Shown here: positions 1 to 64,000 of the stretch, one piece after another
How the letters are laid out: every line of letters starts with the position of its first letter
Position numbering within the stretch: the stretch's first letter is position 1
NCBI GenBank assembly: GCA_038896535.1
Contig: JAWACY010000001.1
Coordinates: 160,001-224,000, forward strand
Direction: 5' to 3'
Length of the DNA stretch: 64,000 bases
Source of the DNA: Candidatus Anstonellales archaeon
Lineage (GTDB): Archaea; Micrarchaeota; Micrarchaeia; Anstonellales; J096
The notes under the pieces: generated by a model
Seen by the model: the letters and a program-made list of their open reading frames with translations, nothing else
Database searches by the model: none
Told to the model about the DNA's origin: nothing
Made by a program: the position numbers and the translations under genes

Positions 1-102
1 TTTTCAGTCCATTTATTAATTGCTATATATGCATCCTCTTTAGTATTGCAATTATTTATAATAGGCTATATAAGCGTATCTAAACCAGTTGTGATGAGAT
101 GA
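1..102 (+). CDS. 3' end of a membrane protein, probably a type II/IV secretion F-domain (TadB/TadC-like) paralog; truncated by the window edge
   Basis: Frame 1 is open from base 1 (FSVHLLIAIYASSLVLQLFIIGYISVSKPVVMR*), hydrophobic, and its stop overlaps the next ATG (ATGA at 99-102). Confidence 0.5.
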   Translation, partial: FSVHLLIAIYASSLVLQLFIIGYISVSKPVVMR

Positions 103-1088
103 GCTTTTATTCAACAATAGGAAGTATTATTCCTGAAAGTTTATTAAAAAATGTTAAAAGAATGCTTGTATACGCTGGTATTAAAGAAGATCCAGAAACA
201 TATATAGGGAGGATATTATTTCTAATGTTATTATTGCTTTTAATACCGCCATTATTAAAGCTTGTATTAGACCTTTATGGCCTTTATTTCCTTAATAATG
301 CAATAGTATTAATATTAGAGCTTTTTTTATTGGTTTTAACTCCTTTTGCTTTTTATGCACATCTCTCTTTTATAATATCTTCAAGAGCAGAAAGAGCAGA
401 AGAAGTTTTTCCAGATTTTTTATATGATTTAGGAGCAAACCTTAATAGTGGCATGCCTGTTTTCCAAGCTTTCTTGGCAAGTGCATTGAAAAAAGAATTT
501 GGCGTTTTATCAGATGAAGCAAAGGATGTGTATGAGAAATACCAGACAGAAAATTTAAACAAAATGTTTGATGAGTTAGCATTACGCTTTGATTCAAGGC
601 ATATTGAAAATTTTGTAAGATTTTTTGAGAGATCCATTGCATTAGGTGGAAGCATGTCAGATCTATTGCAAAGCTATGCTGAGGAAATGAAATATATATT
701 AAACATGAGACAAGAATTGAAGCAAAGAACATTAAATTATGTTGTTTTTATAGCAATAATAACGGTATTTATTTTTCCATTCTTGCTTTCAATTGCCTAT
801 ACTTATATAACTATGATGAGCTCATTATATGGGAATGTTAAAGTGCAATCATCAGTTGGAATTTCTATTTTAACACCAATTATATCAATAACAAAAGAAG
901 AGATGTACATACTAAGCATTATTTTTATATTTCTATCAGGGCTTCTTACAAGCTTTTTGATATCTGTTTTGAGAAAAGGAAAAGTGATCTTTTTCTTGAA
1001 ATATGTTTTTATAATATGGCTTATAACTTATACAATATTTTTCCTTTCATTAAATGTACTTGCAAAAATTCTCATTTTAAAAACCTAA
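99..1088 (+). CDS. Type II secretion system F-family / TadC-like pilus assembly membrane protein
   Basis: Multiple TM helices; T2SSF signature 'EEVFPDFLYDLGANLNSGMPVFQAF...FGVLSDE' and 'SIALGGSMSDLL'. Confidence 0.85.
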   Translation: MSFYSTIGSIIPESLLKNVKRMLVYAGIKEDPETYIGRILFLMLLLLLIPPLLKLVLDLYGLYFLNNAIVLILELFLLVLTPFAFYAHLSFIISSRAERAEEVFPDFLYDLGANLNSGMPVFQAFLASALKKEFGVLSDEAKDVYEKYQTENLNKMFDELALRFDSRHIENFVRFFERSIALGGSMSDLLQSYAEEMKYILNMRQELKQRTLNYVVFIAIITVFIFPFLLSIAYTYITMMSSLYGNVKVQSSVGISILTPIISITKEEMYILSIIFIFLSGLLTSFLISVLRKGKVIFFLKYVFIIWLITYTIFFLSLNVLAKILILKT

Positions 1089-1101
1089 AGCTCTCTCAGG
1101 G

Positions 1102-1658
1102 CATTTTGCCACTAATTTGCTATTAATTAATATGCTGTTGCTATAAATATGCTGTCGATAATTAATATGCTGGTGATGTTGATAATTAGCGTAATTATAG
1201 ACAATTATACAATTATAATCATGAGTAAGCATAGTTATAGGTAATTGTAAGAATAATTATAGGTAATTTATAGGTAATTTATTTTAATTATGATAGTAGA
1301 ATAGCAGTAAATAGAAACAAATTCAAATCTTTTCTATAATGAAACTTCCTTTTATAACATATGCGGAAATAGAATCATCTCCATATTTATTTTTTATTGT
1401 CTTTATTAAATTTATTACATTGCCAGCTTTTTCTTCATTATCTATTATTATTGCAGATTTTAACAACCTTTCTTCTTTTATCCCATACTTTTTTAGGTTG
1501 TAATAAAAAACTCGCTTTACATTTATATAAAACGCATTTTTATTTATGTCATATAATATCAATGTATCCATAGCTACACTATTACCAATCCTTTTTTAAA
1601 TCTTTTTCTTCTTGCCTTCTTCCTACCTTCTATACAATGGTTGAATAGTGGCAAAATG
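1102..1658. repeat. 13-bp perfect inverted repeat pair flanking an AT-rich tract and a small ORF
   Basis: CATTTTGCCACTA at 1102-1114 and TAGTGGCAAAATG at 1646-1658; the right copy runs into a G6 tract (1658-1663). Outer CTCAG (1095-1099) and CTGAG (1665-1669) also pair. Confidence 0.7.
1323..1571 (-). CDS. Small Cas2/VapD-like ferredoxin-fold protein (stand-alone)
   Basis: 82 aa; N-terminal 'LILYDI' and central 'LKKYG...RLLKSAIII' follow the Cas2 pattern (YDI ... L..yG..rvQ.Svf). No cas1 nearby. Confidence 0.5.
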   Translation of the reverse strand: MDTLILYDINKNAFYINVKRVFYYNLKKYGIKEERLLKSAIIIDNEEKAGNVINLIKTIKNKYGDDSISAYVIKGSFIIEKI

Positions 1659-1764
1659 GGGGGTCTGAGGATTGCTGTTTTTTATTGTTTTTGGCTGTGA
1701 TTCTTTCTGATAAGAGCTTTGTTTTTTGAGATACTGTTTTTAATTATTTTCTCTAAAATTCATT

Positions 1765-4398
1765 ATGGTAAACAAAGAAGAACTAAAAAAAGCTTTCAAC
1801 AAAGATTGGGAAAAACATTATAAGTTAGATATATTAATAAAAAAGGGATTTAAAAGGCAGCAATGTATGAAATGCAAAAGAATGTTCTGGGCACTTGATA
1901 ATAGGCAATATTGTGCTGACCCTTCATGTATAGGCTATGAGTTTATAGGTAATCCTCCATCTAATTTAAAGCTTGATTATGTTGAAACATGGAAAAAAAT
2001 AGAGAAATATTTTGTCCAGACAGGGCATACAAGCATAAAGCCATTTCCAACAGTTGCCAGATGGAGAGATGATTTATATTTCACAATAGCAAGCATTAAT
2101 GATTTTCAGCCATATGTTGTTAATGGTGAGCTTGACCCAATTGCAAATCCTTTGATTGTACCCCAGCCTTGTATAAGATTTAGTGATATATCAAATGTTG
2201 GCATAACTGGCAGGCATTATACAAACTTTGTTATGATAGGGCAGCATGCATTTAATAATGACAGAACAGGACTTTTTTACTGGAAAGAACAAGCGATTGA
2301 ACATGACATAAATTATTTAAAATCACTTGGCATAAATGAGCAAGACCTTGTTTTTCATGAAGATGTATGGGCTGGCGGAGGAAATTTTGGGCCTAGCATA
2401 GAATATTTTTCAAGAGGCCTAGAATTAGGAAATTGCGTTTTTATGCAATATGAAGAACTTGCAAATGGTGAATCAAGGGAATTAAAAACAAAAGTCATTG
2501 ATATGGGCGCAGGGCTGAGCAGGCTGTGTTGGATTACACATGGAAGTTATACAAGTTATGAAATTGTCCTTGGTAAGCCAGTATACTATCTAAAAGATGC
2601 ATTTGATATACATGTTGAACAAGAACTTTTTGCAAAATACAGCAAATATGCTGGTTATTTAAATGTTGATGAAGTTGAAGACATAGAAAAGGCAAGAGAA
2701 GATGTTGCGAAAGCATTGAATATAGATAAAAACTTACTTTTTGACCAACTTGAGCCATTGCAAGCAATTTATGCAATAGCAGACCATACATTAACGCTGC
2801 TATTTACTATAACAGATGGCATGATGCCTTCAAATTCTGGGGGAGGTTATAACTTAAGAATACTTGCGAGAAGAATATTTGCTTTTGAAGATAGATATGG
2901 CTTTAATATAGATTATGGCAAAGTGCTTGAACTTCATATGGAACATTTGAAAGGATTATTTGATCAATATAAAGAGAGCATAGACACGGTTGCAAATGTA
3001 ATAACTGATGAAAGGAAAAAATATGTTGAAACAAAAAATAGAGCAAAGGCCAGAGTAATAAATATAATAAAAAAGGCAGAAAACAAGGCAATAACAACTC
3101 AAGATCTTATAACACTTTACAAAAGCGATGGAATACCGCCAGAATATATAAAAAACCTAGGGAAAGAGCACAATGTAAATATACAGATGCCTGGAAACTT
3201 TTATGAACTTGTAAGAGAACCAGATTCAGCAAAGAAACAGCAAGATGAAATAAACATAGATGTATCTAAATATGACCAAACATATAAAATGTATTATGAT
3301 TATGATATGCTGGAAGAATTTGAAGCAACTGTTATAGGGGTTGAAGGCAATTGGGTGATATTAGATAAAACAATGTTCTATCCAGAAGGAGGAGGCCAAA
3401 TAGGAGATACTGGCTGGCTTGATGATATTAAGGTTGTTGATACGAAAAAGATAGGTAATGTAATAATACACAAGGTTGAAAGGCCGGCATTTAAAAAAGG
3501 GCAAAAGGTAATAGGCAAAGTTGATTGGGAGAGAAGAATAAAGATAACAAGGCATCATACAGCAACGCATCTCATTACAGCGGCAGCCAGGCTTTTATTT
3601 GGAAAACATATCTGGCAGGCTGGGGCAAAAAAAGAAGAAGATAAAGCACATATAGATTTAACGCATTATGAAAGGTTTAGCCAAGAACAAATTTTTGAAA
3701 TTGAAAAAAAAGTTAATGAGTGGGTCATGCAAGATATAGACATAAATGCTGAAACAATGCCAAGAACAATAGCAGAAGAGAAATATGGCTTTACTATATA
3801 TCAAGGAGGAGCTGTGCCTGGCAAGGAATTGAGGATAATATCAATAAAGGGCATAGATGCAGAAGCATGCGGCGGAACACATCACATGTTAAAAAGAACA
3901 GGGCAGATAGGATTTATAAAAATAATAAAAAGAGAAACAATAAAAGATGGTGTTGAAAGGCTTGTATTTAAAGTTGGGCAAGCTGCCCTTGATTACCTAA
4001 ATGATAGGGAACAAATTATAAGAGATGCTAGTAATGTATTTAAAGTTCCTTCAAATGAGCTTGTTAAAACTTGTGAAAGGTTCTTCAATGAATGGAAAAA
4101 AAGTAATAAAAAAATCGAAAAGCTTGAGCAAATGCTAATAAAAACAATTGCTGAAAAACAAAATATTATTGAGCTAGATTTCGAGCCTAGCATAGTGCCA
4201 GAAATTGACAATGATATATTTATAATAACTGAAGAAAATTTATACATTGTTGGCAAGAATGCAAGCATAATATGGGATAAATTAAAAGATAGGTTAATGC
4301 TTAAAGGAGGCGGAAAGGGCAATTTATTTAAAGCAAAAATTGACAACAAGGCATTACTAAAAAAGCACATAATGGAAATGATGGAAAGCATGCAATAG
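1765..4398 (+). CDS. alaS: Alanine--tRNA ligase (archaeal type)
   Basis: N-terminal CxxC, 'FTIASINDFQP', 'GITGRH', 'IDMGAGLSR', editing domain 'HHTATH...CGGTH'. Confidence 0.97.
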   Translation: MVNKEELKKAFNKDWEKHYKLDILIKKGFKRQQCMKCKRMFWALDNRQYCADPSCIGYEFIGNPPSNLKLDYVETWKKIEKYFVQTGHTSIKPFPTVARWRDDLYFTIASINDFQPYVVNGELDPIANPLIVPQPCIRFSDISNVGITGRHYTNFVMIGQHAFNNDRTGLFYWKEQAIEHDINYLKSLGINEQDLVFHEDVWAGGGNFGPSIEYFSRGLELGNCVFMQYEELANGESRELKTKVIDMGAGLSRLCWITHGSYTSYEIVLGKPVYYLKDAFDIHVEQELFAKYSKYAGYLNVDEVEDIEKAREDVAKALNIDKNLLFDQLEPLQAIYAIADHTLTLLFTITDGMMPSNSGGGYNLRILARRIFAFEDRYGFNIDYGKVLELHMEHLKGLFDQYKESIDTVANVITDERKKYVETKNRAKARVINIIKKAENKAITTQDLITLYKSDGIPPEYIKNLGKEHNVNIQMPGNFYELVREPDSAKKQQDEINIDVSKYDQTYKMYYDYDMLEEFEATVIGVEGNWVILDKTMFYPEGGGQIGDTGWLDDIKVVDTKKIGNVIIHKVERPAFKKGQKVIGKVDWERRIKITRHHTATHLITAAARLLFGKHIWQAGAKKEEDKAHIDLTHYERFSQEQIFEIEKKVNEWVMQDIDINAETMPRTIAEEKYGFTIYQGGAVPGKELRIISIKGIDAEACGGTHHMLKRTGQIGFIKIIKRETIKDGVERLVFKVGQAALDYLNDREQIIRDASNVFKVPSNELVKTCERFFNEWKKSNKKIEKLEQMLIKTIAEKQNIIELDFEPSIVPEIDNDIFIITEENLYIVGKNASIIWDKLKDRLMLKGGGKGNLFKAKIDNKALLKKHIMEMMESMQ

Positions 4399-4412
4399 CT
4401 TATCAGTAAAGT

Positions 4413-4865
4413 TCAAATGGTTAAATTTAATTTCTTATAATCTTTTATAAACCTTAAAAATGCGCTGCTTTTTATAATATATACACTACGCCCCTTTAAT
4501 TCGTGTATAAAATTAAGTTTTGTCAATATAAAACTATCTACCTCATCGCAATTGCATAACTTTACTGCATTATTATTAATGCTACCACAACAATCAAACC
4601 ATCCTGCAAAATAGTTTGCTGAATAATCATTTATTGCAATAAACCTGTATTGCCTTTCTTTACTAAATTTTTCAAGTCTTTTCTTTATTCTGTAATTATA
4701 AAAATATATTGCATCTTTTGAATAAAGGAATTTTTCGCTTAATTTTAATTTTTGGCATATGTCAAAAAATATGTGTTTCGCCCTTCCTTTTATGCCAACT
4801 CCTTTTTCATATTTGCAATGTTGCCATAATCCAAGCAAATAAGCTAAATCTTGTGAGAATTCCAT
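4413..4865 (-). CDS. Stand-alone degenerate LAGLIDADG-family protein
   Basis: Two LAGLIDADG-like helices, 'DLAYLLGLW' and 'NYFAGWFDCCGS'; no intein splicing motifs. Confidence 0.55.
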   Translation of the reverse strand: MEFSQDLAYLLGLWQHCKYEKGVGIKGRAKHIFFDICQKLKLSEKFLYSKDAIYFYNYRIKKRLEKFSKERQYRFIAINDYSANYFAGWFDCCGSINNNAVKLCNCDEVDSFILTKLNFIHELKGRSVYIIKSSAFLRFIKDYKKLNLTI

Positions 4866-4872
4866 ATTTTTT

Positions 4873-5373
4873 CTATCCTGTCAATTTTTCTTCCTTTTTC
4901 TTTTCTTCAGTTTTCTCCTCTTTTTTTAAGGTTGCCGTTAAAGTCGGCGTTAAAACCTCCTGCTCCTTTTCCTTTTCTTTTAATTTATCAAGCTGTTCAT
5001 TTAATGCCATGCCAAAAACAATATTAAAATTTGTCATGTATGATATAGCAACTTTATTTCCCTCAAACCCAAGTTTTTCAAATACATCAATAAGATTTGT
5101 TTTATCATATTCTGAAAATGGTTCCTTTCCTTCTAATGCCCTGTTCAATGCAGAGCTTGTTATTGCCTGCAATTTTAAATAAGCTTCTTTTCCTTCTGGT
5201 TTTTTATGAAGGGCAAGATTTGAATAAGCATGTAATATTGCCTTTGCGAATATTGCCCCATTCACATAACCATTTTTTATACTATCTTTTATGAGTGCTA
5301 TTTCATCTTTACTCAAAGGCTTTGCTTTTTGGATTTTTTCCATTATGCTATTAAGAAACTCAAATAATGCCAT
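4873..5373 (-). CDS. Hypothetical protein (helical, charged C-terminal tail)
   Basis: 166-aa ORF tightly packed between co-oriented neighbours; no motif recognised. Confidence 0.65.
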   Translation of the reverse strand: MALFEFLNSIMEKIQKAKPLSKDEIALIKDSIKNGYVNGAIFAKAILHAYSNLALHKKPEGKEAYLKLQAITSSALNRALEGKEPFSEYDKTNLIDVFEKLGFEGNKVAISYMTNFNIVFGMALNEQLDKLKEKEKEQEVLTPTLTATLKKEEKTEEKKKEEKLTG

Positions 5374-5377
5374 ATAA

Positions 5378-5785
5378 TCATCCTGATAACAAACTTTTTA
5401 TTTTACTATTATTATCACTGCTTATAGCAACTTCTGTTATTTTGTCTGCTCTTAAGATGTATATAGCATTTAAATCTATGCCAGCCTTATATATGACTTC
5501 AGTTAATTTTGCCAGCTCCCCTGGTTTATTTTCCAATTTTACAACAATAATGTCATTCTCATTTACTTCTATATTTATTGGAGCCCTTTTTAACATTTGA
5601 CTTGCTGTCTTATAGTCGTTTGTTACAATCCTGAATATTGCTGTTTTTTCATTAATTGCAAATGCAGTAATTGCCTCTATATTTATTCCAGCATTTCCAA
5701 GTAAGCTTGCTATTTGAAACAAAGTGCCTGGGTTATTCTGTGTTTTTATGATGAACTCTTTTTCTATGCTAAAATTCCACTTCAT
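5378..5785 (-). CDS. Tandem ACT-domain protein
   Basis: Two ACT motifs, 'NNPGTLFQIASLLGNAGINIEAI' and 'ENKPGELAKLTEVIYKAGIDLNAI'; GGTGA RBS upstream. Confidence 0.9.
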   Translation of the reverse strand: MKWNFSIEKEFIIKTQNNPGTLFQIASLLGNAGINIEAITAFAINEKTAIFRIVTNDYKTASQMLKRAPINIEVNENDIIVVKLENKPGELAKLTEVIYKAGIDLNAIYILRADKITEVAISSDNNSKIKSLLSG

Positions 5786-5846
5786 ATTCTCACCAATGTG
5801 AAAATATGCTATAAGGGATTTTAAATATTTTCTGTTATTTTATTTT

Positions 5847-6812
5847 ATGGATTTAATAGCAGAAATTAAAGAACAAGTTGAAAAAAACATCAAGGATTAC
5901 ATAGAAAAATTTGAGACGAGGAAAGACATAATAGATGTTATTTATGAATATATATCAAGAGATGCAAAGAGGATAAGGCCCGTAATAATGATCTTGAGTG
6001 CCAAGGCAATTGATAAGCAAAGGTTAAAAATATTTGAAAAAACTGCAATAGCTATTGAGCTTTTTCATAATTTTACACTAATACATGATGATATAGAGGA
6101 TGGCTCATATTATAGAAGAGGTAAGCCGACATTACATGTTTTATATGGTGAGCCACTAGCAATAAATTTTGGAGATGCCTTATTTAATGTTGTTTGGCAT
6201 TCTATTATAGAATCAGGATTAACAAAAAATGAAATGCTTTTAATAAATAAAACATTCCAGGAAGTTGTTGAAGGCCAGCATATAGAGATAAGTGCAGTAC
6301 ATGAAGAAAGGTTTGATCTGGCTTATGAGGATTATTATGAGATAGCAAGCAAAAAAACAGGAGCTCTTATTGCTTTATGCATAGCTTTACCATTTTATAA
6401 AAAAAGCAAAAAAACGTTTAAAAAGGTTTATAAAAGCGTTAAAGAGCTTGGAATAGCATTCCAGATTTTGGATGATGTTCTGAATCTAACAGGAGATTTT
6501 GAGAAATATAAGAAAAAAATAGGTGATGACATAACAGAAGGCAAAAGAACGCTTATGGTTATATACACAATGAAAAACTCAAAAGATAAAGATGAATTAA
6601 AAGCAATATTGTCAAGCCATACAAAAGATGAAGAAAAAATAAAGAGGGCAATACAAATTATAAAAGAAAGCGGGGCAATAGAATTTGCAAAGAATAAGGC
6701 AAAAGAACTTGTTGATAAAAACCTGCCTATCTTAAAGCAAGCTTTTCCTGATTGCGAAGAAAAAGAAGCCCTGATGTCAATAGTTAACATGTTCATAAAT
6801 AGAGAAAAATAA
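5847..6812 (+). CDS. idsA: Polyprenyl (geranylgeranyl) diphosphate synthase
   Basis: 'KRIRP', FARM 'HNFTLIHDDIEDGSYYRRGKPT', SARM 'FQILDDVL', 'GDDITEGKRT'. Confidence 0.9.
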   Translation: MDLIAEIKEQVEKNIKDYIEKFETRKDIIDVIYEYISRDAKRIRPVIMILSAKAIDKQRLKIFEKTAIAIELFHNFTLIHDDIEDGSYYRRGKPTLHVLYGEPLAINFGDALFNVVWHSIIESGLTKNEMLLINKTFQEVVEGQHIEISAVHEERFDLAYEDYYEIASKKTGALIALCIALPFYKKSKKTFKKVYKSVKELGIAFQILDDVLNLTGDFEKYKKKIGDDITEGKRTLMVIYTMKNSKDKDELKAILSSHTKDEEKIKRAIQIIKESGAIEFAKNKAKELVDKNLPILKQAFPDCEEKEALMSIVNMFINREK

Positions 6813-6818
6813 CTGTAA

Positions 6819-6988
6819 GTAAGAAGGCAAATTAACTTATACACATGCCTTCTTACAATCATCCAACCCCTATTAAGCCCTGTAGTAAGAAGGCGCTTAC
6901 CCTTATACACACGCCTTCTTACAATCATCCAACCCCTATTATACGCTTTGGGAAGAAGACACTAACCCTGATAAACTTGCTTTCTTAA
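6819..6988 (+). repeat. Array A of 38-bp palindromic REP-like units (3 units, 66-bp period)
   Basis: GTAAGAAGGC-N18-GCCTTCTTAC at 6819-6856 and 6885-6922, degenerate copy at 6951-6988; 28-bp linkers starting AATCATCCAACCCCTATTA. Confidence 0.9.
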
Positions 6989-7048
6989 TGGTCTAAGACT
7001 TATTGATGTGATAAGTTTAAAAACATTTTGGAACACTATAAATAACAT

Positions 7049-7831
7049 ATGTCAAAATCAACAAAAAAAATATTTAAAACAGCAGCACTATCAGCTGCTC
7101 TTTTACTTACTCCGTTCATTAATCAAAAACCACTTTTGGAGAGAAAGCAGAAAGAAGCATTATATTATAGTAGACAAGAGCTTAGTTATATTACTGAACC
7201 TGTTCTATTTTTTTATGAAGGCCATGGTGAAGCATTTTATTCTATTGAAGCATCAAAGGCCATACCAATTATAAAGAAATATGGTTTTGACTTACTTTTT
7301 TTAGAATGTTTAGATGAACACGAAGGCAAAGTAAAAGCTGCACATAAAGCATTTGCAGAAAACAAAGCTGATGAAAGTGATGAAAGAATAGATAAACTTA
7401 GAAAACTACTTGAGAATAACTATGTTATGGGCACAGCTGATGCTTACTTAAGACTTATAAAAGCAGCAGCAGAATCACAAATGGAAGTTGCCTGCATAGA
7501 TGTAAAATTAGATGTAGCTAATAAAAATGGAAAGCTAATGTTTAAAGATGAAAAAGAAGCTGTTGATACTACGCAAAGAATTCTTTTTTCAAGAGAACTT
7601 CATATGCTAGATAAGGTAATGGAAGAAATTAAGAAGGGCAGAAAAGTGGCAATATTTATAGGATTTTTACATGCTACTTCAGATTACGGAGGAGCTGTAG
7701 TAAAGTACTTTTTAAATGAAAAAGAATACAAAAAATATATAGAGCATCCGACAATAAAGAAAATGTTATTAGATAAAGGGATATCAGTAGCTATATATTC
7801 ATATCAAAATAATGAGACAAACCCTAACTAA
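7049..7831 (+). CDS. Hypothetical protein with N-terminal signal/anchor; possible ChaN/EreA/TraB-TIKI-like fold
   Basis: Basic plus hydrophobic N-terminus; motifs 'FFYEGH', 'LLFLEC', 'RE.HM', 'AIFIGFLHA' in the order typical of that superfamily (inference). Confidence 0.5.
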   Translation: MSKSTKKIFKTAALSAALLLTPFINQKPLLERKQKEALYYSRQELSYITEPVLFFYEGHGEAFYSIEASKAIPIIKKYGFDLLFLECLDEHEGKVKAAHKAFAENKADESDERIDKLRKLLENNYVMGTADAYLRLIKAAAESQMEVACIDVKLDVANKNGKLMFKDEKEAVDTTQRILFSRELHMLDKVMEEIKKGRKVAIFIGFLHATSDYGGAVVKYFLNEKEYKKYIEHPTIKKMLLDKGISVAIYSYQNNETNPN

Positions 7832-8229
7832 GCTTGCATTTTTTCTCTTTTTTCTACTTTCGCACTCTTTTGCTCCTTAAGCTTTCCTTCTATTTCATAT
7901 CTCATATCAGGTCCTTGAATACTTCCTCCCTGCTGAATAAAATCCCTAGCAGTACTCATGTAGCCAGGTGCGTATGAAAATTGAAATGAGAAAAGGTATG
8001 CTGCTAAATCTATATTTGGTTTTCCAAGCTCAAGCTCTTTTCTTAGTAACTCTGCCTGTTTGTTATTCATACTAGCCCTATATTCATTTTCTCCCACCCC
8101 TCTTATAATTATCTCATTTCTTTGAAGATTAATTTCGATTTTAGCATATGGCTGTTTTGGTTCTTTATCAGAAACAGTAAGTTTGCCATCTTCTCCTGTA
8201 TAGGCATACATTGTTTTTATTTCAGCCAT
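7828..8229 (-). CDS. Hypothetical protein
   Basis: ORF track gives 7828..8268; the ATG at 8229 (MAEIK) lies about 28 nt below a TTTAAAAA box and is the more likely start. Confidence 0.6.
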   Translation of the reverse strand: MAEIKTMYAYTGEDGKLTVSDKEPKQPYAKIEINLQRNEIIIRGVGENEYRASMNNKQAELLRKELELGKPNIDLAAYLFSFQFSYAPGYMSTARDFIQQGGSIQGPDMRYEIEGKLKEQKSAKVEKREKMQA

Positions 8230-8282
8230 ATATATTTTGAGAATAAAAAGATTTTTAAATAGGTCCAATATTAAAATGGGCT

Positions 8283-8318
8283 AGGCAAATTACTATTAAA
8301 CATGCTTCTTACAAACAT
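8283..8318 (+). repeat. Degenerate single copy of the 38-bp palindromic unit
   Basis: AGGC-AAATTACTATTAAACAT-GCTTCTTAC-AAACAT matches the loop, right arm and linker start of the family. Confidence 0.7.
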
Positions 8319-8433
8319 AATTACTTACTACATTTTACTACTTACTACCTTTACTAATTACTACCTAATTCCACTGCATTTTACTATCATATAAATTTAT
8401 AAAAAGGTATAAAGTAGAGAAGGAAAGTGGCAG

Positions 8434-8748
8434 CTAGAATTCTATATAAACTTGATCTTTTTCTGCTGTTATTTTAAAAGCCCTTACTGGTTTTATTTTT
8501 TCTCCTGTTAAAGGATTTGATATGACTTCTCCAGTTTTTATATTAAAGACAGCAGCATGGCATGCGCACATTATTGCATAATCTTTTAAAAAACCTGTTG
8601 ACAATGGGCAGTTTGCATGTGTACAAACATCCTGTAATGCATAAAACTCCTCATTTTTCCTAATAATGCAGAATCTAAACCCATATGCATAAGCTACATT
8701 TATTCCATTAACGAAATCATTTATATTTCCTATTTTTACTTTTGCCAT
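8434..8748 (-). CDS. Rieske [2Fe-2S] ferredoxin
   Basis: 'CTHANCPL' and 'CACHAAVFNIKTG' Rieske ligand boxes. Confidence 0.92.
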   Translation of the reverse strand: MAKVKIGNINDFVNGINVAYAYGFRFCIIRKNEEFYALQDVCTHANCPLSTGFLKDYAIMCACHAAVFNIKTGEVISNPLTGEKIKPVRAFKITAEKDQVYIEF

Positions 8749-10070
8749 TTTCCATCCTCTATTATTTTCTTTGTTTTCTTTGGGTCTGCTCTACCTTTTG
8801 TTAGTGCCATAACTTTTCCAACAAGAAATGATAGCGCCTTTTCTTCGCCTTTTTTGTAATCTTCGAATGCTTTTATGTTTTCTTTAATAACCTTTTTTAT
8901 TATTTCAATTAATTCTTCATCACTTATTTTTTTATACTTATTTATAGCACTGCTGATTTTTTCTCCTTTGTCAATATAATTTATTAATAACATCTCCATA
9001 GCATCATCACTAATGAACATGTTGAAAAAATGTTCAAGCAATACTTTAATTTCATTTTCTTCTAGATTTGCTTTTCTAAATTGCATATGCCTGTAATTGA
9101 GTTGTTTCTTTAATGGGCCCTTTATCCAATTTGCTAATGCAACTTTATCGAAGTATTTTGATAAGTTTTCATAAAAATCGGCAATCTCCTTTTCTTCTAT
9201 TAAAACATGTGCAACTTCTTTATTTATCCCATTTTTTATAAATCTTTCAGCCCTTTCATATGGCAGCTCGCCAAAATCTTTTGTAAATGATAAATCTATT
9301 GTTAATGGCATTAAATCTGGCTCTGGCATATATCTATAATCTTCCTCTGTTTCTTTTTTCCTTAAACTTATTGTTTTCCCTCCTGCTTCATCAAAGTGTC
9401 TTGTTTCCCTTTCAACTTCTAAGCCCCTCTCAATCAACGATTTTTGCCTCTTTATTTCATATTCTAATGCTATACCAACATTTTCAAATGAATTTATATT
9501 TTTAACCTCCACTCTATTGTGCCCCTTTATGCTTATATTAGCATCAACTTTAACTGTGCCGTTTTCTTTTATTATATTATAATATCTCAACCCAAGTTCC
9601 AGCTTTTTTAAAATCTGTTTTGCATGCTCACTTCCTTTAATATCAGGTTTAGTCACAATTTCTATTAATGGAACCCCTGCTCTATTATAATCAACAAGGC
9701 CTTTTTTTAATTCATACCTCCCAGGATCTTCTTCTATGTGCACTTCTTTTATAGCAACATCATCCAAAAAGCCTTCAACTGCTAAAGGTGTGCTTGTTCT
9801 TTGATAACCTGCTGGAAGATCGGGATAGAAGTAGTGCTTCCTTAATAAATAAAATTTATCAAGCAATTTACATTTTAGCAAATAGCCAGCATTGTAAGCT
9901 AAATGAACTGCATATGAATTTATTGGTTTTGGTTTTGCTCCAGGCTGTGCTGTACATATCTCACATATCAATGTATTTGGCTCTTGTTCTTGCTCATTTT
10001 TACATTCACAAAAAAGCTTGCTTTGAGTATTTAACTGCACGTGTATTTCAAGCCCTATAAGTACATCCAT
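8736..10070 (-). CDS. gatB: Asp-tRNA(Asn)/Glu-tRNA(Gln) amidotransferase subunit B
   Basis: 'IGLEIHVQL..SKLFC', 'RKHYFYPDLP', 'DYNRAGVPLIEIVT', 'DYRYMPEPDL', YqeY-like tail; 444 aa with no GatE-type insertion. Confidence 0.93.
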   Translation of the reverse strand: MDVLIGLEIHVQLNTQSKLFCECKNEQEQEPNTLICEICTAQPGAKPKPINSYAVHLAYNAGYLLKCKLLDKFYLLRKHYFYPDLPAGYQRTSTPLAVEGFLDDVAIKEVHIEEDPGRYELKKGLVDYNRAGVPLIEIVTKPDIKGSEHAKQILKKLELGLRYYNIIKENGTVKVDANISIKGHNRVEVKNINSFENVGIALEYEIKRQKSLIERGLEVERETRHFDEAGGKTISLRKKETEEDYRYMPEPDLMPLTIDLSFTKDFGELPYERAERFIKNGINKEVAHVLIEEKEIADFYENLSKYFDKVALANWIKGPLKKQLNYRHMQFRKANLEENEIKVLLEHFFNMFISDDAMEMLLINYIDKGEKISSAINKYKKISDEELIEIIKKVIKENIKAFEDYKKGEEKALSFLVGKVMALTKGRADPKKTKKIIEDGKWQK

Positions 10071-10115
10071 AAATTAAAATGAAGGATTGTTTTTAAATAT
10101 TTGACTTAAAATATA

Positions 10116-10976
10116 TTGATGATTGCAATTATAGGAAAATCAATTTTGGGGCAAGAGATATATAATTATTTACCAGTTAAAAATAAGATCATTATATCAA
10201 GGTCTGACGGAATTCAATATATAAGAGAAGATTTTGTAAAAAAATTAAAAACTGCAAAGGCCATAATATGGGCAGCAGGCAGCTACAATGCAAAAGATAT
10301 GCAGAGGGAACACATAAAGCCAATAGAGGAGTTAGTAAGTGCATTAAAAAGGCAGCAGAAGCTTATATATACATCAAGTATATCTGTTTATGGAAAATCA
10401 ATTAAAAGAGAGATAGATGAGAATATTGAGATAAATCCAGATACAAAATATGCGATGGCAAAGGCAAAAGCAGAACAAATAGCAAAAGAGCATGAGAATA
10501 CAATAATTTTTAGGCTTGGAGTTTTGTATAGTCATAAATATAAAGCATATTCAACAATATTCAAGCTCATATCTCTTGGCATATGCCCATATTTTGGGAA
10601 TGGGCAAAACAATGTGCCTTTTACTTATATAAAAGATGTATTGCCATGTTATAAAAATGCTTTATCATTACAAGGAAATGACATTTATAATGTATCTGGA
10701 AAAGGCTGTAAGCAGATGTATGCAATAAAAATTGCTTCACAAGCAATTGGCAAAAAACCAATTTTGTTTAAAATGCCAATGAATATAGCAGTTATTTGCG
10801 ACATATTTGGATGCTTTTTAAATACTGAAGCTGTAAAGAGCATATCATCAGATAGGAATATAAATAATAAAAAAGCTATTGACTACCTTGGATTTAATGA
10901 AACGCCGATAGATAAAGGCATAAAAAAAGAGGTAATGCTATGGAAGAAAAAACAAATGAAAATGAAGGAGAAGTAA
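10116..10976 (+). CDS. NAD-dependent epimerase/dehydratase (extended SDR)
   Basis: 'IIGKSILG', 'YTSSISVYG', catalytic 'YAMAK'. Confidence 0.85.
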   Translation: MMIAIIGKSILGQEIYNYLPVKNKIIISRSDGIQYIREDFVKKLKTAKAIIWAAGSYNAKDMQREHIKPIEELVSALKRQQKLIYTSSISVYGKSIKREIDENIEINPDTKYAMAKAKAEQIAKEHENTIIFRLGVLYSHKYKAYSTIFKLISLGICPYFGNGQNNVPFTYIKDVLPCYKNALSLQGNDIYNVSGKGCKQMYAIKIASQAIGKKPILFKMPMNIAVICDIFGCFLNTEAVKSISSDRNINNKKAIDYLGFNETPIDKGIKKEVMLWKKKQMKMKEK

Positions 10977-11692
10977 TTAAGCTATTTTATGACATGAATG
11001 CTTATGAAAATGCTAATTATTATTTTCAACTAGCAAAGAAATATGCAAAGAAAGCAGAACAAGCAAGGAAAGCGATAGAAGAAATGAAAAAGAAAAACTT
11101 AAAAAAAGAAGAAAAAACAAAGCAAAACATTGTAATAAGCATGCCATATTTTTATACATCTGTAAAAAACCTTTACTGCACTGCAGGAAGAAATGCAGAA
11201 GAAAATGAAAAACTACTTAGGAAAAGCACTGAAAATGATTTGCTTTTTCATGCTGATATTCAAGGAGCAAGCACTGTATTGCTCAGAGATGGAATAAATG
11301 CTGAAATAGATGACAAGCTTGATGCTGCTTGTTATGCTGCATGCTATAGCAAAGCATGGGTTTTTGGCTATAGTTCAATAGATGTTTATGCTTTCAAAAA
11401 ACAACAAGTATATAAAGAACAGCAAAAAGCAGGCGCATTTAATATAAGCGGAGAAAGGGAATGGTTTAAGAACATGCCTTTGAGATTGAAAGTTGCCTTA
11501 ATAGGCAATGAAATTTTCATTCTCCCATACAGATGGCATGGGAATAAAGAAATTACCAAGCAAGTTGAAATAAGGCCAGGCAATATTGATAAAAATCAAG
11601 TATCAAAAAAGCTTAGTGAAATATTTAAGTGTGATGAGAATTATATAAAAAGCATTTTACCGCAAGGCAAGTTTGTCATTAAAAAAGAGTGA
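10940..11692 (+). CDS. C-terminal half of ribosome quality control protein Rqc2/RqcH (second coiled coil + NFACT-R + C domain)
   Basis: 'ENANYYFQLAKKYAKK', 'GRNAEENEKL', 'FHADIQGAS', 'YSKAW', 'GAFNISGEREW'. Confidence 0.85.
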   Translation: MEEKTNENEGEVIKLFYDMNAYENANYYFQLAKKYAKKAEQARKAIEEMKKKNLKKEEKTKQNIVISMPYFYTSVKNLYCTAGRNAEENEKLLRKSTENDLLFHADIQGASTVLLRDGINAEIDDKLDAACYAACYSKAWVFGYSSIDVYAFKKQQVYKEQQKAGAFNISGEREWFKNMPLRLKVALIGNEIFILPYRWHGNKEITKQVEIRPGNIDKNQVSKKLSEIFKCDENYIKSILPQGKFVIKKE

Positions 11693-11696
11693 TAGA

Positions 11697-12686
11697 ATGG
11701 CTGGAAAAAGAGAGCAAACAGAGCATTTAGATGGAAGAATATGCATTTTGCCTCAGTTAAAGGGCATAAACCCAAATGTTTTATATGAAGTTGGTTTGGC
11801 CCATATAGGTTTAATATTGCTCATCAACAATAAGGAGAAGATTGTTTTTTCTGACTCATTAAGCAAGGGGTCAATAGAGCAAGAAACAAAAGGAAAAAGC
11901 ATTGCTGTATATGACATTAAAGAATTTGAAAAATATATAAGAAATGAAAGCATAATGCTTGATTTCTCAAATTGTCCTTTGAACTTTTATTTATCATTAA
12001 AGAAGATTGCAAGAAAAATACAGAACTGCTCTGAGATGTTTATGAAAAAAAGGATGAAGAAAAGGCAGGATGAAATTGAAAAAATGAGAAAAGCAAGCAA
12101 AATAGCATTAAATGCATTGAATGAGCTTAAAGATAAGATAAGGGGTAAAACAGAGAGGGATTTGAAGTTTAAAATTATAGAATATTTTGCAGAACAAAAA
12201 GCATATGAAGCATTTCCTACAATTATTGCATCTGGGAAAAATGCTAGTTTCCCACACCACATGCCTTCAAATAAGAAGTTGAGTAAAAATATATTAGTAG
12301 ATAGGGGATGTTCTTATATGCATTATTGTTCTGACTTAACTGATGTTATTAATGTGGAAAGCAGGGCAGCTAAGGAAGACTATGAATCTATAAAGCAAGT
12401 TTTTTATTCCATTCTTGATGACTTGCCAAACATTGAAAAAGCAAATGAATTGCATGAGCTTTATATCGAACTTTATAAAAAATACAGATTAAAGGAAATG
12501 CCACATTTAATAGGGCATGGCATAGGATTGCAAGTTCATGAGTGGCCAATAATTAATGGTAAATCAGATCATGAAATCATTGGCACGACAATAACAATAG
12601 AGCCAAGCATATATAAAAAGAACTATGGCCTTAGATTTGAAAGAGTCATATATATAGGAAAAAGAAAAGCACGTATATTACTTTAA
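11697..12686 (+). CDS. Xaa-Pro peptidase (M24 family)
   Basis: 'SFPHH', 'VDRG...YCSDLT', 'HLIGHGIGLQVHE', 'TIEPSIY', 'GLRFE'. ORF track starts at 11673; ATG at 11697 preferred. Confidence 0.9.
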   Translation: MAGKREQTEHLDGRICILPQLKGINPNVLYEVGLAHIGLILLINNKEKIVFSDSLSKGSIEQETKGKSIAVYDIKEFEKYIRNESIMLDFSNCPLNFYLSLKKIARKIQNCSEMFMKKRMKKRQDEIEKMRKASKIALNALNELKDKIRGKTERDLKFKIIEYFAEQKAYEAFPTIIASGKNASFPHHMPSNKKLSKNILVDRGCSYMHYCSDLTDVINVESRAAKEDYESIKQVFYSILDDLPNIEKANELHELYIELYKKYRLKEMPHLIGHGIGLQVHEWPIINGKSDHEIIGTTITIEPSIYKKNYGLRFERVIYIGKRKARILL

Positions 12687-12687
12687 T

Positions 12688-13737
12688 TCATTTCATGTTT
12701 ACCCAATTTATCTCATAATATATGTTATCGCTGTTTTCAAGTTTTATCCTTTCTGCCTTATAAAATGTTACTGCTGCTTCTCTATCTACCAAGCATAATA
12801 GTAAAGGCAGATTGTTTTTTATGCAATAATCTAGAGCACTAGCAAGCATGGACCCTCTGACAAAATCTTGCTGTTTCAATATTTTTAATACATAAATTTC
12901 ATTATTTCTCTTTATCAGCCCATCTGGTTTAAATTTCACAATCTTTTCCTTTGATTTTGGTATTGCTATTATATAACTCTTTTTTACACCATGACAAACC
13001 CTTATTGCTCTGCTCCATTGTTCAGCATCAAGGAAAAGGCCTTTAGGAAAAACATGAATTATATGCTTTGAATGCATGCCTTTATCTGGTTGTGCATTTG
13101 GTTCATATATTCTGAAATCGCCACCAAATTTGAACCCAGTTTTTAATACATAACCTTTGCTCCTCCAGTCTTTATAAATACTATAAATATCATCAAAAAA
13201 TCTGTAATAAGGTCTAAAGCTGCCTGATAAAACATTTAATTCTTTCAAAAATTGGCATTCATAAAAATCAAGTAAAAAAAGGTTCCCATAATGTTTCTTA
13301 TAACTTCCATATTGTCCAAACCAATATTTATAATAAAGATCCTTATCCCCTTTTATAATTGCAAACTGCTTATCCTGGCCCAAAACAACAGCTTTTGCAT
13401 CTATATTAAAATCATGCGATTTATAAATTTTTATTACCCCATCAGTGATGCTCGCTTTTATGTCTCTTTCTTGAATGTCTTTTATATATTTAAAACCTTT
13501 CATAAAAAGTTCTCTGAATACAACGTAGTTAGATATATCAAAACTTGGCATTTCATTTAATTCAAAGTCAATTGAAAATACTTCATTTAATAAGAAAGCC
13601 TCGTTAATATTAAGTATTAATTCATCTTTATGAAATGTTCCTATGCCTCTAGCATATATTCTATTTTTTTCACTTTCTGTGCCTTTATATGAAAATAGCC
13701 CATTGCCCTTAATAGAGATTTTTCCTTTTAATTGCAT
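12688..13737 (-). CDS. endA: tRNA-intron endonuclease, probable three-unit epsilon2 (ARMAN/Micrarchaeota) type
   Basis: Catalytic unit 'KTGFKFGGDFRIY...HS...RVCHGVKK' in the middle of a roughly 350-aa chain; 'GQYGSYKKH' resembles the ARMAN-specific loop. Confidence 0.88.
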   Translation of the reverse strand: MQLKGKISIKGNGLFSYKGTESEKNRIYARGIGTFHKDELILNINEAFLLNEVFSIDFELNEMPSFDISNYVVFRELFMKGFKYIKDIQERDIKASITDGVIKIYKSHDFNIDAKAVVLGQDKQFAIIKGDKDLYYKYWFGQYGSYKKHYGNLFLLDFYECQFLKELNVLSGSFRPYYRFFDDIYSIYKDWRSKGYVLKTGFKFGGDFRIYEPNAQPDKGMHSKHIIHVFPKGLFLDAEQWSRAIRVCHGVKKSYIIAIPKSKEKIVKFKPDGLIKRNNEIYVLKILKQQDFVRGSMLASALDYCIKNNLPLLLCLVDREAAVTFYKAERIKLENSDNIYYEINWVNMK

Positions 13738-13741
13738 TCTA

Positions 13742-14308
13742 TCACTTTTTAGCAAAAAGCAAATATGCTGTATGCACTATCCCTTTATTTTCAGGTCTTG
13801 TTGAATTTTCATCTATTTTATAATCAATATGCAATGTTGATAAAACAAAAATGTGTTTAAATATTGCTCTTGCCTTTTTGCATGTTTCTTTTACTTGCTC
13901 TATATTTGGCAAAAAGCAAACAAAAAAACCACCAGCTTTCAAGTTTTCAAAAGCCCTCAATGCCATATTATGGGCATCTGGAATATCAGCAATGACAACA
14001 TCTACATCTTTTTCATCAAAATATTTGCCATCCTGATTTTTTAATATTACATTATTTGCCTTTATCAATTTCATATTATATTTTAAAATTTCAAATGCAT
14101 CCTCTCTTATTTCATATGCATAAACCCTATTTGCAATTCTTGACAGATAATAGGTTAGAAAACCATTCCCTGCTCCTACTTCAACAACAATGCTTTCTTT
14201 TCCAATATCAGCATAAGCAATAATTGCTCCTACATCTTTTGGCAGTATTACTGCCATTTTTCTTTTGAATTTCTTTAATGCATCTGGCATATGAAAATCA
14301 AATTTCAT
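13742..14308 (-). CDS. trmI: tRNA (adenine-57/58-N1)-methyltransferase, short form
   Basis: 'VILPKD', 'VVEVGAGNGFLT', 'YEIRED', 'DIPD', 'FLPNIEQV', 'TRP....VHTAYL'. Confidence 0.88.
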   Translation of the reverse strand: MKFDFHMPDALKKFKRKMAVILPKDVGAIIAYADIGKESIVVEVGAGNGFLTYYLSRIANRVYAYEIREDAFEILKYNMKLIKANNVILKNQDGKYFDEKDVDVVIADIPDAHNMALRAFENLKAGGFFVCFLPNIEQVKETCKKARAIFKHIFVLSTLHIDYKIDENSTRPENKGIVHTAYLLFAKK

Positions 14309-16971
14309 TTTCTTTCCCCATACTCTTTTATGAATTTTTCATATACAAATAATAAATCTTTTGTTATTGATGGCTTTCTTCCTGCAAGTAATGAAGATAA
14401 TTCCTGTTTTGTTAGTGTATCTATCTTCTTGCCTGTTTGCATACTTTTTTGAAATAATTTTAGTTTTATTTCCTCACACAATGCCTTTATATCAGCACTT
14501 GAATAACCTTCTGTTGCATTTGCTAAATAATCAAGATCAAATGATGAAGAGAACTTCCCGAGGTGGATTGCAAATATCTGTTTTCTCACTTCCTTAGATG
14601 GTGGAGGTATGTATATAATTCTATCAAACCTGCCAGGCCTTAATAAAGCCGGGTCAAGTGTTTGCGGTAAATTTGTCGCGCCCACAACAATGACATTTTT
14701 AAGATTCTTCAATCCATCCATTTCTTGTAATAACTGCCCCATCAATGGGTTTGACATGCCAGTTCTTGCAGGAGCAACTGTTTCTATTTCATCTATAAAT
14801 ATGATTGATGGTGCATTGTCCTTTGCCCTGTTAAATGCTTCTTTTAGCACTGTTGCTGCTTCATAATAACCTTTTTTCAGCAATTCAGCTCCACTCAAAA
14901 ATATTATCGGCACTTTAAACTCTCCTGCTGCTGCCTTCATTATGTATGTTTTTCCAGTTCCAGGAGGGCCAAATAAAAGCAATCCTTTTGGCGGCCTGAG
15001 TTGAAACTCCTCAATAAGCTGTCCATATTTTAATGGCAATTCAATTGCTTCTTTTAATGTTTTCTTAACATCTTCCATATCAGCAACATCACTAAATGTC
15101 AATTCTGGTGGTTTTTCTTCTTTTTCTTTTGATGTCTTCCTTTCAAATTCAAGCTTAAACTGCTCATGTTCTTCAAGTAAGCTTGCACTGACAGAAGGTT
15201 TTGTTATTTTTATTATTCCTTCTAAATCATTCATTGTTATTGGCTCTATATTCCCTGTCTTGCTCGCTCTTTTTGCAGCAATGCGCTTTGCTTCCTGCAC
15301 GACATTTGATATGTCTGCTGGAGTATATCTTTCAGTCATTTTTGCAAGCTTTTTAAAATCTATATTTTCATTCGGTACTTGGTTTATATAATATTTAAAT
15401 AATAACTCCCTCCCCCTTTCATCTGGTACACCCATGTATATAACTTTATCTATCCTCCCTGGCCTTAATAAAGCAGGATCAATCATGTTTGGCACATTTG
15501 TAGCAGCAACAAATATTATTGGCTTCTTTGATACAACCCCCTCAAGTTCTTGTAATAAAGTGTTTAGAACTCTTGGAGTTACTTCATCTAAGCCGCCACC
15601 TGCCCTTTTTTTTGCTATTGCATCAATTTCGTCAAAAAATAAAACAACTGGCGCCTTTTTTCTTGCTAGCTCAAATATTTGGCTTACGTTTTTCTCGCTT
15701 TCCCCATAATATGGAGACAAAAGCTGAGATGTTTTTACATAAAGAAATGGAAAGTTCAATTCTTTTGCAAGCGCCTTCATTAAGTATGTTTTTCCAGTTC
15801 CAGGAGGGCCAAATAAAAGCAATCCTTTTGGCGGTTTTAGCCCATAAGCATATGCAATCTTAGGATTTTCCAAAGGTGTTTTTATCGATTCTATTAATTC
15901 AGCTTTTAATTCGTCATAATTTGCTACATCTTCAAAGCCTTTTAAATTGCTCTCAACGCTTAAATCCTGTACACCAAAAACAGAGAATGGCTGAACCTCC
16001 TTTAATCTCCTCTCTATCCTTTCTCTGCTAAATGTATAGCCTTGCTTGTTAAGGAATATGACAAGCCAGTAAGATAATAGGCTATAAAAAATGATCTCAA
16101 TTTTATAGGCAAATCCAAATACGCGATAAAATAAGAAGTAAAATACTGGTATTGTTAGTAAAACCATTGCTGCTCTTGCCTCTGCTTCTTTATCTCTATA
16201 AAAGCCAGTATAGAATGCTGAGACATAGAGCAACGCTGTCCAGTATATGATTTGCAATATTCCCCCCTGATCTATTAATATTGAAGACAGGTTAAAGAAT
16301 GCTATCTCAAATGTCTTCATCACAGAACCAGCAGCCCTAAAATCAAACAAATTTGAGAATGCTTGTTGAAGTGCATCATAAAATTTGAATATGTCTATTG
16401 CTTGTTGTCTCTGCAATATTTGATCTGTAATGACCCTCTGGTGGTTTATTGGCAGGTATGCGCTATTATCAATTTGCCAGAATGAAGAAAGCAATAATAT
16501 GAATATCACAGACGGCATTGATAGGAGTATGGCCCTAAATGAACCGAGATGCAAGCCAGCAATGAAAAGTGCAAAGTAAATCAAACCGCCAAGATAAGAA
16601 AATGGAAATTGAGCAAAAGGCATTAAAATGACGATGTGCAAAAATGCAATCTCTTTCCAGGAAGTCCATACTCTGAATAGTATGAGAGAAAAAATGATGA
16701 GATAAAACCATCCAAAAACAGTGCTTTGGTACATTGTTGTTAGAACATTTATTCCTGCAAGTGCAATAATACCATATTCTGGTTTTTTATTATATGCAAA
16801 ATATGCTGGTATAAGTGCAATGAACGGGGCAATGAGTAAAGGAAATAATGGCAAAGCAGTGAATGATGCTAATGAGGCAAGATAAACAATGATGGCATTA
16901 ACAAGTCTGTCATTCGCAAGCAAAGCACTTGTATATGCTTTTATTGTTACTTGACTTAATGCAGTTGCCAT
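14305..16971 (-). CDS. Membrane-bound double-AAA ATPase (multi-TM N-domain + two Cdc48-like AAA modules)
   Basis: About 310-aa hydrophobic N-terminus; two '[13 protein letters not shown]' Walker A motifs, 'FFDEID' and 'FIDEIE' Walker B motifs, two 'DPALLRPGR' SRH motifs. Confidence 0.92.
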   Translation of the reverse strand: MATALSQVTIKAYTSALLANDRLVNAIIVYLASLASFTALPLFPLLIAPFIALIPAYFAYNKKPEYGIIALAGINVLTTMYQSTVFGWFYLIIFSLILFRVWTSWKEIAFLHIVILMPFAQFPFSYLGGLIYFALFIAGLHLGSFRAILLSMPSVIFILLLSSFWQIDNSAYLPINHQRVITDQILQRQQAIDIFKFYDALQQAFSNLFDFRAAGSVMKTFEIAFFNLSSILIDQGGILQIIYWTALLYVSAFYTGFYRDKEAEARAAMVLLTIPVFYFLFYRVFGFAYKIEIIFYSLLSYWLVIFLNKQGYTFSRERIERRLKEVQPFSVFGVQDLSVESNLKGFEDVANYDELKAELIESIKTPLENPKIAYAYGLKPPKGLLLFGPPGTGKTYLMKALAKELNFPFLYVKTSQLLSPYYGESEKNVSQIFELARKKAPVVLFFDEIDAIAKKRAGGGLDEVTPRVLNTLLQELEGVVSKKPIIFVAATNVPNMIDPALLRPGRIDKVIYMGVPDERGRELLFKYYINQVPNENIDFKKLAKMTERYTPADISNVVQEAKRIAAKRASKTGNIEPITMNDLEGIIKITKPSVSASLLEEHEQFKLEFERKTSKEKEEKPPELTFSDVADMEDVKKTLKEAIELPLKYGQLIEEFQLRPPKGLLLFGPPGTGKTYIMKAAAGEFKVPIIFLSGAELLKKGYYEAATVLKEAFNRAKDNAPSIIFIDEIETVAPARTGMSNPLMGQLLQEMDGLKNLKNVIVVGATNLPQTLDPALLRPGRFDRIIYIPPPSKEVRKQIFAIHLGKFSSSFDLDYLANATEGYSSADIKALCEEIKLKLFQKSMQTGKKIDTLTKQELSSLLAGRKPSITKDLLFVYEKFIKEYGERK

Positions 16972-17029
16972 AAAACCATATATGTAAAATCTTTATAAAT
17001 ATCTGTGCATAAATATTTCTGGTGGGAAA

Positions 17030-17557
17030 ATGACAAAAGAAAGAAAAAAGAAGAGATTTTTTGGAATGGATGATATGGACAAAGACATATTCAGCCCGTT
17101 TTTTCATGATGATATAGAAAAAATCATGGAAGAAATGAGAAGAATGATGCTAAAGCTTATGGAAGATATTGGAGAGGAAGCAGAAGAAAAGAAAAATGTA
17201 AAAAGCAAAGTTTATGGCATTAATATAACAATTGGTCCAGAAGGAGAAGTAGATATAAAACAGTTTGGCGATTTTCCGACAAAGGTTAAAGAGAAGTCAT
17301 TAAGGGATACTGATATAAGACAACCGCTTGTTGAAGTGCATAGAGGAGAAAAAGAGTTAAGGGTAGTAGCTGAATTGCCCGGCGTTGAAGAAAAAGATAT
17401 AAATACAGAAATAAAAGAAAAGAAGCTTATTATAAAAGCAAAAAATAAAATAACGGGAAGAGATTATTATAGGGAAATTGACCTGCCTTATAATGCAACC
17501 ATAAAAAAGAAAACGTACAAAAATGGCATTCTTGAAATAGATTTAGATAGGCAATAA
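17030..17557 (+). CDS. hsp20: Archaeal small heat-shock protein Hsp20
   Basis: 'VYGINITIGPEG', 'VVAELPGVE', 'YKNGILEI'. Confidence 0.92.
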   Translation: MTKERKKKRFFGMDDMDKDIFSPFFHDDIEKIMEEMRRMMLKLMEDIGEEAEEKKNVKSKVYGINITIGPEGEVDIKQFGDFPTKVKEKSLRDTDIRQPLVEVHRGEKELRVVAELPGVEEKDINTEIKEKKLIIKAKNKITGRDYYREIDLPYNATIKKKTYKNGILEIDLDRQ

Positions 17558-17578
17558 TAAAATTTATCTGGTGATTTT

Positions 17579-19324
17579 GTGGATATAAGAAGCCCGATCA
17601 TTACAGTGTTAGGACACGTTGACCATGGTAAAACAAGTTTGTTAGATGCAATAAGGGGTTCAAGAGTAGCAGCAAAGGAATCTGGCGGTATAACTCAGAT
17701 GATTGGAGCAAGTTTAGTAACAAAAGAAAGGATAATTGAACTTAGCAAAGATCTTAAAGACAGATTTAAGTTTGAATTAGTTATCCCTGGGCTTCTTTTT
17801 ATTGACACTCCGGGGCACGAAGTTTTTACTAATTTAAGATATAGGGGAGGAGCAATTGCTGATATGGCAATAGTTGTTATAGATATTAAACAAGGAGTAC
17901 AACCACAAACAATAGAGAGCATAAATGTGTTAAAAGATAATAAGACACCATTTGTAATAGCAGCTAATAAAATAGACCTAATTACTAGCTGGCACAATAC
18001 TGGAGAAACAAGTTTCATAAAAGCTTTAGAAAAACAAAAGGAAATAACAAAACAAGAATTGGATAACCTAATTTATACTTTAATTGGCCAGCTTAGTTAT
18101 GAAGGATTTGATGCTGAGAGAGTTGACAGAATAAACGATTTTACAAAACAGCTTTGTCTCTTGCCAATATCAGCGAGGACAAAAGAGGGCATAGCAGAGC
18201 TTTTACTAATTGTTTCAGGCCTATCGCAAAAATATTTGAAAGATAGGTTATATGTAAAAAGCAAGGATGTTAAAGGCAGTGTTATGGAGATAAAAGAAGA
18301 GAAGGGCATAGGCACAACGCTTGATTGCATTATACATGACGGCATAGTCGAAGAAGGGCAGGAGCTATATTTTCTTACAAAGAACGGTGTGATAAAAAGA
18401 AAAATAAAGGCAATATTAATGCCAAATGTTTCATCTAATTATGCAAAAGAGAAATATAGACGAGTAGAAAGAGTAGTTGCTGCTGCTGGGATAAAAATAC
18501 TTGCATCTGATATAGAAGATGTATTGCCAGGAAGCCCCGTATTTTCTAATTACTCAGAAGAAATAGTAGAAATTGAAAAGATGCTAAAAAAATTCATATT
18601 TGAATCGGAGCAGGATGGAATTGTAGTTAAAGCAGATTCATTAGGTAGTATAGAAGCACTTTATAACCTATTAAATAAAAACAATATAAAAATAGCAAAG
18701 CTTGACATAGGGCCAGTGAATAAAGACGATATTATTTTTGCTTCTTCAATGGCAAAAAAGAACAGGATGCTTGGAATAATAATAAATTTTAATCTTCCAT
18801 TATCAAAAAATATTGAAGAGGAAGCAAGAAATAATGACGTAAGGATAATAAGTTCTGATATCATATATAAGATTCCGGAAGTTTTTTTTGAAGTACAAAA
18901 GCAAATAAAAGATGAATTAGAAAAAGAAATAGGGACAAAAGCACCAAGGCCATGTATAATAAAAGCATTAAAAGGATTCTTTTTCAGAATAAGCAAGCCA
19001 GCAATATTTGGTGTAGAGGTTGTTGAAGGAACATTAAAAGTTGGCACTACTTTAATGGATGAAAAAGGCAATATTATTGGACAAGTAAAATCAATACAGC
19101 AAGAAAAAACATCCTTGAAAGAGGCATTAAAGGGCAGCAAGGTTGCAATAAGCGTTGAAGAGGCAGTTTTAGGAAAAGATGTTTTTGAACAACAAGTTCT
19201 CTATTCATATTTGGATAAATCTGTTATTGAGGCTTGGGAAAATAGCAATATATTAAGTGAAGAAGAGAAAGCATTACTTGAAGTAATAAAGGATATAATG
19301 AGAAAATATAAATTAACAAGATGA
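17579..19324 (+). CDS. infB: Translation initiation factor aIF5B (IF-2)
   Basis: 'RSPIITVLGHVDHGKT', 'GGITQMIGA', 'DTPGHE', 'NKID'; GTG start after a GGTGA RBS. Confidence 0.97.
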   Translation: MDIRSPIITVLGHVDHGKTSLLDAIRGSRVAAKESGGITQMIGASLVTKERIIELSKDLKDRFKFELVIPGLLFIDTPGHEVFTNLRYRGGAIADMAIVVIDIKQGVQPQTIESINVLKDNKTPFVIAANKIDLITSWHNTGETSFIKALEKQKEITKQELDNLIYTLIGQLSYEGFDAERVDRINDFTKQLCLLPISARTKEGIAELLLIVSGLSQKYLKDRLYVKSKDVKGSVMEIKEEKGIGTTLDCIIHDGIVEEGQELYFLTKNGVIKRKIKAILMPNVSSNYAKEKYRRVERVVAAAGIKILASDIEDVLPGSPVFSNYSEEIVEIEKMLKKFIFESEQDGIVVKADSLGSIEALYNLLNKNNIKIAKLDIGPVNKDDIIFASSMAKKNRMLGIIINFNLPLSKNIEEEARNNDVRIISSDIIYKIPEVFFEVQKQIKDELEKEIGTKAPRPCIIKALKGFFFRISKPAIFGVEVVEGTLKVGTTLMDEKGNIIGQVKSIQQEKTSLKEALKGSKVAISVEEAVLGKDVFEQQVLYSYLDKSVIEAWENSNILSEEEKALLEVIKDIMRKYKLTR

Positions 19325-19328
19325 GTAT

Positions 19329-19718
19329 ATGAAAGTAAAATTCATTGATAAAGAAACAAAAAACAAAATTGCAGAAGTTGATGTGAAAACAAAAGCTGCC
19401 ATTAAATTTGCAAAAATAGGAAATAATAATATTATTGCTTATGAAAAAGGTGAAAAAACATTTATTGCTGGCTCATTTTGCAGTGCAATTTATGGCAGCG
19501 ATGAGCATATATATTGTGTTGATAGAGCCATTTTTGGCAAAGATAAATTAGCAGCAAGAGATATAGGGGAATGTATAAATTTTCTTGAATTCATGATTTT
19601 TTTATTTCCAAATGAAGAGTACTTTAAGCTAATAAAATTAGTATTTGAATTAGATAAATATTACTTAGAGAATATGCTAATAATAAATGGACTAAAGGGC
19701 CCTTTTGAATATTTATAA
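19329..19718 (+). CDS. Hypothetical protein
   Basis: 129-aa ORF starting 4 nt after infB; no motif recognised. Confidence 0.6.
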   Translation: MKVKFIDKETKNKIAEVDVKTKAAIKFAKIGNNNIIAYEKGEKTFIAGSFCSAIYGSDEHIYCVDRAIFGKDKLAARDIGECINFLEFMIFLFPNEEYFKLIKLVFELDKYYLENMLIINGLKGPFEYL

Positions 19719-19768
19719 TTTATTAATTTATAAACTCAACAACCATGCAACACATAATTCGAAATATA

Positions 19769-20175
19769 CCAAGAAGGCGTGTTTATAAGCCAATTTGCCT
19801 TCTTCAACAAAGCTTATAATAGAGGTTGGAAGATTGTAAGAAGGCGCATATATAAGGGCATTGCCTTCTTACCACAGGGAATAATAATAGGGGTTGGATG
19901 TTTGTAAGAAGGCACGTATAATAGGGTTAGTGCCTTCTTACTACATGGAATAATAATAGGGGTTGGATGTTTGTAAGAAGGCACGTATAATAGGGTTAGT
20001 GCCTTCTTACCTGGAAGATTGTAAGAAGGCGTGTTTAATAGGGTAAGCGCCTTCTTACCACAGGGAATAATAATAGGGGCTGGATGTTTGTAAGAAGGCA
20101 CGTATAATAGGGTTAGTGCCTTCTTACCTGGAAGATTGTAAGAAGGCGTGTTTAATAGGGTTAGTGCCTTCTTAC
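19769..20175 (-). repeat. Array B of 38-bp palindromic REP-like units (7 units) directly 3' of tRNA-Leu(CAA)
   Basis: Units at 20138-20175, 20090-20127, 20021-20058, 19973-20010, 19904-19941, 19836-19872 (37 bp) and degenerate 19769-19806; linkers of 10 or about 31 bp. Confidence 0.95.
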
Positions 20176-20177
20176 TA

Positions 20178-20287
20178 TGCAGGGGGTGGGATTTGAACCC
20201 ACGAACCCATATGGGACCGGATAACTCACTTAGTTATATAATTAGGCCTTGAGTCCGGCGCCGTTGACCAGGCTGGGCGACCCCTGC
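20178..20287 (-). tRNA. tRNA-Leu(CAA) with a 25-nt intron at position 37/38 (intron 20223-20247)
   Basis: Acceptor GCAGGGG/CCCCTGC, anticodon stem CCGGA/TCCGG, CT-CAA-G, long variable arm, GGTTCAAATC T-loop; BHB-type junction with central helix CTCA/TGAG and 3-nt bulges AGG and TTA. Confidence 0.95.
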
Positions 20288-20325
20288 TAATAATGAATTT
20301 ATAATAATAGAATTATAGTAATATT

Positions 20326-23300
20326 TTAATTTTGTTTCTCTTGTTCTTCTTTTTCTATATCTTCATAACTTCTAATGATCTTTTTAGGTTTTTCTCCTCT
20401 TTTTATGAATTTCTTTATCTGATCTCTATAAAGATATAGAGCAGAACCAAAAGCAACAGCAGCAAAAGCAATATATGGCAGCCAATTTATATTTTGATTA
20501 ATTTTTGGTTTTGATGAATAAACGTAATCCTTCATTTGCTTTGCTGCAGATAATACAGACATGTAATCTCCATTTTCAAATGCCCTTTTTGCCTTTTCTA
20601 AGCTATTTTTATAAAATTCATAATTTATATTACTATTGGCCAAAAGTTGCTCTGCTTCGCTTAATTCTTTTTCAGCTATAGCAGCAATATTACCTATTGT
20701 TTCATTTATGTTTTCATTCAGCATTTTTAAATCATTCATTGCATTTTGTTTTTGTCTTGGTGTTTTTAGCTTTTCAAAGGCATTCAATTTTTCTTTATAA
20801 TAAGAATATGAAAAAGGCAGGTAAGAAGTTAATTTAAGCTCTTTTGCTTTCTTTTCTATAGCCCCATAATAATCAACGAGCTTTTGGGTATTTTTATAAA
20901 TCTCATCAAAGTCTGATGTGTTTATGCTTGCATTCTTTATTTTAGCATTTATTTCATCAAGTTTCTTAGCCGCATTTGATAAATCTTCTAAATTGTATGA
21001 TATTTTGCTTTTTCTATGCAATGATTCAAATTCAGAAAAATCACTGTCTAATGAATCTATATTCATTGAATTGTTGTAATAATCTTTTTGTGCATTTGTA
21101 AACTTTGTCCAAAGCAATTTAAGTTCATCTATTAAAAATGTTTTCTTTGCACTTTCAATTTTATCTGGATCTTTTATATCATTTATGCTGTTATTAAAAG
21201 CAATAAGATCATCTTTTATTGAGCTGTTTACAGATAATGCCCTATCTAATTGTGCATAAAATTCAAGTGTTTTATTAACCAATTTTACGTTATCTTCCTG
21301 CTCTTTTTCTTTTTTTGTTATTGTTTCGTTCAGATTAAGCGCTTTTATGATTCCTTCATTATAAAACCCAGACCTGTTAATTGCTTTTATTTCATCTAAT
21401 GCCTCTTTATCCTTTCCTGTCAGGTTTTTCTTTTCCAATTCTGCTATTATGTTGTTCAAATAGGAAGATGCATTTTGTATTAAATAAGAAACTTCGAGCC
21501 TGACATTTTCATTCTTCTTTAAATTCTCAAGTGTTATTATGTTATTTTTTGCCTTTATTTGTTGCATATTCATATCAGTAATTGTAGCATTGTTCTCAAC
21601 TTGTATCTCAAGCTTATCTATATTTTCTAAAGCATTTATATCTAAGCTATATTTACATAAGCTTCCTTGCTGAATATTAACGCAAGATTTTGCTTCCTTA
21701 TTTATTCTTACTGGCTTAATGTCATTTATTATTGATAAATTATACCTACCCTTCCTCATATCAATGACTTGTTTTTTACCGGCATAAAAAGAGCCTATAT
21801 AAATATTGCATTCGCAACCTATATCAAGCAGCATGTCAGCTGATATATCAACACTCATGTTCGTTATTTCCTTGCCTTCTTCACCTTTTGAGTATATATA
21901 AGTTATTTTATTAAGAGATATGGCAAACACATCAAGTTTACTTATCTTCCCTGATAGAGTTTCAAAGCTCTCTATGTATGGAATGATCCAACTTATGTTC
22001 TTGCCATTAGTTGTTATATGCCCTCTGTCTAATGAATAATCAGAACTGTATAAATCTATAGATAAAGGCAGTTGTTTTTCTACATTCTCAAATTTATATT
22101 GATATGGGTTTGATAAGAAGAAATGTGCTTCTAGCAATAATTGCTCATCTACTTTCCCCCTTGGTTTTGAGACATAAAAATTTAAAGGCACTGAATTAAA
22201 TAATGTTTTAGCATCCTTTGTTATTCTAGCTATGCTTGACTTGTAAAAATTTTCTAACTCATTTAAATTTCCGAGCCCCTTTTCATAGTTAATTATGCCG
22301 TTATAAAAAATATCTCCCTCAATTGCCTTCTTTTCAAGCGCGATTTCTGAAAATTGATATGGAAATGCTCTTAATAAAGAGTCAAGCTCATTCTTAAGTT
22401 GTTGAATAGAAGAAAATCTTTGTTTTACATTAAGCATAAGGTTTTGCTTGAGTTCATTAAGCTCGTTATATTTATTGAAATACGAGTCTTCGCTATTATG
22501 TATATTAGATAGCATACTTTCATAGCTAGTTGTTTCTATTCCATCTTCCTTTGCCTTTCTTATTAAATCAAGCATTGCATAATAAAGCCTTTCGTAATCA
22601 TCCTTTTTTTCTGGCTCTTTGGCTTGAAGGAGAACTGCTTTATTCAAAATACTAACATATAATGCATATTTATCACCAAGTGCTTGTTTTGTATCTGCTT
22701 GATAAATTATATTTCTTAATTCCTTTGTCTCATATCCTTGTCTATTTAATTCGTTAATTTTTTCATTTGCTCTTGCCCTGACTTCATCAACAGTTTGTTT
22801 GGCAATTAGCATAATGTCAGGAATATTACTATATTTATCAGCTTGCTTTGTTATAAGGTAAGCGTTCAACAAGTAATTTTCTGGTTTGCTATTCATAAAA
22901 TAATAAACATTACTCAAATCAGAAGATAATTGTTGTTTTATTAATTTTATGTCTTCAAGCAGCAGGTTTACATTTTTTGTATTTTCCACATTACCAGTTA
23001 TGAATACTGCATCTATCAAATAAAGTTTTTCTTGCTCTGCCCTGCTTATTATTGCAGATATTTCTTCATTCTTGTTTTGCATAAAAAATATTTTTTCATT
23101 TATTGTACTCTTTGCCTTTTCTTGTGCTTTTGAGGTGTTAAATATTAATGAATCTGCCCTATCAGAAAAACTTTTCACATTAGAGGAGATATAGAAAATA
23201 TTCTCTGGCCTTGGCGTATCTGCATATTTTAAGTCAGTGATATTACTTTTTATGAAATACAGCTCTTTCCCATTACTGCTCAATGCTAATATTTCCTCTT

Positions 23301-24210
23301 TTAGTGCAATGCATTCATTTAAACCATAAAAAGTATAATTTGTATTGCACATGCCTGCAAATGATGCATTCTCATATGCAGATATTAGCTCGAGCCTTTT
23401 TTGTTCTGCTTTATCAATATCTGATAGCAAAGCATCATATAGATAAGACCACATTTCATAGTAATAATTTCCATAATCCTTGCATGCCTGTGATGCTTCA
23501 TTCAATGTATCTGCAGTTAAAAGTGTTGCCCCTGCAATAGTAATTGGAGGAGAAAGATAAAGTAATGATAAACCTAAATTAATTAATGACCCAGAATCCC
23601 CATTATTTACATAGCCAGCATTCCCAGTTTTTGATAAGCTGTAATCAACAGAAGTTCTTGTAATTTCATTTCCTTCTTCATCTGTTGTGGTGTATGTATG
23701 CTCATCTCTATTTATTCTATATCCAAAAGATGCAGTCAATATATCATTGTATCCAAATAAATAACTAAGCCCTGACTCACCCAATGATAATATTACATTA
23801 GAAAATGCAGATATTATACTATCAATGAAATTTATGTTCCCATATTTGTCAAATTTATAAACTGCAGTGCATTTCTCATATGCATTATAAGCAAGCCTTG
23901 CTTTTTCCCTAGCATTATATAAATTATAATAATTTTGTGTTTCTGGTATATCCATATTTATTATTTTATTTAAGCTCTGCCCTGTATATGTTGGATTTAC
24001 TGTTTTTTCATTATCAAACAATATGTTATATGCCCAAGAATCATCAAATGGCTGTGGAGAATAAAATATATCAATCTGTTCTGGATAACTAATATCGGAA
24101 GCGAAAGAAGCGCAAAGAAATGTAAAAAATGATATCACTAATAATAAAAATTTATTACATGTGTAATAATCAATCTCCCTAATTATTTTCATTTTTATTA
24201 TTTCCCCCAC
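20326..24210 (-). CDS. Large (about 1290 aa) membrane-anchored surface protein
   Basis: N-terminal signal-like helix, long helical/coiled-coil regions with a beta-rich middle, many N-x-S/T sequons, C-terminal TM helix and basic tail. Confidence 0.8.
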   Translation of the reverse strand: MGEIIKMKIIREIDYYTCNKFLLLVISFFTFLCASFASDISYPEQIDIFYSPQPFDDSWAYNILFDNEKTVNPTYTGQSLNKIINMDIPETQNYYNLYNAREKARLAYNAYEKCTAVYKFDKYGNINFIDSIISAFSNVILSLGESGLSYLFGYNDILTASFGYRINRDEHTYTTTDEEGNEITRTSVDYSLSKTGNAGYVNNGDSGSLINLGLSLLYLSPPITIAGATLLTADTLNEASQACKDYGNYYYEMWSYLYDALLSDIDKAEQKRLELISAYENASFAGMCNTNYTFYGLNECIALKEEILALSSNGKELYFIKSNITDLKYADTPRPENIFYISSNVKSFSDRADSLIFNTSKAQEKAKSTINEKIFFMQNKNEEISAIISRAEQEKLYLIDAVFITGNVENTKNVNLLLEDIKLIKQQLSSDLSNVYYFMNSKPENYLLNAYLITKQADKYSNIPDIMLIAKQTVDEVRARANEKINELNRQGYETKELRNIIYQADTKQALGDKYALYVSILNKAVLLQAKEPEKKDDYERLYYAMLDLIRKAKEDGIETTSYESMLSNIHNSEDSYFNKYNELNELKQNLMLNVKQRFSSIQQLKNELDSLLRAFPYQFSEIALEKKAIEGDIFYNGIINYEKGLGNLNELENFYKSSIARITKDAKTLFNSVPLNFYVSKPRGKVDEQLLLEAHFFLSNPYQYKFENVEKQLPLSIDLYSSDYSLDRGHITTNGKNISWIIPYIESFETLSGKISKLDVFAISLNKITYIYSKGEEGKEITNMSVDISADMLLDIGCECNIYIGSFYAGKKQVIDMRKGRYNLSIINDIKPVRINKEAKSCVNIQQGSLCKYSLDINALENIDKLEIQVENNATITDMNMQQIKAKNNIITLENLKKNENVRLEVSYLIQNASSYLNNIIAELEKKNLTGKDKEALDEIKAINRSGFYNEGIIKALNLNETITKKEKEQEDNVKLVNKTLEFYAQLDRALSVNSSIKDDLIAFNNSINDIKDPDKIESAKKTFLIDELKLLWTKFTNAQKDYYNNSMNIDSLDSDFSEFESLHRKSKISYNLEDLSNAAKKLDEINAKIKNASINTSDFDEIYKNTQKLVDYYGAIEKKAKELKLTSYLPFSYSYYKEKLNAFEKLKTPRQKQNAMNDLKMLNENINETIGNIAAIAEKELSEAEQLLANSNINYEFYKNSLEKAKRAFENGDYMSVLSAAKQMKDYVYSSKPKINQNINWLPYIAFAAVAFGSALYLYRDQIKKFIKRGEKPKKIIRSYEDIEKEEQEKQN

Positions 24211-24304
24211 AATATTTATTATAAAGAAACTTTTTTATAACTTGTCTTTGCTTGGCTTTTAAATACTTAAATAAATATTTGAGATCAAATTGAGATCAGA
24301 AATA

Positions 24305-25267
24305 TTAAAATTTAACATGTTCATTGCTGAACATTGACTCTATTATGATGTTATTTTTTCCCTTTTCTATTGTGCCTATAATATCAGATTCAAAACCGCT
24401 ATGCCTTAAGAAATTTACTACTTTCTTTGCTTCTTCTTTTTTTGCAGATATTATATAACCAATCCCGCAGTTAAATGTTTTGTACATCTCCTCGTCTGTC
24501 AAGCCTTTTTTATAGAGCATTGCAAATATTTTTTGAGGTTTTAAAGAATGGTCTCTATTAATTATTGCATCTGCATTTCTTGGCAATAATGCTTTTAGCT
24601 TTGTATATGCCCCTCCGGTAATATGCATAGCCCCATTTATGTTAAATTTTTTATATACATCAATAAGTATGCTATAATACAACCTTGTTGGTAAAACAAG
24701 TTCATCCATATGCTTTTCAATGTCCTTTTTACTTAATGCCTCTCTTATTTTTGTAAAGCCATTTGAATGTAAACCGCTGCTTTTGACCCCTATAATTGAA
24801 TCACCAATTTCAAATTTATTTTTCTTGTAATCTTCTATGAATCCAGAAACTGTTATACTTATATCAAGCCCATTAATATTATTCTGTATTGATGTTTCTC
24901 CACCAGTAATTGCAATCCCAAGCTTCTTACATTCTTTGACCAAATTTGACATTATTGATAAAATTGCTTCAACATCATCTTCTGGAATTATTATATGGCA
25001 TTGTAATTTATAGGCTTTTGCTCTTTCCAATGCAAGATCATTTAGGTTCATTGCCAATGCATCTAAAACAGCATTTCTAAAGGCCCTTTTCTCCCAATGG
25101 TATATGCCCTTTGTTCCAATGCCATCTGTGTGGTCAATTTCAATATATGAAAATTTTTTGCTAAACAACGGGTATAATGATTGATTTATATTAATATATT
25201 TACTTTTCCATGTTTGCCTGATCATTTTTATTATCTTATCTTTATATGGTTTTTCTGGGTTATACAT
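24305..25267 (-). CDS. purM: Phosphoribosylformylglycinamidine cyclo-ligase (AIR synthetase, PurM-like)
   Basis: 'TDGIGTK', 'AMNLND', 'GGET', 'SSGLHSNGF', 'HITGG', 'TFNCGIG'. ATG at 25267 preferred over the ORF-track start at 25309. Confidence 0.88.
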   Translation of the reverse strand: MYNPEKPYKDKIIKMIRQTWKSKYININQSLYPLFSKKFSYIEIDHTDGIGTKGIYHWEKRAFRNAVLDALAMNLNDLALERAKAYKLQCHIIIPEDDVEAILSIMSNLVKECKKLGIAITGGETSIQNNINGLDISITVSGFIEDYKKNKFEIGDSIIGVKSSGLHSNGFTKIREALSKKDIEKHMDELVLPTRLYYSILIDVYKKFNINGAMHITGGAYTKLKALLPRNADAIINRDHSLKPQKIFAMLYKKGLTDEEMYKTFNCGIGYIISAKKEEAKKVVNFLRHSGFESDIIGTIEKGKNNIIIESMFSNEHVKF

Positions 25268-25317
25268 AATATTGGAATAAAAGAAAAATTTATATACCCC
25301 AATTAACAATTTATATT

Positions 25318-25686
25318 ATGCTTGATACTTACAAAAAACAGGCAGAAGCTCTTGCAAAACTTCCACTTGAAGAATTAATAGACATGGAGGAGCAGTTTGA
25401 GGTTGAACTTGAAAGAACAAATAGAGAAGCAGAAAGATTGGAAAAAAAGTTAAGAGTTGTAAAACAAGAATTAAAAGAATACAAAGAAGCAAGCAAGAAA
25501 CTCAATAAGCCATTTGAAGATACACCATTTTATGAGCATTTAGTAAATTTTTTAGAAGAAACAGAGAAATTTTTAGAGAATGTAAAGATTAAGAATGGCG
25601 AGCTTATTTCTCTTCTATATGCTATAGCAATAAGAATTAAAAAAGATAAGAAAGGTAAGGAAGTCGGGAGGTTTAAGCCAGAATGA
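25318..25686 (+). CDS. Hypothetical coiled-coil protein
   Basis: Heptad-rich E/K/L composition; ATGA overlap with the next gene. Confidence 0.65.
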   Translation: MLDTYKKQAEALAKLPLEELIDMEEQFEVELERTNREAERLEKKLRVVKQELKEYKEASKKLNKPFEDTPFYEHLVNFLEETEKFLENVKIKNGELISLLYAIAIRIKKDKKGKEVGRFKPE

Positions 25687-26282
25687 TTGTTATAAAGGAG
25701 CCGAAGCTTGAGATAAAGGGCCTTTTTGTTTTTCTTGAAGAGCAGCTTTTAGAACCAAAAATATTTAGGTATAATGAAATGCCTTTTCATATTGGCATGG
25801 AAAACAGCACAAGAGTTGTTTTTTCTTATACCCCTGTAAAAAGATATGGAATTTATGAATACGGCATACTAAACATAACGCATGGGCTTAATGATGAAAT
25901 GCCTGCATTCGCATGCCATAAAGCGAATGATGAAATAATAATGAATTTGCAGGGCAATACTTATTGTTATTGTTTCGATTATGCAAGAAATGATATGGTG
26001 AGAATAAGCGAGGCAAGACCAAAAAAATGGCAGAATTTAAAGGCAAACGGGTTTTTAACGATAATAAATACTGGCAATATAAATGCCATATTTTTAATGA
26101 AAATAAAACCACCACTAGCAAATACTGATGAGTTCAAAAAAAATAAAGGCCCACCAATAATGCTTACAAAAAAAGAAAAAATAAAAAATTACAATTATCT
26201 TGTTTGGGGCTCGCAAGAAATGCAGGAATCAAAAGCAAATATTTTAGAAGAGCTATATGGCTTATTAAATAAAAAATTTTAG
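25683..26282 (+). CDS. Divergent cupin protein resembling archaeal cupin-type glucose-6-phosphate isomerase
   Basis: 'YGILNITHG', 'H....EIIMNLQG', 'TIINTG...AIFL', 'KKNKG', 'KNYNY' follow the cupin-PGI motif order, but most His ligands are missing. Confidence 0.45.
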   Translation: MIVIKEPKLEIKGLFVFLEEQLLEPKIFRYNEMPFHIGMENSTRVVFSYTPVKRYGIYEYGILNITHGLNDEMPAFACHKANDEIIMNLQGNTYCYCFDYARNDMVRISEARPKKWQNLKANGFLTIINTGNINAIFLMKIKPPLANTDEFKKNKGPPIMLTKKEKIKNYNYLVWGSQEMQESKANILEELYGLLNKKF

Positions 26283-27233
26283 CTAATCGGATAAAAGCAT
26301 ATATTTTTGTATTTCAAATGTTCTATCTTTTTTATTTATTATAATGCCTTTTTTTTCAACCTCTTCTTTGCTTAATTTATCATCTTTTATCTTATATATG
26401 AGTTCATTTAAAATCCCTGCATTTTTTAATATAAACTCTGCTGTTCTTTTGTAATAATCCGCCTTCTTTTGATATTCTATGATATTCTCTTCTTGTATCT
26501 TTATGGCCTTTTCAATTTTATTCTCTTTTTTTTCTTTTTCAACATAATACATATCCATTGCTTCACTCAACGATTCTGTTTTTTTCCATTCCAGTAAATT
26601 ATCAGCAGGTTTTAATTCATAATCATTATTGAATGCTGGTTTAAAATTTTCTATAATATTATTAACTTCCATTTCTATATCTTTAATTTTATCAACAACT
26701 TCTATTGCTTGATTTTTCTCATTTATTTTCAGCTTATTTAATATGTATGGCATATATCTTTTTCCAACATACCTCACAAGAACAGCGCCAATAGGCTTGT
26801 CTTTATACTTTTCAATAAGGGCAGTTAAATCATGGTTTTCAATCCTTATCTCCTCTTTTGTCAAGCAAGCGATCTTTTCTTCATTTTTGTAAAGACATAT
26901 ATTTCCTTTTCCGTATAAGCTAACTATTAATTTATAGTTATCAAATTCAAATACAAAAATCCTGTCCCCATTTAGCATATAAATACTATTTAAAACTTTA
27001 TTTTCGAGCTCTTTCCTGATCTTTTTTGTAAACCAATGCTCTATGTAATCATTCCTCTCTTTTGTTAATATATTTATCCTCTTTCCTAAAGTTATTATCA
27101 AGTTTGCCTTTTGAAATGCTATTTTTATCTCATTATTGCTGAGCATATAAAGCTTTTTCAATCTTGACCCAACTATTGCCCTTAGTTCATTTAACATGTA
27201 TAAGCATTCTAACCTTTCCATTTGCCTGAGCAT
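26283..27233 (-). CDS. N-terminal half of Rqc2/RqcH (NFACT-N + first coiled coil)
   Basis: 'LNEL..IVGSRLKKLY', 'F...IRKELEN', conserved 'DRIFVFEF', 'LYGKGNICL', 'SLSEAMDMYY', then a coiled coil. ORF track starts at 27302. Confidence 0.8.
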   Translation of the reverse strand: MLRQMERLECLYMLNELRAIVGSRLKKLYMLSNNEIKIAFQKANLIITLGKRINILTKERNDYIEHWFTKKIRKELENKVLNSIYMLNGDRIFVFEFDNYKLIVSLYGKGNICLYKNEEKIACLTKEEIRIENHDLTALIEKYKDKPIGAVLVRYVGKRYMPYILNKLKINEKNQAIEVVDKIKDIEMEVNNIIENFKPAFNNDYELKPADNLLEWKKTESLSEAMDMYYVEKEKKENKIEKAIKIQEENIIEYQKKADYYKRTAEFILKNAGILNELIYKIKDDKLSKEEVEKKGIIINKKDRTFEIQKYMLLSD

Positions 27234-27290
27234 AAAATTATTAGCATGCATGTTTTTATTAACTTTATTTAAAATGATTTTATGCAAGTT

Positions 27291-28550
27291 ATGGAAAAGC
27301 ATATAAAAAGGCAGATTGATAAAATAAAAGATTTGATAAGGCCAACAGAAGCAGAAAGGAAAAGCATTATAGAAAATTTTAATTATGTAAGAAACAAAGT
27401 AAAAGACATTGGGAATGTTCTATTAATGGGCTCTGTTGCAAAAGACACATTCTTAAGGAATTCAAATGAAATTGATGTCTTTGTTTTCATAGAAAAGAAT
27501 AAAAGTATAAAGACTGCCTTGAATGAATTGAAAGCTGCCTTGAAAAATATGAAAACTGAAATTGCTTATGCACAACATCCATATATAAGGGTTTATAGAG
27601 GTAAAATAAGAATTGATATTGTCCCGGCTTATTATATAATGAAAGGCGAAGAAATTATTTCTCAAGTTGATAGGACAAGGCTGCATTTAGAATATGTAAA
27701 AAATCATATGAGAGAAGAGCAAAAAGATGAAGTTAGATTGTTAAAGCAATTCTTGAAAAACATAAATTGTTATGGAGCAGAGATAAAGATAAGGGGTCTT
27801 TCTGGATATTTTTGCGAATGCCTTATAATAAAGAAGGGCAATTTTGTAAATGCATTGAAATATTTCTCAAATATGGAATTTGACATAAAAGATGGCTTTA
27901 TACATTTCCCTGATCCAGTTGATGAGAGAAGGAATATAGCAGCATCAATAAGTAATGAAAACCTAGCCAAAATTGTTTGCGCTTCGAATGCATTTTTTAG
28001 AAAGGGCAATATAAATGCAATGGATTTCTTTTTTTTCAACCTTGACAGTAAAAAAAGAAAGGCGATAAATAATAATATGAAGAAACATATTTTTTCAATA
28101 GCATTTAACAAGCCAGATGTGGTAGATGATATAAGATATGGTGTATTAAGAAAAACAGCAGAAGTATTGATAAAGCATTTTGAGCAGGAAGGCATAAATG
28201 TCATTAATTATTATATTGATACAGTTGGAAAGCACGATATAATGTCATTTATTGTTGCGAATAAAAATATAAATAGCTTTAAAATTTTAAACGGGCCAAA
28301 CATAATGTTTAAGCAGCATTTCAATGAATTTCTAAAAAAACACAGAAAAGAAAGCAAGGGCCTATTTTTATCATCAAGGGGCATTTTGTTAATGAAAAAA
28401 AGGCAATACAGCGATATAAAAGGCTTATTAAAAAATGCGATATTGCAATTTAACATGAAGTTTTATAAAAATGATTATAAAATAATTAATAAGATACCAA
28501 ATTTTGTTACAAGGGAGCTCGGATTAAGAGATTTGATATTTGGTGATTAA
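27291..28550 (+). CDS. cca: CCA-adding enzyme (archaeal class I)
   Basis: 'GSVAKDTFL...EIDVFV', 'YAQHPY', 'DIVP', 'VDRT.LH', 'VRLLKQFLK...YGAE...GLSGY', 'DPVD..RN.AA'. Confidence 0.95.
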   Translation: MEKHIKRQIDKIKDLIRPTEAERKSIIENFNYVRNKVKDIGNVLLMGSVAKDTFLRNSNEIDVFVFIEKNKSIKTALNELKAALKNMKTEIAYAQHPYIRVYRGKIRIDIVPAYYIMKGEEIISQVDRTRLHLEYVKNHMREEQKDEVRLLKQFLKNINCYGAEIKIRGLSGYFCECLIIKKGNFVNALKYFSNMEFDIKDGFIHFPDPVDERRNIAASISNENLAKIVCASNAFFRKGNINAMDFFFFNLDSKKRKAINNNMKKHIFSIAFNKPDVVDDIRYGVLRKTAEVLIKHFEQEGINVINYYIDTVGKHDIMSFIVANKNINSFKILNGPNIMFKQHFNEFLKKHRKESKGLFLSSRGILLMKKRQYSDIKGLLKNAILQFNMKFYKNDYKIINKIPNFVTRELGLRDLIFGD

Positions 28551-30686
<2,136 letters not shown>

Positions 30687-30773
30687 ATTAAGTAAATTAA
30701 GGTCTTTTATATCAAGATCTCTTTTATGTTAAAGTAATTTAATGTTAAAGTCATTTAATGATTTTTAATGACT

Positions 30774-31211
30774 TCAGTCCTTGTAAATGATAAGCTTTGC
30801 TTTATAACCTTCCTTTTTTATTTCTTTTCCAGCATATTTTTCAGGCATTAGTTCTATGAATTTTATTGTATATTGGCCTATTTTTTTATTATTCTCATTT
30901 TGCATTGTTGATATAGAAATGTAATAACTGCCATTTGATGTTTGGATGCTTAATGATATTATTGCCCTGCCTTGCCATATGCACTGAACATCTTTTGCAC
31001 ATCTTGAATCTTCTATGATATTAAGAAAAGTTATGCTTTTTATGTTTTTATCAACGCTTTCATTCATATAAAGAGTTTCATTAAGGCCTATTATAAATTC
31101 ATCACCTAAATTTATAATTTTTTTATCTGATTTTTCTTTTGTGCAACCAGCAGAAATGAAAAACAGGGCAAGTAAAATAAATGGTAAAATAAAGAGTAAA
31201 AATTTCTTCAT
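30774..31211 (-). CDS. Putative lipoprotein / secreted protein
   Basis: Signal peptide ending 'SAGC'; 'EDSRC..DVQCIWQG' motif. Confidence 0.75.
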   Translation of the reverse strand: MKKFLLFILPFILLALFFISAGCTKEKSDKKIINLGDEFIIGLNETLYMNESVDKNIKSITFLNIIEDSRCAKDVQCIWQGRAIISLSIQTSNGSYYISISTMQNENNKKIGQYTIKFIELMPEKYAGKEIKKEGYKAKLIIYKD

Positions 31212-31276
31212 AAAAAATATTAGTATAAATGTTTAAAAAAACTTAATGTTTAAAAAACTTAAATCATAATTATATT

Positions 31277-31651
31277 ATGATGCTCAAGAAATTTTTTGCA
31301 TTACTTGGTTTTCTTATTGCTATAAGCTTATTAGCCTATGGCTTTTTTGGCCTTGGTTTTGACTTCTTATTAAGGGCGATTGCGATATCAGTCGGTTTTA
31401 GTATAATTTTCCTTATTTTCTACCCAAGGATAAGGGGAGTCAGAAAAGGCGATGAGGTTGTTGTAGTTGCATATAGCTTTATGCCATCATTTTTAGGCAG
31501 AAGGGGAAGAGTTATAAGAATACATAAGAATAATGTTGTAGTTAGATTAGATGAGGATGGTAGGGAGGTAACTGGCATTCTAGAAACATATGAAGAACTC
31601 TTATCACCTCCAAGAGTTAGGTTAATATATGAAGAACAAGCACTGAAATAA
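31277..31651 (+). CDS. Membrane protein with small C-terminal beta-barrel (NfeD-C-like)
   Basis: Two TM helices then 'GVRKGDEVVV...GRVI'. Confidence 0.6.
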   Translation: MMLKKFFALLGFLIAISLLAYGFFGLGFDFLLRAIAISVGFSIIFLIFYPRIRGVRKGDEVVVVAYSFMPSFLGRRGRVIRIHKNNVVVRLDEDGREVTGILETYEELLSPPRVRLIYEEQALK

Positions 31652-31660
31652 GGGAAAACG

Positions 31661-32194
31661 ATGAAATTTTATAAAAAAGAAGTGGAAGATATATTAATAG
31701 CTAGCTTTGTCCTTGCCCTTTCATTTTCAATAGCTACTGGCATGGCAAACTTAAATGGCTTTTTGCTTGTTTCTTTAATAGTCCTGCCATCTTTTCTCTT
31801 ACATGAACTGGCCCATAAATTTGTTGCACAATATTATGGCTATTTAGCAGCTTTTCTTAGATTTGATTTAGGCCTTTTACTTGCTTTGGTTTCAAGCTTA
31901 TTTGGTTTTGTTTTTGCCGCTCCAGGAGCAGTCTTTATTCAAGATGTAAGGAAAAAAGAGCATTTATTAAAAATATCAATAGCAGGGCCTTTAACAAACA
32001 TAGCACTTGCTTTAATAGGGCTTTTTATTATTAAATCGCAATTTGGCCTTGTTTTTGCACATATAAATGCAATGCTGGCATTATTTAATTTAATTCCATT
32101 TGGCCCACTTGATGGTTTTAAAATTTTTTCAATAAATAAAATATTATGGTTTATAACAACTTTGATAGCCCTGATAGTGTTTTTGGCAATATAA
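31661..32194 (+). CDS. Site-2 protease (peptidase M50)
   Basis: 'HELAH', 'AGPLTN', 'FNLIPFGPLDG'. Confidence 0.93.
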   Translation: MKFYKKEVEDILIASFVLALSFSIATGMANLNGFLLVSLIVLPSFLLHELAHKFVAQYYGYLAAFLRFDLGLLLALVSSLFGFVFAAPGAVFIQDVRKKEHLLKISIAGPLTNIALALIGLFIIKSQFGLVFAHINAMLALFNLIPFGPLDGFKIFSINKILWFITTLIALIVFLAI

Positions 32195-32760
32195 AAAATG
32201 ATTCGTTTCTGGCAAAAGGAGCAGAAGCAGTTGTATATAAGGAAATTTGGAATGGCATTTTAACAATAGTCAAAAAACGATTTCCAAAACCTTATAGGCA
32301 ATATGCATTTGATAAAAAAATAAGGGAGCAAAGAACAAAGGCAGAAGCAAATGCTATTGCTAAAGCAGGAATGTATGTAAATGTGCCAAAAATATATGAG
32401 GTAAAGAGCGATACAATAAGAATGGCATTTGTTGAAGGGGAACATGCAAAAATAAATGAAGAGCATGCATTTGCTCTTGGCTCAATGCTGTTCAGTATTC
32501 ATAAAGCGAATATTGTACATAATGACTTCACTGTTGCAAATGTATTAATTAAAGGGAATGAGTTCTATGCAATAGATTTTGGCCTTGCTTTCCATAGCTT
32601 GAGAATTGAGGATAAAGCAAGCGATCTTTATTGTACTTATGCAAGTTTTGGGAAATACGGCAAATATGTTTTAGATGGCTATAATGAAAGAAGCAATAAC
32701 AAAGCAGATGAAATAATATCAAGGTTAGAGCATATAAGGAAGAGAATGAGATATGCTTAA
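32146..32760 (+). CDS. bud32: KEOPS complex kinase Bud32
   Basis: 'KGAEA', 'KKRFPKPYR', 'RT..EA', 'HNDFT..N', 'IDFGL', 'EDKA.DL', C-terminal 'R.RY'. Start uncertain (overlaps the upstream gene). Confidence 0.9.
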   Translation: MVYNNFDSPDSVFGNIKNDSFLAKGAEAVVYKEIWNGILTIVKKRFPKPYRQYAFDKKIREQRTKAEANAIAKAGMYVNVPKIYEVKSDTIRMAFVEGEHAKINEEHAFALGSMLFSIHKANIVHNDFTVANVLIKGNEFYAIDFGLAFHSLRIEDKASDLYCTYASFGKYGKYVLDGYNERSNNKADEIISRLEHIRKRMRYA

Positions 32761-34097
32761 ATTAACTTTCTGCTTTTACCATATTGATATAATTTAAATA
32801 ATGCCCTTACTGCTTGTTCTGGGTATGCAAAAGCAGCAATATTGCTTGCAAGCATTGATTTTCTTATCTGCTCTTCTATATTACCACCGGGCACGCATAT
32901 TGCTATTGGTTTTTTTGCCAATGCTCTTATTTTTTCTATTATGCTATTGTTAATTGTAGGGGGTTGCATCAATATATTTATTGCGACCATATCTATGTTT
33001 TTATCTTCCATCATTGCATTTATTGCTTGCTCATATCTCTCTATGTTTGCATCTGCAACTATATCAAGAGGGTTTGTAATATTAACATAATATGGCATGA
33101 CCTTTCTTAAAGTATTTTTTGTTTCTATGCTTAGCTCTGGCACATTAAGCCCTAGTTTAACAGCTTCATCAGTTGCCATAACTCCAAGCCCACCACCATT
33201 TGTTATTATGCCTATGTTATTGCCTTTTGGTATTTTTTCGCTTATAATAATTTTTGTCATATTAAACATTTCTTCAAAATCATTAACTTCTATGGCCCCA
33301 GTTTTTTTGAATACAGCCCTATAGCTTGTGTAATCTCCTGCCATAGCCCCTGTATGTGTTTTTGCTGCTTCTTTTGCCTTTCCTTCTTTTCCTGTTTTTA
33401 ATACTATAACAGGTTTCTTTTTTGATGCATTCGCCAAGCTTTTTATTAGCCTCTTTCCATCTCTTGTTCCCTCTAAATATAATAGGATTAATTTTACTTC
33501 TTTGTTATCTGCATAAAAATCAAGAAAATCACATTCATTTAGGAAATAGGCATTCCCATATGATATAAAACTATGAATACCAATATTGTTTTTTGCAGCA
33601 AGGCCAAGGATAATGCTACCAACTCCACCGCTTTGGCTTATTATAGCTATTTTTCCCTGTCTTGGCCTCTCTAATTTTGCATAAGGAAAGAATATTGTAT
33701 CAAACATGCTTTTGCTTGAAAATACGCCGAGGCAATTAGGCCCCACTATGCTCAATCCACATCCATGCTTTAATAAGCTTTTTTCTGCTTCCTTATTTCC
33801 TGTTTCTCCAAAGCCACCAGATATTATAATGATATGCTTTGCTTTTTTCTTTATGCTCTTTATTATTTCCCCCACTGTTTCAGATGGCGTTACAATAACA
33901 GCAACATCAACATCAGGCATGTTATTTGTATTATAACATTTAATACCAAACAGCTCATCATATTTTGGATTTACTGGATATATTTTTCCTGAAAATCCGT
34001 TTTGCATGAGATTTAATAATATTGTTGCCCCAAGCTTCTCTGGATTTGAAGAAGCTCCAATAATAGCAACGCTTTTTGGATTTAGCAATAGGTTCAT
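32757..34097 (-). CDS. acdA: Acetate--CoA ligase (ADP-forming) alpha subunit
   Basis: 'PKSVAIIGAS', 'GPNCLG', 'SQSG', phospho-His 'KTHTGAMAG', 'TNGGG.G', 'NPLD'. Confidence 0.93.
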   Translation of the reverse strand: MNLLLNPKSVAIIGASSNPEKLGATILLNLMQNGFSGKIYPVNPKYDELFGIKCYNTNNMPDVDVAVIVTPSETVGEIIKSIKKKAKHIIIISGGFGETGNKEAEKSLLKHGCGLSIVGPNCLGVFSSKSMFDTIFFPYAKLERPRQGKIAIISQSGGVGSIILGLAAKNNIGIHSFISYGNAYFLNECDFLDFYADNKEVKLILLYLEGTRDGKRLIKSLANASKKKPVIVLKTGKEGKAKEAAKTHTGAMAGDYTSYRAVFKKTGAIEVNDFEEMFNMTKIIISEKIPKGNNIGIITNGGGLGVMATDEAVKLGLNVPELSIETKNTLRKVMPYYVNITNPLDIVADANIERYEQAINAMMEDKNIDMVAINILMQPPTINNSIIEKIRALAKKPIAICVPGGNIEEQIRKSMLASNIAAFAYPEQAVRALFKLYQYGKSRKLI

Positions 34098-34684
34098 TTT
34101 ATCAACCTAGCATCTATTATTATGCATTCTTTTTCAAGTTTAAAAGGATTTATGTCCATTTCCTTTATGTTTTTCTCCACAGCAATCTTTGATAATTTAA
34201 CTAAGAAATTTATCAGCGCATCTTTATTGAATGTTTTGCCTCTTTTATTAAGCAGTTTTCCAACTTTTAACTCATTTATCATTTCCTCAGCTTCTTCCTT
34301 ATTTATTGGGCAGAGCCTTGTCTCAATTTCTTTAAAAATTTCTATGTATATGCCACCCAATCCAAAAAGCAATATTGTTCCAAAGCTATCATCATATTTT
34401 ATTCCTGCATAAAGTTCAATTCCTTCCTTTATCTGTTTTTGCACCATAACTTCCCTGCCTTTGAATTTATTTTCAAAATAATGCCATGCAGCACCAAGCA
34501 TTTTATCAGTATATATATCTAATATTACCCCTCCAATATCTGTTTTATGCTCTTCTGATGATAATTTCATAACAACAGGATAGCCAATTTTATTAGCATA
34601 GCCAACAGCATCGTCGAAAGATTTAACTATTTTATAAGGCGAGACATGAAAACCAGCACGTTCTAAAAAAGCCAGAGAGCGCAT
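34094..34684 (-). CDS. acdB: Acetate--CoA ligase (ADP-forming) beta subunit (ATP-grasp)
   Basis: 'IGYPVVMK', 'HKTDIGGV', 'FGLGGIYIE', 'EMDINP', 'DAR'. Confidence 0.92.
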   Translation of the reverse strand: MRSLAFLERAGFHVSPYKIVKSFDDAVGYANKIGYPVVMKLSSEEHKTDIGGVILDIYTDKMLGAAWHYFENKFKGREVMVQKQIKEGIELYAGIKYDDSFGTILLFGLGGIYIEIFKEIETRLCPINKEEAEEMINELKVGKLLNKRGKTFNKDALINFLVKLSKIAVEKNIKEMDINPFKLEKECIIIDARLIK

Positions 34685-34714
34685 AAACCATTAACCTTTT
34701 ATTTTTTTAAATTT

Positions 34715-35389
34715 TTATCCTTGCCCTGCTGCAGATGATTTATTCAATTCCTCTTCAAGTAATTTACTATCACATAAATTTCCTTTTACTTCGAATACTG
34801 AATTATCAAGATTTGTTATTTCACATTTTATATCAACCTGCTGATCTTGTGATGCTGATTGCTGGCTTGAAGATAATGATAGTTTTAAAGAAGTAAATAG
34901 GTCAGAATATGGTTTTATGTTCTCTATTTTATAGAAATAATCGCAGTTCTTTAATTTTTCTGGAAGCTCTTTCATAAGAAGTAAAAATGTATCTCTTGAT
35001 GTGTAAACACTATAAGATGAAGAGTTAATCAATAATAAAAATTTCATTTTAGCAGTAAGAATTTCAGTTGATGTTGCAAATTTTTCCTCGCCGTTATCTT
35101 TGTCATAATTGTAGTACATCATTACATTCATACTTCCACCAAATGAGCCGCTTTTTAAATTTACCTGACATTTTATCATATCTGTTTTATTTAATTCTTC
35201 TTTTTTCATGGCATTTATTTGCTCTAATGTTAAAGATTTTCCAGATGTTTGATTCTTTTGTTCATTTCCTTGTGTTTGTTTTACTTGCTGACTCTGCTTT
35301 TGCTGTTGGGATTGCGTTGTGCAGCCTAGGATAAAAGCAAATAAAAGTAAAAGAGCAAAAACAAAAATAATGTTTTTTCTCATAAGCAA
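34715..35389 (-). CDS. Putative lipoprotein
   Basis: Signal peptide ending 'ILGC' followed by a Gln-rich linker. Confidence 0.75.
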   Translation of the reverse strand: MLMRKNIIFVFALLLLFAFILGCTTQSQQQKQSQQVKQTQGNEQKNQTSGKSLTLEQINAMKKEELNKTDMIKCQVNLKSGSFGGSMNVMMYYNYDKDNGEEKFATSTEILTAKMKFLLLINSSSYSVYTSRDTFLLLMKELPEKLKNCDYFYKIENIKPYSDLFTSLKLSLSSSQQSASQDQQVDIKCEITNLDNSVFEVKGNLCDSKLLEEELNKSSAAGQG

Positions 35390-35462
35390 ATTTCAATATA
35401 AAGGTTTATAAGTATATTGATGCTGCTTTCTTTATATTTGCCAATTTTATGTTCATTTTATA

Positions 35463-35906
35463 TCATTCCTTTATGTAATCTCTATACTTATCTGTTATGA
35501 ATAGCTGCGTTTGTTTTTTATCTTTTTTCTCAATTATGAAGCCCCTTTTAACCAGCTCTTTAATATTATTATAAATGCTTGGCCCAAGCTTCTTTGCAAG
35601 AAAACTTTTTGCTATGCCAGGCCTTTTTTCTATTATTGCAAGCAGCGATAACTCTTTTTTACTCAATTCTCTTGAATGCGTGAGTTTTTTTGCTATGTCC
35701 AAGAAATTATCTTTTATTGTCATAACATAATGATTGCCCCTCCTTATTATTGTTAAAGCAGACCCAGAATTTTGATATTCATTCATTAATTCATTTAATG
35801 CTTGCTCTACATCTTCCCTTTTTGCCTTTGCTCTTTTTGCTATTTCATCAATACTTACTTCATCAGCAGAAAGAAAAAGGATTATTTCTACAATATTTTT
35901 TAACAT
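35463..35906 (-). CDS. scpB: SMC-Scp complex subunit ScpB
   Basis: 'VEIILFLS', 'L...Y....SAL.I', 'ELSKKELSLLAII', 'IKELVKRGFI'; directly follows scpA. Confidence 0.85.
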   Translation of the reverse strand: MLKNIVEIILFLSADEVSIDEIAKRAKAKREDVEQALNELMNEYQNSGSALTIIRRGNHYVMTIKDNFLDIAKKLTHSRELSKKELSLLAIIEKRPGIAKSFLAKKLGPSIYNNIKELVKRGFIIEKKDKKQTQLFITDKYRDYIKE

Positions 35907-35929
35907 AATATCAACCTCAAGCAACTTTG

Positions 35930-36598
35930 TCAACTTTGCTGGCTATTCGTTTCTAAAATGCTTATCTCAATATCAGAAAATGGTTCATGTTGCTCAAATA
36001 AAACTTTCTCTTCATTAGCAAGAAATAATATATATCCAAGATTTTTAACAACTGCATCTGCCTTTTTTTCTGTTATGCTAAAAAATGTTGTTTTCTTTTT
36101 TTCTTTTATTATTCTGTATAGCTCATCCATCTCTTTTTTTATGTCTTCATTATTGAGCTCAAAAAATGTATTTGTTTCATTGCTTATCACATCTTTTTTT
36201 TCTTTTATTTCCTCAATTTTTTTTAGCATTTTATCAATGTAATTAATTATATCATTTATGCTTAAAGGTAATTTTGGCCTGTTTTTTCTTATTATGAATC
36301 TTTCATTCTCTTTTATCTCAATGCTTGGTAGTTGCTCTTCCTGTTTTTCTTCTTCTATATTCAAACGTATAGCTTTCAATTTAAGTAAAACTGCCATTGC
36401 AAGAATAATATTTGATGGCAAATAAAACCCTTTTTCAGAAGCATTTTCAATAGTTTTTTTGAAGTAATCAACAAGCTTTATGATATCAACATTCCATGGA
36501 TCAAGTTCATTTTTCAATACCAGATTTAGCAATACTGCTCTCCAGTTGTCTTCAAGCAGCAATTTTTCCAAATATTCAGGGGAAAACTGGCCTTGCAT
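35930..36598 (-). CDS. scpA: SMC-Scp complex kleisin ScpA
   Basis: 'ELDPWNVDIIKL', 'AVLLKLKA', 'ILFLANE..V..EQ.EPFSDI.I'. Confidence 0.9.
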   Translation of the reverse strand: MQGQFSPEYLEKLLLEDNWRAVLLNLVLKNELDPWNVDIIKLVDYFKKTIENASEKGFYLPSNIILAMAVLLKLKAIRLNIEEEKQEEQLPSIEIKENERFIIRKNRPKLPLSINDIINYIDKMLKKIEEIKEKKDVISNETNTFFELNNEDIKKEMDELYRIIKEKKKTTFFSITEKKADAVVKNLGYILFLANEEKVLFEQHEPFSDIEISILETNSQQS

Positions 36599-36664
36599 AT
36601 AAAAACATATATTGAAGTTCTTTAAAAACTTTGCTTGTTTTGATTTAATTTTTTATATGCTCAA

Positions 36665-36877
36665 TCATTCTATGCTGTGTATATATTCATTTCTCTTATA
36701 TTTTTTTCTTAGCTCTGCTTTTGTCCAGCAGTCTTTGCATATATTTATCTTATAAATTGCTTTGTCATTGATGTGTTTTGATGCCTTTAAGCATTTTATA
36801 CATATTACCCTTGCACAGTAATTGCAGAAATAAAGGTTCCAATGCATTTTGTTGCATCTTTTACATTTTGCGAGCAT
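36665..36877 (-). CDS. Small multi-CxxC zinc-finger protein
   Basis: Four CxxC pairs (CKRC, CNYC, CIKC, CKDC). ATG at 36877 preferred. Confidence 0.75.
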   Translation of the reverse strand: MLAKCKRCNKMHWNLYFCNYCARVICIKCLKASKHINDKAIYKINICKDCWTKAELRKKYKRNEYIHSIE

Positions 36878-36945
36878 AAAATAAAGATTAAACAAAGGTT
36901 TTTTAAAATAAGCGCAATATAGCATAAAAAACAAAAAAGAAAAAT

Positions 36946-37908
36946 TTAATCCTCTATGCCATCTGCTGTTACTTTAAATACCACTTCTCTTTCTGGAAGA
37001 TTTGGTGAATCAACTAATCTGGCTATTCTTTTTTCCTCTTTGCCTTTTCTTAAATAAACTCTATATGTAGCAGCATGAGCCAAGACATGCCCGCCTATTG
37101 GTATTGTTGGATCTCCAAACATTATGCCAGGATTGTCCATAACTTGGTTGGTGAAATAAACAGCAATATTATATTTATCAGCAAGCCTTTGCAATGAATG
37201 AACATGCCTGTTAAGCTTTTGCTGCCTTTCCCCTAAGCTTCCTCTGCCAACATAATCTGCTCTAAAATGACTTGTCAATGAATCAACAATAACAAGCTTT
37301 ATATTCTCCTTTTTTGCAAGGTTTTCTAACTTTTCTGCAAGCAATATTTGGTGATCGCTGTTTTCTGCTTTCATTACATATATGTTTTCTAGCACTTTAT
37401 TTGGGTCTAAATTCTTTGCTTCTGCCATTTGCTTTATTCTTTCTGGTCTAAATGTGCTTTCAGTATCTATAAATGCAACTTTTCCATCAAGCCCGCCCTT
37501 ATCTGTTGGTAGTTGAACATTAACACATAGTTGGAATCCAACTTGGCTTTTACCAGAGCTAAATTTACCAAAGAACTCTGTTAATGCTTGTGTTTCAATT
37601 CCCCCTCCTAAAAGCTCATCAAGCTTTTTTGATCCTGTTGTTATCCTATTTACTGCAACCCTTTTTTCCAATATCTGCAGGCCAGTTTCAAAATTCACCT
37701 CAACAGCTTCTTTTGCTGCGTCTATAATTTTTTTTGCTTGCTCAGGCCTTATATCTATTGCTTCTGCCAATTCATGATAACTCCATGTTGCAAGCTCTTC
37801 AACTTCCGTTATGCCAGCTTGCTTTAGTTTTTCTGCTGTTGCTTCGCCAACTCCTGGCAGATCTTCTATTGACTTTATAACCTTATATTTCTCTTTATCT
37901 TCTGCCAT
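36946..37908 (-). CDS. radA: DNA repair and recombination protein RadA
   Basis: HhH N-domain 'DLPGVG', Walker A 'GKFSSGKSQ', '[11 protein letters not shown]', 'VDSLTSHFR', 'TNQV', 'GGHVLAH'. Confidence 0.97.
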
Positions 37909-37953
37909 TTTTACCACCATTGCATTTTTTATCACTTTATTGGCCCTTTATTA

Positions 37954-38208
37954 CTACTTTGGCGTATTAGGAAAGACTAAAAGCCTCAACTCACCAATTT
38001 TCAGTATATAATAAGACTTGCCATCCTTTGACTCTGCCTTCCACATGGCCCCAACGCTTCTCAATACTTTTTTTCCATATGCATCTGTTTCTGGTTGCAA
38101 AACCCTGTAATCCGGCTTTCTTTTTTCTTTTGCACTTTCTTGCCCCTCAGTTTCTTTTTGCATGTCACTAATTCCAATTTTATTTTCAATTTCTTCATAT
38201 TCATCCAT
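37954..38208 (-). CDS. Small DUF736-like protein
   Basis: 'PDYRV...VGAMW..ESKDGKSYYILKI'; GGGTGA RBS; first gene upstream of radA. Confidence 0.6.
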   Translation of the reverse strand: MDEYEEIENKIGISDMQKETEGQESAKEKRKPDYRVLQPETDAYGKKVLRSVGAMWKAESKDGKSYYILKIGELRLLVFPNTPK

Positions 38209-38218
38209 TTTTTCACCC

Positions 38219-38265
38219 GGCCTTCCCCTAGGCCAATAATATATTGAAGCAACGTTTTTTAAAGC
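38219..38265 (-). promoter_or_regulatory. Putative promoter (TTTAAAAA) and 5'-UTR hairpin of the DUF736-radA unit
   Basis: Minus strand reads AAGCTTTAAAAAA, about 20 nt, then GGCCT-AGGGGA-AGGCC-GGGTGA-AAAAATG. Confidence 0.4.
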
Positions 38266-38339
38266 TTCTTATTATAATATTATAAGCTTATATTAGCTAT
38301 TATATTATATATATTAATAATTATTATCTTATACTTATA

Positions 38340-38585
38340 ATAAAAAACAATAACAAACTAATAAAACTAATAACAATAACAAACATAACAAACGACCCAA
38401 AAATAACAAACGACCCAAACAATCGGCCAATGATCAACCATCAAATGCAACCATCAAAAGGCGAACACTAACCAAGCAGCTAAAACAAAAACAAAAAACA
38501 AGCAAATAAACAAAGCCAAGATTTGTTATAATGGGTATTGTTATACTGACTTTATAATGGCAGTATTGTTATAATAGGTATTAAT
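38340..38585. repeat. Low-complexity intergenic tract with short direct repeats
   Basis: ATAACAAACGACCCAAA x2 (38385, 38403), CAACCATCAAA x2 (38435, 38448), several TAACAAAC copies, then TTATAATGG...GTATTGTTATA x2-3. Confidence 0.7.
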
Positions 38586-38682
38586 TTATGTCATGGCATG
38601 TTCAAATGTGTGCGAAAGCAAAAATGCAAAGATAGAAAAAAGAAGGAAAAGTTTAAATTATCTAATAATCATATATTATTTC

Positions 38683-38994
38683 ATGGCAGAAGAGGTTTTT
38701 TTTATACCTTCAAGTAAATATGCAAAGGCAAAGGCATTATTAGAGCAAAATCCTTATGAAGAACAAAGTTTTTCAAGAGTTGGCTATAAAATCAGAGAAG
38801 CAAAATCAATAGGCTTGAATGCAGATGGATACTTTTTATATATAAAGGCAAGCGACGATTTTATTAAATTTGCAAGAGATAAACTTAAGGAGGTTTTAGG
38901 AAGTATTGATAAAGACATGCTTGAAAAGGCAAAGCAAGAGATAGAAAAAGAAGAGCAAGATGCGATATCTGGATTTGGTTCATTATTTGGATGA
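38683..38994 (+). CDS. Conserved hypothetical protein
   Basis: MAEEVFF start below a TTTAAATT box; ends 'AISGFGSLFG'. ORF track starts at 38593. Confidence 0.7.
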   Translation: MAEEVFFIPSSKYAKAKALLEQNPYEEQSFSRVGYKIREAKSIGLNADGYFLYIKASDDFIKFARDKLKEVLGSIDKDMLEKAKQEIEKEEQDAISGFGSLFG

Positions 38995-38998
38995 GCAC

Positions 38999-39505
38999 AT
39001 GGCAATAAAAAGCAGAGGCATTCCATCAAAAGAGGCTTTCTGGCTGCCAGCATTTTATAGCAATGATATAAGGCAGTTTCAAGATGAAAACGAGAATTTG
39101 ACAAGGAGCATATGGAAGTTAGATGAAATATTGAATTTTATATTCCCAAGAAAATATCAAGAAACTTATTATAATGTTGCTTTAGCATTTATGAATTATC
39201 TTTTCTCTTTTTACGGCCATGTTGAATCAAAGCAGATAGCAGAATTTGTTAAGAACAATAAAATATCAAAAGCAACATTCTACAACAGGGTTTTACCAAG
39301 GTTAAAAAGGCTTGGGCTTATAAGAATAAGGAGAGAAACAGAATTAGGAGCAAATAAAAAGTATAGACGCATGAGGATAGAGATAAGCAAGACATTTGGC
39401 AATTACTTGTTAAAAATTGCGAATAGCTGGCTGGCTCATGTTGATGATATAAAAGAGCAAAGGCAAATGAATGCAAAAAAAGAACAAGCTGATCAGGGCC
39501 TGTAG
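38999..39505 (+). CDS. Winged-helix DNA-binding protein
   Basis: 'ISKATFYNRVLPRLKRLGLIRIRR' recognition helix and wing; ATG at 38999 follows the upstream stop. Confidence 0.65.
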   Translation: MAIKSRGIPSKEAFWLPAFYSNDIRQFQDENENLTRSIWKLDEILNFIFPRKYQETYYNVALAFMNYLFSFYGHVESKQIAEFVKNNKISKATFYNRVLPRLKRLGLIRIRRETELGANKKYRRMRIEISKTFGNYLLKIANSWLAHVDDIKEQRQMNAKKEQADQGL

Positions 39506-39568
39506 TCGAGGGGCTAAGACGCCTCCTTCACACGGAGGAGATCCCAGGTTCAAATCCTGGCAGGCCCA
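39496..39568 (+). tRNA. tRNA-Val(CAC)
   Basis: Acceptor GGGCCTG/CAGGCCC, anticodon arm CCTCC-TT-CAC-AC-GGAGG, T-arm CCAGG-TTCAAAT-CCTGG. Confidence 0.95.
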
Positions 39569-39570
39569 TA

Positions 39571-40458
39571 CTAAATTTTCTTTATTTTTGCTATGAAAAA
39601 CCCCTCGCTATTAACATGCCATGGATATATCCTTTTCACATAATCACTGCATATAAATCCATGCTCCCCTTTTTCGCATTTTACTGGCAATGAAAAATGC
39701 ATTGGCTTGGCATTTTCCCTTTTCTCAATTAGAGAATCTATAACGCCCTCATTCTCTTCTGTTGTTATTGTGCATGTACTATAAACAAGCTCGCCATTTG
39801 TTTTCAGCGCATCAAAACAGGATAATATCATTGCCTTTTGTATTCTTGCCATTGCCTTAACATGTCTTTCATTTGCCCTTCTTATTGCATAAAGAGAGCT
39901 GCCAAAACTTGAGCATGGCGCATCAAGTAATATATTATCAAAGTAATTATTGTTGAATGGCAAATGCCTCGAATCAGCTTTTATTATGCAAGTATTCATA
40001 ACTCCAAGCCTGTCAAGGTTAGAAACAAGCAATGATATTCTTTCATAAGTTTTTTCTATTGAATATATGCCTGCCTTATTCTCCTTTATTGCAGCTATTT
40101 GGCTTGTTTTGCTTCCTGGCGAAGATGCAGCATCAAGAAAAATTCCCATGTAATTATTAAATGCTAATACTGGCATCATTGAGCTGAAACTTTGTGGGTG
40201 TATGAAGCCAAGAAAATATGACAATGTTTTTCCTATTTTTTCCTTTCCTTTATACAAAAATCCATACTTATAAGATGTTTTTTCATAATCAAAATCTGCA
40301 ATATCAAAAAATTCCTTTATACTCGTTTTTATTGTATTAACCCTAAAATATGTTCCCTGCTCTAACAATGAAGTTATAAAATGCACAGCATCAAAGCCAA
40401 ACCTTTCTGCTAATGATGAGAAGAAATTACTAAATTTCAATTCTTTCAGATATTTCAC
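39571..40458 (-). CDS. RsmB/NOP2-family RNA m5C methyltransferase
   Basis: 'FRVNTIK', 'LDAASSPGSKT', 'LLDAPCS', 'LVYSTCT...EENE.V', 'GFFIAK'. Confidence 0.93.
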   Translation of the reverse strand: MKYLKELKFSNFFSSLAERFGFDAVHFITSLLEQGTYFRVNTIKTSIKEFFDIADFDYEKTSYKYGFLYKGKEKIGKTLSYFLGFIHPQSFSSMMPVLAFNNYMGIFLDAASSPGSKTSQIAAIKENKAGIYSIEKTYERISLLVSNLDRLGVMNTCIIKADSRHLPFNNNYFDNILLDAPCSSFGSSLYAIRRANERHVKAMARIQKAMILSCFDALKTNGELVYSTCTITTEENEGVIDSLIEKRENAKPMHFSLPVKCEKGEHGFICSDYVKRIYPWHVNSEGFFIAKIKKI

Positions 40459-41635
40459 CCGCTATATTTGTATTCATAATTTCATCTATTTTTTCATGCC
40501 TTTTTTCTCTTTTCATTGCCCATGACAACTTAACAAATGCAGTTTCTGGGGTCATGTCATTAATATTGCCTCTAACCCCTATTTCTTGTAATTCTCTACC
40601 AGTGCTATAAACATTCATATTCACTCTCCCATATATCGTTTGTGTTGTCATGTAAATAAATATGCCAGAGTCGATAAGCTCTTTAAGCACTTTTTTGAGC
40701 GATGTTGAAATATGGCCAAGCCCTGCGCCTGCAATTACTATGCCATCATAATCAGATAATTTCTTCAAGAATGATTCTTTCATTCCAGGATAATAATAAA
40801 TAAGAGCAACATTATCATTAAACCCATTATGCAATTCAAGCTTTTCATGTTTTATTGGTTGCAATAGCCATTTGGCATAGTTGCTTTTATAATCAACTTC
40901 AGCTAGATGGCTTATATTTATGCTTTTAAATGCATCCCTTCTGCTTGAATGCATTTTTCTAACCTTTGTTCCTCTGTGCAAATAGCATAATGTATCATTC
41001 AATGAAGCATGCATGCATATACATGCTTCTCCAAAATCGAGTTTTGAAGCATAAACTGCATTCAATAAATTTAACTTATTATCACTGCTCGGCCTATCAG
41101 AACTTCTCTGAGCACCAACTAGGATTAGGGGCTTATTAAGTCTTAATGCAAAAGATAATGCGGCTGAAGTGTAATGCATTGTATCAGTGCCATGTAAGAG
41201 GATAATGCCTTCATAATCCTTCATATAATCATAAACACTTTCTGCTATGCTTTCCCAATGCCATGGCTGCATATCCTCGCTGAATATGTTAAAAAGCTGG
41301 TATACATCAACATCTTTAAGTTCAAACTGGTCTTTAAGCTCCTTTGCAGTTATTTTTGGGTAAACTGCTCCTGTATTGTAATCGACCTTTGACGCTATTG
41401 TACCACCTATGCCTATTATAGCAATATCATTTTTCTCTTCCATTTTTTTCTCATGCTCTTTTTCTTCTTTCACTTGTTCATCAATATCAATTAATTCAAT
41501 TATGTCTAAATCAGATTTTTTTATCCCTATGTTATAGCCATTGCTAAGTTTTATTACATATATACCTTCATATGGGGATTGCAGCATTATTCCCTCTATG
41601 TTTTTTCCTTTCCATCTTGCCTTTATTTTCTTCAC
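40430..41635 (-). CDS. gatD: Glu-tRNA(Gln) amidotransferase subunit D
   Basis: 'KLSNGYNIG', 'GGTIASKVDY.TGAV', 'HGTDTM', 'GAQRSSDRPSSD', 'RKMHSSRRDAF'. GTG at 41635 preferred over 41668. Confidence 0.95.
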   Translation of the reverse strand: MKKIKARWKGKNIEGIMLQSPYEGIYVIKLSNGYNIGIKKSDLDIIELIDIDEQVKEEKEHEKKMEEKNDIAIIGIGGTIASKVDYNTGAVYPKITAKELKDQFELKDVDVYQLFNIFSEDMQPWHWESIAESVYDYMKDYEGIILLHGTDTMHYTSAALSFALRLNKPLILVGAQRSSDRPSSDNKLNLLNAVYASKLDFGEACICMHASLNDTLCYLHRGTKVRKMHSSRRDAFKSINISHLAEVDYKSNYAKWLLQPIKHEKLELHNGFNDNVALIYYYPGMKESFLKKLSDYDGIVIAGAGLGHISTSLKKVLKELIDSGIFIYMTTQTIYGRVNMNVYSTGRELQEIGVRGNINDMTPETAFVKLSWAMKREKRHEKIDEIMNTNIAGEISERIEI

Positions 41636-41683
41636 AAAACATATTATGCAAAAAGTTTTAAAGTACATTACTAATTTAGTAAT

Positions 41684-42424
41684 ATGGAAATATATGAATT
41701 AATGCCAAAAAAGGAGCGCAATCCATTATCAGTTGATTTTATAAAAGAAAACGCAGATTTGATGAAGAAACTTGGCATTGATAAAACCCCTGAAAAACTG
41801 TCAGAAGACCTTAAAGGAATTTTGTCGAGACTCAGCACAGCCCTTGTGGAATTAAATAATATTGATAAGGAAACTGAGTTATTTATTCATGCGATTGCAA
41901 GGCAGAAAGTAATTAATCAAACAAACCTGAATAAGATAAGCAAAAAATACAAGAATTTAGTATATGCATTATCATATCTAATATCTATGAAAAAAGAATC
42001 AGATTTTTATGTGGCAACAAATTTTTCGTCTGATATTATAAGAAAATTGGCTGATAGGGACATAAACAGCTTGGAAGATTTAATTATATTAACATTAGAT
42101 TTGAAAAATGATAAAGCTGTTAGGGAAGCTATCAAAAAAATGGCTGGCCTTGATGAAGTTCCATCTCTTAAAAACTTCTCTCGCCTACTGACCAATAGTG
42201 ACCAAATAACGCAGCACATTTTTGTCAAGTATTTATTACCATCAATAATTTCTTGCGCTGTTAGTAATGAAGAAATAGAAAAAATACTCGATGCACTTAA
42301 AACAATAGCAACTGCTAAAATGAGCCATAAAGAGTTTTATAACTCATTTAACAATATAAGGCTTATGCTTTATATGTTTGGTTATAGTAATATTGCAATT
42401 GATTATTTAAGGTGCTTTGAATGA
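41684..42424 (+). CDS. Hypothetical protein (all-alpha)
   Basis: 246-aa ORF with ATGA overlap with the next gene. Confidence 0.65.
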   Translation: MEIYELMPKKERNPLSVDFIKENADLMKKLGIDKTPEKLSEDLKGILSRLSTALVELNNIDKETELFIHAIARQKVINQTNLNKISKKYKNLVYALSYLISMKKESDFYVATNFSSDIIRKLADRDINSLEDLIILTLDLKNDKAVREAIKKMAGLDEVPSLKNFSRLLTNSDQITQHIFVKYLLPSIISCAVSNEEIEKILDALKTIATAKMSHKEFYNSFNNIRLMLYMFGYSNIAIDYLRCFE

Positions 42425-43560
42425 GCTTTTCATTGAGGATCAAGAATTTATTTGGAGCACAAGAACTTTTTGAAGGCGTTGTTAATGAGAATGCATTTTT
42501 GTTCTTAAACTCCAGCAGAAATAGGAAGCAAGATGAACTTATAGATATTGCATTAAAGGGAGATGTGGTTGCAATATTTATGTCAAGTTTACTGATAGAT
42601 TTTTTTAGAGAAACTGAACCAGCATGTAAGAGCGATACATACGATGTTTATTTTTTTGATAAAACAAAAAATGAAAGCATAAACGCATATGGGCAAAATA
42701 AGGCGATATATAAAATAATAAAAAAAGGAAATGTTGCATTAAAAGAAGACTCTTTGATCAAAGACCCAAAAGTTTTTGAGGGCGATTATAAAATATATGT
42801 TGGCAATGATAGCTTTACACAATCATTGATTGGACAAGAAATTGATGAGCATATATCAATAGCAAGAATAATAAAGGCAGAAATAGAAGGAGAAGCCTAT
42901 GCATGGAAGAAGAAACAAGAAAAGTTAGCACAAAATCCATTGATTGCATTGGCACAAGCGATGAATATGTATGGAGAAAAATGCTTTATAATGAAAAATG
43001 GGACAATATACCAAAGCCCAGAAATAGTGTTTAATGAGCAATCCATGCCGGATAAAAAAAGCTTGGATTTAATGTTTTTATATTCATTCATAAAAGAACT
43101 GAAAGATGCCTTCGCTTATTATATGTCATATGAAGGGAGAGCATTGAAATTAATTAAGAATAGCATAGCTTATACGCATTATTTTAATAAAGAAGTCATA
43201 GTGCCACAAACAATGATACATAAAGAATGGAAAGAAGATATTGATTATACAAGAATTGATGACATAGCAATTACAAAGCTTTCAAATTGGCTTTTGTCTA
43301 ATGATAAAAAAGAAATATTTTTAACATATTCTGACAAATCATATTATCTTAATGAGCATTTTAATATGAACTTAAGAGAAATTTCATTAGAAAAAAAACA
43401 AGCAAGCGATGTAAAAGTTAATTTCACAAAGACAAAGGATGAGTATGCATTGCTTTATAAAATAGGCAGTTGGCGTTATGATTTGTTTCCTATTGTTTAT
43501 AAAGAGTTTTATGCAATAGCAGATTTTGAAGAAAAATTCGGTTATATGCTTGAGCCGTGA
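42421..43560 (+). CDS. Hypothetical protein
   Basis: 379-aa ORF; no motif recognised. Confidence 0.7.
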   Translation: MSFSLRIKNLFGAQELFEGVVNENAFLFLNSSRNRKQDELIDIALKGDVVAIFMSSLLIDFFRETEPACKSDTYDVYFFDKTKNESINAYGQNKAIYKIIKKGNVALKEDSLIKDPKVFEGDYKIYVGNDSFTQSLIGQEIDEHISIARIIKAEIEGEAYAWKKKQEKLAQNPLIALAQAMNMYGEKCFIMKNGTIYQSPEIVFNEQSMPDKKSLDLMFLYSFIKELKDAFAYYMSYEGRALKLIKNSIAYTHYFNKEVIVPQTMIHKEWKEDIDYTRIDDIAITKLSNWLLSNDKKEIFLTYSDKSYYLNEHFNMNLREISLEKKQASDVKVNFTKTKDEYALLYKIGSWRYDLFPIVYKEFYAIADFEEKFGYMLEP

Positions 43561-44245
43561 TATCATGAAAAAACTCAAAGCAGAAATTGCTGGAGAACTC
43601 ATAATGGCAGAAAAGCCAGGAGAAGCAATGAGAAAATGGAGGGAAGTATTTGAAATAAGTCAAACAGAGCTTTCAAATTATCTTAATATTTCTCCATCAA
43701 CAATAAGCGATTATGAAAGCGGGAGAAGAAAAAATCCAGGGATAAAAGTAATAAAGAGATTTGTTGATGCACTTTTTGATATAGATATGTCAAGAGGAGG
43801 CAAAATAATAAAGAAATTACAAGAAGGCGAGACAAGCCATGAGGAATACTTTGAAGTCAGAGAGTTTTCAAAAGCAGTCCCATTACAAGATTTTGTCTCT
43901 ATAATACAGGGGAAAGTAATAACAAATGAGCAGTTGATAAAGAATATAAATATACATGGCTTTGTTATACTGCACAGCATAAAAGTTATGCTGGAAATGC
44001 CGCAAGAGATGTTTAAATTACTCAATATACATGCAATGGATAAAGTCTTTGTATTTTTAGATGTTAGCACTGGCAGAAGTCCATTAATAGTTATAAGAAT
44101 TGCTCCAAACAAACCAAAAGCAGTTGTACTTCACAATCTTGATAAAGTTGATGACTTAGCGAAAAAAATATCTGAAAGAGAGAAAATACCAATAATAACT
44201 TCTAAAATGCCAATACAAGAAATGCTGAAAAAATTAATATTTTAA
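43526..44245 (+). CDS. Archaeal XRE-family HTH transcriptional regulator (COG1709-like)
   Basis: 'IAGE', 'RKWREVFEISQTEL', 'ISDYESGRRKNPG', 'VSTGRSP'. True start probably 43550 or 43565. Confidence 0.88.
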   Translation: MKKNSVICLSRDIMKKLKAEIAGELIMAEKPGEAMRKWREVFEISQTELSNYLNISPSTISDYESGRRKNPGIKVIKRFVDALFDIDMSRGGKIIKKLQEGETSHEEYFEVREFSKAVPLQDFVSIIQGKVITNEQLIKNINIHGFVILHSIKVMLEMPQEMFKLLNIHAMDKVFVFLDVSTGRSPLIVIRIAPNKPKAVVLHNLDKVDDLAKKISEREKIPIITSKMPIQEMLKKLIF

Positions 44246-44393
44246 ATTTCCCTTATTTTTGATTTTTTATTTTGCATTATATGAGGTAATAATTAATGCA
44301 GCAAATAGCCATAATAGCAGATTTTTAAATACCGTCAAGTTTTTAAATATTGCCATCGAAATGCCTAAATAAATAATAAAGAGGTTGAGAACA

Positions 44394-44672
44394 ATGGGAG
44401 AAAGAGTAAGTAAGGAAAGAGTAAATAGAAAAGATGGGTATCTATATTTTGTAGGCAAAGATGGCTATGTTTGGGAAGTGCCTGCAAAGCACAACCCATC
44501 AGGCAGAAAAAGCAGAGTTGGGACAGAGAAGATTGCAAAGGCCCCTGGTTATCTCTATTATGTAGGAACAGATGGGTATGTATATAGAGCAAAGATGAAC
44601 AGAGGGGGCAAGAAAGGGGCAAGAAGAAAGAGAAGAGCAAAGAAGGCAAAAGCAAAGAAGAGAAAGAGATAA
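44394..44672 (+). CDS. Small basic chromatin protein, CC1-like, with Lys/Arg-rich tail
   Basis: Duplicated 'GYLYFVGKDG' / 'GYLYYVGTDG' motif; tail RGGKKGARRKRRAKKAKAKKRKR; GAGGT RBS. Confidence 0.7.
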   Translation: MGERVSKERVNRKDGYLYFVGKDGYVWEVPAKHNPSGRKSRVGTEKIAKAPGYLYYVGTDGYVYRAKMNRGGKKGARRKRRAKKAKAKKRKR

Positions 44673-44820
44673 AAAAACCTTTTGTTTTCTTAAATTTATT
44701 GTTTTTTTATTTCTTTTATTTGTTTTATCTATTTATTGTTCCATTGAGAAGCAGCCTTGAGAAGCAGCCATTTATTTAAAAAGATTTTTGCATAATAACC
44801 TTACTTATAAGAGTGATAAT

Positions 44821-45066
44821 ATGGCAAATGTTGTTATGATTATGAATGTGAATATAAGCGAGCAGGATAAAATAGATAGCATAGCAGAAGAAATAAAGAA
44901 AAAGCTGAATGTTAGTGATATAAAAAAAGAGGATATAGGCTTTGGCATAAAAAGGCTTAAAATAGCTGTAATGCTAGATGATGAAAAAGGGAGTGATGTT
45001 GAGCAAATACTCTATGATATTGATGGCATATCTTCTGTTGAAACAATAAGCGTAACAAGAGTATAA
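44821..45066 (+). CDS. ef1b: Elongation factor 1-beta
   Basis: 'MANV', 'EDIGFGIKRL', 'VEQ.L..IDGISSVE'; adjacent to aEF-2. Confidence 0.88.
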   Translation: MANVVMIMNVNISEQDKIDSIAEEIKKKLNVSDIKKEDIGFGIKRLKIAVMLDDEKGSDVEQILYDIDGISSVETISVTRV

Positions 45067-45090
45067 AGGTTTTAATCGAAGGTTGGGATT

Positions 45091-47292
45091 ATGGTAAGAA
45101 AAGAAGCAGTTGTAGAAGATGTAGTAAAAATAATGGAGAACCTTGATTTTGTTAGAAATATGGCAATAGTTGCGCATGTAGACCATGGAAAAACAACTTT
45201 AAGTGATAGCCTTGTTGCTAGGTCAGGATTAATAAGCAAAGAACTTGCAGGGCAACAAAGAGTGCTTGATTATGACATACAAGAGCAGAAGAGGGGAATA
45301 ACAATAAAAGCAGCAAATATAAGCTTAGGCTTTACTTATGAAGGCAAGGATTATTTAATAAACTTAATAGATACACCAGGCCATGTTGATTTTGGCGGGC
45401 ATGTTACAAGAGCTATGCGTGCTGTTGATGGTGTTGTTCTTGTTGTAGATGCAGTTGAAGGCATTATGCCTCAAACAGAAACTGTTTTAAGACAGGCATT
45501 AAAAGAAAGAGCGAAGCCAGTGCTTTTCATAAATAAAGTTGATAGGCTTATAAATGAGCTTAAGCTCTCACAGCAGCAGATAATGGAGAAGCTTATTAAG
45601 ATCATTGCTGGAGTTAATAAAATAATAGAAGCAAACGCACCTGAACAATTTAAAAAAGATTGGCAAGTATCTGTTGAAAATGGCAAAGTTGCAATAGGAT
45701 CAGCATTCAATAAATGGGCACTCAGCATTAATAGTATGAAGAAAACAGGCATAAATTTCTCAAAAGTTTATGAGCTGGTATCAAATAATAAAATGAGTGA
45801 ATTGAGCGAACTTTCTCCTGTTGATGAAGTTGTGCTTGAAATGGCAGTTAAAAACTTGCCAAATCCAAAGCAAGCACAGGCATATAGAATTCCTGTTCTA
45901 TGGCACGGAAACATTGAAAGCGATGAAGGAAAGGCAATGCTTTTATGTAATGCAAATGCTCCAACAATAGGTGTTGTTTTTGGAGTAGTCTATGACGAAC
46001 ATGCTGGCGAGGTAGCTGTTGTAAGGCTTTTTTCTGGAACAATAAGGAAAGGAGATAATTTATATGTTGCATCAAAACTTGCTTATAATAGAGTGCAGCA
46101 GGTTGCTATTTATATGGGCCCAGATAGGATACAAGCTGAAAAAATAACCGCTGGCAATATAGGGGCTGTTGTTGGGCTTAAGGACGTTTATGTTGGAGAA
46201 ACAATAAGTTCAATGCCTATAGAGCCATTTGAACAAATAAAGCATTATTCAGAACCAGTAGTTACAAAAAGCATAGAAGCGGCAAATCCGAAAGATTTAG
46301 GAAAATTAATAGAAGTTTTAAGAGGACTTGCAAAAGAAGACCCAACATTAAGGGTAGAGCTAAATCAAGAGACAGGAGAACACTTAATAAGCGGTATGGG
46401 AGAGTTACACTTAGAAATTATTGAATATAAAATAAGAGAAGAAAAAGGCGTTGCAATAAAAACAAGCCCGCCAATTGTTGTTTATAGAGAAACACTTGCC
46501 TCTAAAGAAGGGCCTGTAATAGAAGGAAAAAGTCCAAACAAGCATAACAAGCTTTATATAAAAGTTGAAAAACTTAATGATAATATTGTTAAGGCACTTG
46601 ATAATGCAGAAATCCCTGAAGGAAGAATAAAAGGAAAAGTTCCACAACAGCTTGTTGAAAAGCTTGTCTCTCTTGGCATGGACAGAGATGAAGCAAAAGG
46701 GCTTTGGGATGTTTATAATAAAAACTTTCTTATTGATGCAACAAAAGGAGTGCAATACTTAAATGAAGTGCAAGAACTTATAGTACAAGGTTTTGAAGAA
46801 GCAATGTCCAAAGGGCCTTTATCACAAGAAAAGGTTGCTGGCATAAAAGTTGTGCTTGTTGATGCAACCTTGCATGAAGATAATGTACACAGAGGGCCTG
46901 CACAAATATTACCAGCAGTAAAAAGGCCTATATATGCCTCAATGTTAAAGGCAAATGTACAATTGCTTGAACCAAAACAGAAAATATTAGTACAAGTCCC
47001 ACAAGATTATGCTAGTGCCGTGCTTAATTTGATGAATGGGAAAAGGGCAAAACTATTATCTCTTGAACAGGAAGGAGATATGGCAACAATAAATGTTATT
47101 GTTCCAGTTGCAGAAACATTTGGCTTGAGCAATGAATTAAGAGGCGTTAGTCAAGGAAGAGCAATTTGGTATAGTGAATATTATGGGTATGAGCCATTAC
47201 CAAGAGAATTACAGGATAAAGTTGTTTATTCAATCAGAGATAGAAAAGGCCTGCCAAAAGAACCGCCAAAAGCAGAAGAATTTATGGAATGA
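45091..47292 (+). CDS. fusA: Elongation factor aEF-2
   Basis: 'AHVDHGKTT', 'RGITI', 'DTPGH', 'NKVD', 'GMGELHLE', diphthamide loop 'HEDNVHRGPAQ'. Confidence 0.98.
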   Translation: MVRKEAVVEDVVKIMENLDFVRNMAIVAHVDHGKTTLSDSLVARSGLISKELAGQQRVLDYDIQEQKRGITIKAANISLGFTYEGKDYLINLIDTPGHVDFGGHVTRAMRAVDGVVLVVDAVEGIMPQTETVLRQALKERAKPVLFINKVDRLINELKLSQQQIMEKLIKIIAGVNKIIEANAPEQFKKDWQVSVENGKVAIGSAFNKWALSINSMKKTGINFSKVYELVSNNKMSELSELSPVDEVVLEMAVKNLPNPKQAQAYRIPVLWHGNIESDEGKAMLLCNANAPTIGVVFGVVYDEHAGEVAVVRLFSGTIRKGDNLYVASKLAYNRVQQVAIYMGPDRIQAEKITAGNIGAVVGLKDVYVGETISSMPIEPFEQIKHYSEPVVTKSIEAANPKDLGKLIEVLRGLAKEDPTLRVELNQETGEHLISGMGELHLEIIEYKIREEKGVAIKTSPPIVVYRETLASKEGPVIEGKSPNKHNKLYIKVEKLNDNIVKALDNAEIPEGRIKGKVPQQLVEKLVSLGMDRDEAKGLWDVYNKNFLIDATKGVQYLNEVQELIVQGFEEAMSKGPLSQEKVAGIKVVLVDATLHEDNVHRGPAQILPAVKRPIYASMLKANVQLLEPKQKILVQVPQDYASAVLNLMNGKRAKLLSLEQEGDMATINVIVPVAETFGLSNELRGVSQGRAIWYSEYYGYEPLPRELQDKVVYSIRDRKGLPKEPPKAEEFME

Positions 47293-47343
47293 TATTGAAT
47301 AAAGACAAAAAATAAAAATAAATACATACATTTTTTATTTATA

Positions 47344-47428
47344 GCAGGGGTCGCCAAGCCTGGTCAACGGCGCAGGACTTAAGATCCTGTCCCATATGGG
47401 TTCGTGGGTTCAAATCCCACCCCCTGCA
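47344..47428 (+). tRNA. tRNA-Leu(TAA), no intron
   Basis: Acceptor GCAGGGG/CCCCTGC, anticodon arm CAGGA-CT-TAA-GA-TCCTG, long variable arm. Confidence 0.96.
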
Positions 47429-47512
47429 CATATAAGCGAGTTAGGAGTTAGCCGATATAAGCAAAACCTTCGAGCGAAGCGAGAAGAGGATTTGAAGCCA
47501 AAGGGTTCAAAT

Positions 47513-47694
47513 GTAAAAAGGCAAATTAACTTATACACACGCCTTCTTACAATCATCCCGCCCCCATTATTCCCTGTGGTAAGAAGGCAAATTAACTTAT
47601 ACACACGCCTTCTTACAATCATCCCGGTAAGAAGGCAAATTAACTTATATATGCGCCTTCTTACAATCTTCCAACCTCTATTATAAGCTTTGTT
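47513..47694 (+). repeat. Array C of 38-bp palindromic REP-like units (3 units + shared tail)
   Basis: Units at 47513-47550, 47579-47616 and 47627-47664; linkers of 28 and 10 bp; tail AATCTTCCAACCTCTATTATAAGCTTTGTT identical to array B. Confidence 0.93.
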
Positions 47695-47868
47695 TGGTTT
47701 TGGTAATTGAATTTATATATAATATATGCCTTCTTGTCATTCACTAAATTAATCTAAGTTATGTCTTAATCATGTAATATTAAATCATGTGATATTGATA
47801 AGGGGCTGGAGTGTTATTAAACTAAGTATTGAACTAACTACAATATTACAATATAAACAAATTATAAT

Positions 47869-48597
47869 TTAGGGTTTTCGTTTTGATATTTTATAAAGCC
47901 CAGTTGCTATTACTGGCCCTATTAATAGCAAGAATGTATATAAATTGGCCCTTGATACAAATGATAGTAATATATCATTCTTGACATCATAAAATACCTT
48001 TAATGCTTCTCCAACAAAATCTGGTGGGGCTTTAACTGATATTTCATTTGCTATACTTGAAGTAACATTATCAATTATTCCATTAATAATTAGGGTATAA
48101 ACAAACATCAATAAAATTGCTATGATGCCAAATAAAAGCATGCTTTCATTTCTTGCATAAACAAAAACAAAGAATACATAAGCAAGATATAAGACAATTG
48201 TTATTCCATAAATTATGCCGAGCATTGGCTTTATATTTTCTATTATAGCATCTAAAGGTTTTAGTATTTCATTTGCAGCAAGTTTTGATATAACCTCTAT
48301 TAAATCTGGTATTGTTTTTACGCTCCCATTTAAGACACTATCGCATGCTGGTTTTAGAAATTCTAATTCTTGTGGAAAGCTATTTTGTGCTTGGCACACT
48401 GTTTTTACTTGATCAATGCTAATTTGGGAGGCATTAATTTTTGTGTAGTATATAAAGGAAAGCTCTGAATTTATTTTTTGTGCAAAAACAGCCTTTGTGT
48501 TTTCATACTCGCTTATGAATATAAAAAGGAATATTGAGAAAAACAGCAATAACAAAATTAATATTGATAATGGCACATACATTATTGTTTTTATCAT
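47869..48597 (-). CDS. Hypothetical multi-pass membrane protein
   Basis: About four TM helices with two extracytoplasmic loops. Confidence 0.7.
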   Translation of the reverse strand: MIKTIMYVPLSILILLLLFFSIFLFIFISEYENTKAVFAQKINSELSFIYYTKINASQISIDQVKTVCQAQNSFPQELEFLKPACDSVLNGSVKTIPDLIEVISKLAANEILKPLDAIIENIKPMLGIIYGITIVLYLAYVFFVFVYARNESMLLFGIIAILLMFVYTLIINGIIDNVTSSIANEISVKAPPDFVGEALKVFYDVKNDILLSFVSRANLYTFLLLIGPVIATGLYKISKRKP

Positions 48598-48646
48598 AAT
48601 TCAATATATTAGTAAGAATTAAAAATTTTTCTTTTGATTAGGTTTT

Positions 48647-49387
48647 ATGGGGAACATACAGAAAAGGGTTTTCGTTCTTTTCATATTGGCTATAGCGTTA
48701 TTCGCATTGTTTTTCTCTATTGGCGTTGGTGGCACAACTAGTAGCAAAACAGATCAGCAGCAAGATAAAACAACTCAACAGCAAGATAAAGCAGTTGAGC
48801 AAAACAAAACAAATGAAAGCAAAGCAATTAAATTGAAGTGTGACCCATCTTCTTATACTACAATGAGCGCCAGAATTAAATGTTTTCTATCTTTATCAGA
48901 TGAGGATGTAAAAAATGTTAATTATACTCCTGAAGAATGCATATTAAAACAATCTGAAACTGATAAAAATAAATGCATAGAGAAATACAGACTTTTCCAA
49001 ACGTGCAGGCCAAAGCCAAGCACAGATAAAGAAAGGGAAAAATGCATATTGCCAAAATTAAATATATCTGGTAGTGTAAGACAAGAAGTGGAAATGTGCA
49101 AAAGCCAGCAGAGGCAGGATTTAATAAATATATGCATGTCAAAAATAAGAGAAAAAGTGCTTGATATGGTTAAATTTAGGGTTTACAACCTTGTTTATAA
49201 AGCACAAGAGCTTAAAGGCCTTGGCGTGCCAGAAGATAAAGTTATATCAATACTTGAAAAGGTAAATAATGCAAAAATAGCTCTTGAAAAAGCCAACTCA
49301 AATGATGAGAGAATAGCAATACTTGAGGGTTTAAAAGCAGATTGGCAGGCCTTTTCAGATGATGCTAAAAATTATGTAAAGAGGTGA
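48647..49387 (+). CDS. Secreted/anchored Cys-rich helical protein
   Basis: N-terminal TM, QQQDK repeats, eight spaced Cys. Confidence 0.72.
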   Translation: MGNIQKRVFVLFILAIALFALFFSIGVGGTTSSKTDQQQDKTTQQQDKAVEQNKTNESKAIKLKCDPSSYTTMSARIKCFLSLSDEDVKNVNYTPEECILKQSETDKNKCIEKYRLFQTCRPKPSTDKEREKCILPKLNISGSVRQEVEMCKSQQRQDLINICMSKIREKVLDMVKFRVYNLVYKAQELKGLGVPEDKVISILEKVNNAKIALEKANSNDERIAILEGLKADWQAFSDDAKNYVKR

Positions 49388-49391
49388 TTGA

Positions 49392-49661
49392 ATGAAAGCA
49401 GCAATTTTTATTATTTTAATTTCTTTAATGCTCATCTTCGGATGCACACAGCAGCAGGCCAAACAAGAAATTGGAAAAGAAAATAATAAAAGCATTAGCA
49501 ATGTATCAAACCAATCTTTGAATCAAACTATAAATCAAAGCCAGCAAGAAACAGGGCAAAAAGAGCAAGTTAGTGGAGAAAATTTAACAGAAGAAGAGTT
49601 AAACGATTTGTTCAATACTGACATAGATAAGGCTATAGAAGAAATTAATATAACTGGTTAA
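49392..49661 (+). CDS. Small putative lipoprotein
   Basis: Signal ending 'IFGC', Q/N/S-rich linker; GAGGTGA RBS. Confidence 0.7.
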   Translation: MKAAIFIILISLMLIFGCTQQQAKQEIGKENNKSISNVSNQSLNQTINQSQQETGQKEQVSGENLTEEELNDLFNTDIDKAIEEINITG

Positions 49662-49707
49662 TATAACTGGTTGATTTATTTTTGTTAATCACATTTAATG
49701 TGATATT

Positions 49708-50613
49708 ATGCATGCAGAAGTAAAAAAAATTTTAGAAGACATCAAGAGCATTAAGATACAGGGGGCTAGGAATATAGCGAAAGCAGTTTTAAATGCAATA
49801 AAAATAGAGGTAGCACATTCAAAATCAGTTAAAGAGTTAATGGCTAATATAGTTGAGATAAGAAATATATTAATGCAAACAAGAAAAACTGAGCCAATGG
49901 CAAGAAATTTAATTGAGGTTTCAACAAGGCATTTATTGAGCTATGCTTCTTTATCTGATAAAGAGGCTATAAAAAAACTTTTAGAGGATTCTGATAAAAT
50001 AATTCAAGAACTTGACAAATATTATAATAAGATGCTTGAATATGGAGCAGAGCACATCCCTGATGGAGCTGTTATTATAACAATATGCCATTCCTCCTCT
50101 GTTGTTGGAGTTTTGAAAAAAGCAAAAGAGATGGGTAAAGAGATAAATGTCATAAATTGTGAAACAAGGCCATTATTCCAAGGCAGAATAACGGCCAGAG
50201 AACTTGTTAATGCAGGAATAAAAGTAACACACATAATAGATAGCGAAGCAGCAGTATTTATAAAAAAATGTGATTCTGCATTGGTTGGGGCTGATGCAAT
50301 AGACGTTGAAGGGAACTTATACAATAAAGTCGGCACAAGGATGCTAGCAGAACTTTGTTATAATTATAATGTTTCATTCCATCCAATTTCAGAGCTGTTA
50401 AAATATGACCCAAAAACATTATTTGGAAAATTAGAGCCAATTGAATATAGAAGCCCAGATGAAATATGGCAGGGCTATCCAGATGGCATTAAAATTTTAA
50501 ATCCAGCATTTGACTATGTTCCAGCAGAGCTTATTAAATCATATATAACAGAAGAGGGCATTTTACACCCGCATGAGATAAAGCATGAATTTGAGAAAAA
50601 ATATAAATTGTAA
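49708..50613 (+). CDS. e2b2: Ribose-1,5-bisphosphate isomerase (eIF2B-like)
   Basis: 'IKIQGARNIA', 'TR.TEP', catalytic Cys in 'TICHSSSV', 'ETRP.FQG', 'VGADAI', 'NKVGT', 'NPAFD'. Confidence 0.9.
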   Translation: MHAEVKKILEDIKSIKIQGARNIAKAVLNAIKIEVAHSKSVKELMANIVEIRNILMQTRKTEPMARNLIEVSTRHLLSYASLSDKEAIKKLLEDSDKIIQELDKYYNKMLEYGAEHIPDGAVIITICHSSSVVGVLKKAKEMGKEINVINCETRPLFQGRITARELVNAGIKVTHIIDSEAAVFIKKCDSALVGADAIDVEGNLYNKVGTRMLAELCYNYNVSFHPISELLKYDPKTLFGKLEPIEYRSPDEIWQGYPDGIKILNPAFDYVPAELIKSYITEEGILHPHEIKHEFEKKYKL

Positions 50614-50620
50614 TATTTCT

Positions 50621-52201
50621 TTAAATTTTTGTTAATAAAAGTTTTTCCATAGATATTGGGGACATTGTTTCAAATGATTTTAATGCTAATGTAAGCCTTT
50701 CCTCATTATGGCTATAAATTGTCATTATTTTATCTCCTTTTTTTACAACATCGCCTTTTGCTTTCCATAAATAAATGCCAGCCCCTTTATCCATTGGAGC
50801 GCCAGCAATTCTTGCTATTCTTGATATGCCCTTATTGTCAATATGCTCTATTCTGCCATCTTTTTCAGCTATTATATCTATGCTTACATCGCCAATTTTT
50901 ATATCTTCTGACTTAATGTTAGGATTTCCCCCCTGCGCTTCTATTATCTCTTTCATCTTTTTTAATGCCTTACCTGAATTTAATATACTTTCTGCCATAG
51001 CAATGCCTTCCCCAAGTTTTGCTTTACCGCAAAGTTCAAGCAAAGTGCCAGCAATAAGAATTGCTTTTTCTTTTAAATCTGTTGGTCCTTTGCCTTCAAG
51101 GACTGAAAGCACATCTCTTGCTTCAAGCGCAGGACCAATACCATTGCCAATAGGTTCTGAGCCATCAGTAATAATGACAGCAGTATTAATGCCCAATCTT
51201 GTTGCAACGGTTTTAAATTTTTCCCCCATTGTTCTTCCCTCTTCTATATCTTCAACCTTTGCACCTCTCCCAATAGGTATGTCTATGATCAAATGTTTTG
51301 AACCAACTGCTTTTTTCTTAGCTAATATGCTTGCCATCATAACGCCTAATGGATCAAGCCTTAATGGCCTTCTTATTGCTATCATTTTATCATCTGCTGG
51401 AGCTATGTTAACGCCGCCTCCCCATACTATTGCGCCACCAACTTTTTTTGTTATTCTCTCCAGTTCTTCTAAGCTAAATTCAACAGGAGCAAGAACCTCC
51501 ATTGTATCAGCTGTTCCAGCAGGGGATGTTATTGCTCTGCTGCTTGTTTTTGGCATTAATGCCCCAGCAGCAGCTATTATTGGCACAACAACCATAGTTG
51601 TTCTGTTTGCAGCTACCCCGCCAATACAATGTTTATCAACAACATATTTTGAATCAAATGATATTTGCCCACCGCTTGAAACCATACCTTCTATTAAGCC
51701 TATAATTTCATCATCATCAAGCCCTCTTATTTGTGCAGCAACAAGAAAAGCAGCTATTTCTGGTTCTGCAAGTTTATTGTCAACGATATCTCTTACATAT
51801 GCTTTGAGTTCAGCATCAGATAATTTTGCCCCATTTATCTTTTTTATTATTCCTTCAATGCTTGTTGGAATTGGCATATGCCTTATTTCAAGTAAATCCC
51901 CATCCTTTATGTCTATTGCTTTCCTCACTTCTTCAAATATACCAACAAAGCCCCTGGCAATAACGCTTTGAGAAACATCAACAATTGCTACTGCTTCTTT
52001 ATCTCCTTTTTTTACTATAACTCTATTCCCTGGATATATGCTCATCTCTCTTGATTCCTGCTCATTTAATACTATAATATTTTTTCCAGCTTCAATATCA
52101 AATACCTTTGCCTGTACAATATAAAGTTTTTCTGCATAAACCTTTATCTCTTTGCTTGTTTTTAATGAAATATCAACACTATCGTAATGACCTTTTACCA
52201 A
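50621..52201 (-). CDS. AMP phosphorylase (NMP phosphorylase)
   Basis: N-terminal double-psi domain, 'DKHCIGGV', 'KTSSRAITSPAGTAD.ME', 'GIGPALEA'. Confidence 0.95.
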   Translation of the reverse strand: MVKGHYDSVDISLKTSKEIKVYAEKLYIVQAKVFDIEAGKNIIVLNEQESREMSIYPGNRVIVKKGDKEAVAIVDVSQSVIARGFVGIFEEVRKAIDIKDGDLLEIRHMPIPTSIEGIIKKINGAKLSDAELKAYVRDIVDNKLAEPEIAAFLVAAQIRGLDDDEIIGLIEGMVSSGGQISFDSKYVVDKHCIGGVAANRTTMVVVPIIAAAGALMPKTSSRAITSPAGTADTMEVLAPVEFSLEELERITKKVGGAIVWGGGVNIAPADDKMIAIRRPLRLDPLGVMMASILAKKKAVGSKHLIIDIPIGRGAKVEDIEEGRTMGEKFKTVATRLGINTAVIITDGSEPIGNGIGPALEARDVLSVLEGKGPTDLKEKAILIAGTLLELCGKAKLGEGIAMAESILNSGKALKKMKEIIEAQGGNPNIKSEDIKIGDVSIDIIAEKDGRIEHIDNKGISRIARIAGAPMDKGAGIYLWKAKGDVVKKGDKIMTIYSHNEERLTLALKSFETMSPISMEKLLLTKI

Positions 52202-52251
52202 TTTACCACCTTATTTTCCTCATTAATAATCGATACTCGTATTTTTAAATT

Positions 52252-52893
52252 TTATTTTTCTCTTATTTCTGCATCTTTTATTATTAGCTCCCCCCAGTCC
52301 TTATGCCATTTTATCTCTTTTTTAAGAATGATAATTCTTGAGTTGAAGAATGGCGCATCAAGAACAGCTGTTTCAGCTTCGCCACCCTCAAAAAATGGAT
52401 GTATAAATTCATTTTTTATATCTTTAAATTGCTTGCCAAGGCAATTTTTATCTAAGCCATATGCAGAAACTTTAACAACTAAAATTTCCATATCTTCATA
52501 TGCTTGCAATAATGAGAACCTTTTCCATAAAGGACAGAATGCTGGCACATGCAATTTTTCACTTATATAATCTATTCTTTGCTTTTGGTATTCGCTCTCA
52601 ACTGCACCAGAGCATATTGCATCAAACTCAAGTTCTTCTTTTAATTTTTTTAAGCACGTTAACATTTCTGATACTTCCCTTTCTTTTATACCAGAAACAT
52701 AAAACATGTAATGATGCATACCCAATGCCTTTGCCTGTAATTTTGTCAGATTAAGATTTTCGCTATGCAGCATATAGCTATGTTTCCTTTTTGGCATGAA
52801 TGTGACTAATATTGTTTCATAACCATTTGATTCCATCAAATGCGCAGCAAGTGTTGAATCTTTACCGCCAGTAAATAAACAAGCGACCCTCAT
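52252..52893 (-). CDS. dph6: Diphthine--ammonia ligase
   Basis: PP-loop 'LFTGGKDS', 'SYMLH', 'GAVESEYQK.R', 'PLW', 'EGGE.ET.VLDAPFF'. Confidence 0.92.
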   Translation of the reverse strand: MRVACLFTGGKDSTLAAHLMESNGYETILVTFMPKRKHSYMLHSENLNLTKLQAKALGMHHYMFYVSGIKEREVSEMLTCLKKLKEELEFDAICSGAVESEYQKQRIDYISEKLHVPAFCPLWKRFSLLQAYEDMEILVVKVSAYGLDKNCLGKQFKDIKNEFIHPFFEGGEAETAVLDAPFFNSRIIILKKEIKWHKDWGELIIKDAEIREK

Positions 52894-53897
52894 GCTCTCT
52901 TCTTTTTATATTTTCCATATTGCTTGCTGAATTTTTTGATTATTAAAAATGCAACCAGTATTAAAATAATAATTAATAAGGCAACCGCAATAATATAAAG
53001 TGTAAAATTATTCTGTTCTTTTTTTGTCTGCTCTGGTTTTTCTTCTACAAAAGGCTCTGTTTTGCTTTCATTTGCAATTTCTTTTGTTTCATTTTTCTGT
53101 TCCTTAATTACTTCCTCAGCCTTTTTTATCTTTGTTATATTTATTTCTAAACTAAATATTGCATTGTCTTTTAAGGCATAAATATTGTTATCCCAGCTTT
53201 CTAATGATGTTATATTTTCATAAGAACTTACTATATAAGAGCAATCGCTTTTATTATAAACATTAAGAGTTCCATTATAAAGGCCCAATATATAAAGGTC
53301 ATTAACTGCTATCTGTGTTGCATTTATACTGCAAAATGTTTTTCTTTCCAGATCAAATGGTATTATAATAAGATTATTTAATTTTTTATTATCAAGAAAA
53401 TAAAACGCATCTGATACAGAACCATGGATAAAAGAGCCATGCTCCCCATATTTTGTTTTTACATATCCGTTAAATGATAATGTTGCGTTATATATTGATA
53501 TTACTCCATAACTGTCTGCTGCAAGTATTGTATTATTTTTAGCCAGCATGACATTTTTACCATAATCATTAGCATATGTTGTTGGATTGAATAAACCAAT
53601 AATTTTAGATGGAGTTGAGTAATAAATATAAGTCCTATTATTATAATTTGTTTCGACAACGTCAAGAGCTTTTAAATTTTCTATCGTTACATCAAAGCTT
53701 TTTTCATTATCTTTAACATATATTTTCCCATCCCTGTTATTTATGAAATAGAATGTTTTGTCAAAAACCCTGAATTTTTCTAATTCCCTAAATTGTATAT
53801 CGCTTATTTTTTTATAGCTTACATTAATTGCTATCTCTTCATTTTGCCCAAACATTAAAAAGCACAGGAATAAAATTATGAATAATCTATTTATCAT
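52890..53897 (-). CDS. Membrane-anchored secreted protein (beta-rich, possibly propeller)
   Basis: N-terminal signal, beta-rich body, charged linker, C-terminal TM and basic tail. Confidence 0.72.
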   Translation of the reverse strand: MINRLFIILFLCFLMFGQNEEIAINVSYKKISDIQFRELEKFRVFDKTFYFINNRDGKIYVKDNEKSFDVTIENLKALDVVETNYNNRTYIYYSTPSKIIGLFNPTTYANDYGKNVMLAKNNTILAADSYGVISIYNATLSFNGYVKTKYGEHGSFIHGSVSDAFYFLDNKKLNNLIIIPFDLERKTFCSINATQIAVNDLYILGLYNGTLNVYNKSDCSYIVSSYENITSLESWDNNIYALKDNAIFSLEINITKIKKAEEVIKEQKNETKEIANESKTEPFVEEKPEQTKKEQNNFTLYIIAVALLIIILILVAFLIIKKFSKQYGKYKKKRA

Positions 53898-54657
53898 TTT
53901 TTTCTACCCCTCTTATTATTCTATTAAGTTTTTTATATATGGCAGGAGATGAAACAAAAACATTGTTGTCTTTTTCATTAAACATACTTCTAATTTTGCA
54001 TCCAGCATTTTTTGCTATTAATAAAGCAGCAGAAACATCCCAAGGCTTTACATCTATGCCAATAAAAGCATTAAATCTGCCAGAAGCAACATAACATATT
54101 TCAAGTGCAGCACTACCAAATTTTCTTATATCCCTGGTTTTATATTTTAACACGCTTAATAAGTTTATGAACCTTCTTATACTTTTATCGTTATTACTAT
54201 GACATGTGCCAAGAAATGCCCTTTTTATTTCATCATTATATGATGGTTTTATTATTTTTCCATTCAAATATGAAAATCCATTGTTCTTTGCATAAAACAT
54301 CTCATTTAGTATTGGGTTATAAACAACTGCACATATTGTATCTTTTCTGTATTTAAGAGCAATTGAGACATTAAAAAATGGAACATGATGCACAAAATTT
54401 GCTGTTCCGTCTAATGGGTCTATTACCCACAAATAATCCTTATCAATGTAATGAGCTCCAGATTCTTCTGCCAATATGCTATGCCTTGGAAAATATTTTT
54501 TTATCTCTTTTTTTATTATCTGCTCAGATTCCTTATCCGCTTTTGTTACTATATCTCTTATGCCCTTTTCTTCTTCTTTTACATGCATGTCGAAATATTT
54601 CTTTAATAAATCCCCGGCCTTTCTTGCTATTATTTTAGCTCTTTCTAAATACTCCAT
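53887..54657 (-). CDS. suhB: Inositol monophosphatase / FBPase family protein
   Basis: 'DIVTKAD', 'AEES', 'WVIDPLDGTANF', 'GSAALE', 'PWDVSAA'. ATG at 54657 preferred. Confidence 0.92.
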   Translation of the reverse strand: MEYLERAKIIARKAGDLLKKYFDMHVKEEEKGIRDIVTKADKESEQIIKKEIKKYFPRHSILAEESGAHYIDKDYLWVIDPLDGTANFVHHVPFFNVSIALKYRKDTICAVVYNPILNEMFYAKNNGFSYLNGKIIKPSYNDEIKRAFLGTCHSNNDKSIRRFINLLSVLKYKTRDIRKFGSAALEICYVASGRFNAFIGIDVKPWDVSAALLIAKNAGCKIRSMFNEKDNNVFVSSPAIYKKLNRIIRGVEKNDK

Positions 54658-54711
54658 ATATGATAAATGAAAATGGTTTTTAAAATCTTTCAATGCAAAG
54701 AAATTTTATAT

Positions 54712-54784
54712 GCCTCAGTAGCTCAGCTGGAAGAGCGACCGCCTTGTAAGCGGTAGGTCGGGGGTTCAAATCCCTCCTGGGGCT
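54712..54784 (+). tRNA. tRNA-Thr(TGT)
   Basis: Acceptor GCCTCAG/CTGGGGC, anticodon arm ACCGC-CT-TGT-AA-GCGGT, T-loop TTCAAAT. Confidence 0.96.
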
Positions 54785-54788
54785 CTGG

Positions 54789-54892
54789 GTAAGAAGGCAA
54801 ATTAACTTATACACACGCCTTCTTACAAACATCCCGCCCCTATTATTCCCTGTGGTAAGAAGGCACTAACCCTATTACACACGCCTTCTTAC
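54789..54892 (+). repeat. Array D of 38-bp palindromic REP-like units (2 units) 4 nt after tRNA-Thr
   Basis: Units at 54789-54826 and 54855-54892; linker AAACATCCCGCCCCTATTATTCCCTGTG. Confidence 0.93.
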
Positions 54893-54947
54893 AAATATCT
54901 GATTCATGTTATTGGATTCTTAAGTGAGGCAAAATCTTTATGGGCAG

Positions 54948-56093
54948 TTATTGTTCAATGTAAGATAAAAGGATAGTAGCACTAACTGCATCTGGTCCGT
55001 TATTTAATAAAATAATGAAATCATTGTTATTTAATTCACATATTGTAGTAAAATAAGCAGCATTTTTTATGCTACAATTTTTATAAACAAATACGCCTCT
55101 AGCACTTGTTTCTTTAAACTTCTCATAATTTTTTTCATCTAAAATGTATAATGTTATTGGTTTACTAGCATTTATTGATATTTTATAATTTCCATCTTCT
55201 GAAGAGCATTTTTTATAAGAATAATAATAAAAAGGCGGCATTAAAATTGTTTCATTAATATCATTTACATAAACTTGGTATGTTATTTTTTCATACATAA
55301 TATCATTTGTATCATTGCTGTGCTCATACCCAAGTATATGCCCTATTTCATGTTTTGCAATTTTCTCTATTGTTTTTGGGCTATAAAATTGATAGCGGTC
55401 ATAACATTTGTTGTCGCCCAATCCGATATCTATTAATACACCACCAACCTCTGCCTCCCCAATTTTTTCTTCTGATATTTCTTTGAACCACTTTAAAATT
55501 ATTGTTTCATTATTTCTCTCATTTGTTTCATAAAAGCTTATGCCTGTTTTTGCGCTCCAATAATCAAATGCATTTTTTATAGCATTTTTGTATGACTCCC
55601 TTAGATCATTAGAGAGTGATTGTGGTAAATCATTTATATAATATGATATTTTATCAAAAACAAGAACTGCAGTAGAATTTTCTAAAATTCCATTTTTACT
55701 TATACCAATTATTTTTATATTATAAAGCCCTGGTTCATATAAAATAAGTTTATCCCTTTCATCTTCTGGAAGTGTTAAATCTTTGTTTAAATTTATTGTT
55801 CTGTTTTCTATTATTGAATGATCTTTCAACCTTTGTATTTCTATATAACATTTTATATTTTCATCTTGCATATCATAGCACGAGTATTCCAAATTTAGAA
55901 AGAGGGGCGGTTTACTTTCATTTTTCATTACTTTTATCCAAATAGCATTATATGAAATTGTCTTGTTTTCTTCATGCACAGCAGTTGTTTGTTCTTCATT
56001 AATATTTTTTTCTGTAACATTAGAAAAGCATCCAGAAAAAAATAAGCAAAAAGCAAAAATTATAAGGCATTTTTTCATAAATTCATTTATCAT
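54948..56093 (-). CDS. Matrixin-family (M10) zinc metalloprotease, putative lipoprotein
   Basis: 'FSGC' lipobox-like signal, 'HEIGHILGYEHS', Met-turn 'DIMY'. Confidence 0.88.
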   Translation of the reverse strand: MINEFMKKCLIIFAFCLFFSGCFSNVTEKNINEEQTTAVHEENKTISYNAIWIKVMKNESKPPLFLNLEYSCYDMQDENIKCYIEIQRLKDHSIIENRTINLNKDLTLPEDERDKLILYEPGLYNIKIIGISKNGILENSTAVLVFDKISYYINDLPQSLSNDLRESYKNAIKNAFDYWSAKTGISFYETNERNNETIILKWFKEISEEKIGEAEVGGVLIDIGLGDNKCYDRYQFYSPKTIEKIAKHEIGHILGYEHSNDTNDIMYEKITYQVYVNDINETILMPPFYYYSYKKCSSEDGNYKISINASKPITLYILDEKNYEKFKETSARGVFVYKNCSIKNAAYFTTICELNNNDFIILLNNGPDAVSATILLSYIEQ

Positions 56094-56108
56094 TGGTATT
56101 TAAAATTA

Positions 56109-56600
56109 TTAGTCAAATCTGAAATTTACTATGCCAAGAAATGTTATGGCATTGTTTTCTTTTACTGCATACACCAAGCCCTTTTTCATCATTAAAGCCT
56201 TTGTTATATCATTTTTAGCTGTTTTTGCACTTATATATTCACTATCTTTTATTACTCTCATTAAATAAGCAGTTCTGTCTTTTCCTTGCCTAAAACCCTT
56301 TTTTCCAACCAGTAAATAAGTATTGCCCTCATTATCAATGGTTTCTCTTGCTATATAGCCATTATCTCTTAAATATTTGAAAACTTCATACGTATGTCTA
56401 TTTTTTTCTATATAATCTTTTACCTCATCTATGCCCTTTATTTCGTTCTTTATTTCTTCCTTATCTATGAGTCCATTTTCAAGAGCATAGAATAACTCAA
56501 ATTCTGTTAATAAGAGTTTTTCTCCTTGTTTTAAGCCTATCCCAACATTATAAACTTTTTCATATTTGACTCTATTTCTATTTATATCAAGGCTTTGCAT
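56109..56600 (-). CDS. tRNA-splicing endonuclease-like non-catalytic (beta/structural) subunit
   Basis: 'L.L..FELFYALE.G', 'YEVFKYLRDNGY', C-terminal 'KKGLVYAV....ITFL'; lacks the KFG.DF.vY and His catalytic motifs. Confidence 0.7.
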   Translation of the reverse strand: MQSLDINRNRVKYEKVYNVGIGLKQGEKLLLTEFELFYALENGLIDKEEIKNEIKGIDEVKDYIEKNRHTYEVFKYLRDNGYIARETIDNEGNTYLLVGKKGFRQGKDRTAYLMRVIKDSEYISAKTAKNDITKALMMKKGLVYAVKENNAITFLGIVNFRFD

Positions 56601-56648
56601 ATATAAATAATAAAAAGGAATTAAAAAATTATAACACCTTATAATATT

Positions 56649-57716
56649 ATGCAGTTATGCTTTATATGCAAGCAAAGATTTAGGCTTCCATTTCAAGAAG
56701 GTTGCTGCTCAATATGCAGAGATAATAGTATGGTTTTTGCGTATAATATAAAAAATAGCATTATCAATAAGCCAGAAGGAGCAAGAACCTTTTATATTAA
56801 AGGCATAAATACAAAAAGACTTACTGAATGCATGCTTAATGAAGAGGTTTTTTTTAATTTCTCTATTGGGCAGAGTATAAAATCTTGGATGAATGCATAT
56901 GCACTGCAAAAGATAAAAGAAAAAACAGGGCTTGAACCAAAAACAAGAAACCCAGATGTTTATTATCTAATATCTTTTCCAGATGGATTGGTTGGTTTTG
57001 AATATGGAGACGTTTTTATATATGGCAAATACAACAAATTAAAGTCCGGGATTAGCCAAAAAAGATGGAAAAAATATGAAAAATCAGTTGAGTCAATAAT
57101 TGGAGAAATTGCTCTTAACTATTTTCAGGCAGGTGCATATTATTTACATTGCTCTGGCAGAGAAGATGTTGATGTCATGAATTTTGGTTATAGGCCATTT
57201 GTAATAGAATTAAAAAGCGCAAAAAAACGCTGGCTTGATTTAAAGGCATTAGAAGAAAAGATAAATAAAAGTGAAGAAGTTAAAGTAATTATAAACGGCT
57301 ATGTTAGAGACAATTTTGTGAAGCTCGTTAGCAATAGCCATTTTGATAAAGTATATAAGGCATATATTTATCCAGCATTAACAGAAGAAGAAAAAGAAAA
57401 ATTAAAAAATATAAAAGACCTAGTAATAAATCAGAAAACTCCAAAAAGAGTGCTCTCAAGGAGGGCAGACAAATTGAGAAAAAGAAAAATATATTCAATT
57501 GATTTTGATGAAGATAATGCCATGATCATTAAAGCTGAAGCAGGAACTTATATAAAAGAGTTTATAAGCGGCGATGATGGCAGGACAAGCCCAAGCATTT
57601 CAAGTATTATAGGAAAGCAAGCCTATTGCAAACAGCTGTTAGTGAATGAAATAAAAAGCGATTTTCTTGATTTTGTTTTTGAAAAATCTAATAAATATAA
57701 CTATTTGGCCATGTGA
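56649..57716 (+). CDS. pus10: tRNA pseudouridine(54/55) synthase Pus10
   Basis: N-terminal Cys pairs, 'G.YNKL...ISQ..W', catalytic 'SGREDVDV', 'RPFVIE', 'QKTP.RV..RR', 'AGTYIKEFISGD.GRT.PS'. Confidence 0.95.
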   Translation: MQLCFICKQRFRLPFQEGCCSICRDNSMVFAYNIKNSIINKPEGARTFYIKGINTKRLTECMLNEEVFFNFSIGQSIKSWMNAYALQKIKEKTGLEPKTRNPDVYYLISFPDGLVGFEYGDVFIYGKYNKLKSGISQKRWKKYEKSVESIIGEIALNYFQAGAYYLHCSGREDVDVMNFGYRPFVIELKSAKKRWLDLKALEEKINKSEEVKVIINGYVRDNFVKLVSNSHFDKVYKAYIYPALTEEEKEKLKNIKDLVINQKTPKRVLSRRADKLRKRKIYSIDFDEDNAMIIKAEAGTYIKEFISGDDGRTSPSISSIIGKQAYCKQLLVNEIKSDFLDFVFEKSNKYNYLAM

Positions 57717-57753
57717 TGTTAATGGCAATAAAATAGCTTTAATTATCTATTGT

Positions 57754-59010
57754 CTATCTAGTGTCTAAATACATAACTTTTATGAAATATGCTATTATTG
57801 CGAGTATTGCAATGCCTATAATAATTAAGAGTGTTTTTACTATATCTATTTGTTGCACTATTTCTTCCTTTATTTCAGTTCTCCCTTGCTCGTATGTTAT
57901 ATCGGCATTTACCACTCTCTTGTTTCCTGCTTTATCATATAGTTCTAATATAAATGAGTTTTTATCTTTCAGGCCGATAAGTTTTACAAAATATTCATTT
58001 TTTTTCAGGCTAACAGGCATTTCCAGGCCATTCAGATATGCTTTAACGCCAGCAATGCCAGATGCAAACCTGCCTTCATCAGAAACAAAGAATTTTGCAC
58101 TTAAGCTGCCATCCTCCAAGCTTTTTTCGATAAAAAGACCAGCAAGCCTTGGAGCATGAATATCAATGTAATAATTTAATCCCTTTTCTGTATCAACATT
58201 TAATTTTATCTCATTACCAGCAGTGTATAAAAATGCTTCATAAGTGCCTGAGAATATTGGTATTATCAGCATTTCTCCATTTGAGCTATAGCTCTTTCCA
58301 TCTATTGTTATGTTAAAAGGCAGCGGATTCTCATAATCATCAAAGACTCTTGCAGGCATATTAACCTTTCTGAATGATATGACTATTGATGATCCGTTAT
58401 CTATCGTTGTGTTAAAATACTTCTTTATTCCCTTGTCTCTTAATATAGCATATCCATCTATATTCCCTGCAGGCAGGGTCAAATAAAGGCCTGCATCGCT
58501 AATATTGAATTCATGGCCACTAGAAAATACTATGCTAGCATTTGTCTCTTTATCCTCTTCAAAAACTTTTATTGGCACGGTATAAGAATCAACCTTTATT
58601 AGCGTTACATCGGAGATATTTTTTAAATCGATTTTTGTGCTCCAGTTTTTGCCAAGAAGAGAATAATAAACAGTTATTATACAATCAAGCTTTTCTTCAT
58701 TCTCTTCATTGTTTGATACAAAAAATGTTAATTTACCATCACTGCCAGTTTTTCTCGTTGTTGTTTCAACATAAATTGGTTGGAAACTTCCATTTATGTA
58801 TCTGCCTATTGTTGTGCTCTGCTGGTAATAAAGCTTTGCCTCTACATTTGCTGCAGCAATGAAGTTGTTGTCTACAAATTGTATCTTTATTTCTTCTTTG
58901 AATTTTGGCTTGCATAAATTGGCTGAAAATGCAAGGTTAAAAATTAATATTAATAGAAAAAGCAGTGTAAAATACCTTTTATTGATGACTCTATTATTTT
59001 TCAGCATCAT
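57754..59010 (-). CDS. Membrane-anchored secreted protein with Ig-like/beta-sandwich modules
   Basis: N-terminal signal, 'D..AP', 'SG', 'YDKAGN' Ig-like motifs, C-terminal TM. Confidence 0.75.
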
Positions 59011-61369
59011 GTTCTACACCACTATTAAAAGCTATGGCAACAGATGCTATCTCATCATCTTTTAATTTCATAAGCCTGACCCCATGGCTATTTCTCCCAT
59101 ATTCTGGTATATTTTCGCACTTAATATTTATAACCATTCCCTTTTTGCTTGTTATTATTAAATTATCACTTTTCTTTACATTCCCTGAGCAAAATACAAC
59201 ATTTTCATTTTCGCCCTTTAATTTTATATTTATTATCCCAGACCCTCCTCTTTTCTGTAATCTATAGTCATTGATATCTGTAAATCTTCCATAACCTGAT
59301 GAGGTTATTGTTAATACGCTTTTTTCTGTTATGCTTGATATGCTTATTGCATTATCCCCATTTCCTATTTTTATTGCCCTTACCCCAATTGCTGTTCTCC
59401 CGCTCTCTCTTAAATCAGATGCCTTGAATAATATTGCTTTACCCTTTTTTGTTGCTACAAGCAAAGGCTCATTATTATTTATTGTAACATCAGCAAGCGA
59501 GTCGTTTTGTTTAAATGTTATTGCTCTTATTCCATTTACCCTTATATTAGAAAAAGCATCTGCTTCAACCTTTTTTGCGATGCCCATTTTTGTAAGCATC
59601 ACTACACTCTGGCCCGGCTTTAATACAATTGCTCTCAACAATTTTTCATCACTTTCAAGTTTTATCAAATTTCCTATAAAAATGCCTTTTGCATATCTGC
59701 TTTCTATTGGTATTTCAGAGACATTCAAGCTATAAACTTTGCCCCTATCAGTGAAAACAAGGACTTTTTCATTGCTCATGGCATTTAACATTGCTAATAT
59801 ATCCTGTTCATGAGATGATATTCTTATTCCAACCCCGCCTCTGTGCTGTTCTTTTATCTCAGCAGGATTGACTCTTTTTATATACCCCTGATTTGTTATT
59901 ATGACAAGGCTTTCTTCTAAATACTCTTTTGTTTCAATGCCATGCTCTAATATTTGGGTTCTTCTATTAATAGAATAATTATTTTTTATCTCCTCTATCT
60001 CTTGTTTTATTATATTATCTATTTTTTCACTTGATGCCAATATGTCTTTGCATTCTTTAACATATCTTTCTGTTTCAAGCATCTCTTTTTTTATCGCCTC
60101 TCTTTCTAATGAAGCAAGCCTTTGTAATTTTATATCAAGTATTGCATCTGCTTGTTTTTCATCTATTCCATATGCCTTCATAAGCTCTTTTTTTGCTGTG
60201 CTGGCATTATCAGATTCTTTTATTATTTTTATAGCCCTATCTATATCAGATATTGCCATAACTATGCCTTTTAACATATGTAATTTTTCTTCTGCTTTTT
60301 TTAATCTGAATGCTGTCCTCCTTGTTATTACCTGCCTTCTAAAATCAATGAAATAATCAAGCATCTCCTCAAGCGTTAAAAGTCTTGGCCTGCCATTTAC
60401 AAGAGCAATGTTTATTGCATAATAATTTGTTTTAAGTGAAGTTGTTTCATAAAGTTTTTGTAAAACAATTTCTGGTTTATAACCCCTTTTTACTTTTATT
60501 TCTATTAAAAGGCCTTTCTTATCGCTCCTATCATGTAAATCGGCTATACCATCAACGCTGCCATTTTTAACAGCATTCACTATTTCTTCTATGATTTTTG
60601 TCTTACTTACTTTGTATGGGATTTCAGTAATCTTTATCATATCTCCATCAATTTCAGCTTTTGCCATTAAAACTATCTTTCCTTTTCCACTAGCATAAAG
60701 TTGCCTTATTCCTTCATTGCTTTGTATAATGCCCCCAGTAGGAAAATCAGGCCCTTTTATATACTCTAAAGCATTTGGTTGCTTATTCAATTTTGCTATT
60801 AATGCATTACAAACTTCTGCTAAATTGTGGGGCGGTATTTCAGAAACCATTGCTACAGCTATGCCAGAACTGCCATTTATTAGCAATTGCGGTATTTTTG
60901 ATGGCAAAACAACTGGCTCTTTTGTTGTATTATCAAAATTCGGTCTAAAATCAACAACATCCTCTTCTATGTCTGCAAGCATTTCTTCTGCAATTTTTGA
61001 TAATCTTACTTCTGTATACCTCATAGCTGCTGGGGGGTCATTATCTATGCTCCCAAAATTTCCTTGCCCGTCTATTAATGGATAAGCCATAGAGAAATCC
61101 TGTGCCATTCTAACAAGTGCTTCATACAATGCAGCATCTCCATGCGGGTGGTAATGGCCAAGAGCATGGCCAACAACTCTGGCACTTTTTATGTATGGCC
61201 TGTTATGGTAATTGTTAAGTTCTTTCATTGAATACAAAATTCTTCTATGCACTGGCTTTAGCCCATCTCTTATATCTGGCAAAGCCCTTGCGACAATAAT
61301 GCTCATTGCATAGCTTATATAACTTTTTTTCAGTTCATCTTCAACATTTACCATATGTTCATATGTCAA
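58994..61369 (-). CDS. gyrA: DNA gyrase subunit A
   Basis: '[16 protein letters not shown]', 'HPHGD', catalytic 'AAMRYTE', GyrA-box 'QHRGGVG'. TTG at 61369 after a GGAGG RBS preferred. Confidence 0.97.
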
Positions 61370-63248
61370 GTTCTCCCTCCAAAGCATATGTTTCTATGAA
61401 TGTCTTTCTTTTCTCTACATCTTCCCCCATTAATATTGAAAAAAGTTCATCTGCTATCTCAGCATCCTTTATTGTTACTTTATCAATTATTCTTTTTTCT
61501 GGCTGCATTGTTGTTTCCCATAATTGTTCTGGATTCATTTCTCCAAGGCCCTTATATCTTTGTATATTGCAATTTCCAATTTTATTTACTATGTTTTCTT
61601 TTTCTTCTTCTGAATATGCATAGTATATTGCCTTTCCTTTTGTTATCTTATAGAGTGGGGGATGTGCTATGTATATATGGCCATTTTCTATTAAAGGCCT
61701 CATATACCTAAAAAAGAACGTAAGAAGCAAGGTTTTTATGTGGTTCCCATCAACATCAGCATCAGTCATGATTATGATTTTTCCATATCTTAATTTACTT
61801 ATATCAAATTCCTCCTTTATGCCAGTGCCAATAGCTGTTATCAATGCCCTTATTTCTTCATTACTCAAAACCTTTATCCTGTTTGCTTTTTCAACATTTA
61901 TGACTTTTCCTTTTAATGGCATTATTGCTTGAAATTCTCTTGCTCTTGCCTGCTTTGCACTGCCACCAGCGCTTTCTCCTTCGACAATAAATAGCTCTGC
62001 TTTCTCAACATTTTTCTCAATACAATCAGCAAGCTTTCCAGGAAGCATGCTTGTTTCAAAGACACTTTTCCTCCTAACTGTTTCCTTTGCTTTTCTTGCT
62101 GCCTCTCTTGCTTCCATCGCTGATATTACTTTTTTCATTATTATTTTTGCATCTTCTCCATGCCTCTCAAGCCATTCTTGGAATTTGTCATAAAAAATTC
62201 TTTCAACAATGCCCTTTATTTCATTATTGCCCAGCTTTGTTTTTGTTTGCCCTTCAAATTGCGGGGATGGTATTCTAACATGCAAGACGGCAGCAAGCCC
62301 TTCAAGCACATCCTCGCCAGAAACCTTTTGGCTCTGGCCATTTTTTCTCATATACTCATTTATGCCTCTTGTTAAAGCTGCCTTAAATCCTATTACATGA
62401 GTTCCCCCTTCTTCATTTCTTATTGTATTTGTAAATGCATGTATTGAATCATAAAATGTTTCATTGTATTGCAATGCTATTTCTATTGCAACGTTTCCTG
62501 CAATAGCATCATTCTCTTCTGATTTAATATATGCTATATTTTCATGTATTGGTTTTTTTGCCTCATTAATTGCCTTAACGAAATCTATAAGGCCGTTGTT
62601 AAATAAATATTTTTCCATCTCCCCATTGAATATAAATGTTATTGAAAGTCCAGGATTAAGGTAGGCTATTTCTTTTAATCTTGTTCTTATAATTGAGCTG
62701 TCCCATTGCTCATCGCCAAATATCTCTTTATCAGGCACAAACTTAACTATTGTTCCTGTTTCTGAATTTTCTGTTTTTCCTATCTCCTCAACCTGGCTCA
62801 ATACATTGCCCTTTGAGTATTTTTGTCTATATATTTTATTATTTCTTTTTACGATAACTTCCATTTCTTGCGATAAGGCACATACAACGCTAATACCAAC
62901 ACCATGTAAGCCGCCAGAGACTTTATAAGCAGTTTTTTCAAATTTTCCTCCTGCATGCAGCATTGTAACAACAGTTTCTAAAGTGCTTTTTCCTGTTTCT
63001 GGATGTGTTTCAACTGGAATGCCTCTTCCATCATCGCTTATTATTGCAGCATTTCCCTGTATTTCTACAATAATATTTTTGCAATAGCCAGCCATTGCTT
63101 CATCGACACTGTTATCTATAACCTCCCATAAAAGGTGGTGCATGCCCTTTTTTCCAGTATCTCCTATATACATTGCTGGCCTTAATCTTACGCCCTCAAG
63201 CCCTTTCAATACTTTAATATCCTTCGCCGTGTATTCATTATTTTCCAA
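61359..63248 (-). CDS. gyrB: DNA gyrase subunit B
   Basis: '[10 protein letters not shown]', 'EVIDNSVDE', 'DDGRGIP', 'SGGLHGVG', TOPRIM 'VEGESAGG', 'MTDADVDG', 'RYKGLGEM'. TTG at 63248 after GGTGGT preferred. Confidence 0.97.
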
Positions 63249-63417
63249 AATACCACCTACATAGCAATATAAGAAAAAAACATTGTTATTCTTGTTATTA
63301 ATATTAATTATCAATATTTTTATTTATTTTTATCATTTTACTCATATTTTTATTTTGCTCATATTTTTCATAACACAAAATATCATAGCCGTATCATCGC
63401 CATATAATAGCCAATCA

Positions 63418-63999
63418 TCACGCCAACATATTCTTTGCTTGTTCAGCATTTTTGCTTAATTCTTCAATAACTTCTTTTTTAGCTATTATTAATATTGTTT
63501 TATCACCAACCTTTTTTATAACCATGCTATTGCTTAATCCCTCTGCATTTAATGCCTCTGTTCCAATAAAGTCAATTTCTTCTTTTATCAACGCAGCAAG
63601 ATTTTTCATTAAACTTTTCTTTTCTTGCTTTATATAAGATGCAATAATGTTCTTATCTTTTAAAACTATGATTGCTGAAACCTTATCTTTTTTATCTTTG
63701 TACAAATGCTCTATATAGATATCTGCTTTCTGCTCTTCTGTCAATTTTCTTTTTACAAGCATTACTCCCTCTATTGAACTGAATTTTTCTGGATGTTCTT
63801 TAATGTATTCTTTTGCTGCCCAGAAGCGCCATTCTATTGGTATAGCAACAAGCGCATCAAGAGGGAGTTGATCAACTTTTTCTATTTTTTCATTTATATA
63901 ATCAAGCCATTCTCTTCTTTTTTGTTTTGCCAGTTCGACCTTTTGACTTACAGATGCTGATATGCTATTAACAGCATTTATATAACCGACTATTTTGTC
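63418..63999 (-). CDS. C-terminal part of a longer hypothetical protein running off the window edge; possible roadblock/longin-like C-domain
   Basis: The frame of ORF 63418..63762 stays open upstream to 63999 (DKIVGYINAV...IPIEWRFWAAKEYIKEHPEKFSSIEGVMLVKR...). Confidence 0.65.
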   Translation of the reverse strand, partial: DKIVGYINAVNSISASVSQKVELAKQKRREWLDYINEKIEKVDQLPLDALVAIPIEWRFWAAKEYIKEHPEKFSSIEGVMLVKRKLTEEQKADIYIEHLYKDKKDKVSAIIVLKDKNIIASYIKQEKKSLMKNLAALIKEEIDFIGTEALNAEGLSNSMVIKKVGDKTILIIAKKEVIEELSKNAEQAKNMLA

Positions 64000-64000
64000 T

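Follow-up and report, generated by a model that had tools for sequence, protein, structure and literature searches.

The extragenic palindromes of this archaeal genome are tRNA-linked hairpin repeats of a kind so far undescribed and not bacterial-style REP elements, since nearly all of their arrays lie directly behind tRNA genes and run in the same orientation. Attachment to tRNA 3' ends in the tRNA orientation, with grouping by isoacceptor, is the defining property of the family, and literature searches found no published description of it. We analysed a window of 64,000 nt (the whole stretch of DNA presented above) and the genome that contains it, an assembly that is 91% complete and in which 43 tRNAs were counted.

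Results

Anatomy and fold of the repeat unit

We looked for the repeat unit in the window by a pattern search for GTAAGAAGGC-N16-20-GCCTTCTTAC. Twelve exact matches were obtained against 0 in 100 shuffles, and all of them lay inside the four arrays reported in the first-pass annotation. Together with three imperfect 38-bp palindromes, one with a single arm mismatch (47513-47550) and two degenerate (19769-19806 and 6951-6988), they make up the 15 units that had been counted there, where 0 are expected by chance. The stem of the unit is 10 bp long and perfect, with arms GTAAGAAGGC/GCCTTCTTAC or, by co-variation, ATAAGAAGGC/GCCTTCTTAT, and encloses a G-poor loop of 17-18 nt. After the unit comes a G-poor linker, either short (about 10 nt; AATCTTCCAG, AATCATCCCG) or long (26-31 nt), in agreement with the two linker classes already proposed. 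The extragenic position claimed for all copies holds for long ORFs, the only ORFs that cross arrays being generated by the repeats themselves (about 95-166 aa).

Watson-Crick pairs were found at 662 of the 690 stem positions, and the outer stem pair co-varies (G:C 51, A:T 8, G:T 4). Fold z-scores ranged from -5.5 to -7.5 per unit and reached -9.7 for the 7-unit array. On the tRNA strand, C and G account for 29% and 9.6% of the loops and for 36% and 7.5% of the linkers, compared with 16% each in the genome; this depletion of G outside the stems is strong and is seen on the tRNA strand only. These intervening sequences come in a few conserved variants, and identical units are common to distant loci, the loop AAATTAACTTATACACAC being present 6 times, at 4 loci. 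TTAC, the target tetranucleotide of IS608, forms the end of the 3' arm. The GTAG or GTGG said to open intact units after a long linker does so in the window; genome-wide, however, only 19 of the 38 junctions with a long linker have it overlapping the arm, and those with a short linker lack it altogether. A search of three arrays against the Rfam families, among them RtT (RF00391), gave no match at E up to 1.

Arrays of the window

All window arrays have the same polarity relative to their upstream gene. The array of 3 units at 6819..6988 (+ strand) is the only one without a tRNA in front: the stop codon of a 321-aa ORF (5847..6812, +, from the ORF listing) lies 7 nt before it, and the flanking + strand genes have the same sense. 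Its units at 6819-6856 and 6885-6922 are intact and the third, at 6951-6988, is degenerate with 4 unpaired positions. Further on, a solitary remnant at 8284..8320 (+) consists of a loop-like segment, a 3' arm (GCTTCTTAC) and the start of a linker (AAACAT), without a 5' arm. Both this remnant and the one at 47702-47737, previously placed near 8283-8318 and 47702-47737, are genuine partial units.

The largest array of the window, with 7 units in the tRNA sense, occupies 19769..20175 on the - strand; six units are intact and the most distal, at 19769-19806, is degenerate. Its first arm begins 2 nt (TA) past tRNA-Leu(CAA), which lies at 20178..20287 (-), contains a 25-nt intron and was detected by ARAGORN run with introns on the whole genome (C1 180178-180287), having escaped both default ARAGORN and Rfam at the gathering threshold. 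The tRNA-Leu(UAA) gene at 47344..47429 (+) is separated from the array of 3 units at 47513..47664 (+) by a hairpin-rich cassette of about 84 nt (47430..47512, +), so that the first unit, the one with a mismatched arm, begins 84 nt past the tRNA. The cassette ends in GGATTTGAAGCC...GGGTTCAAAT, where the T-loop region is present first as its complement and then as a direct copy, and it is a different type of tRNA-end cassette, also present in relatives; the palindrome family differs from it in having no tRNA-tail copy and in being common to tRNAs of different amino acids. The distal end of this array is decayed (47665..47737, +), with a long-linker-like segment and then the unit remnant, which ends in GCCTTCTTGT. 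Finally, 2 intact units at 54789..54892 (+) begin 3-4 nt past the end of tRNA-Thr(UGU) (54712..54785, +) and are followed by a degenerate terminal long linker, AAATATCTGATTCATGTTATTGG (54893..54920, +), which recurs at the end of another array of the genome, that of tRNA-Lys(CUU). The neighbouring genes tRNA-Leu(CAA), tRNA-Thr(UGU) and tRNA-Leu(UAA) had been absent from the first-pass annotation.

Attachment to tRNA genes across the genome

The genome contains 69 units in 16 arrays of 1 to 8 units. Thirteen of these arrays are downstream of a tRNA gene, 12 of them beginning 0-4 nt past its end (binomial P 1.7e-14, for a 5.4% chance per intergenic region), and all 13 share the orientation of their tRNA. 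The other three have no tRNA in front, one of them being antisense to both neighbouring genes. Arrays were found behind 5/5 tRNA genes for Leu, 2/2 for Ile, 3/4 for Arg, 2/3 for Thr and 1/2 for Lys, and behind 0/27 of the other tRNAs, a grouping by isoacceptor with a permutation P of 1e-5.

In all 16 arrays the units are head-to-tail in one orientation. The first, tRNA-proximal unit is perfect in 15 of the 16, and the last, distal unit is imperfect in 9 of the 15 multi-unit arrays. Local duplications were seen behind tRNA-Leu(CAG), with four identical 66-bp repeats, and behind tRNA-Thr(CGU), with a duplicated two-unit block. In 11 of the 13 tRNA-linked arrays the stretch from the end of the tRNA to that of the array is free of T5 runs; the linkers of the two A-type arrays (Leu-GAG, Arg-CCU) contain such runs. 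We looked within 3 kb downstream of each of the 43 tRNAs for copies of its last 14 nt (up to 1 mismatch) or last 20 nt (up to 3 mismatches) and found none. tRNA orthologues are 94% alike between species and paralogues within the genome 85-92%; the tRNA genes themselves, therefore, do not show strong concerted evolution.

Analogous arrays in related genomes

Three genomes of the same genus lack this family and carry a different hairpin family at the same tRNA-trailing position. Under a strict criterion, arrays were assigned to Ala 3/3 and Pro 2/2 in G001 (5/43 tRNAs), to Ala 2/3, Val 3/3 and Ile 1/2 in G002 (6/44 tRNAs), and to Gly 3/3, Pro 2/2 and three others in G003 (8 of the 30 tRNAs examined); by the same criterion Ala-cgc and both Pro tRNAs of G002 have a single hairpin only. 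All pattern matches of this second family, family B (7/7 in G001 and 12/12 in G002), follow a tRNA gene at a distance of no more than about 210 nt; one of these tRNAs, at a contig end, is truncated. The stems of family B, 23 different ones, are perfectly complementary, and the pyrimidine-rich arm always comes first. Full isoacceptor coverage of an amino acid was seen in four genomes, and the set of amino acids with arrays differs between sister species.

Searches for a mobilising enzyme

As had been noted, no mobilising enzyme lies within the window. We extended the search to the 91% complete genome and its relatives with a chosen set of families. In profile searches, PF01797 (Y1/HUH) had no match in this genome or in the 3/3 others of the genus, and only 1 weak match among 18 genomes of the same family. 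Neither PF00589 (tyrosine recombinase) nor PF00665 (rve) nor PF01548 (IS110) matched in the 4/4 genus genomes; PF07282 (TnpB) and PF00078 (reverse transcriptase) had no match in this genome, and PF01609 (DDE_Tnp_1) was found, among the 4 genus genomes, in G001 and G002 only. The sole Cas1 belongs to an ordinary CRISPR locus whose 37-nt repeat, in 7 copies, is unrelated to the hairpin units. No target-site duplication was seen at the arrays, and phage collections, plasmid collections and viral contigs contained no match to the repeat family.

Discussion

The reading that we favour, at about even confidence, is that these hairpin repeats reside in tRNA 3' trailers, are probably transcribed together with the tRNA and removed by RNase Z, and owe their spread to host recombination. 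The arrays would be transcribed as the tail of the pre-tRNA, and RNase Z, of which the genome encodes a homologue (266 bits), would cut at the discriminator and release a chain of 1-8 stable hairpins with unstructured C-rich spacers between them. At the DNA level, slippage or unequal recombination may lengthen and shorten the arrays, and new tRNA genes would be reached mostly within an isoacceptor family, through host recombination or template switching and not through an element-encoded enzyme. Host recombination does not obviously explain the exact landing at the ends of tRNAs with different acceptor sequences, since neither downstream homology, target duplication nor tRNA-tail copy was found at the arrays. 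Moreover, the G depletion and the intact first hairpin could equally be explained by selection for function.

The hairpin chains may be a selected functional module, a reading that we take seriously but hold to be clearly less probable. Such a module, either expressed from the tRNA promoter and freed by RNase Z or active in cis on the pre-tRNA (for example in signalling 3' processing or termination, in blocking exonucleases, or as a platform or sponge for a protein), would be under selection to preserve the hairpin and its single-stranded G-poor loops. This agrees with the strict co-orientation (13/13), the G depletion on the tRNA strand only, the intact first hairpins (15/16), the co-varying outer pair, the 23 perfect stems of family B with their constant arm order and the full isoacceptor coverage in four genomes, and the palindrome downstream of Methanopyrus kandleri tRNA genes offers a precedent in the account of PMC5217627. 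However, arrays are present on only 13/43 tRNAs, for amino acids that vary between sister species, and the copy number of 1-8 with decay of distal units suggests weak constraint. Nor are convergent downstream genes enriched behind array-bearing tRNAs (8/12 vs 13/30, P = 0.31), the three arrays run against Rfam had no match at E up to 1, and template-switch correction can mechanically maintain perfect palindromes too. Were the family instead a true mobile element, whose unseen enzyme recognises tRNA gene ends and adds units next to the tRNA, growth would take place on the tRNA-proximal side, in the manner of CRISPR arrays, which are extended at the leader. The intact proximal and decayed distal units fit such growth, as do the exact junction 0-4 nt from the discriminator in 12 tRNAs with different acceptor sequences, the identical units at distant loci and the different tRNA sets of sister species, which would have been colonised independently. 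We nevertheless consider it unlikely, given the lack of a candidate among the enzyme families searched, DDE_Tnp_1 being confined to G001 and G002, the ordinary context of the only Cas1, the missing target-site duplications and the negative phage, plasmid and viral-contig searches.

Integrative-element scars at tRNA att sites, or repeats born from a duplicated tRNA 3' end and trailer, would also place arrays behind tRNA genes. The long linker shares 10-11-nt cores (ATCCCACCCC, ATCCCGCCCCC) with the T-arm/acceptor strand of tRNA-Leu and tRNA-Ser(GCU) (local-alignment p about 0.01 per tRNA), and the separate 84-nt cassette with its T-loop copy between tRNA-Leu(UAA) and its array has counterparts in relatives that end in tRNA 3' copies. 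As stated, this origin is refuted and retains very little probability: tail copies are missing within 3 kb downstream of all 43 tRNAs, the global alignment of arm and linker with the tRNA-Leu end is not significant (p = 0.14-0.36), the same linker stands behind Arg, Thr, Ile and Lys tRNAs despite their differing ends, and an integrase was found in 0/4 genus genomes. Slightly less probable still is the proposal of the first-pass annotation, REP/BIME-like elements mobilised by a RAYT (a Y1 HUH transposase). It was right about a dispersed, lineage-specific family of extragenic palindromes that cluster in arrays. Points in its favour are the small size and many copies of these palindromes, their location mostly where transcription units have their 3' ends, the TTAC end, which is the IS608 target, and the GTAG or GTGG at 19/38 long-linker junctions. 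Membership or a like mechanism is largely refuted by the missing PF01797 matches in the genus, with a single weak one in the wider family, by the lack of a constant tag and by the head-to-tail units (16/16), as the REP units of BIMEs alternate in orientation in the account of Nunvar 2010. The 17-18-nt AT-rich loops also differ from the compact GC-rich hairpins in Table 1 of that paper, and tRNA attachment is not a REP property. The same annotation had named, as grounds against its proposal, fixed positions across relatives in a lineage without HUH enzyme or recombinase; the lineage search found neither enzyme, but position is not fixed, since in sister species the hairpin families are different ones and stand behind other tRNAs. 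Guide-RNA arrays of CRISPR or TIGR type have next to no probability. As in CRISPR, the palindromic repeats form regular, polar arrays whose last, distal repeat is degenerate, and TIGR systems, as presented in PMC12045711, include stem-loop arrays and occur in small-genome parasites. Yet the few conserved intervening variants are not unique spacers, and this absent spacer diversity refutes the reading; in addition, the 16 loci are scattered with no cas or Nop-domain (Tas) gene adjoining, the loops are too short for the two 8-12-nt spacers plus box motifs of the TIGR account, and the real CRISPR repeat of the genome is unrelated.

Among known systems, the GC-rich PstI palindromes of Neurospora mitochondrial DNA, reportedly described by Yin et al. 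in 1981 as cited in PMC7218506, are said to flank tRNA genes and to be debated as processing signals or selfish DNA. They are likewise dispersed at tRNA gene flanks, but are organellar, GC-rich and on both flanks, and are not known to form polar head-to-tail arrays. In M. kandleri, the palindrome CGTTA-N9-TAACG follows about half of the tRNA genes at a distance of about 10 bp, and its authors propose a 3'-maturation signal (PMC5217627). It resembles our family in being archaeal, palindromic, species-specific and at a fixed short distance behind many tRNAs, but what that paper says of the motif concerns a single small palindrome, with no arrays, linkers or isoacceptor grouping (PMC5217627). The TLRs of E. 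coli, that is the tyrT/tyrV 178-bp repeats and rrA/rrB/rrF, are presented in PMC8144298 as one to several repeats directly downstream of a tRNA or rRNA and within its transcription unit, found at about ten or more loci and with no established function. The archaeal arrays share these traits, the common transcription unit being probable for them. TLRs are defined there by 18-19 bp at the 3' end of the repeat that are identical to the 3' terminus of the preceding tRNA or rRNA, whereas the archaeal arrays have no tRNA-tail copy, are built of perfect 38-bp palindromes and make up one family across tRNAs of five amino acids. REP/BIME elements are equally species-specific; compared with the available descriptions of them, the archaeal family lacks the constant GTAG/CGTC tag and a detectable RAYT gene, has a long AT-rich loop and about 69 copies against more than 100, and is attached almost exclusively to tRNA 3' ends. 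For the trailer-resident repeats that we favour, the tRNA trailer would be a safe harbour in which they persist, with at most a modest role for the hairpins in 3'-end formation.

Hairpin arrays and their attachment to tRNA genes

We looked at the distribution of the hairpin units in the window and in the whole genome under study, referred to as G000 (751,790 bp, 5 contigs, 32% GC, 91% complete). The pattern GTAAGAAGGC-N16-20-GCCTTCTTAC had 12 matches in the window against 0 in 100 dinucleotide-preserving shuffles, and all 12 lay inside the four arrays reported in the first-pass annotation. Three imperfect units (47513-47550, 19769-19806, and 6951-6988) were read from the sequence, along with two remnants; the 12 exact matches and these 3 units give the 15 units originally counted in the window. 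Genome-wide, 63 units were detected when the 8-nt arms had to match exactly, and tolerating at most 2 mismatches in each arm raised the number to 69. They fell in 16 arrays; contig C4 opens with a further, 17th cluster, which is probably the continuation of the array at the end of contig C2. All were located outside long ORFs, in keeping with the initial description of short extragenic palindromes present in many copies.

The tRNA genes were searched over the whole genome using ARAGORN with intron detection, which gave 43 genes, in none of which CCA is encoded. Among them, tRNA-Leu(CAA), at 20178-20287 (-), contains a 25-nt intron and was seen only with intron detection; neither ARAGORN in default mode nor Rfam with its gathering cut-off reported it. 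Only 2 nt separate this gene from the large array at 19769-20175 (-). The array at 54789-54892 (+) starts 3-4 nt past tRNA-Thr(UGU), that at 47513-47664 (+) lies 84 nt past tRNA-Leu(UAA), and that at 6819-6988 (+) is the only window array behind a protein gene. In total, 13 of the 16 arrays of the genome were found behind a tRNA gene, all co-oriented with it, and 12 of them begin 0-4 nt past the tRNA end (P = 1.7e-14 for at least 13 of 16 arrays 3' of a tRNA under random placement among intergenic regions). The array-bearing tRNAs were those for Leu (5/5), Ile (2/2), Arg (3/4), Thr (2/3), and Lys (1/2), while none of the 27 other tRNAs carried an array; random draws of 13 tRNAs fell within five or fewer amino-acid classes once in 100,000. 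As for the three remaining arrays, one is behind an ORF in the sense orientation, one lies in a divergent intergenic region and is co-oriented with the gene downstream, and one is antisense between two tandem genes.

Anatomy of the units and arrays

Each unit folds into a hairpin of 10-12 bp with a loop of 14-18 nt (z-scores of -5.5 to -7.5 when folded as DNA), and a 7-unit array folded as RNA gave z = -9.7. Watson-Crick pairing was found at 662 of 690 stem positions. The outer stem pair co-varies (G:C, n = 51; A:T, n = 8; G:T, n = 4), the units with the A:T pair forming a subfamily that follows Leu(GAG), Arg(UCG), and Arg(CCU). On the tRNA strand, loops contain 29% C and 9.6% G and linkers 36% C and 7.5% G, compared with 16% each in the genome, which makes the elements strongly strand-polar. 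The long linker corresponds to the short linker with about 18 additional nt carrying the CCCTATTAT motif, which is found in the loop too, and the 36 long-linker variants share one consensus. A long linker closes every array and is often decayed there. In 15 of 16 arrays the unit nearest the tRNA pairs without any fault, and in 9 of the 15 multi-unit arrays the unit farthest from it has imperfect pairing.

Leu(CAG) is followed by four identical 66-bp repeats, and Thr(CGU) by a duplicated block of two units; these exact higher-order duplications point to local slippage or unequal recombination. The identical 66-bp units behind tRNA-Leu(CAG) span the end of C2 (C2:240144-240444) and the start of C4 (C4:1-93). 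Since both contig ends lie inside these units, C2 and C4 are probably adjacent, and the unit count behind this tRNA as assembled is probably interrupted by the contig break. Among the public runs listed, those containing the stretch were all DNA runs from hot-spring metagenomes, with no RNA run among them, and contigs there break at arrays. ORFs of 95-166 aa cross the arrays at 19817-20101 (-), 47396-47683 (+), and 6428-6928 (-); they exist because the repeat units have no stop codon in one frame, and calling them as genes is likely an artefact.

A hairpin-rich cassette at 47430-47512 separates tRNA-Leu(UAA) from its array. Cassettes of this type, of about 60-95 nt, stand straight behind some tRNA genes and end with a copy of the T-arm or of the acceptor 3' strand, the complement being placed before it. 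The copy behind the window tRNA-Leu(UAA) is truncated (GGGTTCAAAT), and in relatives such cassettes follow tRNAs for Leu, Ala, Pro, and Thr (labelled stretches L006, L012, L014, L018, L325, and L345). This tRNA-tail cassette is a different element from the arrays studied here.

Hairpins behind tRNA genes in related genomes

A search of 40 relatives gave no member of the G000 unit family, and a stricter pattern applied to 18 same-family genomes gave none either. Hairpins behind the tRNAs of related species were counted regardless of their sequence, under a strict criterion: at least two perfect hairpins with stems of at least 8 bp within 160 nt, the first starting at most 8 nt from the tRNA end. 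Among the three other genomes of the genus, G001 had 5 such tRNAs out of 43 (Ala 3/3, Pro 2/2). G002 had 6 out of 44, plus three tRNAs with a single hairpin (Ala-cgc and both Pro), that is, Ala 3/3, Val 3/3, Pro 2/2, and Ile 1/2 when singles are counted. In G003, 8 of the 30 tRNAs examined qualified (Gly 3/3, Pro 2/2, Ala 1/2, Val 1/3, Arg 1/2). The hairpins of these sister species belong to a different family (family B), with 23 different stems, all perfectly complementary. The first of the two arms is in every case the pyrimidine-rich one, and ATC or AATC usually stands after the hairpin. The pattern for one family B stem type matched 7 times in G001 and 12 times in G002, and all 19 matches were at most about 210 nt downstream of a tRNA gene, one such tRNA being truncated at a contig end. 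In G004, which belongs to another genus, the strict criterion selected Gly-CCC only (1/32), and both tRNA-Lys genes, tRNA-Lys(CUU) and tRNA-Lys(UUU), are followed by GC-rich repeats in tandem, each of about 90 bp and with many imperfect hairpins (L009 and L324), one of these tracts sitting between tRNA-Lys and tRNA-Leu. The counts from G000 to G003 therefore indicate that isoacceptor-grouped hairpin arrays abutting tRNA 3' ends recur in the lineage. Their sequence family and host tRNAs turn over fast. The genes around the array-bearing tRNAs of G000 are not syntenic with those of G001-G003, with 1 weak match in 29 comparisons.

When TAAGAAGGC-N17-18-GCCTTCTTA was searched in metagenome_contigs and genome_contigs, there was no true relative among the matches listed, which were single chance hairpins and one unrelated AT-rich repeat family. 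This family, with 9-nt arms TAAGAAGGC/GCCTTCTTA, is carried by contigs of one metagenome (L035, L041, L043, L046, L049, L060, L083, and L135) and has palindromic loops; no tRNA was found in it. Microsatellite and telomere-like tracts nearby suggest a eukaryote, and the family is probably a eukaryotic transposon end whose arms match by chance convergence. The unit family had no match in viral_contigs or by blastn against phages and plasmids. The full-text literature on tRNA-linked hairpin or palindromic repeats in archaea, including DPANN, yielded no description of the present arrays, subscription journals excepted.

Searches for a mobilising enzyme

The units had been read at first as REP/BIME-like elements mobilised by a RAYT, and searches for Y1/HUH transposases and tyrosine recombinases had been proposed. 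These were run as six-frame profile searches: no Y1/HUH transposase (PF01797) was detected at E <= 1 in the 91% complete genome, nor any tyrosine recombinase, TnpB, or reverse transcriptase. PF01797, PF07282, PF01609, PF00665, and PF01548 were without a match in G000, and PF00589, PF00665, and PF01548 without a match in all four genomes of the genus, where PF01609 had one match each in G001 and G002 only. PF01797 was absent from the 3 other same-genus genomes, had 1 weak match among 18 same-family genomes, and did turn up in 7 of the 22 genomes that are more distant within the order; these last matches indicate that the search works in this clade. The control genomes gave matches as well. Absence of transposase is meant here for the named profile families. 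A XerA-type enzyme was likewise undetected, PF00589 having no match in G000-G003 (84-91% complete). A MITE or IS-derived element would show terminal inverted repeats and a target-site duplication and would have a matching transposase in the genome; no target-site duplication was seen at array borders, and the five profiles listed above for G000 were without a match.

The sole Cas1 of G000 was rejected as a candidate, since it belongs to an ordinary CRISPR locus, in which seven copies of a 37-nt repeat show no relation to the hairpins. The CRISPR-Cas locus is at C2:43209-43702 (L347 9210-9703), with a repeat spacing of 73-76 bp, Cas1 at C2:44369-45067, and a 781-aa ORF beside it. On the same contig, Tandem Repeats Finder reported about 100 bp of degenerate, G-rich tandem repeats resembling TTGGGG/TGGGAT at C2:48010-48116 (L347 14010-14116).

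Comparison with known repeat systems

Membership of the REP/BIME group with RAYT fails on orientation and on the GTAG tag as well as on the enzyme. All units have the same loop/linker orientation within each of the 16 arrays, whereas clustered REPs alternate, as in BIMEs, according to Nunvar 2010; the same text gives a copy number typically >100 for REPs, above the 63-69 units of G000. REPs carry a conserved GTAG/GTGG or CGTC tag at the base of each palindrome. In G000 the tag was not present on every unit, with GTGG at 14 and GTAG at 5 of the 38 long-linker junctions. CAGG or CCGG stands at the short-linker junctions, and ATAG, TTGG, or TGGG at most junctions with a tRNA.

Like TLRs, which directly follow a tRNA or rRNA gene within its operon, the arrays are located immediately downstream of tRNAs (13/16 arrays, 12 within 0-4 nt). 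In PMC8144298, TLRs are defined by a 3' end identical over 18-19 bp to the upstream tRNA 3' end; such a tail copy was lacking within 3 kb downstream of 43 of 43 tRNAs, and a TLR was rejected. The linker shows no more than a local 10-11-mer similarity to the tRNA-Leu and tRNA-Ser(GCU) ends, and its origin as a decayed copy of the tRNA-Leu end was discarded, the global alignment being not significant. In CRISPR arrays, which mostly adjoin cas genes, the repeats are identical and the spacers between them are each unique but similar in length. Here, the linkers are conserved variants, the 16 loci are away from cas genes, and the true CRISPR repeat (37 nt) is different. TIGR arrays, as described in PMC12045711, have two variable spacers of 8-12 nt, box C/D-like motifs, and an adjoining Nop-domain Tas gene; in G000, loops are 17-18 nt and of few related types, and arrays are dispersed behind tRNAs, which does not fit TIGR-Tas. 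Att scars of integrative elements, where inserted DNA would lie between direct repeats of the tRNA 3' segment and an integrase would be present, were also rejected, given the absence of tail repeats and of any PF00589 match in the four genus genomes. The nearest archaeal precedent found is Methanopyrus kandleri, with a single palindrome about 10 bp behind around half of its tRNA genes (PMC5217627), and the PstI palindromes flanking tRNA genes in Neurospora mitochondria are a looser analogue (cited in PMC7218506).

Transcription and RNA signals

Of the 13 tRNA-linked arrays, 11 contain no T5 run from the tRNA 3' end up to their own end, so that transcription of the tRNA would be expected to continue into the array. 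Among array-free tRNAs, 12 of 30 have a T4 run within 8 nt. An RNase Z homologue was found in G000 at C3:39534-40397 with a score of 266 bits, slightly below the curated cut-off of 293.

A role as oligo-T terminator was rejected for the G-type arrays (those with a G:C outer pair): 8 of 10 tRNA-linked ones have no T run of at least 4 before the array end, the exceptions being one T4 each in the Ile-UAU and Leu-CAG arrays, and T5 occurs in 0 of 10. Such a role is possible for the T/A-rich family B hairpins. The TATA-like loops were rejected as promoters of the genes that follow, since at 10 of 16 arrays the next gene is convergent. An insulator was not retained either, convergent neighbours being not significantly enriched at array-bearing tRNAs (P = 0.31). 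By eye, no RUGAUGA/CUGA pair of a C/D-box RNA or K-turn was seen on either strand, the loop is too small for an H/ACA pocket, and an Rfam search gave no match to the arrays searched. Sense-strand RNA structure beyond the stems was rejected, since the antisense strand, being G/U-rich, folds better (-1122 vs -1003 kcal/mol, summed). Stem G·U and A·C events (9 vs 2) are too few to discriminate the strand.

Possible origins of the arrays

Altogether, these results indicate that the finding is real: a strand-polar family of hairpin repeats occupies tRNA 3' trailers across whole isoacceptor families and has analogues in sister species. For its origin, the reading that we adopt, at about even odds, is the following. 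The array would be part of the pre-tRNA transcript, from which RNase Z would cut it off; slippage would alter the array copy number, and host recombination would spread arrays with no element-encoded enzyme. The scarcity of T5 runs, the exact duplications, and the negative profile searches are consistent with this account.

A selected RNA or DNA function of the arrays is less likely; the intact proximal hairpin and the co-varying outer pair would suit it. An insertion enzyme directed at tRNA ends, so far unseen, would suit the exact 0-4 nt junctions, and we regard it as quite unlikely, with neither a match to the named recombinase and transposase families in G000 nor a target-site duplication seen. 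It is also rather improbable that tRNA ends serve as dedicated landing pads, where units would be added beside the tRNA while older ones decay distally, targets being chosen by isoacceptor family through a recombinase-independent or new-enzyme mechanism, and where the hairpin chains released by RNase Z would be functional RNAs tied to amino-acid families. The paired proximal and imperfect distal units would agree with it. If true, this would be a new class of site-specific repeat system, with an array polarity as in CRISPR and a location as in TLRs.

In E. coli, tRNA genes followed by repeats were already described in 1978, and to our knowledge the origin and function of these repeats have no accepted explanation. 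The same theme is sharper and more testable here: the hairpins are perfect, the junctions exact, the polarity strict, and isoacceptor families are covered as a whole. In addition, sister species fill one niche with different repeat families, in tiny genomes where unexplained DNA is rare and a known recombinase was not detected. In practice, arrays break assemblies, the end of C2 and the start of C4 lying inside one, and annotators should mask the spurious ORFs of about 95-166 aa that they generate. If the arrays are selfish, the tRNA 3' trailer would be a safe harbour, and DNA would be copied between tRNA genes without a transposase. If they are functional, they would represent a new class of structured RNA driven by tRNA promoters in DPANN archaea.

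Follow-up and report, generated by a model that had tools for sequence, protein, structure and literature searches.

Tandem hairpin repeats behind tRNA genes in a Candidatus Anstonellales archaeon

In the DNA shown here the gene for tRNA-Thr(TGT) (54712–54784, + strand; called by ARAGORN, Infernal and Rfam RF00005 at 69.1 bits) ends with its discriminator at 54784 and, after a junction of only 4 nt (CTGG, 54785–54788, +) that holds no T run, gives way to two 38-nt hairpins (54789–54826 and 54855–54892) with a 28-nt long linker between them. What are these hairpins, and why do they begin where the tRNA ends? The pair, which we call array D (54789–54892, +), folds as two hairpins and closes with a degenerate end linker, AAATATCTGATTCATGTTATTGG (54893–54915, +); at another locus of the genome the array behind tRNA-Lys(CTT) ends in it too.

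Four hairpin arrays and the unit they repeat

In the window, that is, the whole 64,000-nt stretch analysed, the exact hairpin pattern is matched 12 times, compared with 0 matches in 100 shuffles, and there are four arrays. Array C (47513–47694, +) has three hairpins, the first with one A-C mismatch, joined by one long and one short linker and followed by a terminal linker. It lies downstream of tRNA-Leu(TAA) (47344–47428, +; ARAGORN, Rfam and Infernal), itself just downstream of an EF-2 gene (45091–47292), and is set off from it by an 84-nt spacer (47429–47512, +) that ends in an anti-T-arm plus a partial T-arm copy and is similar to small inserts behind tRNAs of relatives. Array B (19769–20175, −) consists of seven hairpins in tRNA sense, the distal last one degenerate, with a higher-order period of 117 nt, and starts 2 nt past the discriminator of tRNA-Leu(CAA) (20178–20287, −). 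The latter carries a 25-nt intron and was overlooked by default ARAGORN and by the Rfam scan of the window, but was found by ARAGORN with introns and by whole-genome Infernal. Array A (6819–6988, +) is not associated with a tRNA; its three hairpins, the last degenerate (6 of 10 Watson-Crick pairs), follow a polyprenyl synthetase gene (idsA-like; 5847–6812, +; Pfam PF00348, E 2.9e-62). The fourth tRNA of the window, tRNA-Val(CAC) (39496–39568, +), has no array and serves as an internal control; its first T5 run starts 16 nt downstream. A sequence-only reading of this DNA had placed arrays behind three of the four tRNAs, at 2, 4 and 84 nt from Leu(CAA), Thr(TGT) and Leu(TAA), and another in sense orientation 6 nt after the idsA stop, and the coordinates agree with it throughout (gene end 6812, array start 6819).

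Across the genome 68 units were parsed, one badly degenerate copy having been excluded from 69, and all have the same plan, a 38-nt hairpin with a 10-bp stem plus a linker of ~10 or ~28 nt. The hairpin reads GTAAGAAGGC, a loop of 17–18 nt, then GCCTTCTTAC. The stem sequence is near-invariant across units and varies at the outer pair, which is G-C in 50 of the 68 units, A-T in 8, G-T in 4 and something else in 6. The A-T form is limited to three arrays at 31–64 kb of contig C1 and so probably goes back to one compensatory event. In 6 units two extra pairs within the loop (GC/GC or AC/GT) lengthen the stem to 12 bp. Such constancy may reflect purifying selection on a function instead of a recent spread.

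Of the loops, 57 are 18 nt long and 11 are 17 nt long. They had been described from the letters as variable 18-nt segments, but genome-wide they do not vary freely, as the 45 distinct sequences among the 68 units sort into just three classes by their 5′ start (RCKHACCC in 40 units, AAATT in 18 and AATRCCC in 10). Internal linkers likewise come in two types that alternate, short (8–14 nt, n = 12) and long (25–33 nt, n = 40), the short one matching, by eye, the initial 10 nt of the long type, and array termini carry a degenerate long linker. Loop and linker polarity is uniform within each array. On the tRNA-sense strand, loops and linkers are markedly depleted in G (184 G and 706 C in 2274 nt). 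A coding role was considered and rejected, as one frame is open across some units, yet class-A loops contain stops (by eye).

With their perfect 10-bp inverted repeats, constant spacing and regular alternation of two linker types, the arrays might be taken for DNA sites of a dimeric protein involved in chromosome organisation, in the control of replication-transcription conflicts or in topology. We regard this as very unlikely: a symmetric site needs neither a fixed orientation nor nucleotide-precise abutment nor a strand-asymmetric composition of loops and linkers, and the reading comes with no candidate protein.

Arrays and tRNA genes across the genome

The genome (751,790 bp in five contigs, 32% GC, 91% complete) yields the same 43 tRNA genes with two methods, ARAGORN with introns and Infernal, and its tRNAs bear archaeal-type introns. 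The ~68 hairpins of this 752-kb genome are all intergenic and make up 16 arrays; the one at the end of contig C2 continues in a fragment with which contig C4 begins. Thirteen of the 16 arrays lie behind a tRNA gene, and the polarity noted in the window, sense relative to the tRNA, recurs in all 13. The first hairpin is separated from the discriminator by 2 nt in eight arrays, by 4 nt in two, and by −1, 3 and 84 nt in one each. Random intergenic placement would put 0.44 arrays behind tRNA genes compared with the 13 observed (binomial P = 3e-18), and a conservative model that allows gene 3′ ends only gives P = 2e-14. The occurrence of arrays at tRNA 3′ ends is a real and highly non-random feature of this genome. 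The genome-wide count proposed by the sequence-only reading thus returned both a tRNA bias and an orientation bias, and not the unbiased scatter that would have spoken against it. As a control, 3 of the 43 5′ flanks match another flank, and these are explained by arrays upstream of a neighbouring tRNA and by the adjacent, divergent Lys(CTT)/Gln(TTG) pair, of which the upstream flank overlaps the Lys array.

The arrays are unevenly spread over the tRNA families. All five tRNA-Leu genes carry one, as do 3 of 4 Arg, 2 of 3 Thr, 2 of 2 Ile and 1 of 2 Lys genes, and none of the 27 others; the anticodons are all those of Leu, TCG, CCT and TCT for Arg, CGT and TGT for Thr, GAT and an intron-bearing 'TAT' for Ile, and CTT for Lys. 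Clustering by amino-acid family is significant in a permutation test (p = 1e-5). A T arm of the form GGG-TTCAAAT-CCC is present in 13 of 13 carriers compared with 11 of 30 non-carriers, Thr(GGT) and Ala among them. Isoacceptor-family clustering could also reflect function or recombination instead of targeting. Spread via recombination between isoacceptor genes was examined and rejected: for none of the 5 Leu arrays is the nearest-relative array another Leu array, which argues against simple co-conversion of isoacceptor genes. Array similarity does not depend significantly on genomic distance either (Mantel r = 0.24, p = 0.066, as a measure of regional subfamilies).

Three arrays lie away from tRNA genes: array A after idsA, in sense; one in a divergent promoter region (C1:320115–320265); and one antisense between two genes (C2:197507–197892). 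Two of the three are outside any 3′ trailer position. At the latter two loci no RNA gene adjoining the array was matched by Rfam at E up to 1. These three arrays, and the two outside trailer positions in particular, count against the explanation that we favour below.

The sequence-only reading had further stressed that each array faces a convergent gene. This holds for the three tRNA arrays of the window, whereas genome-wide the next gene is convergent at 8 of the 12 scorable tRNA arrays compared with 15 of the 30 array-less tRNAs, which is no enrichment. Two automatic neighbour assignments were corrected by hand in this count because of spurious ORFs inside arrays.

The arrays are also polar in their state of preservation. 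Pairing is perfect in the first unit of 15 of 16 arrays, but in the last unit of only 5 of 14 (Fisher p = 0.0014), the latter count being limited to arrays with at least two units and a known end. An edge effect alone would erode both ends, which implies that units arise on the tRNA side or that the first hairpin is under selection. Repeated 48- and 66-nt units and dimers of 114–117 nt speak of tandem duplication, and the Thr(CGT) array contains identical unit pairs and the Leu(CAG) array a run of identical units. Arrays reach 7–8 units, with decaying distal ends. An intact tRNA-proximal unit fits a functional first hairpin as well.

Such tandem structure has a practical consequence, as the arrays break assemblies at tRNA genes. 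A search for sequencing runs that contain a 9.9-kb stretch of this DNA listed DNA runs from hot-spring metagenomes in two studies and no RNA run; contigs of four runs stop or start at array edges, none of them bridging an array. Joints in run contigs with a 66-nt step back and a 77-nt skip may stem from different arrays within this repeat family, matched at 90% likeness.

Read-through, processing and possible RNA products

T runs are the usual terminators of archaeal tRNA genes according to the available text of one study (PMC3491384). A T5 run starts within 30 nt downstream of 12 of the 30 array-less tRNAs and of none of the 13 carriers (p = 0.008), in which the first T5 lies at 62 nt or more, so that the lack of an oligo-T terminator between tRNA and array, first noticed in the window, extends to the whole genome. 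An RNase Z gene is present at full length (contig C3:39534–40397; 266 bits, profile positions 1–299 of 302). The absence of a T5 run between tRNA and array, together with this gene, makes co-transcription of the array as a 3′ trailer plausible. Judged from the sequence, the expected fate of the arrays would plausibly be to be read through and cut off as trailers by RNase Z. If they are indeed transcribed, a third of the tRNA precursors in this organism bear long structured trailers, which bears on the termination and processing of tRNA transcripts in ultra-small archaea.

The trailers could in turn be a product in their own right. The sequence-only reading had proposed that RNase Z releases a class of small hairpin RNAs from tRNA-array precursors, and the arrays would then be genes for trans-acting RNAs. 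There is a precedent in the single precursor of tRNA-Val and C/D box sRNA8 in N. equitans, as far as the available text describes it (PMC3491384), the arrays directly adjoin the RNase Z site, and the genome has an RNase Z gene. Also in favour, the sense strand is strongly G-poor in loops and linkers, and its stems show 8–9 G-U wobbles compared with 2 A-C mismatches. Array B RNA folds far better than shuffled sequence (z = −9.7), and the arms are also able to pair across linkers in RNA folding. However, the advantage of sense over antisense is marginal at 37 °C (mean probability of the canonical hairpin 0.49 versus 0.38, p = 0.05) and absent at 65 °C. C/D boxes and other known RNA motifs were not found, Rfam giving no array match in the window at gathering score. 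A two-strand search for antisense targets of the loops and long linkers found just 8 weak matches outside the arrays, with 2 mismatches each. Three conserved loop classes that lack genomic antisense targets weaken the idea of a diverse class of small RNAs, and the repeat family is moreover species-specific. We consider it distinctly unlikely that the arrays are small-RNA genes of this kind.

Relatives, origin and comparison with known systems

The hairpin pattern, with up to 2 mismatches, has 65 matches in its own genome and occurs in 0 of 40 relatives, three of them of the same genus, and the flanks of the relatives' tRNA-Leu and tRNA-Thr genes hold no such arrays. All detected tRNA 3′ flanks were inspected in three relatives, G001 and G003 of the same genus and G004 of another. 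In G003 an unrelated module of ~150 nt with inverted hairpin ends, beginning with a CCGC-T-run/A-run-GCGG hairpin, lies directly behind 11 of 30 tRNAs and, after an insert of ~100 nt, behind four more, and 17 of the 30 tRNA 3′ flanks are similar to another flank. This module has 23 matches in its own genome, nearly all adjoining tRNAs, and none in the genome studied here, in G001 or in two further relatives (G002 and G005). G001 has arrays of AAACTTCTTTT-AGA-AAAAGAAGTTT hairpins 1–2 nt past all three tRNA-Ala and two tRNA-Pro genes; these 5 of 43 tRNAs account for 5 of the 6 loci of that family, and one near-tRNA match occurs in G002. In G004 a GC-rich hairpin repeat lies 10–70 nt behind 5 of 33 tRNAs (two Lys, two Arg and one called SeC). 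Across these four genomes the position is common, while the repeat sequence and the tRNA subset differ.

Of the two ideas in the sequence-only reading, a small-RNA class and a preferred site at tRNA 3′ ends, the second is therefore the better supported, both by 13 of the 16 arrays and by different families that take the same position in three relatives. Different hairpin repeats behind different tRNA subsets, clustered by isoacceptor family, suggest that some general process couples such repeats with the ends of tRNA genes. In the congeners only the tRNA itself is shared at the DNA level, without synteny, so neither a target-site duplication nor an empty site can be demonstrated.

Among public genome contigs 103 loci match, each with one chance hairpin and no array; viral contigs gave 0 matches to the hairpin pattern and metagenome contigs 0 matches to the hairpin-plus-linker pattern. 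A looser two-unit pattern finds at least 121 loci in metagenome contigs, of which 25 were tabulated and 5 more read closely. Most of the loci examined belong to another family with extended GC-rich stems (GC 36–47%) and were set aside; three loci with the same arms, different loops and almost no ORFs were judged unrelated.

The relatives also bear on the main rival explanation, in which the arrays are selected cis-elements of tRNA units that replace the T run, acting as terminator or insulator or in the protection or processing of the 3′ end. The first hairpins behind tRNAs in G001 and G003 have a T-run/A-run stem that resembles a two-way terminator, and some tRNAs are followed by a hairpin repeat in all four family genomes examined in detail. 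The carriers' want of a nearby T5 run, compared with the 12 of 30 array-less tRNAs that have one, and the perfect first hairpin in 15 of 16 arrays, the best conserved unit, fit this too. However, the hairpin studied here lacks any stretch of at least four T, only 13 of 43 tRNAs carry arrays, and the carrier sets vary by species. A single hairpin would be enough, yet arrays run to 7–8 units that decay distally. Nor do the three arrays away from tRNAs fit, of which two are antisense to genes or lie upstream of them, or the convergent neighbours, which are no commoner than at array-less tRNAs. On balance we hold selected cis-elements to be an unlikely explanation.

The explanation we favour, and to which we give an even chance, is that the arrays are copies of a lineage-specific, gene-less palindromic repeat that is tied to the tRNA 3′ boundary, duplicated locally and carried as a tRNA trailer. 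In such a model the element, or a trans-acting factor, would recognise features of tRNA gene ends that are common to isoacceptors, and would be seeded or retained at the 3′ boundary in the orientation of the tRNA, after which arrays would expand through local duplication. As no T-run terminator stands between tRNA and array, RNA polymerase would read into the array, which would become a 3′ trailer that RNase Z removes from the tRNA. For the most part the array would be neutral or selfish DNA, with a possible side role in termination or insulation. A bolder form of this proposal, which we think somewhat unlikely, is that of a gene-less DPANN element that homes to the exact tRNA 3′ boundary through isoacceptor features and without a known transposase, grows in a polar manner and gives rise to trailer hairpin RNA via RNase Z, the unrelated families of sister species having arisen or invaded repeatedly.

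Searches for the genes that might move such a repeat returned no match in this 91%-complete genome to a Y1 transposase/RAYT, TnpB, tyrosine integrase, reverse transcriptase, rve or DDE_Tnp_1. The RAYT profile PF01797 has no match in it at E up to 0.01, and a control search matched 6 of 14 reference genomes; the tyrosine integrase profile PF00589 has no match in it either. That no mobilising enzyme was found here counts against the explanation we favour. A MITE would have terminal inverted repeats, a target-site duplication and a related autonomous transposase somewhere; here the two 10-nt arms of the unit are inverted repeats, and no flanking duplication was seen at the arrays.

The genome does contain a Cas1-Cas2 pair, and integration at the 3′ ends of tRNA genes is classic, which together raise the idea that integrative elements left the arrays as scars (stacked att sites) or that these are a degenerate CRISPR-like array. 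Copies of the 3′ part of a tRNA do close the 84-nt spacer downstream of tRNA-Leu(TAA) and several of the inserts seen in relatives. In the arrays, however, a copy of a tRNA 3′ end is absent from every unit and tail, the partial T-arm copy being confined to that spacer, and a tyrosine integrase was not found. Cas1 and Cas2 adjoin an ordinary CRISPR array whose 37-nt repeat is unrelated to the hairpin. A CRISPR array was rejected on that ground and because the variable parts (17–18 nt) fall into three recurring classes, and an origin from casposons was rejected too. None of the viral contigs matched. With no tRNA-end duplications and no unique spacers this reading is largely refuted, and we regard it as extremely improbable.

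Among known systems, REP/BIME elements resemble the arrays in build. They too are short (~38 nt), species-specific extragenic palindromes that form clusters with two alternating linkers, often lie at 3′ ends or between convergent genes and evolve within lineages, and the present unit has the form that defines them, a short imperfect extragenic palindrome of 20–40 nt in many copies within one species. BIMEs have a proposed role, with gyrase and IHF, in chromosome organisation and topology. The differences are that neighbouring REPs alternate in orientation or form inverted doublets (REPIN), whereas the units here all share one orientation; that REPINs are mobilised by RAYT Y1 transposases, whose gene REPs usually flank, and none was found in this archaeal genome; and that the GTAG/CGTC end tag is absent from the units. 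We know of no REP family that abuts tRNA discriminators with nucleotide precision. The REP survey, in its available text, gives 0 occurrences of GTAA and no association with the 3′ ends of tRNA genes (PMC3733652).

In position the arrays resemble dicistronic tRNA-sRNA genes, such as that of tRNA-Val and C/D box sRNA8 in N. equitans, likewise a DPANN archaeon, where, in the available description, the second element starts right after the tRNA (PMC3491384). Here 12 arrays start at −1 to 4 nt and the genome has an RNase Z gene. The dicistronic genes contain a single sRNA gene with C/D boxes, whereas here tandem arrays without boxes or an Rfam family stand behind 13 tRNAs. Plant tRNA-snoRNA genes are dicistronic as well and their products are released by RNase Z. 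RtT repeats (RF00391) are arranged in tandem behind the tyrT tRNA genes of E. coli, are co-transcribed with them and are processed from the tRNA precursor. The tandem arrangement immediately downstream of a tRNA gene is common to both, but RtT units contain a copy of the tRNA's own 3′ end, which the present units lack, and they are found at one tRNA operon, whereas the arrays here stand behind about a third of the tRNA genes; the window has no Rfam match to them. In full-text searches of the literature we found no description of DPANN hairpin repeats flush with tRNA genes.

Archaeal Tn7-like elements are predicted to use tRNA genes, according to a preprint (10.1101/2025.07.27.667033). Such Tn7-like/CAST elements and tyrosine-integrase elements share with the arrays a fixed orientation and a short fixed distance from the tRNA end. 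Mobile elements that target tRNAs carry genes, in contrast to the gene-less tandem units of 48–66 nt described here, and neither an rve/TnsB-type protein nor an integrase was found. Finally, the hairpin elements of sponge mitochondria are organellar and the available text gives no indication of precision at tRNA ends; like the repeats in this lineage they are small hairpins, and they have repeatedly and independently invaded the intergenic DNA of compact genomes (PMC2800124).

Hairpin families behind the tRNA genes of congeners

In the congener G003 a module of ~150 nt with inverted hairpin ends is positioned directly 3′ of 11 of the 30 tRNA genes (loci L146–L175), where it occurs in either orientation. 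Many of the tRNA genes of this genome sit at contig ends, suggesting that the repeats break the assembly. A second congener, G001, has its own AT-rich hairpin-array family, which starts 1–2 nt past all three tRNA-Ala genes and two tRNA-Pro genes (L336, L339, L344, L354 and L366), and these sites account for five of the six loci of the family. The hexamer CTTCTT/AAGAAG is common to the hairpin arms of G001 and of the source genome, a similarity in sequence that may or may not reflect common descent of the two families.

Hairpin arrays were also found at three metagenome loci (L219, L230 and L265), with 10-nt arms identical to those of the source genome and 17-nt loops that differ. Here the orientation of the hairpins alternates, the linkers are 14 nt long, no tRNA is present within 1.5 kb, and the surrounding DNA is low in GC with almost no ORFs of at least 70 aa. 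These loci probably belong to an unrelated genome.

Sequences adjoining the tRNA-Leu genes

The 84-nt segment (47429–47512) that separates tRNA-Leu(TAA) from its hairpin array (array C, 47513–47694, plus strand) carries, at its array-side end, the complement of the T-arm followed by a partial T-arm copy. Inserts of 70–100 nt are likewise located behind tRNAs of relatives (L006, L012, L014 and L018; Thr, Ser and Leu in G003, Arg in G004, a relative of another genus), and each finishes with the 3′ end of the tRNA in a second copy. The segment and these inserts resemble traces left by very small insertions that target tRNAs.

The intron-containing tRNA-Leu(CAA) gene (20178–20287, minus strand; intron of 25 nt) escapes both default ARAGORN and an Rfam search of the window at gathering score, and was recovered using intron-enabled ARAGORN and a whole-genome Infernal search. 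Upstream of it a 1294-aa ORF (20326–24210, minus strand) has no Pfam match at E-values up to 1e-5. Elsewhere in the source genome, the end of contig C2 and the start of contig C4 both fall inside one tRNA-Leu(CAG) array, whose units are identical on either side. C2 and C4 are probably neighbours, and the assembled array falls short of its real length.

Cas1 and casposon landing sites

The CRISPR locus of the source genome (C2, about 37.5–45 kb, outside the window) comprises Cas1 (134 bits), an adjoining 92-aa ORF that we take to be a putative Cas2, further same-strand genes, and an array of seven 37-nt repeats with spacers of 36–39 nt. Casposons are known to land at EF-2 genes and tRNA-Leu genes, and an EF-2 gene (45091–47292, plus strand) lies immediately upstream of tRNA-Leu(TAA); the sole Cas1 of the genome, however, is the one belonging to the CRISPR locus.
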